Below, one piece after another: positions 1 through 16,510 of a DNA stretch of 16,510 nt; the first letter of the stretch is position 1; each line of letters begins with the position of its first letter. The stretch spans positions 1-16,510 of the forward strand of contig JAWSUI010000074.1 of the NCBI GenBank assembly GCA_033551855.1. Direction: 5' to 3'. The position numbers and the translations under genes were made by a program. The notes beneath the pieces are model-generated. The model was given only the letters and a program-made list of their open reading frames with translations, ran no database searches and had not been told where the DNA came from. Source of the DNA: Deferrisomatales bacterium (GTDB lineage: Bacteria; Desulfobacterota; Deferrisomatia; Deferrisomatales; JACRMM01).

Positions 1-216
1 GGCGGGGGCGGCCCGGGGCCCGCCGCCCACGGGCCCCGGTGTTCCGAGCTCCACCATGTGGATGGGGGAGAAGAAGGTGCGCTCCAGGGGCGCGATCCGG
101 TGACGCCCGAAGGCGCCGAAGAGCCCGATGTGGAGGACCACCGAGGCGCCGACCGCGAGCCACAGGGCCTTCTCTTTCCCCGATTCGAAGAGCCCCGGGT
201 AGCGGTGCAGCCTCAC
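1..216 (-). CDS. tolA: TolA/TonB-family energy transducer, N-terminal part (runs off the left edge)
   Basis: Not in the ORF track. Manual translation from GTG at 216 (GTGA overlap with the tolR stop) gives MRLHRYPGLFESGKEKALWLAVGASVVLHIGLFGAFG...GTPGPVGGGPRAAPA: one N-terminal TM helix with the S-x3-H motif (SVVLH), then a Pro/Ala/Gly-rich linker. It is the third gene after tolQ-tolR. Confidence 0.75.
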   Translation of the reverse strand, partial: MRLHRYPGLFESGKEKALWLAVGASVVLHIGLFGAFGRHRIAPLERTFFSPIHMVELGTPGPVGGGPRAAPA

Positions 217-638
217 GGCAGGTCCAGGGGCTCGGTCACCATGCCCAGCCTCTCGATGCCCCCACGCTTCATCTCGGCCATGATCTGCACGACAACGCCG
301 TAGGGCACGTCCTTGTCCGCACGGAGGTACGCCTCGCGGGAGGCCTTGCGGGCGTAGATGGCCTCCAGCCGGGAACCGAGGGTGTCGAGGGGCACCGGCG
401 TCTGGCCGACGAACACGTGGCCGGCGCGGTCCACGGTGACGACCAACAGGTCGGTTTCGGCCGGGAGCTCTGCGGCGACCACCCTGGGCAGGCTCACGTC
501 GACCCCCTGCTGGATCATCGGGGCGGCCACCATGAAGATGATCAGGAGCACCAGCATCACGTCCACGAGGGGCACGACGTTGATCTCGGACAAGGTGTGG
601 CGGCCCTTGCCCCGCGTCGGCATCGAGGGGGCGTTCAC
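213..638 (-). CDS. tolR: TolR/ExbD biopolymer transport protein
   Basis: C-terminal part of track ORF 213..1097: SEINVVPLVDVMLVLLIIFMVAAPM (TM helix with the conserved Asp) and YLRADKDVPYGVVVQIM...GIERLGMVTEP. Start placed at GTG 638, overlapping the tolQ TGA (GTGA). Confidence 0.9.
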   Translation of the reverse strand: MNAPSMPTRGKGRHTLSEINVVPLVDVMLVLLIIFMVAAPMIQQGVDVSLPRVVAAELPAETDLLVVTVDRAGHVFVGQTPVPLDTLGSRLEAIYARKASREAYLRADKDVPYGVVVQIMAEMKRGGIERLGMVTEPLDLP

Positions 639-1369
639 GGTGCCTCGGCTCGGGAGACGGCCATGTGGTGGCTGACGATGTTGAGGAACTCGGAAGAGAA
701 GGCGTCCATCTCGGTGGAAAGGATCTTGATCGCGTTGTTGAAGTAGTTGTAGGCCACCACCGCCGGGATGGCCGCGGCCAGGCCCGTGGCGGTCGCCACG
801 AGCGCCTCGGAGATACCGGGGGCGACCACCGCGAGGTTGGCCGATCCCGTGATCCCGATCTCCCGGAAGGAGTCCATGATCCCCCAGACCGTGCCGAAGA
901 GCCCGATGAAGGGGGCCGCGCTCGCCACGGTCGCGAGGAAGATGAGCATGCGCTCCAGTCGGGTGACCTCGGCGTCGGCGGTGAGGCGAAGGGTCCTCTG
1001 CACGCTCTCGAGGCGGCCCACCTCCAGGCTCAGGTCGTCGTCGGTGTCGCTCTCGAAGACTCCGGGAGTCGCGAGCTCGCCGGTTGTCCGGCGCCACTCC
1101 CGGTAGCCCGCCCGGAAGAGCTCGGCGAGGGGGCTGCGGCTCAGGTCCCGGGTGGCCGAGAGGACGGCGTGGAAGTTCTTGCTGGACCAGAACACCTGGA
1201 GGAAGTCGCGGCTCTCCCGGGAGGCCCCCCGAATCACCCGAAACTTATAGAGGATGATCGCCCAGGAGAAGACGGAGCACAGGACCAGGATCAGCAGCAC
1301 GCTGCCGACCACGATCCCCGAGGAGAAGGCCATGGCCAGGATGGAGCTCGAGCCGGTGAGGGGGTTCAC
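635..1369 (-). CDS. tolQ: TolQ/ExbB (MotA/TolQ/ExbB proton channel family)
   Basis: LATVASAAPFIGLFGTVWGIMDSF, LAVVAPGISEALVATATGLAAAIPAVVAYN motifs; three predicted TM segments; adjacent to tolR. Confidence 0.92.
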   Translation of the reverse strand: MNPLTGSSSILAMAFSSGIVVGSVLLILVLCSVFSWAIILYKFRVIRGASRESRDFLQVFWSSKNFHAVLSATRDLSRSPLAELFRAGYREWRRTTGELATPGVFESDTDDDLSLEVGRLESVQRTLRLTADAEVTRLERMLIFLATVASAAPFIGLFGTVWGIMDSFREIGITGSANLAVVAPGISEALVATATGLAAAIPAVVAYNYFNNAIKILSTEMDAFSSEFLNIVSHHMAVSRAEAP

Positions 1370-1410
1370 GTAGGAGTGCTCCGGTCAGGAGGTGTCTTCA
1401 TAGGCCATCG

Positions 1411-1440
1411 AAGATAGAGGCCACCCGCGGCAGGTGTCAA
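1411..1440 (-). promoter_or_regulatory. Putative sigma70 promoter of the tolQRA operon
   Basis: Minus strand: TTGACA (1440-1435), 18-bp spacer, TATCTT (1416-1411), about 40 bp upstream of the tolQ start. Confidence 0.6.
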
Positions 1441-1474
1441 TCCCGATCCCCATCCCGGTCCCCGGCCCGGATCC
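1440..1474. repeat. Degenerate hexamer tandem repeat (ATCCCG/ATCCCC)n
   Basis: ATCCCG ATCCCC ATCCCG GTCCCC GGCCCG GATCC, abutting the -35 of the tolQ promoter. Confidence 0.5.
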
Positions 1475-1498
1475 ACAGGTTGTCGGCTGGCGGGGGGC

Positions 1499-1551
1499 GG
1501 GAGCCCCTGCGTTTCGCCCCGCAAGCCGCGGCTGTTCGAAGAGGTGTCCCC
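1499..1551 (-). repeat. Dispersed ~53-bp hairpin element, copy 1
   Basis: Reverse complement GGGGACACCTCTTCGAACAGCCGCGGCTTGCGGGGCGAAACGCAGGGGCTCCC matches 2554-2606 at 43/53 positions without gaps (manual count). Confidence 0.8.
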
Positions 1552-1686
1552 GCCGGCCGCGGTACGCCGGGCTTCACCCGTTTGCGCCGGCCGCGGCCGG
1601 CCGGTCGACGCGGTAGGGGGCTGCTTTCCTGGCCTCCCGGAACCCGGCCCAAGATGTGGTGGTGGATTGTGGGAGTGCGCCCGGCG

Positions 1687-1716
1687 TTGGGGGTGGGGGC
1701 GGGCCTGTGCTACCAT
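1687..1716 (+). promoter_or_regulatory. Putative extended -10 sigma70 promoter of pilD
   Basis: TTGGGG (1687-1692), 18 bp, TACCAT (1711-1716) preceded by TGC; purine-rich GGGAGGGAGG before ATG 1753. Confidence 0.4.
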
Positions 1717-1752
1717 CCCGGCCCGGCCGGGGGGAGGGAGGCGAGGGTTCGG

Positions 1753-2526
1753 ATGGAGCTGGGTGTCCTGGGTGCGGTCGGCGCGGGGTTGCTGGGGGCC
1801 GTGGTGGGCAGCTTCCTCAACGTGGTGATCCATCGCCTGCCCCACGGGGAGTCCCTGTCCTTTCCCCCCAGCCACTGCCCCCGGTGCCGCGCGCGAATCC
1901 GTCCGCGGGACAACCTGCCGGTGATCGGCTTCCTCCTGCTGCGGGGCCGCTGCCGCGACTGCGGCGAGGCGATCTCCTGGCGCTACCCCCTGGTGGAGGC
2001 CCTCATGGCGGGCCTGTCCCTCGGTCTCTGGGGCCTCCACGGGCCGAGCCTCCTCTTCGCGGTGCAGTTCGTCTTCCTGGCGGGCCTGGTGGCCGTGACC
2101 TTCATCGACATCGACCTCAAGATCATACCCGACTCCCTGAGCCTGGGGGGGATTGCCGTCGGCTTGGCCTGTTCGGTCGTCACCCCCCTGGGGTGGAAGG
2201 CGAGCCTTGCCGGGATCGGCTTGGGGGGCGGCCTCCTCTTGGCCGTGGCCGGCGGGTACTACCTGGTGACCCGCCGGGAGGGCATGGGCCTCGGGGACGT
2301 GAAGCTCCTTGCGGCGATCGGGGCCTTCCTGGGCTGGCAGGCCGTGCTCTTCACGGTCTTCGTGTCGTCCCTGGTGGGCTCTGCCGTCGGCCTCTCGGTG
2401 GGCGCCCTCCGGGGCTCGGGTTTGCGGCTCGAGGTCCCCTTCGGCCCCTTCCTGGCCCTCGGGGCCGCCGCCTGGGTCTTCGTCGGCCCTCCCCTGGTGG
2501 ACTGGTACTTCGGGATCTTCCCCTGA
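1753..2526 (+). CDS. pilD: Type IV prepilin peptidase/N-methyltransferase (A24A)
   Basis: GSFLNVVIHRLP, SHCPRC...RGRCRDC (two CxxC), FIDIDLKIIPD and GMGLGDVKL (catalytic Asp motifs), VPFGPFLA. Start moved from the track's 1480 to ATG 1753, where family-like sequence begins. Confidence 0.95.
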   Translation: MELGVLGAVGAGLLGAVVGSFLNVVIHRLPHGESLSFPPSHCPRCRARIRPRDNLPVIGFLLLRGRCRDCGEAISWRYPLVEALMAGLSLGLWGLHGPSLLFAVQFVFLAGLVAVTFIDIDLKIIPDSLSLGGIAVGLACSVVTPLGWKASLAGIGLGGGLLLAVAGGYYLVTRREGMGLGDVKLLAAIGAFLGWQAVLFTVFVSSLVGSAVGLSVGALRGSGLRLEVPFGPFLALGAAAWVFVGPPLVDWYFGIFP

Positions 2527-2553
2527 CGGCCCGCCCTGTGGACCCAGGCCCGT

Positions 2554-2607
2554 GGGGACACCCCTTCGGGTCGCCGCGGATTGCGGGGCGGAGCGGAGGG
2601 GTTCCCC
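2554..2607 (+). repeat. Dispersed ~53-bp hairpin element, copy 2
   Basis: GGGGACACCCCTTCG-GGTCGCCGCGGATTGCGGGGCGGAG-CGGAGGGGTTCCCC; the ends pair and the apical stem is CCGCG-GAT-TGCGG. Confidence 0.8.
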
Positions 2608-2654
2608 GGCCCCGAGCACGTGCCAGGCGGTGGACCCCGGGGGACCGCCGCGCG

Positions 2655-2684
2655 TTGACACCCGCACGAGTCCTCTGCTAGGTT
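2655..2684 (+). promoter_or_regulatory. Putative sigma70 promoter of the liv operon
   Basis: TTGACA (2655-2660), 18 bp, TAGGTT (2679-2684) preceded by TGC (extended -10); strong SD AAGGAGGAG at 2732-2740. Confidence 0.65.
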
Positions 2685-2744
2685 CCGCGCACTCCCGAGG
2701 GGCCGCTCGGCCCCGGGCGCTTTCTTTCCGAAAGGAGGAGTCCC

Positions 2745-3863
2745 ATGAGAAGAGCCCTAGCCCTGGCGGTGGGCCTGTGTCTCGCGGCCGGTTCCGCCTG
2801 GTCGTCGGAACCCCTGAGAATCGGCCTGATGGCCCCGCTCACGGGCTCCTGGGCGAGCGAGGGCCAGGAGATGAAGAGGATCCTGGACCTCCTGGCCAAA
2901 GGTGTCAACGATCGGGGCGGCCTCCTGGGCCGGCAGGTGGAGATCGTGGCCGAGGACGACGGGGGGGATCCCCGGACGGCATCCCTGGCGGCCCAGCGCC
3001 TGAGCACGCGCGGGGTGGTGGCCGTGGTGGGCACCTACGGGTCGTCCATCACCGAGGCCAGCCAGACGATCCTGGACGAGGCCGAGATCGTGCAGATCGC
3101 CAACGGTTCCACGGCCGTGCGGTTGACGGAAAAGGGGCTCAAGTACTTCCTCCGCACCTGCCCCCGGGACGACGAGCAGGGCAGGGTGGCCGCCCAGACC
3201 CTCCGGGCGCGCGGTTTCTCGAAGGTGGCGATCCTCCACGACAACACCAGCTACTCCAAGGGGTTGGCCGAGGAGGCGCGGGGCCTGCTGGGCCAGGCCG
3301 GGGCGGCGGTGGTCTTCTTCGACGCCATCACGCCGGGGGAGCGGGATTACACCGCGGTCCTCACGCGGCTCAAGACGGCCGGCCCGGACGCCGTGTTCTT
3401 CACGGGGTACTACCCGGAGGCGGGCCTCCTGCTGCGGCAGAAGAAGGAGATGGGCTGGGGCGTGCCCTTCCTGGGGGGTGACGCCACCAACAACCCGGAC
3501 CTCGTGAAGATCGCCGGGACGGCCGCGGCCGAGGGCTTCCTCTTCCTCAGCCCGCCCGTACCCCAGGACCTTCCCTTCGAGAGGGCGAAGGAGTTCCTGT
3601 CCTCCTACAGGGCTGCGTACGGCAGCGCCCCGGGCTCCATCTGGGCCGTGCTCGCCGGCGACGGCTTCCTCTCGGTGGTCGCGGGGATCGAGGGGGCCAA
3701 GAGCACCGAGGCGGCCGCCGTGGCGGCGTATCTGAAGAACGACCTGAAGGACTTCTCCGGTCTCACGGGTACCATCGCCTTCGACGAGAAGGGCGACCGG
3801 GTCGGGGAGGTGTACAAGGTCTACCGCGTGGACGCGAGCGGGGGCTTCGTCCTCCAGCCGTAG
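2745..3863 (+). CDS. livK: Branched-chain amino acid ABC transporter substrate-binding protein (LivJ/LivK family)
   Basis: Signal peptide; IGLMAPLTG, GGLLGRQVEIVAEDDGGDP, YFLRTCPRDDEQG, GLTGTIAFDEKGD; first gene of a liv operon. The actual ligand cannot be determined from sequence alone. Confidence 0.9.
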   Translation: MRRALALAVGLCLAAGSAWSSEPLRIGLMAPLTGSWASEGQEMKRILDLLAKGVNDRGGLLGRQVEIVAEDDGGDPRTASLAAQRLSTRGVVAVVGTYGSSITEASQTILDEAEIVQIANGSTAVRLTEKGLKYFLRTCPRDDEQGRVAAQTLRARGFSKVAILHDNTSYSKGLAEEARGLLGQAGAAVVFFDAITPGERDYTAVLTRLKTAGPDAVFFTGYYPEAGLLLRQKKEMGWGVPFLGGDATNNPDLVKIAGTAAAEGFLFLSPPVPQDLPFERAKEFLSSYRAAYGSAPGSIWAVLAGDGFLSVVAGIEGAKSTEAAAVAAYLKNDLKDFSGLTGTIAFDEKGDRVGEVYKVYRVDASGGFVLQP

Positions 3864-3888
3864 GGGCGACGCATGCGCCGCCCCTACG
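3859..3888. repeat. GTAG-family REP-like palindrome overlapping the livK stop codon
   Basis: CGTAGGGGCGACGCATGCGCCGCCCCTACG: 30-bp palindrome with a single mismatched pair (A/C), bounded by GTAG...CTAC. Confidence 0.75.
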
Positions 3889-4014
3889 TGACGCCTGGTT
3901 CCAGATTCCCGGGCCTCAAGGGTTTCTAGGCGCAGGCGGTTTCCAACGTTTCGGGCGGCCCGCGGAGACAGTCCGCGGGCCGCCCGGTTTCTGTGCAAAC
4001 GGGGCGGGCACCCC

Positions 4015-4920
4015 ATGGAACAGTTCTTCCAGCAGCTCACCAACGGACTGGCCGTGGGGGGGATCTACGCGCTGATCGCCCTGGGCTACACCATGGTGTA
4101 CGGCGTGCTGCGCCTGATCAATTTCGCTCACGGGGATCTCTTCACCCTCGGCGCCTACCTGGGGATGACCCTCCTGGTCTCCCTGGGGCTCCGGGAGGGG
4201 CTCGGCCCGGTCCTCGGCCTCGCCGTGCTGGCCGTCATGGTGATGGGGCTGGTGGGGCTGGCGGGTGCGCTCCTGGAGCGCACGGCCTACCGGCCCCTGC
4301 GGGAATCCCCCCGGCTCTCGGCGGTGGTCTCCGCGCTGGGGGCCTCCATCTTCCTCCAGAACACGATCATGCTCGTCTACGGGGCCCGGTTCCAGGTCTA
4401 CCCCCAGGACGTGCTCCCCCGGGTCGTCGTGCCGGTCTTCGGCGTGCCCGTGCCCCTGATGCGGCTGCTCATCGTGGGGGCGACGGTGGTGCTCATGGCG
4501 GCTCTGTACCTCTTCATCCAGCGCACCCGCCTCGGCACCGCGATCCGCGCGGCGGCCATCGACCAGGGGGCCGCGCGGCTCATGGGGATCGACGTGGACC
4601 GGGTGATCCTCGTGGTGTTCCTGCTGGGGCCGGCGCTGGGGGGCGCAGCGGGGTTGATGGTGGGGCTCTACTACGGGCAGATCAACTTCACCATGGGGTG
4701 GGTCTACGGGCTCAAGGCCTTCACGGCGGCGATCCTGGGGGGGATCGGGAACATTCCCGGGGCCATGGTGGGCGGGCTGCTCCTGGGCGTGATCGAGGCC
4801 CTGGGGGCCGGCTACCTCTCCATGGCATGGAAGGACGCGATCGCCTTCCTGGTCCTGATCGTCATCCTCATCGTCCGGCCAACGGGGCTCCTGGGCGAGC
4901 GGGTCGCGGAGAAGGTCTGA
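4015..4920 (+). CDS. livH: Branched-chain amino acid ABC transporter permease
   Basis: QQLTNGLAVGGIYALIALGYTMVYGVLRLINFAHG, GLKAFTAAILGGIGNIPGA, RPTGLLG. Confidence 0.95.
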   Translation: MEQFFQQLTNGLAVGGIYALIALGYTMVYGVLRLINFAHGDLFTLGAYLGMTLLVSLGLREGLGPVLGLAVLAVMVMGLVGLAGALLERTAYRPLRESPRLSAVVSALGASIFLQNTIMLVYGARFQVYPQDVLPRVVVPVFGVPVPLMRLLIVGATVVLMAALYLFIQRTRLGTAIRAAAIDQGAARLMGIDVDRVILVVFLLGPALGGAAGLMVGLYYGQINFTMGWVYGLKAFTAAILGGIGNIPGAMVGGLLLGVIEALGAGYLSMAWKDAIAFLVLIVILIVRPTGLLGERVAEKV

Positions 4921-5873
4921 TGCGCCCGGCGGTGGTCGTGTACGGCCTGGCCGCCGTGGCCCTGGCCACCTGCCCCCTCTACCTGAACGCCTACTGGGTG
5001 GACGTCCTCAACAGCGTCGGGCTCTACGGGCTGCTGGCCCTGAGCCTGAACGTGATCCTCGGCGACGCCGGCATGTACAACATGGGCCACGCGGCGTTCT
5101 ACGCCGTGGGGGCCTACACCGCGGCCATCCTCAACACCCGCTTCGGCGTGCCGCTGCTGTGGGCGCTCCCGGCCGCCGGGGTCGCGGCGGGCGCCTTCGG
5201 GGCCCTGGTGGCCCGACCGGTCATCCACCTGCGCGGCGACTACCTCCTGATCGTGACCGTGGGGATGGGCGAGATCGTGCGGATCGCCCTGGTCAACGAC
5301 GTTTTCGGCATCACCGGGGGCCCCAACGGGATCTTCGGGATCGAACGCCCGACGCTCTTCGGCCAGCGCATCCGGCGGCCGGCGGAGTTCTTCTACCTGA
5401 TCTGGGGGTTCGTGGGGATCAGCCTGTTCCTCCTGTACCGCCTCCGGCACTCGCGCTTCGGGCGGGCCCTGAACTACCTGCGGGAGGATCCCGTGGCGGC
5501 GGAGGGCAGCGGCATCGACACGGGGCGGTACCGGCTGGGGGCGTTTGCGATCGGCGCCGCCTGGGCGGGCATGGCCGGGAGCCTCTTCGCCGGCAAGATG
5601 ACCATCATCTCCCCGGAGTCGTTCAGCTTCTGGGAGTCGGTGGTGATCTTCATGATCGTCATCCTCGGCGGGTCGGGGAGCCTCGCCGGGGTGCTCCTGG
5701 CCGCCTTCCTGATCGTGGGGCTGCCCGAGGTGTTCCGAGGGTTCGCGAGCGCCCGGATGCTGGTCTTCGGGCTGGTCATGATGGTGATGATGGTGGTGCG
5801 CACCCAGGGCCTCTTCCCCCCGAGACCCCGGACCTTCGGCCTCGCAGGGAACGACGGGGGGCGCCGGAGGTGA
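4920..5873 (+). CDS. livM: Branched-chain amino acid ABC transporter permease
   Basis: ATG 4920 overlaps the livH TGA; LSLNVILGDAGMYNMGHAAFYAVGAY, LRGDYLLIVT, ISPESFSFWES, ILGGSGS. Confidence 0.93.
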   Translation: MRPAVVVYGLAAVALATCPLYLNAYWVDVLNSVGLYGLLALSLNVILGDAGMYNMGHAAFYAVGAYTAAILNTRFGVPLLWALPAAGVAAGAFGALVARPVIHLRGDYLLIVTVGMGEIVRIALVNDVFGITGGPNGIFGIERPTLFGQRIRRPAEFFYLIWGFVGISLFLLYRLRHSRFGRALNYLREDPVAAEGSGIDTGRYRLGAFAIGAAWAGMAGSLFAGKMTIISPESFSFWESVVIFMIVILGGSGSLAGVLLAAFLIVGLPEVFRGFASARMLVFGLVMMVMMVVRTQGLFPPRPRTFGLAGNDGGRRR

Positions 5874-6631
5874 GCCTGCTGAGCGTGCGGGGGGTCACCA
5901 AGACCTTCGGCGGCCTCACCGCCGTGAGCGACGTCTCCTTCGAGGTGGAAGAGGGGCAGATCGTCGGCCTCATCGGGCCCAACGGTGCAGGCAAGACCAC
6001 GGTGTTCAACCTCATCACCGGCAACTACCGGCCCGACGCGGGGCAGATCCACTTCGGCGGCACGGTGATCACCGGCCTCCCCACCCACCGGATCGTCTCC
6101 CTGGGCATCGCCCGCACCTTCCAGACCATCCGGCTCTTCCAGCGCCTCTCCGCCGTGGAGAACGTCCTGGCCGGGTGCCACTGCCGCATGCGGGCGGGGC
6201 CCCTGGCGGGGATGCTGCGGACCCGGGCGGAGCGGCGGGAGGAGGCCGAGGCCTTGGAGCGGTCCCTCGAGGAGCTCGAGTTCGTCGGGCTGCGGCCGGA
6301 GGCGGCGCAGGTCGCCGGCAGCCTGTCCTACGGGAAGCAGCGCCTCCTGGAGGTCGCCCGGGCACTGGCCACCCGCCCGAGGCTCCTCGTCCTCGACGAG
6401 CCGGCGGGCGGGATGAACGAGCTCGAGACCCAGAGCCTGCTCGGCCTCATCCGGCGCCTCCAGGGGCGGGGCATCACGGTCTTCCTCATCGAGCACGACA
6501 TGAGCCTGGTGATGCGGGCGTGCGAGAAGCTGGTGGTGCTGGAGCACGGGGCCAAGATCGCGGAGGGCCCCCCCGAGGTGGTCAAGGCGGACCCCCGCGT
6601 CATCGAGGCGTACCTGGGGGCCGACGAATGA
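5870..6631 (+). CDS. livG: Branched-chain amino acid ABC transporter ATP-binding protein
   Basis: GTGA overlap with livM; Walker A GPNGAGKTT, GIARTFQ, LSYGKQRLLEVARALA, LLVLDEPAGG, LIEHDM, VIEAYLG. Confidence 0.95.
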   Translation: MSLLSVRGVTKTFGGLTAVSDVSFEVEEGQIVGLIGPNGAGKTTVFNLITGNYRPDAGQIHFGGTVITGLPTHRIVSLGIARTFQTIRLFQRLSAVENVLAGCHCRMRAGPLAGMLRTRAERREEAEALERSLEELEFVGLRPEAAQVAGSLSYGKQRLLEVARALATRPRLLVLDEPAGGMNELETQSLLGLIRRLQGRGITVFLIEHDMSLVMRACEKLVVLEHGAKIAEGPPEVVKADPRVIEAYLGADE

Positions 6632-7377
6632 CGCCCCCCCTGCTGGAGATCTCGGACCTGCGGGTCCGGTACGGCAGCGTCGAGGCGCTGCACGGGGTCG
6701 GCCTCCGGGTGGACCAGGGCGAGATCGTCACCATCCTCGGCGCCAACGGGGCCGGCAAGACGACCACGCTGATGGCGGTGAGCGGACTGGTGCGGGTCGC
6801 CTCGGGAACCATCCGGTGCGGCTCCTCCTGGCTGCACAAGCTCGGGGCCCACCGGATCGTGGCCGAAGGGGTCTCCCAGGTGCCCGAGGGGCGGCGGGTC
6901 TTCGGCACCCTGACGGTGCAGGAGAACCTCGACTTGGGGGCGTTCACGTGCCGCGACAAGGCCCGCGTCCGAGAGACCCTCGGGTGGATCTACGAGCTGT
7001 TCCCCGTCCTCGCCCAGCGCCGCGGCCAGCTCGCCGGAACCCTGAGCGGCGGCGAGCAGCAGATGCTGGCCATCGGCAGGGCGCTGATGGCCGGTCCCAA
7101 GGTGCTCCTCCTCGACGAGCCGAGCCTGGGGCTCGCGCCGCTCCTGGTGAAGACGATCTTCCAGACCATCCGGCAGATCAACGAGACGGGGGTGACGGTG
7201 GTCCTGGTGGAGCAGAACGCCCGGGCCGCCCTCAAGCTCGCGCACCGGGGGTACGTGCTCGAGGTGGGACGGGTGGCCCTGGAGGGCCCGGCGGCCGACC
7301 TGCTGGCCGACCCCAGGGTGCAGAGCGCCTACCTCGGGGGCGGCGGGCACGGAGAGGCCGTAAAGGAGTCGTCGTGA
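6628..7377 (+). CDS. livF: Branched-chain amino acid ABC transporter ATP-binding protein
   Basis: ATGA overlap with livG; GANGAGKTT, VPEGRRVF, LSGGEQQMLAIGRALM, LLLDEPSLGLAP, VEQNA. Confidence 0.95.
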   Translation: MTPPLLEISDLRVRYGSVEALHGVGLRVDQGEIVTILGANGAGKTTTLMAVSGLVRVASGTIRCGSSWLHKLGAHRIVAEGVSQVPEGRRVFGTLTVQENLDLGAFTCRDKARVRETLGWIYELFPVLAQRRGQLAGTLSGGEQQMLAIGRALMAGPKVLLLDEPSLGLAPLLVKTIFQTIRQINETGVTVVLVEQNARAALKLAHRGYVLEVGRVALEGPAADLLADPRVQSAYLGGGGHGEAVKESS

Positions 7378-7557
7378 GCTGGCCGGGGTGCGAGGAACCA
7401 TCGTGTTCTCGCGCAGTGGCGCAGAGGCGCCGGGAAAGACAAGAAACTCCTCCGCGTCCCAGCGTCTCCGGCGAGATCGTTCTTGCCCTTGATGGACCCG
7501 CTGAGTTTCCGGAAGGGCCAGAAGGAGGGGGCGAGGGGGTTCGCGAGTGGAGGTTCT

Positions 7558-7613
7558 TGGGCAGGAAGGGCGTGGGCAGGAAGGGCATGCGATACACAGG
7601 GCATGCGATACAC
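7558..7613. repeat. Two adjacent short tandem duplications
   Basis: TGGGCAGGAAGGGC at 7558-7571 and 7573-7586; AGGGCATGCGATACAC at 7582-7597 and 7598-7613 (exact copies). Confidence 0.85.
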
Positions 7614-7614
7614 C

Positions 7615-7670
7615 TTGATCCCGGCGGCACATTCATGCTAAACGGCTCTTTCCCGGTTGGGTGCTACCAT
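7615..7670 (+). promoter_or_regulatory. Candidate promoter(s) upstream of pnp
   Basis: TTGATC (7615-7620), 18 bp, TAAACG with TGC extension; a second TGC-TACCAT extended -10 at 7662-7670. Both are weak matches. Confidence 0.35.
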
Positions 7671-8043
7671 CGCATCGTTGACCCCCCCTCGCACGTCGAC
7701 GCAGCTATGGGCGCTCCCGGCAACGTAGCTCTTGCCGAGAGGTGACCCTGCACATGACCTTCCTGCCTGCCTTTTCCGGCTCGGAACCGCGCTTTCGTCC
7801 GTTCGCATCCGTAGCGCCCTGATCGTTCGGCCCTGACCGGGGTATCGGACCCCGGGGCCGGTTCGCGGCGCCCACGCGCTGCGGCTCCTCCCCCGCCCCA
7901 CGCTTCCGCAACCCCCGAAGGGCATCCCGAGGGGCCCCTTGGGGCGCCCGTGCGCGCTCTCTGCGGCCCCGGCTCCGTTTCGCACGAACCCCGCAGACCT
8001 TGCGATGACATGCAAGGAGACCGCCAGAAGAGAGGATCAAGCC

Positions 8044-10155
8044 TTGTTCGACATCCACACGATGCAGCTGGAGGTGGGGGGGAGGACCCTCACCCTGGAG
8101 ACGGGCCGCATGGCCCGCCAGGCCCACGGGGCCGTTTTCGCCACCTACGGGGGCACCGCGGTGCTCGCCACCGCCGTTGCGGATGCCGACGCCCGGCAGG
8201 GACTCGACTTCCTGCCTCTCACGGTGAACTACCAGACCAAGACCTTCGCAGCCGGGAAGATTCCGGGAGGGTTTTTCAAGCGCGAGGGCAAGCCGCCGGA
8301 CAGCGACACCCTGACTTCGCGGCTCATCGACCGCTCCCTCCGGCCGCTTTTCCCCAAGCGCTTCGCGTGCGAAACCCAGGTGATCGCCACCGTGCTCTCC
8401 CACGACGGGGAGAACCCGGGCGACACGGTGGCCCTGGTGGCGGCGTCGGCTGCCTTGACCATCTCCGACATACCTTTTGCCGGCCCGGTGGGGTGTGTGC
8501 GGGTGGGATACGTGGACGGCGTCTACGTAATCAACCCCTCTTTGGAACAGCTCGACGAGAGCCGGCTCGACCTCGTCGTGGCCGGGACCCGCGGCGCGGT
8601 GACCATGGTGGAGAGCGGCTCCCGGTTCTTGAGCGAGGAGGAAGTGCTCGGCGCCATCGAGGCCGGGCATGCCGAGATTCGCCGCCTGGCCGAGCTGCAG
8701 GAGGCGCTCGCCCGCGTCGCAGGCAGGGCCAAGCGCGACGCGCCGGTGTCCGATTCCGACCCGGCGGTGGCGGCGCGCGCGGCGGCGTTTTTCGGCGAGT
8801 ACGGAAAGCGGGCGCTCACCGAGCCCACCAAGGAGGCGCGCGAGGGCGCCCTGAGGGAGGCCCGCGCCGCCCTCGTCGGTCTCCTAAGCGACCCCGAGCG
8901 CCTGCGCGCCCGGCTGTACGTGGCCGCCTTCGACGCCCTGGTGCGGTCCCACGTGCGGGGCGACGTGCTGGACCGGGGCGTGCGGGTGGACGGACGGGGC
9001 ACCGGGAAGGTGCGGCCCATCGCCGTGGAGGCCGGGCTACTGCCCCGCGTCCACGGCTCGGCGCTCTTCACCCGCGGGGAGACCCAGGCGCTGGTCGCGG
9101 CCACCCTGGGAACCTCCCGCGACGAGCAGCTCATCGAGGCGCTCGAGGGCTCCCACTACAAGAAGTTCCTCCTCCACTACAACTTCCCGCCGTTCGCCAC
9201 CGGCGAGGCGCGCTTCCTGCGAAACCCCGGCCGGCGAGAGATCGGCCACGGCGCCCTGGCCGAGCGGGCACTGGCGCCAGTGCTCCCGGCCCGCGAGGAG
9301 TTCCCCTACACCATCCGGCTCGTCTCCGAGGTGCTGGAGAGCAACGGCTCCTCCTCCATGGCCACGGTCTGCGGCGGGAGCCTGGCGCTCATGGACGCCG
9401 GGGTGCCCGTAGCGGCGCCCGTGGCGGGGGTGGCCATGGGCCTCATCTGCGAGGGCGAGCGCTACGCAGTGCTCACTGACATTCTGGGCGACGAGGACCA
9501 TCTGGGAGACATGGACTTCAAGGTGGCCGGCACCCGGGAGGGCATCACCGCCCTGCAGATGGACATCAAAGTGCAGGGCCTCACCCGGGAGATCCTTGCC
9601 GCGGCCCTGGCCGAGGCCCGCGAGGCGCGCCTCCACATCCTGGGGCGGATGGAGGCCGCCTTGGCCGAGGCCCGGGACGACCTCTCCCCCTGGGCCCCCC
9701 GCATCACGGTCATCCGGGTGCACCCGGACAAGGTGCGCACGGTCATCGGGCCCGGCGGCAAGAACATCCGGGCCATCGTGGCCGCGACCCAGGCGGCCGT
9801 CGACATCGAGGACGACGGCTCGATCCGCATCGCCAGCAGCGACGAGGCCCGCACCCGAGAGGCCATCCGCATGATCCGCGAACTCACCCAGGAAGCCGAG
9901 ATCGGCAAGGTCTACCAGGGCGTGGTGCGGAGGCTCATGGACTTCGGCGCGTTCGTGGAGATCTTTCCCGGCACCGACGGGCTGGTGCACATCAGCGAGA
10001 TCGCCCGGGAGCGCGTGGCGAACGTGTCGGACTACCTCAAGGAGGGGGACGAGGTCGCGGTCAAGGTGCTCCACGTCGATTCCAGCGGGAAGATCAAGCT
10101 CTCGCGCAAGGCCGTCTTGCAGGACGAGCCCAAGAGCGCTGGAAGGGCGGGGTAG
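8044..10155 (+). CDS. pnp: Polyribonucleotide nucleotidyltransferase (PNPase)
   Basis: GKIPGGFFKREGKP, RLIDRSLRPLFP, HGSALFTRGETQ, HYNFPPF, RREIGHGALAERAL, ESNGSSSMA, DILGDEDHLGDMDFKVAGT, KH (IGPGGKNI) and S1 (FGAFVEIFPGTDGLVHISEI). Start placed at TTG 8044 (MFDIHTMQLEVGGRTLTLETG), 7 nt after SD AGAGGA. Confidence 0.97.
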   Translation: MFDIHTMQLEVGGRTLTLETGRMARQAHGAVFATYGGTAVLATAVADADARQGLDFLPLTVNYQTKTFAAGKIPGGFFKREGKPPDSDTLTSRLIDRSLRPLFPKRFACETQVIATVLSHDGENPGDTVALVAASAALTISDIPFAGPVGCVRVGYVDGVYVINPSLEQLDESRLDLVVAGTRGAVTMVESGSRFLSEEEVLGAIEAGHAEIRRLAELQEALARVAGRAKRDAPVSDSDPAVAARAAAFFGEYGKRALTEPTKEAREGALREARAALVGLLSDPERLRARLYVAAFDALVRSHVRGDVLDRGVRVDGRGTGKVRPIAVEAGLLPRVHGSALFTRGETQALVAATLGTSRDEQLIEALEGSHYKKFLLHYNFPPFATGEARFLRNPGRREIGHGALAERALAPVLPAREEFPYTIRLVSEVLESNGSSSMATVCGGSLALMDAGVPVAAPVAGVAMGLICEGERYAVLTDILGDEDHLGDMDFKVAGTREGITALQMDIKVQGLTREILAAALAEAREARLHILGRMEAALAEARDDLSPWAPRITVIRVHPDKVRTVIGPGGKNIRAIVAATQAAVDIEDDGSIRIASSDEARTREAIRMIRELTQEAEIGKVYQGVVRRLMDFGAFVEIFPGTDGLVHISEIARERVANVSDYLKEGDEVAVKVLHVDSSGKIKLSRKAVLQDEPKSAGRAG

Positions 10156-10182
10156 GGGGCTCGCGTCCCGGGAGGTGCCGCC

Positions 10183-10605
10183 GTGGAACACCGGTCCGAA
10201 CCGACACCGGTCCGCCGCCGGGTTCTCGTCGTCGACGACGAGGCCGGCATGCGCAAGATCCTGCGCAAGAGCCTCGCGGCTCTCGGCGGGTACGCCGTAT
10301 GGGAGGGGGGCCGGGCGGAAGAGGCCCTGGGCCGCCTCGCCAGCGCGGACTTGCTCGTCACCGACATCTCCATGCCCGGGATGGGGGGGCTCGCCTTGAT
10401 CCGCCGGGCAAGGGACGAGCACCCGGCCCTGGCGATCCTCGCGGTCTCGGCCGACCCGGCGAACCGCGGCCCGGCGCTGGGCGCCGGCGCCGATGTCTTC
10501 CTGGCCAAGCCCCTGCGGCCGAGCACGATCGTGGAAGCCGCCGGGCTGCTCCTCGCGGGCAGAGGCGGCCGTGAGGAAGACCAACCCTCGGAGTCCGACC
10601 CATGA
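10183..10605 (+). CDS. Single-domain response regulator (CheY-like receiver)
   Basis: VLVVDDE, DLLVTDISMPGMGG (phospho-acceptor Asp), AVSA, FLAKP; no output domain; SD GGAGG upstream of GTG. Confidence 0.88.
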   Translation: MEHRSEPTPVRRRVLVVDDEAGMRKILRKSLAALGGYAVWEGGRAEEALGRLASADLLVTDISMPGMGGLALIRRARDEHPALAILAVSADPANRGPALGAGADVFLAKPLRPSTIVEAAGLLLAGRGGREEDQPSESDP

Positions 10606-12191
10606 CCCCAGACACCAAGACCCTCGCCGCCGAGGTCTCCCGGCGGCGCACCTTCGCCATCATCTCCCACCCCGACGCGGGCAAGACCACGCTCACCGAG
10701 AAGCTCCTGCTCTACGGGGGCGCGATCCACCTGGCCGGCAGCGTCAAGTCCCGGCGGGCCTCGCGCCACGCCACCTCCGACTGGATGGAGCTCGAGCGCC
10801 AGCGCGGCATCTCCATCACCTCGAGCGTGCTTCAGTTCGACTACGCCGGCCACCGGATCAACCTGCTCGACACCCCCGGCCACCAGGACTTCTCCGAGGA
10901 CACCTACCGCACCCTGACCGCGGCGGACGCGGCGGTGATGCTGATCGACTGCGCCAAGGGCGTCGAAGCCCAGACCCGCAAGCTCTTCGAGGTGTGCCGG
11001 CTGCGGGCGATCCCGATCTTCACCTTCGTCAACAAGCTCGACCGGGAAGGCCGCCCCCCCCTGGAGATCCTCTCGGAGATCGAGGAGGTCTTGGGCATCG
11101 CGGCCTGCCCGCTCTACTGGCCGCTCGGCATGGGCCCGCGCTTTCGGGGGGTGTACGACCTGCGTCGCCGCCAGGTTCTGCTGTACGAGGCGGAAAAGCA
11201 CGGCCAGAAGAAGGCCCGGGCCCGGGTGGCCGGACCCGACGACCCGGCCATCGCGGAGCTGTTGAGCCCGTGGGACTACCAGGCCTTCCGGGACGAGGTG
11301 GCGCTCCTGGAGGGAGCCGGGGAGCCCCACGATCTCCCGGCCGTGCTCCGGGGCGGGCAGACGCCCGTCTTCTTCGGGAGCGCGGTGACGAACTTCGGGG
11401 TCGAGCCGTTCCTGGCCGACTTCCTTACCATGGCCCCCCCGCCGGGGCCGCGTCTCGCCGCGTGCGGTCCCGTGGCACCCGAGGAGCCCCGGTTCTCCGG
11501 GTTCGTCTTCAAGATCCAGGCGAACATGGACCCCCGGCACCGGGACCGGGTGGCCTTCGTGCGGGTATGCTCGGGGCACTTCCGCCGGGGCCTCAAGGTG
11601 CGCCACCCGCGGCTGGGGCGCGAGCTGGCCCTGGCGGTGCCGCTCCAGTTCCTAGCCCAGGAGAGGGCCCTGGTGGAGGAGGCGTTCCCCGGCGACGTGG
11701 TGGGCCTCCACGACCGGGGCACGCTGCGCATCGGCGACACCCTGGCCGAGGGCGACGACGTCGTCTTCGAGGGGGTTCCCCACTTCTCCCCGGAGCTCTT
11801 CGCCCGAGTGCGGGTGAAGAACGCGCTGCGGGCCAAGCAGCTCCAGAAGGGCCTGGAGCAGCTCGGTGACGAGGGGGCGATCCAGGTCTTCCGCCAGCCC
11901 TGGGGCGACCGAGACCCCATCGTGGGCGCGGTGGGGCAGCTCCAGTTCGAGGTGCTCACCCACCGCTTGCAAGGTGAGTACAGCGTGGAGGCGCGCCTCG
12001 AGCCCATGCCCTTCCAGCTGGCCCGGTGGGTCGAGGGGGAGGAGCCTGCCCCCGAGGCGCTGGGCCGCGACGCGAGCACCCTCCTCTGCGAGGACCGCCA
12101 CGGCCGGCCGGTGGTGCTCTTCCGCAGCCAGTGGGCCCTGAGCTGGGTGGCGGAGCGCCATCCGAGCCTGGCGCTGCGGGCCGCGGCCTGA
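10602..12191 (+). CDS. prfC: Peptide chain release factor 3
   Basis: RRRTFAIISHPDAGKTTLTEKLLL, SDWMELERQRGISITSS, LLDTPGHQDFSEDTYRTL, NKLD, FVFKIQANMDPRHRDR, GAVGQLQFEV; 529 aa. Confidence 0.97.
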   Translation: MTPDTKTLAAEVSRRRTFAIISHPDAGKTTLTEKLLLYGGAIHLAGSVKSRRASRHATSDWMELERQRGISITSSVLQFDYAGHRINLLDTPGHQDFSEDTYRTLTAADAAVMLIDCAKGVEAQTRKLFEVCRLRAIPIFTFVNKLDREGRPPLEILSEIEEVLGIAACPLYWPLGMGPRFRGVYDLRRRQVLLYEAEKHGQKKARARVAGPDDPAIAELLSPWDYQAFRDEVALLEGAGEPHDLPAVLRGGQTPVFFGSAVTNFGVEPFLADFLTMAPPPGPRLAACGPVAPEEPRFSGFVFKIQANMDPRHRDRVAFVRVCSGHFRRGLKVRHPRLGRELALAVPLQFLAQERALVEEAFPGDVVGLHDRGTLRIGDTLAEGDDVVFEGVPHFSPELFARVRVKNALRAKQLQKGLEQLGDEGAIQVFRQPWGDRDPIVGAVGQLQFEVLTHRLQGEYSVEARLEPMPFQLARWVEGEEPAPEALGRDASTLLCEDRHGRPVVLFRSQWALSWVAERHPSLALRAAA

Positions 12192-12224
12192 GGCCGGGAG
12201 CCGGACGCAGCAGAGAGGGGAGCC

Positions 12225-12330
12225 GTGGAAGAATGGACCGAAGCCCAGCTCGAGGAGCTGCGCCGCGACCTGGTGGCGTTGCGCGAGGAGCGGGAAGGCC
12301 TCCCGGATACGGCCCGAGGGCGCCATCTCG
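12225..12330 (+). pseudogene. Orphan N-terminal helical fragment, possibly from a DksA/TraR-like gene
   Basis: Good SD (GAGAGGGGGAG) and [29 protein letters not shown] reads as an amphipathic coiled-coil start, then runs in frame into the groEL remnant. The family assignment is from recall only. Confidence 0.35.
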
Positions 12331-12392
12331 CGCGTGAAGAGACCGAAGAGCCCGGCGGCTCTGTACCGGAACCCCTGCGGAAGGAGGAGATC

Positions 12393-12608
12393 ATGGCAGC
12401 CAAGAAGATCGAGTACGGCCAAGAGGCGGGCGAGCAGTACACCGATCTCCGGGAGGCCGGGATCATCGACCCCGCCAAGGTCACCGGGACGGCGCTCCCG
12501 AGCGCAGCCAGCGAGGCCAGCATGCTCCTGACCACCGAGGCCGTCATGGTGGAAGACATTAAGGACGGGAAGAAGGGGCCCGGATTCGAAGGCGGCGGCC
12601 GTCCGTGA
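12393..12608 (+). pseudogene. groEL: Internally deleted groEL remnant (N-terminal ~12 aa joined to the C-terminal ~59 aa)
   Basis: SD AAGGAGGAG, then [12 protein letters not shown] (GroEL N-terminus; E. coli MAAKDVKFGNDA) directly followed by [40 protein letters not shown] (GroEL C-terminal GIIDPxKVTRxALQNAAS...LLTTE motif). Confidence 0.85.
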
Positions 12609-13378
12609 GCCGGCGGGGGGACCTTGGGCGGGACGAGCTCCTCCGCGCCCTGACCGAAGCCGCGGCCCAGGCGGTGCGCGCCGAGAGGGTGGTGGTCTTC
12701 GGGCCGTGGGCCCGGGGGAGCGAGAGCCCCGGAGACCCCGTGGACCTCCTGGTGGTCACGGCCGCACCGTTCGGCGGCGGGCAGGATCGGACCCGGATGG
12801 CGGCGCAGCTCGGGAGCGCTCTTGCGAACTTCCGGATCCCCAAGCGCATTCTGGTCTTTACCGCGGCCGAGGTAGCGCGGTGGGGGGGCTCGGCCGCCCA
12901 CCCCACCGGCCGAATCATGGGCGAGTCGTCCCGTTCCGGACCCGACCCCGAAGGCGCCCACCTGCTTCTCGACGTGGCGGCCAAGCACCTCAAGGCGGTC
13001 CACGGCATGGCGGACTCGGACCTGTTCGACGACGATATCTTCGGCTTTCACTGCCACGCCGCCGCGGCCAGCGCGCTGCGGGCGTGGCTCGCGCTGCTGG
13101 GCGCTGACCCTTGGCTGGCGGCGGACGATCTGGGCGAGCTACTGACTGAGGTCGGAGAGCGGACCGACCTGCCTGAAAGATTCGCAGATCTCACGACACT
13201 CAGCATCTTCGCCGTCCAGCACTTCCTCGTCCCTGCGGACGACCTCCTGGCGCCCGGGGGGCGCCGCCGCCTGCAGGACCTCGTCCGGCGCCTCCACGAG
13301 CACGTTCAGGGGCTGCTCGAAGAGCGAAGCCCTACGAAATCCAAACTGGAAGGCCGCCGCCCGATTTCTCCCGGGTGA
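12605..13378 (+). CDS. Fused nucleotidyltransferase (MNT)-HEPN domain protein with degenerate motifs
   Basis: N-half [25 protein letters not shown]...[13 protein letters not shown] resembles minimal nucleotidyltransferases; C-half [15 protein letters not shown]...[22 protein letters not shown]...DDLGELL resembles HEPN (GFHxQQAxEKxLKA...HDL). GTGA overlap with the upstream stop. Confidence 0.72.
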
Positions 13379-13508
13379 GTGACCCTCCGCCGCGGTAGCT
13401 CGTCGCGCTCGCGAGAGGGACGGTCGTGTTGCCCCGGGGCCTTGCCCCTCGTTGTATGATCCAGAAGCCGTGTCGAAGAGGATTCCGGCTCAGGCCCAGG
13501 ATGGCGAG

Positions 13509-13901
13509 ATGTGGGAGGAAAGCGCCGAGCAGCTCGGTGCCCTGATCCAGCAGTACGTGCGCACCCGCGGCGGCATCGAGGCCCGCAGCGACTCGGAACC
13601 TGCCGCGCAGGGATGCCTCTTGGAGGCCGGCCTTCGGGAGCGCGTCGACGTTCTGGGCCTCGACGCGGATCGGCTGTTGGACGTCGAACCGAAGGCGGTT
13701 CTGGCCGAGATCGAGCGCCTCGAACGAGAAGCGGCGCGGGAGGACGCGCGGGTGCGGGAGGCAGCCGCCCGCGCTCGTGCGCGAGAGGAGGTGAGCATCC
13801 ATGGTGGAACGAACCCTTCACGGCCTGACCGTCGAGTGCGTCCAGGGAGACATTGCGAACCAGCCGGACGTGGAAGCCGTCGTCAACGCGGCCAACGCTG
13901 A
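13509..13901 (+). CDS. Hypothetical protein (probable stop loss; overlaps the macrodomain gene by 101 nt)
   Basis: Protein-like helical composition (MWEESAEQLGALIQQYV...AVLAEIERLEREAAREDARVREAAAR); AGGA 7 nt before ATG 13509; TATGAT at 13455-13460 may be a -10. Start uncertain (track gives 13452). Confidence 0.4.
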   Translation: MWEESAEQLGALIQQYVRTRGGIEARSDSEPAAQGCLLEAGLRERVDVLGLDADRLLDVEPKAVLAEIERLEREAAREDARVREAAARARAREEVSIHGGTNPSRPDRRVRPGRHCEPAGRGSRRQRGQR

Positions 13902-14358
13902 GCTGCGTAGGGGGGGCGGGGTAGCCGGGGCGATCCACCGGGCGGCAGGCCCGGGCCTCGAAGAGGAGTGCCGACCGCTCGCGCCCATCCGCCCGGGCCA
14001 GGCCGTCCTCACCGGTGCCCACGGGCTGCCCAACCGGCACGTGATCCACTGCCTCGGGCCGGTCTACGGCCTGGACGAGCCTGCGGAGGAGTTGCTGGCA
14101 TCCTGCTACCGCAACGCGCTGCGCCTCGCGGAGGCGCACGGGATCGGGAGCGTGGCGTTTCCTGCGATTTCCACGGGTGCTTTCGGATACCCGATGGCTT
14201 CGGCGGCGCGCGTGGCCCTGGAGGCGATCCGGGAGCTGTCTGGGCAACTGGTCCGCGTCCGCCGCGTCCGCTTCGTCCTGCATGACCGCGAAAGTCAAAG
14301 CGTCCATGCCCGGGTTCTCAGGGAATTGCCGGCAACCGTGTCCGGGGAGTCTCAATGA
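13801..14358 (+). CDS. Macrodomain protein (MacroD/YmdB-like ADP-ribose or O-acetyl-ADP-ribose hydrolase)
   Basis: GDI, AVVNAANAELRRGGGVAGAIHRAAG, VIHCLGPVY, CYRNAL, SVAFPAISTGAFGYP; SD GAGGAGGTG. Confidence 0.93.
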   Translation: MVERTLHGLTVECVQGDIANQPDVEAVVNAANAELRRGGGVAGAIHRAAGPGLEEECRPLAPIRPGQAVLTGAHGLPNRHVIHCLGPVYGLDEPAEELLASCYRNALRLAEAHGIGSVAFPAISTGAFGYPMASAARVALEAIRELSGQLVRVRRVRFVLHDRESQSVHARVLRELPATVSGESQ

Positions 14359-14458
14359 CACAAAGCCTTGGTACGTGCACCGAATTTGGGCGGAAGCGGC
14401 GTCCTCGTGCTCGCCCGAGCCCTTTGCGGGCGCTACGCCCCGGTGGCAGGGAGCTGGA

Positions 14459-15712
14459 ATGCAGGTAACGGGGCAAGCCGGAGCCCATCGGGGCTATCTT
14501 CGCTTTGTCTGCACCCACGCGCGGGTCCTGTCCTTCGGTGTGCTGCTGACGCTCTTCTCCAGCTTCGGGCAGACCTTCCTGATCTCCCTCTTCGTGCCGC
14601 GATGGCTCGAGGCCTTTGCGCTCGACGCGGCGCGGTTCGGGGTGCTCTACGCGGGCGCCACGCTGCTGTCGGCGGCGAGCCTGCCCTTCTTGGGCCGGTT
14701 GCTCGACCGCACCTGCCTGCTTCGTTTCAGCCTGGGGGCGGGCCTGGGGCTGGTGCTGGCCTGTCTCGCGATTGCGCTGGCGCCGAATGCCGGGGGGCTG
14801 TTCCTGGCCCTCTTCGGCCTGCGGCTCACCGGCCAGGGGTTGCTGAGCCTCACAGCGTCCACGACCATGGCGCGGACGTTTGAGCGGGGCCGGGGCCGGG
14901 CGCTCAGCCTCTCGGGGCTCGGATACCCGCTGGGCGAGGGGCTGCTGCCGCTGGGCGTCGTGCTTCTGCTTCAGCGGGCGGACTGGCGCTGGAGTTGGGT
15001 GTTTCTCGGAGCGGCGATCGCGCTCGTGCTGCTGCCGGCGATGGTCCTGCTCCTCCGCCCCACGGCAGGCCGCGAGGGGGCCCGCGGCGGGGCCGAGGTT
15101 TCGGACAGTGGGGCCGCCGGGAATCCCGTCCTGCTGCGAGACGGCCGCTTCTATGCCCTGCTGCCGGGCAGCCTGCTGGTGCCGCTGGTGCTGACGGCCC
15201 TGTTCCTCTACCAGGGGCCCCTGGCCGAGTCCCGGGGTTGGCCGATCCAGACCATGGCCACAGCGTTCGCCGGCTTTGCCGTTGCACGCTTTGGCGGTGG
15301 GCTTCTCATCGGGCCCTGGATCGACCGCTGGGGCGCCGCGCGGATCTTCCCCTTCGTCCCCCTGCCCCTCTGCGCCGGGCTCCTCGCCTTGAGCGTGGGC
15401 ACGGCGCCCTGGGTCGCGCTGGTCTATCTGTCCCTGGCAGGGGTGACCCAGGGAATCGCCGGCCCGACCTTGACCGCGCTTTGGGCAGAGGTGTACGGGG
15501 TTGAGTCCCTCGGCGCCATCAAGGGGACGGTGGCGACCCTCGCCGTGCTCGCCACGGCTCTTGGCCCCATGGCGCTGGGAGCACTCCTCGCCGCTGGGGT
15601 GCCCTTCTCGGCCATCGTTCCGGGCTGCCTGGGCCTCAGCCTGTCGGTCGCAGGCGTGAGTCTGCTGGCGCGCCGGCAACTGGAGGCCACAGCGGCTCCG
15701 GCGGTGGCCTGA
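14459..15712 (+). CDS. MFS transporter
   Basis: About 12 hydrophobic segments; motif A GRLLDR and its C-domain counterpart GPWIDRWGA; FSSFGQTFLISLF. Start placed at ATG 14459 after GGGAG. Confidence 0.9.
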   Translation: MQVTGQAGAHRGYLRFVCTHARVLSFGVLLTLFSSFGQTFLISLFVPRWLEAFALDAARFGVLYAGATLLSAASLPFLGRLLDRTCLLRFSLGAGLGLVLACLAIALAPNAGGLFLALFGLRLTGQGLLSLTASTTMARTFERGRGRALSLSGLGYPLGEGLLPLGVVLLLQRADWRWSWVFLGAAIALVLLPAMVLLLRPTAGREGARGGAEVSDSGAAGNPVLLRDGRFYALLPGSLLVPLVLTALFLYQGPLAESRGWPIQTMATAFAGFAVARFGGGLLIGPWIDRWGAARIFPFVPLPLCAGLLALSVGTAPWVALVYLSLAGVTQGIAGPTLTALWAEVYGVESLGAIKGTVATLAVLATALGPMALGALLAAGVPFSAIVPGCLGLSLSVAGVSLLARRQLEATAAPAVA

Positions 15713-15884
15713 GCGCCCGGAGATCGTGACCGGCATGAACGGACCGCTTCCGTCAGGCCGCGCGCGGCGCCGAGAACCGAAAACCATGGAAAGTGGCCGG
15801 AGATCGGGCCGGCACTGCGACCCCCGGCCGGGTGACCCGGCGCCACGGCACACGCCGAGCCGGCGACACCAGAGAGGAGACTGA

Positions 15885-16193
15885 GTGGAACGATCGCGAT
15901 CGGCGCCCCGCCAGCAGGGCCTGGAACGGTTCGAGAGGAACCTCTTCGAACGGCTTCGTGCCCTGAAAGGAGGGGCGCCCCCGCCCGACCCCCGAGGGGG
16001 TGTGGACCGCGTCGAGCTGGCCCTGAAACGCATCGGCTGGGGCAACTACCGGCTCTGTGCGGAATGCTGGGGGGCGATCGGGGAAGAGCGCCTGGAGGAG
16101 GATCCCACGAGGATTACCTGCAGCCGTTGTGCATCGAAGAAGCCTCGGTCACGAGAGCCGGGCGGCGGAAGCCGACTCGTCCAGACCCGCTGA
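15885..16193 (+). CDS. DksA/TraR-family C4 zinc-finger protein, short form
   Basis: VELALKRIGWGNYRLCAECWGAIGEERLEEDPTRITCSRCAS: C-x2-C-x17-C-x2-C with the ALxRI..G.Y..C context typical of DksA/TraR; SD AGAGGAG. Confidence 0.78.
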   Translation: MERSRSAPRQQGLERFERNLFERLRALKGGAPPPDPRGGVDRVELALKRIGWGNYRLCAECWGAIGEERLEEDPTRITCSRCASKKPRSREPGGGSRLVQTR

Positions 16194-16343
16194 TTCCCCC
16201 CGCGGAGCATCCCGGCAGGAGTGACGCCACGGATTCGCTGGATCGCATGCCTCCGCCGGGCGCCGAGCCGCCTGGCCGGCTTGGCGATCGCCCGCCGCGA
16301 TCGACACAGGAAACGGGTGAGACCGGGCCCGTCTGCCCTCCGG

Positions 16344-16396
16344 GGGCCCCTCCCTTCGAAAGGTCGCGGATTGCGGCGCTCGGCGGAGGGGCTTTC
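16344..16396 (+). repeat. Dispersed ~53-bp hairpin element, copy 3
   Basis: GGGCCCCTCCCTTCGAAAGGTCGCGGATTGCGGCGCTCGGCGGAGGGGCTTTC; 37/53 ungapped identity to copy 2; GCCCCTCC/GGAGGGGC basal stem, GTCGCG-GAT-TGCGGC apical stem. Confidence 0.7.
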
Positions 16397-16429
16397 CGGG
16401 CCTGTAGGCAGCCAGGTCGTGGACCATGA

Positions 16430-16458
16430 TCGAAGGAACCCATGTCGAAGGAACCCAT
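16430..16458. repeat. Tandem 14-bp direct repeat abutting a -35 box
   Basis: TCGAAGGAACCCAT at 16430-16443 and 16445-16458 (period 15). Confidence 0.85.
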
Positions 16459-16487
16459 TGACAGGGGGTCGCGGGGCGGGGTATAAG
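16458..16487 (+). promoter_or_regulatory. Strong sigma70-type promoter directed off the right edge
   Basis: TTGACA (16458-16463), 18 bp, TATAAG (16482-16487). Confidence 0.7.
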
Positions 16488-16510
16488 CCTGCTTCCTTTT
16501 CGGGGGGGCC

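Follow-up and report, generated by a model that had tools for sequence, protein, structure and literature searches.

A miniature transposon with ends like those of IS1380-family elements lies in register with promoter-like sites in a Deferrisomatales bacterium

Introduction

Insertion sequences of the IS1380 family have CC at their ends, duplicate 4–5 bp of target DNA and are about 1.5–2 kb long; ISEcp1 and ISPme1 also have an outward promoter within the right end and take up adjoining DNA by one-ended capture. Bacterial miniature elements (MITEs) of the Correia, RUP and ERIC types are short and non-coding, with many copies, inverted ends, a target duplication, and nested and tandem copies. 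The element described here has those traits in common with them, but its target is set by distance from a promoter and not by a short word.

In the literature searched, promoter-targeted transposition in bacteria was found to be published for Mutator-like elements only. Guerillot et al. 2014 (PMC3942029) describe TnGBS conjugative elements, the ISLre2 family (p-MULT 3) and the ISKra4 group (p-MULT 4), which target promoters and make 8–9-bp duplications, and propose contact with RNA polymerase. A related habit appears in the parts of bioRxiv 10.1101/2022.12.17.520857 on the ISAba32 subgroup of IS1202, which inserts in one orientation at a fixed distance by XerCD sites, 5–6 bp from its left end. 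As here, one subgroup of a family targets DNA beside a host protein-binding site, sites can receive multiple insertions, and protein contact and DNA read-out are both possible; the XerCD target and the transposon family are different. The literature searched, which did not extend to ISfinder, TnPedia or most subscription journals, contained no account of an IS1380-family element that targets promoters.

The window analysed here is the whole 16,510-nucleotide stretch of contig JAWSUI010000074.1 (assembly GCA_033551855.1). It contains three copies of a gene-less 208-bp element. A transposase from an IS1380-family clade with the same ends probably dispersed this element, and probably found its sites by docking on promoter-bound sigma70 RNA polymerase.

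Results

The initial annotation reported a 53-bp hairpin element, not recognised as a named family, in three ungapped copies at 1499–1551 (−), 2554–2607 (+) and 16344–16396 (+). All three are present, with identities of 43/53 (copies 1 and 2), 37/53 (copies 2 and 3) and 36/53 (copies 1 and 3). The 53 bp are not the unit, however. They form an inner part of a gene-less MITE of ~208 bp, of which copies 2 and 3 are left-truncated. A genome scan found 244 non-redundant copies of the MITE at E ≤ 0.01, 86 of them full-length, and the reversed genome gave none at this threshold (best E 0.32), so the similarity is beyond chance. The copies amount to 37,754 bp, about 0.9% of the genome. A DNA search of 40 relatives detected the MITE in two congeners only (3 of 41 genomes, counting its own).

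The terminal inverted repeats of the MITE consist of 12-bp conserved ends and a ~60-bp imperfect inverted repeat, in which 13 of 42 pairs were altered on both sides. Exact target duplications of 4 bp flanked 36 of the 86 full copies (shuffled mean 1.18) and exact duplications of 5 bp flanked 11 (shuffled mean 0.26); neither was present at 39. Duplications of any length from 6 to 10 bp occurred at one full copy at most, and those of 8 and 9 bp at none. Right ends were retained at 183 places and left ends at 127. The more frequent retention of the right half is simply what is expected if deletions can persist only on the side far from the promoter; the search model was also seeded on that half. 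The copies are diverged (median pairwise score 0.72, with only 2 of 2556 pairs at 0.95 or above), and the family looks old in this genome. Several hallmarks of a MITE were found: inverted ends, target duplication, small size, lack of a transposase, many dispersed copies, empty sites, and ends common with an autonomous element.

The hairpin itself was not confirmed. Folds of 71 nt gave z-scores of +0.30, −2.32 and +0.04 for the three copies, and the median for the core in 40 copies was −0.86. With these ordinary values, none of the 7 consensus core pairs altered on both sides and 0 Rfam matches at E ≤ 1, a hairpin or structured RNA was rejected. A terminator was also rejected, as none of the 9 terminator-like sites overlapped a copy.

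Promoters were identified throughout by consensus boxes in the sequence, and are hence referred to as promoter-like sites. Copy 1 is full-length (207 bp; 1466–1672, −; model positions 3–210, E 2e-46), with its left end at 1672–1661, its right end at 1477–1466 and no intact target duplication. Its 53-bp core (1499–1551, −) is in the inner part of the right half and overlaps the ~60-bp inverted repeat. The −35 box of a promoter-like site for pilD (TTGGGG-18-TACCAT; 1687–1716, +) begins 14 bp from the left end, and pilD, encoding prepilin peptidase, follows at 1753–2526 (+; PF06750, PF01478). On the other side, 25 bp from the right end, is the promoter-like site (TTGACA-18-TATCTT; 1411–1440, −) of a tolQ-type gene (635–1369, −; PF01618). 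The last base of a 12-nt tandem duplication of host DNA (1440–1463, −) is the first T of the tolQ −35 box. The 25-bp offset can be read as 13 bp plus these 12 nt. Alternatively, the tolQ box is merely on the other side of the point of insertion in front of pilD, a distance that is 25 bp in the related genome G001 as well.

Copy 2 (2534–2640, +; left-truncated, model positions 104–209, E 2.8e-16) has its right end at 2640, 14 bp before the promoter-like site TTGACA-18-TAGGTT (2655–2684, +) of a branched-chain amino-acid-type ABC transporter gene for a periplasmic binding protein (2745–3863, +; PF13458). Copy 3, left-truncated and diverged (16308–16429, +; model positions 89–205, E 3.2e-09), ends at about 16429 by eye. 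There a 15-nt tandem duplication of host DNA (16429–16458, +) begins, which finishes at the first T of the −35 box of TTGACA-18-TATAAG (16458–16487, +); without the duplication the offset is 13 bp. Orthology places this site in front of an rRNA operon, as its upstream promoter. The orthologous site is element-free in G001 and G002, where a second TTGACA site and then the start of the 16S gene (by eye) follow.

The TTGACA sites at 1440 (−), 2655 (+) and 16458 (+), each 18 bp from a −10 box, lie 58, 48 and 61 bp from the cores, exactly as annotated. This spacing of 48–61 bp is not the register, which emerges on counting from the end of the element (14 bp for copy 2, and 13 bp plus the 15-bp duplication for copy 3). 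The element had been said to precede every TTGACA promoter in the window; it does so at these three, and the left end of copy 1 adjoins the additional pilD site (TTGGGG), which had not been listed. A fourth TTGACA (2908, −) is intragenic and has neither a −10 box nor an element.

The association with promoters that the initial annotation had noticed proved to be oriented and genome-wide. TTG was found 13 or 14 bp past the right end of the MITE in 95 of 168 right flanks (1.4% at random) and TTGAC at the same offset in 54 of 168 (background 0.06%); TTG was in register in 11 of 127 left flanks. A −10 box (TAnnnT) followed 22–24 nt past the TTG in 50 of the 95 flanks, compared with 1.3% in the genome. 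Among full copies, one of the two ends was in register with a promoter box in 63 of 86 (3.3% at random), while 6 abutted another copy and 17 showed neither. Oriented insertion 13–17 bp upstream of a housekeeping −35 box is characteristic of p-MULT 3 and ISKra4 elements, and the MITE inserts in this way. Furthermore, duplication length tracked the offset in full copies: 4-bp duplications were paired with offset 13 in 16 cases and with 14 in 3, and 5-bp duplications with offset 14 in 5 cases and with 13 in none. Whichever its length, the duplication stops 9 bp short of the −35 box. The promoter-side cut therefore appears to be fixed, and would fall roughly at −45 to −49 relative to the start of transcription.

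Such a register might be read from promoter DNA itself, by a transposase that recognises either a box resembling TTGAC at a set distance or the tendency of promoter DNA to bend or melt, and makes no contact with RNA polymerase. TTG at 13/14 is the strongest signal, most of the flanks that lack it bear a −35-like variant (often TTTAC, TGGA or TCGAC), and DNA read-out does occur in the family, since its canonical members choose short words as targets. However, a −10 box is in register at only 7% of genomic TTGAC sites compared with 28 of the 54 targeted ones. Moreover, in flanks without TTG at 12–15 a −10 box was still present at 35–38 in 20 of 58 cases (0–5 in nine control windows). A lone transposase would thus need to recognise two boxes, reaching as far as 42 bp from the end of the element. 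We regard direct read-out as improbable, and docking on bound polymerase as more probable. Separately, selection against intragenic TTGAC insertions could inflate the share of sites with a −10 box, though hardly the register in TTG-less flanks.

Filled and empty sites were compared among relatives. The MITE was absent from 11 of 14 orthologous promoters in the two congeners, and 18 of 18 orthologous sites in other genera were empty; the element is therefore not needed for those promoters. G002 has an empty site at the position of copy 2, with the same promoter. The proS and tolQ–pilD sites were filled in more than one species. The element occupies the tolQ–pilD gap in three species, with both orientations represented and with target duplications that differ; in both congeners its right end is 13 or 14 bp before the pilD promoter-like site. 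Thus the element has not been kept at orthologous promoters in one orientation. No contigs joined across an empty site were found in one DNA run, probably the source of the assembly, and this is no evidence either way.

It is very unlikely that the MITE is a domesticated upstream module, such as a site for an activator or nucleoid protein, an insulator or a structured RNA, retained for its effect on the promoter. Commoner retention of the right half, the 13 of 118 strict-consensus promoters that carry a MITE in register, and the two sites filled in several species would suit a module of this kind. Against it, the same promoter boxes are present at empty orthologous sites, shared sites differ in orientation and duplication, the core shows no covariation or Rfam match, and the downstream genes are unrelated; promoter-distal deletions and model seeding explain the excess of right halves. 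The link to promoters is attributed instead to insertion preference, because of the inverted ends and target duplications, the empty sites, the flipped tolQ–pilD copies, and the same register in transposase-bearing elements (see below). From the interpretations first offered, a MITE-like element therefore survives, and a conserved activator, IHF or insulator site does not.

Among full-size IS1380-family elements with MITE-like ends, the register was found in 85 of the 125 right flanks that were unique, compared with a background of 3.6%, and in 5 of 83 left flanks. These 125 remained from 159 loci after 29 were dropped (10 with no right end, 12 with a short flank, 7 with a doubtful end) and 5 tandem copies were set aside. 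The clade sharing these ends and the register occurs in several phyla. Copies of one element in a single Desulfomonilaceae genome were in register in 12 of 16 non-tandem cases, every flank being different. Autonomous elements having a duplication (24) showed the duplication–offset pairings 4/13 and 5/14 in 8 cases each. By contrast, other IS1380 clades were in register in 5 of 51 cases, with mostly CTAG, TTAA or CTAA targets; the canonical clades sampled have CTAG/TTAA-like or AT-rich targets and lack the −35 register. Generic end-finding gave usable ends at 77 of 160 family loci (75 unique), and the other 83, partial or doubtful, were dropped. Sister branch B had register 13/14 at 1 of 4 loci and one further locus at 15–16, and a six-locus branch within the same supported group had 1 of 6. 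The count for clade D (10 of 16) is weaker, since its end motifs were written after the flanks were seen and 6 of 22 loci lacked an end or flank.

Also very unlikely is insertion without preference, followed by selection of copies just upstream of promoters. The age of the family gave selection time enough to act, but selection cannot yield a 1–2-bp peak, a strong one-end bias, re-insertion in tandem or the coupling of duplication length to offset. The Desulfomonilaceae element, whose copies are young and almost identical, is already in register, and other IS1380 clades under similar selection are not.

The autonomous elements are 1.8–1.9 kb long with CC at both ends, and 4- or 5-bp duplications were seen mostly in long-contig records. 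One clade-A transposase (L075) occurs in 17 copies that are nearly identical. Their end consensus agrees with that of the MITE at positions 1–2 and 6–12, and similarity is confined to the outer 30–45 bp (best E 0.13). At one congener locus a 3′-terminal part of an IS1380 transposase gene is followed by the same right end and then by TTGACG at offset 13; the 85-aa transposase fragment there scored 45.7 with NF033539. All five full-length transposases examined matched NF033539 at 205–264 bits (cut-off 180) and also PF13701, and the IS1380 model was the sole NCBIfam match of clade-A proteins. The conserved residues D180/D182, D255 and E403 are a putative DDE triad. A structure model (pLDDT 79.5) gave six fold matches at E ≤ 0.001, all to Tn5 or piggyBac, in agreement with an RNase H fold of that kind. 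None of the 120 closest proteins listed was a named IS, and plasmid records matched the clade query at under 29% identity only.

In the MITE's own assembly, tblastn with seven IS1380 proteins and a six-frame profile search detected no transposase of the clade, and no long element between MITE-like ends was found in that genome. An IS1634-type element was considered as the source of transposase and ruled out by its different ends. As similarity is also limited to the outer 30–45 bp, none of the elements found is the direct parent of the MITE.

Discussion

Judged from sequence, the MITE was very probably mobilised in trans by a transposase of this IS1380-family clade. The transposase would find its sites by docking on sigma70 holoenzyme bound at a promoter; it is probably tethered there, sigma region 4 being the nearest surface. 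Insertion would spare the core promoter and the gene, providing a safe landing place, and would sever the promoter from anything upstream of about −49. Where one site is hit repeatedly, tandem copies would arise with a single target duplication between them.

The element works like the p-MULT promoter-targeters and is not a member of that group. According to PMC3942029, p-MULT 3 and ISKra4 elements duplicate 8–9 bp and have a transposase of the Mutator type that contains a helical insert, whereas here duplications are 4–5 bp, the offset is 13–14 bp and the transposase is of the IS1380 type. Membership of p-MULT 3/ISKra4 is excluded by duplication length and by the Tn5/piggyBac fold. Transposase family, CC ends, 4–5-bp duplications and a length of 1.6–1.9 kb are all shared with IS1247, ISPme1, ISEcp1, IS1380A and ISBdi2, as covered in the pertinent sections of PMC9330008 and PMC3281130; IS1247, for example, is 1672 bp long with a 5-bp duplication (PMC3281130, Table 2). 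The members described there carry their own outward promoter, whereas here the −35 box is found beyond the end of the element, and the host DNA that contains it is different for each copy.

Convergent promoter-targeted transposition, separate from that of Mutator-like elements, is the most likely interpretation. As a second case, in a family with the Tn5/piggyBac fold, it means that the habit arose at least twice. A broader proposal is evenly balanced in our judgement. The IS1380 family comprises the bacterial relatives of piggyBac. A large unnamed branch of it, seen in records from Desulfobacterota, Acidobacteriota, Chloroflexota and Nitrospirota at least, may have acquired on its own a docking on sigma70 RNA polymerase that is oriented and exact to the base pair, through one transposase of ~430–510 residues that reads promoter occupancy. 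The MITE would then have marked about a tenth of the consensus promoters of this genome, including an rRNA promoter, and severed them from their former control sites upstream. Likewise, the short duplications whose last base is exactly the first T of the −35 box would be footprints of the same complex.

In this uncultured bacterium, the number of promoters flagged by the ends of the MITE is well above one hundred. The tethering idea is directly testable, since only one transposase and ends of 12 bp are involved and the 208-bp MITE can serve as donor. Such an enzyme would be useful as a gene-sparing insertion tool or promoter mapper. Targeting and non-targeting clades within one family provide a natural contrast, and the positions that differ between them form a short list of residues.

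The conserved core is part of a MITE

The initial annotation described three copies of a 53-bp hairpin core upstream of promoters and read it as a lineage-specific promoter-upstream module. The three core copies were recovered at 1499-1551, 2554-2607 and 16344-16396, with pairwise identities of 43/53, 37/53 and 36/53. A TTGACA box separated by 18 bp from a -10 box was found downstream of each, and no Rfam family matched the core. The hairpin did not stand out as a special feature: fold z-scores of the three cores were ordinary (+0.30, -2.32 and +0.04; median -0.86 over 40 copies), and none of 7 consensus pairs examined for covariation had changed on both sides. Nor is the core the conserved unit, as conservation extends about 120 bp leftward and 35 bp rightward of it.

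At E≤0.01, a profile made from the three window copies matched the 4.24-Mb genome (69.6% G+C) at 161 places. Searching with a full-length profile built from 65 copies yielded 244 non-redundant copies, and zero matches in the reversed genome at the same threshold; 37,754 bp of the genome are covered by copies. The repeat is about 208 bp long; its ends are conserved over 12 bp, and about 60 bp form an imperfect inverted repeat. Exact flanking duplications of 4 bp were present at 36 and of 5 bp at 11 of 86 full copies (shuffled means 1.18 and 0.26), and none of the 86 had a duplication of 8 or 9 bp. The inverted ends, flanking duplications and copy number together identify the repeat as a MITE. 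The family is old in this genome (median pairwise score 0.72); DNA searches found it in both congeners (G001 and G002) and not in 38 other relatives. Five copies contain, at the same position (~101), a second element of about 120 bp, which has inverted ends of its own and a G/C hairpin inside (contigs C3:149384-149506, C14:77784-77902, C23:2889-3010, C31:10563-10681 and C47:21083-21204).

The right end is in register with host promoters

After exclusion of 15 tandem ends, 168 flanks of the right, promoter-facing end remained. TTG began 13 or 14 bp from the end in 95 of these (random, 1.4%), and TTGAC was found at this register in 54 (random, 0.06%); the left flanks gave 11/127 and 2/127 respectively. 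Duplications of 4 bp were paired with an offset of 13 (16 cases; 14 in 3), and those of 5 bp with an offset of 14 (5 cases; 13 in 0). Duplication length thus tracks the offset, leaving 9 bp between the duplication and the -35 box. A TAnnnT box lay 22-24 nt past TTG in 50 of the 95 flanks (genome-wide, 1.3%), and 20 of 58 flanks without TTG at 12-15 had TAnnnT at 35-38 (control windows, 0-5). Among the 86 full copies, an in-register box was present at the right end of 57 and the left end of 6; 6 adjoined another copy and 17 did neither. Of the 118 promoters that fit the strict consensus, 13 had a right end 11-16 bp upstream.

Between right end and promoter, a stretch of host DNA of 12-17 nt may be duplicated in tandem, the unit reaching as far as the initial T of the -35 box. 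This was seen at window positions 16429-16458 and 1440-1463, at C60:7288, C99:2694, C2:137934, C4:40256 and C88:4207, and at locus L425. Such a duplication was present at 4 of 8 promoter-like sites at least 17 bp distant from an end. At ffh (L404, C6:16490) the element is only 9 bp before the -35 box, as though it lacked the duplication on the promoter side; in five relatives (L419-L423) the promoter of this gene has hardly changed. Right ends were also observed on the same strand as 2 of 53 tRNA genes, both Met-type, at 57-59 bp upstream (C19:8331 and C23:31317).

Orthologous promoters mostly stand without the element

The right end of copy 2 is at 2640, 14 bp upstream of the -35 box. That of copy 3 is at about 16429, 28 bp upstream, and 15 of these 28 bp come from host DNA duplicated in tandem. 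In copy 1 (1466-1672), 14 bp separate the left end from a promoter-like site of pilD, and 25 bp separate the right end from that of the divergent tolQ gene. In the tolQ-pilD gap of G001 and G002 the element is reversed relative to copy 1: its right end lies 14 bp (G001) and 13 bp (G002) upstream of the pilD -35 box, and the duplications are of 5 and 4 bp, respectively. Given this opposite orientation, copy 1 would be either a reversed pilD-site insertion, or a tolQ insertion (13 bp plus a 12-nt duplication) linked to the pilD site by deletion.

The promoter of copy 2 is present in G002 without the element, and that of copy 3, by orthology the upstream rRNA promoter, is empty in both congeners. 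For eight promoters compared, 11 of 14 congener sites were without a copy (one with an end-like remnant) and 3 were filled; in three other genera the element was absent from all 18 sites compared. The promoters therefore do not need the element, which argues against a module serving them. The proposed promoter link is itself real and precise, its cause most likely being promoter-targeted transposition.

Elsewhere in the window, as judged by eye, the second half of the short frame 12225-12608 resembles the GroEL C-terminus, and frame 12605-13378 resembles a fusion of a nucleotidyltransferase with a HEPN domain; a macro-domain gene lies downstream (13801-14358). A short frame just upstream of copy 3 (15885-16193) appears to end in a DksA/TraR-like four-cysteine stretch.

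Autonomous IS1380 elements share ends and register

No IS1380 transposase gene was found in the assembly that contains the window. A congener carries the 3′ end of one beside an assembly gap; the MITE right end follows, with a TTGACG box at an offset of 13. The leader after the promoter behind this end (L025) resembles a thiamine riboswitch. Relatives collected starting from the congener fragment are elements of 1.8-1.9 kb with transposases of about 505 residues scoring over the IS1380 cut-off, from records named as Desulfobacterota lineages, Acidobacteria, Chloroflexota, Nitrospirota and Binatia. From 159 autonomous loci, 29 were dropped and 5 tandem ones set aside. TTG at 13/14 was found in 85 of the 125 right flanks counted (local background, 3.6%) and TTGAC in 45, compared with 5/83 at left ends. 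In one genome, 17 near-identical copies had flanks that were all different, and 12 of the 16 non-tandem copies were in register; the box is therefore host DNA and the habit recent. The end consensus sequences of MITE and autonomous elements match at positions 1-2 and 6-12, the likeness fading inward. The genome of the window also contains an apparently intact element with a 554-aa transposase and ends unlike those of the MITE (L001, C81:3149-6421), which we take to be IS1634-type.

A possible route to promoters

Insertion scars, register, orientation and transposase family are observed directly; the following steps would connect them. Transposase supplied in trans would set the right end toward the promoter and cut, on the promoter side, at a distance of 9 bp from the -35 box. 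Because both boxes are in register, the -10 box even where the -35 box is poor, the simplest guide is probably σ70 holoenzyme bound at the promoter; direct reading of promoter DNA by the transposase seems unlikely. Insertion at this site would spare both the gene and the core promoter, and each new hit would adjoin the previous one, yielding tandem copies.

Guerillot et al. (PMC3942029) describe the same promoter-upstream habit in Mutator-like elements and propose contact with the initiation complex, but their duplications are 8-9 bp and those of the MITE 4-5 bp. Tempel et al. (PMC9208149) pick out only ISLre2 and ISKra4 for distance preference, and report IS1380 as over-represented between co-oriented genes. 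IS1380 members carrying their own promoter appear in a gene-activation review (PMC9330008) and a Paracoccus survey (PMC3281130); PMC5812530 contributes nothing further on the question. A parallel is found in an IS1202 preprint, where one subgroup targets a host site. No report of promoter targeting by IS1380 was found in the openly accessible literature. The repeat is not a new regulatory module. It is a real signal that points precisely to transposition aimed at promoters, in a family for which we found no description of such targeting.

Distribution within the IS1380 family

In a tree of 90 transposases, three branches joined the targeting clade in one supported group: its sister (1/4 loci at 13/14), a branch with proteins of about 430 residues (10/16 in register, ends set by eye) and one drawn from the phylum sample of a Psychroflexus genome (1/6). 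Of the remaining loci 5/51 were in register, and the targets of these 51 were mostly CTAG, TTAA or CTAA. This clade contrast carries no test weight beyond its size because kin are non-independent. A canonical element with a CTAG duplication (L014, genome G010, 1191-2872) lies at the edge of a stretch resembling, by eye, a CRISPR array. At loci L306, L239, L310, L317, L321 and L325 of the Psychroflexus-sample branch, targets are AT-rich and the -35 register is absent. The promoter consensus of that phylum is a different one, and the habit may therefore have been lost or re-aimed there.

A canonical query matched the named elements IS1380A, ISBdi2, ISSp1, IS1247, ISPme1, IS1678 and ISSsu5; with a clade query, no named element was among the matches listed. 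The structure predicted for one protein of the clade (pLDDT 79.5) matches Tn5 and piggyBac transposases. Most sampled IS1380 transposases have a short glutamine-x-x-leucine-phenylalanine-like stretch (alignments A2 and A3, residues ~355-365), which we take to resemble a sliding-clamp binding motif, and those of clade A, the full-size elements with MITE-like ends, carry, around residues 95-116, a helical insert rich in arginine.
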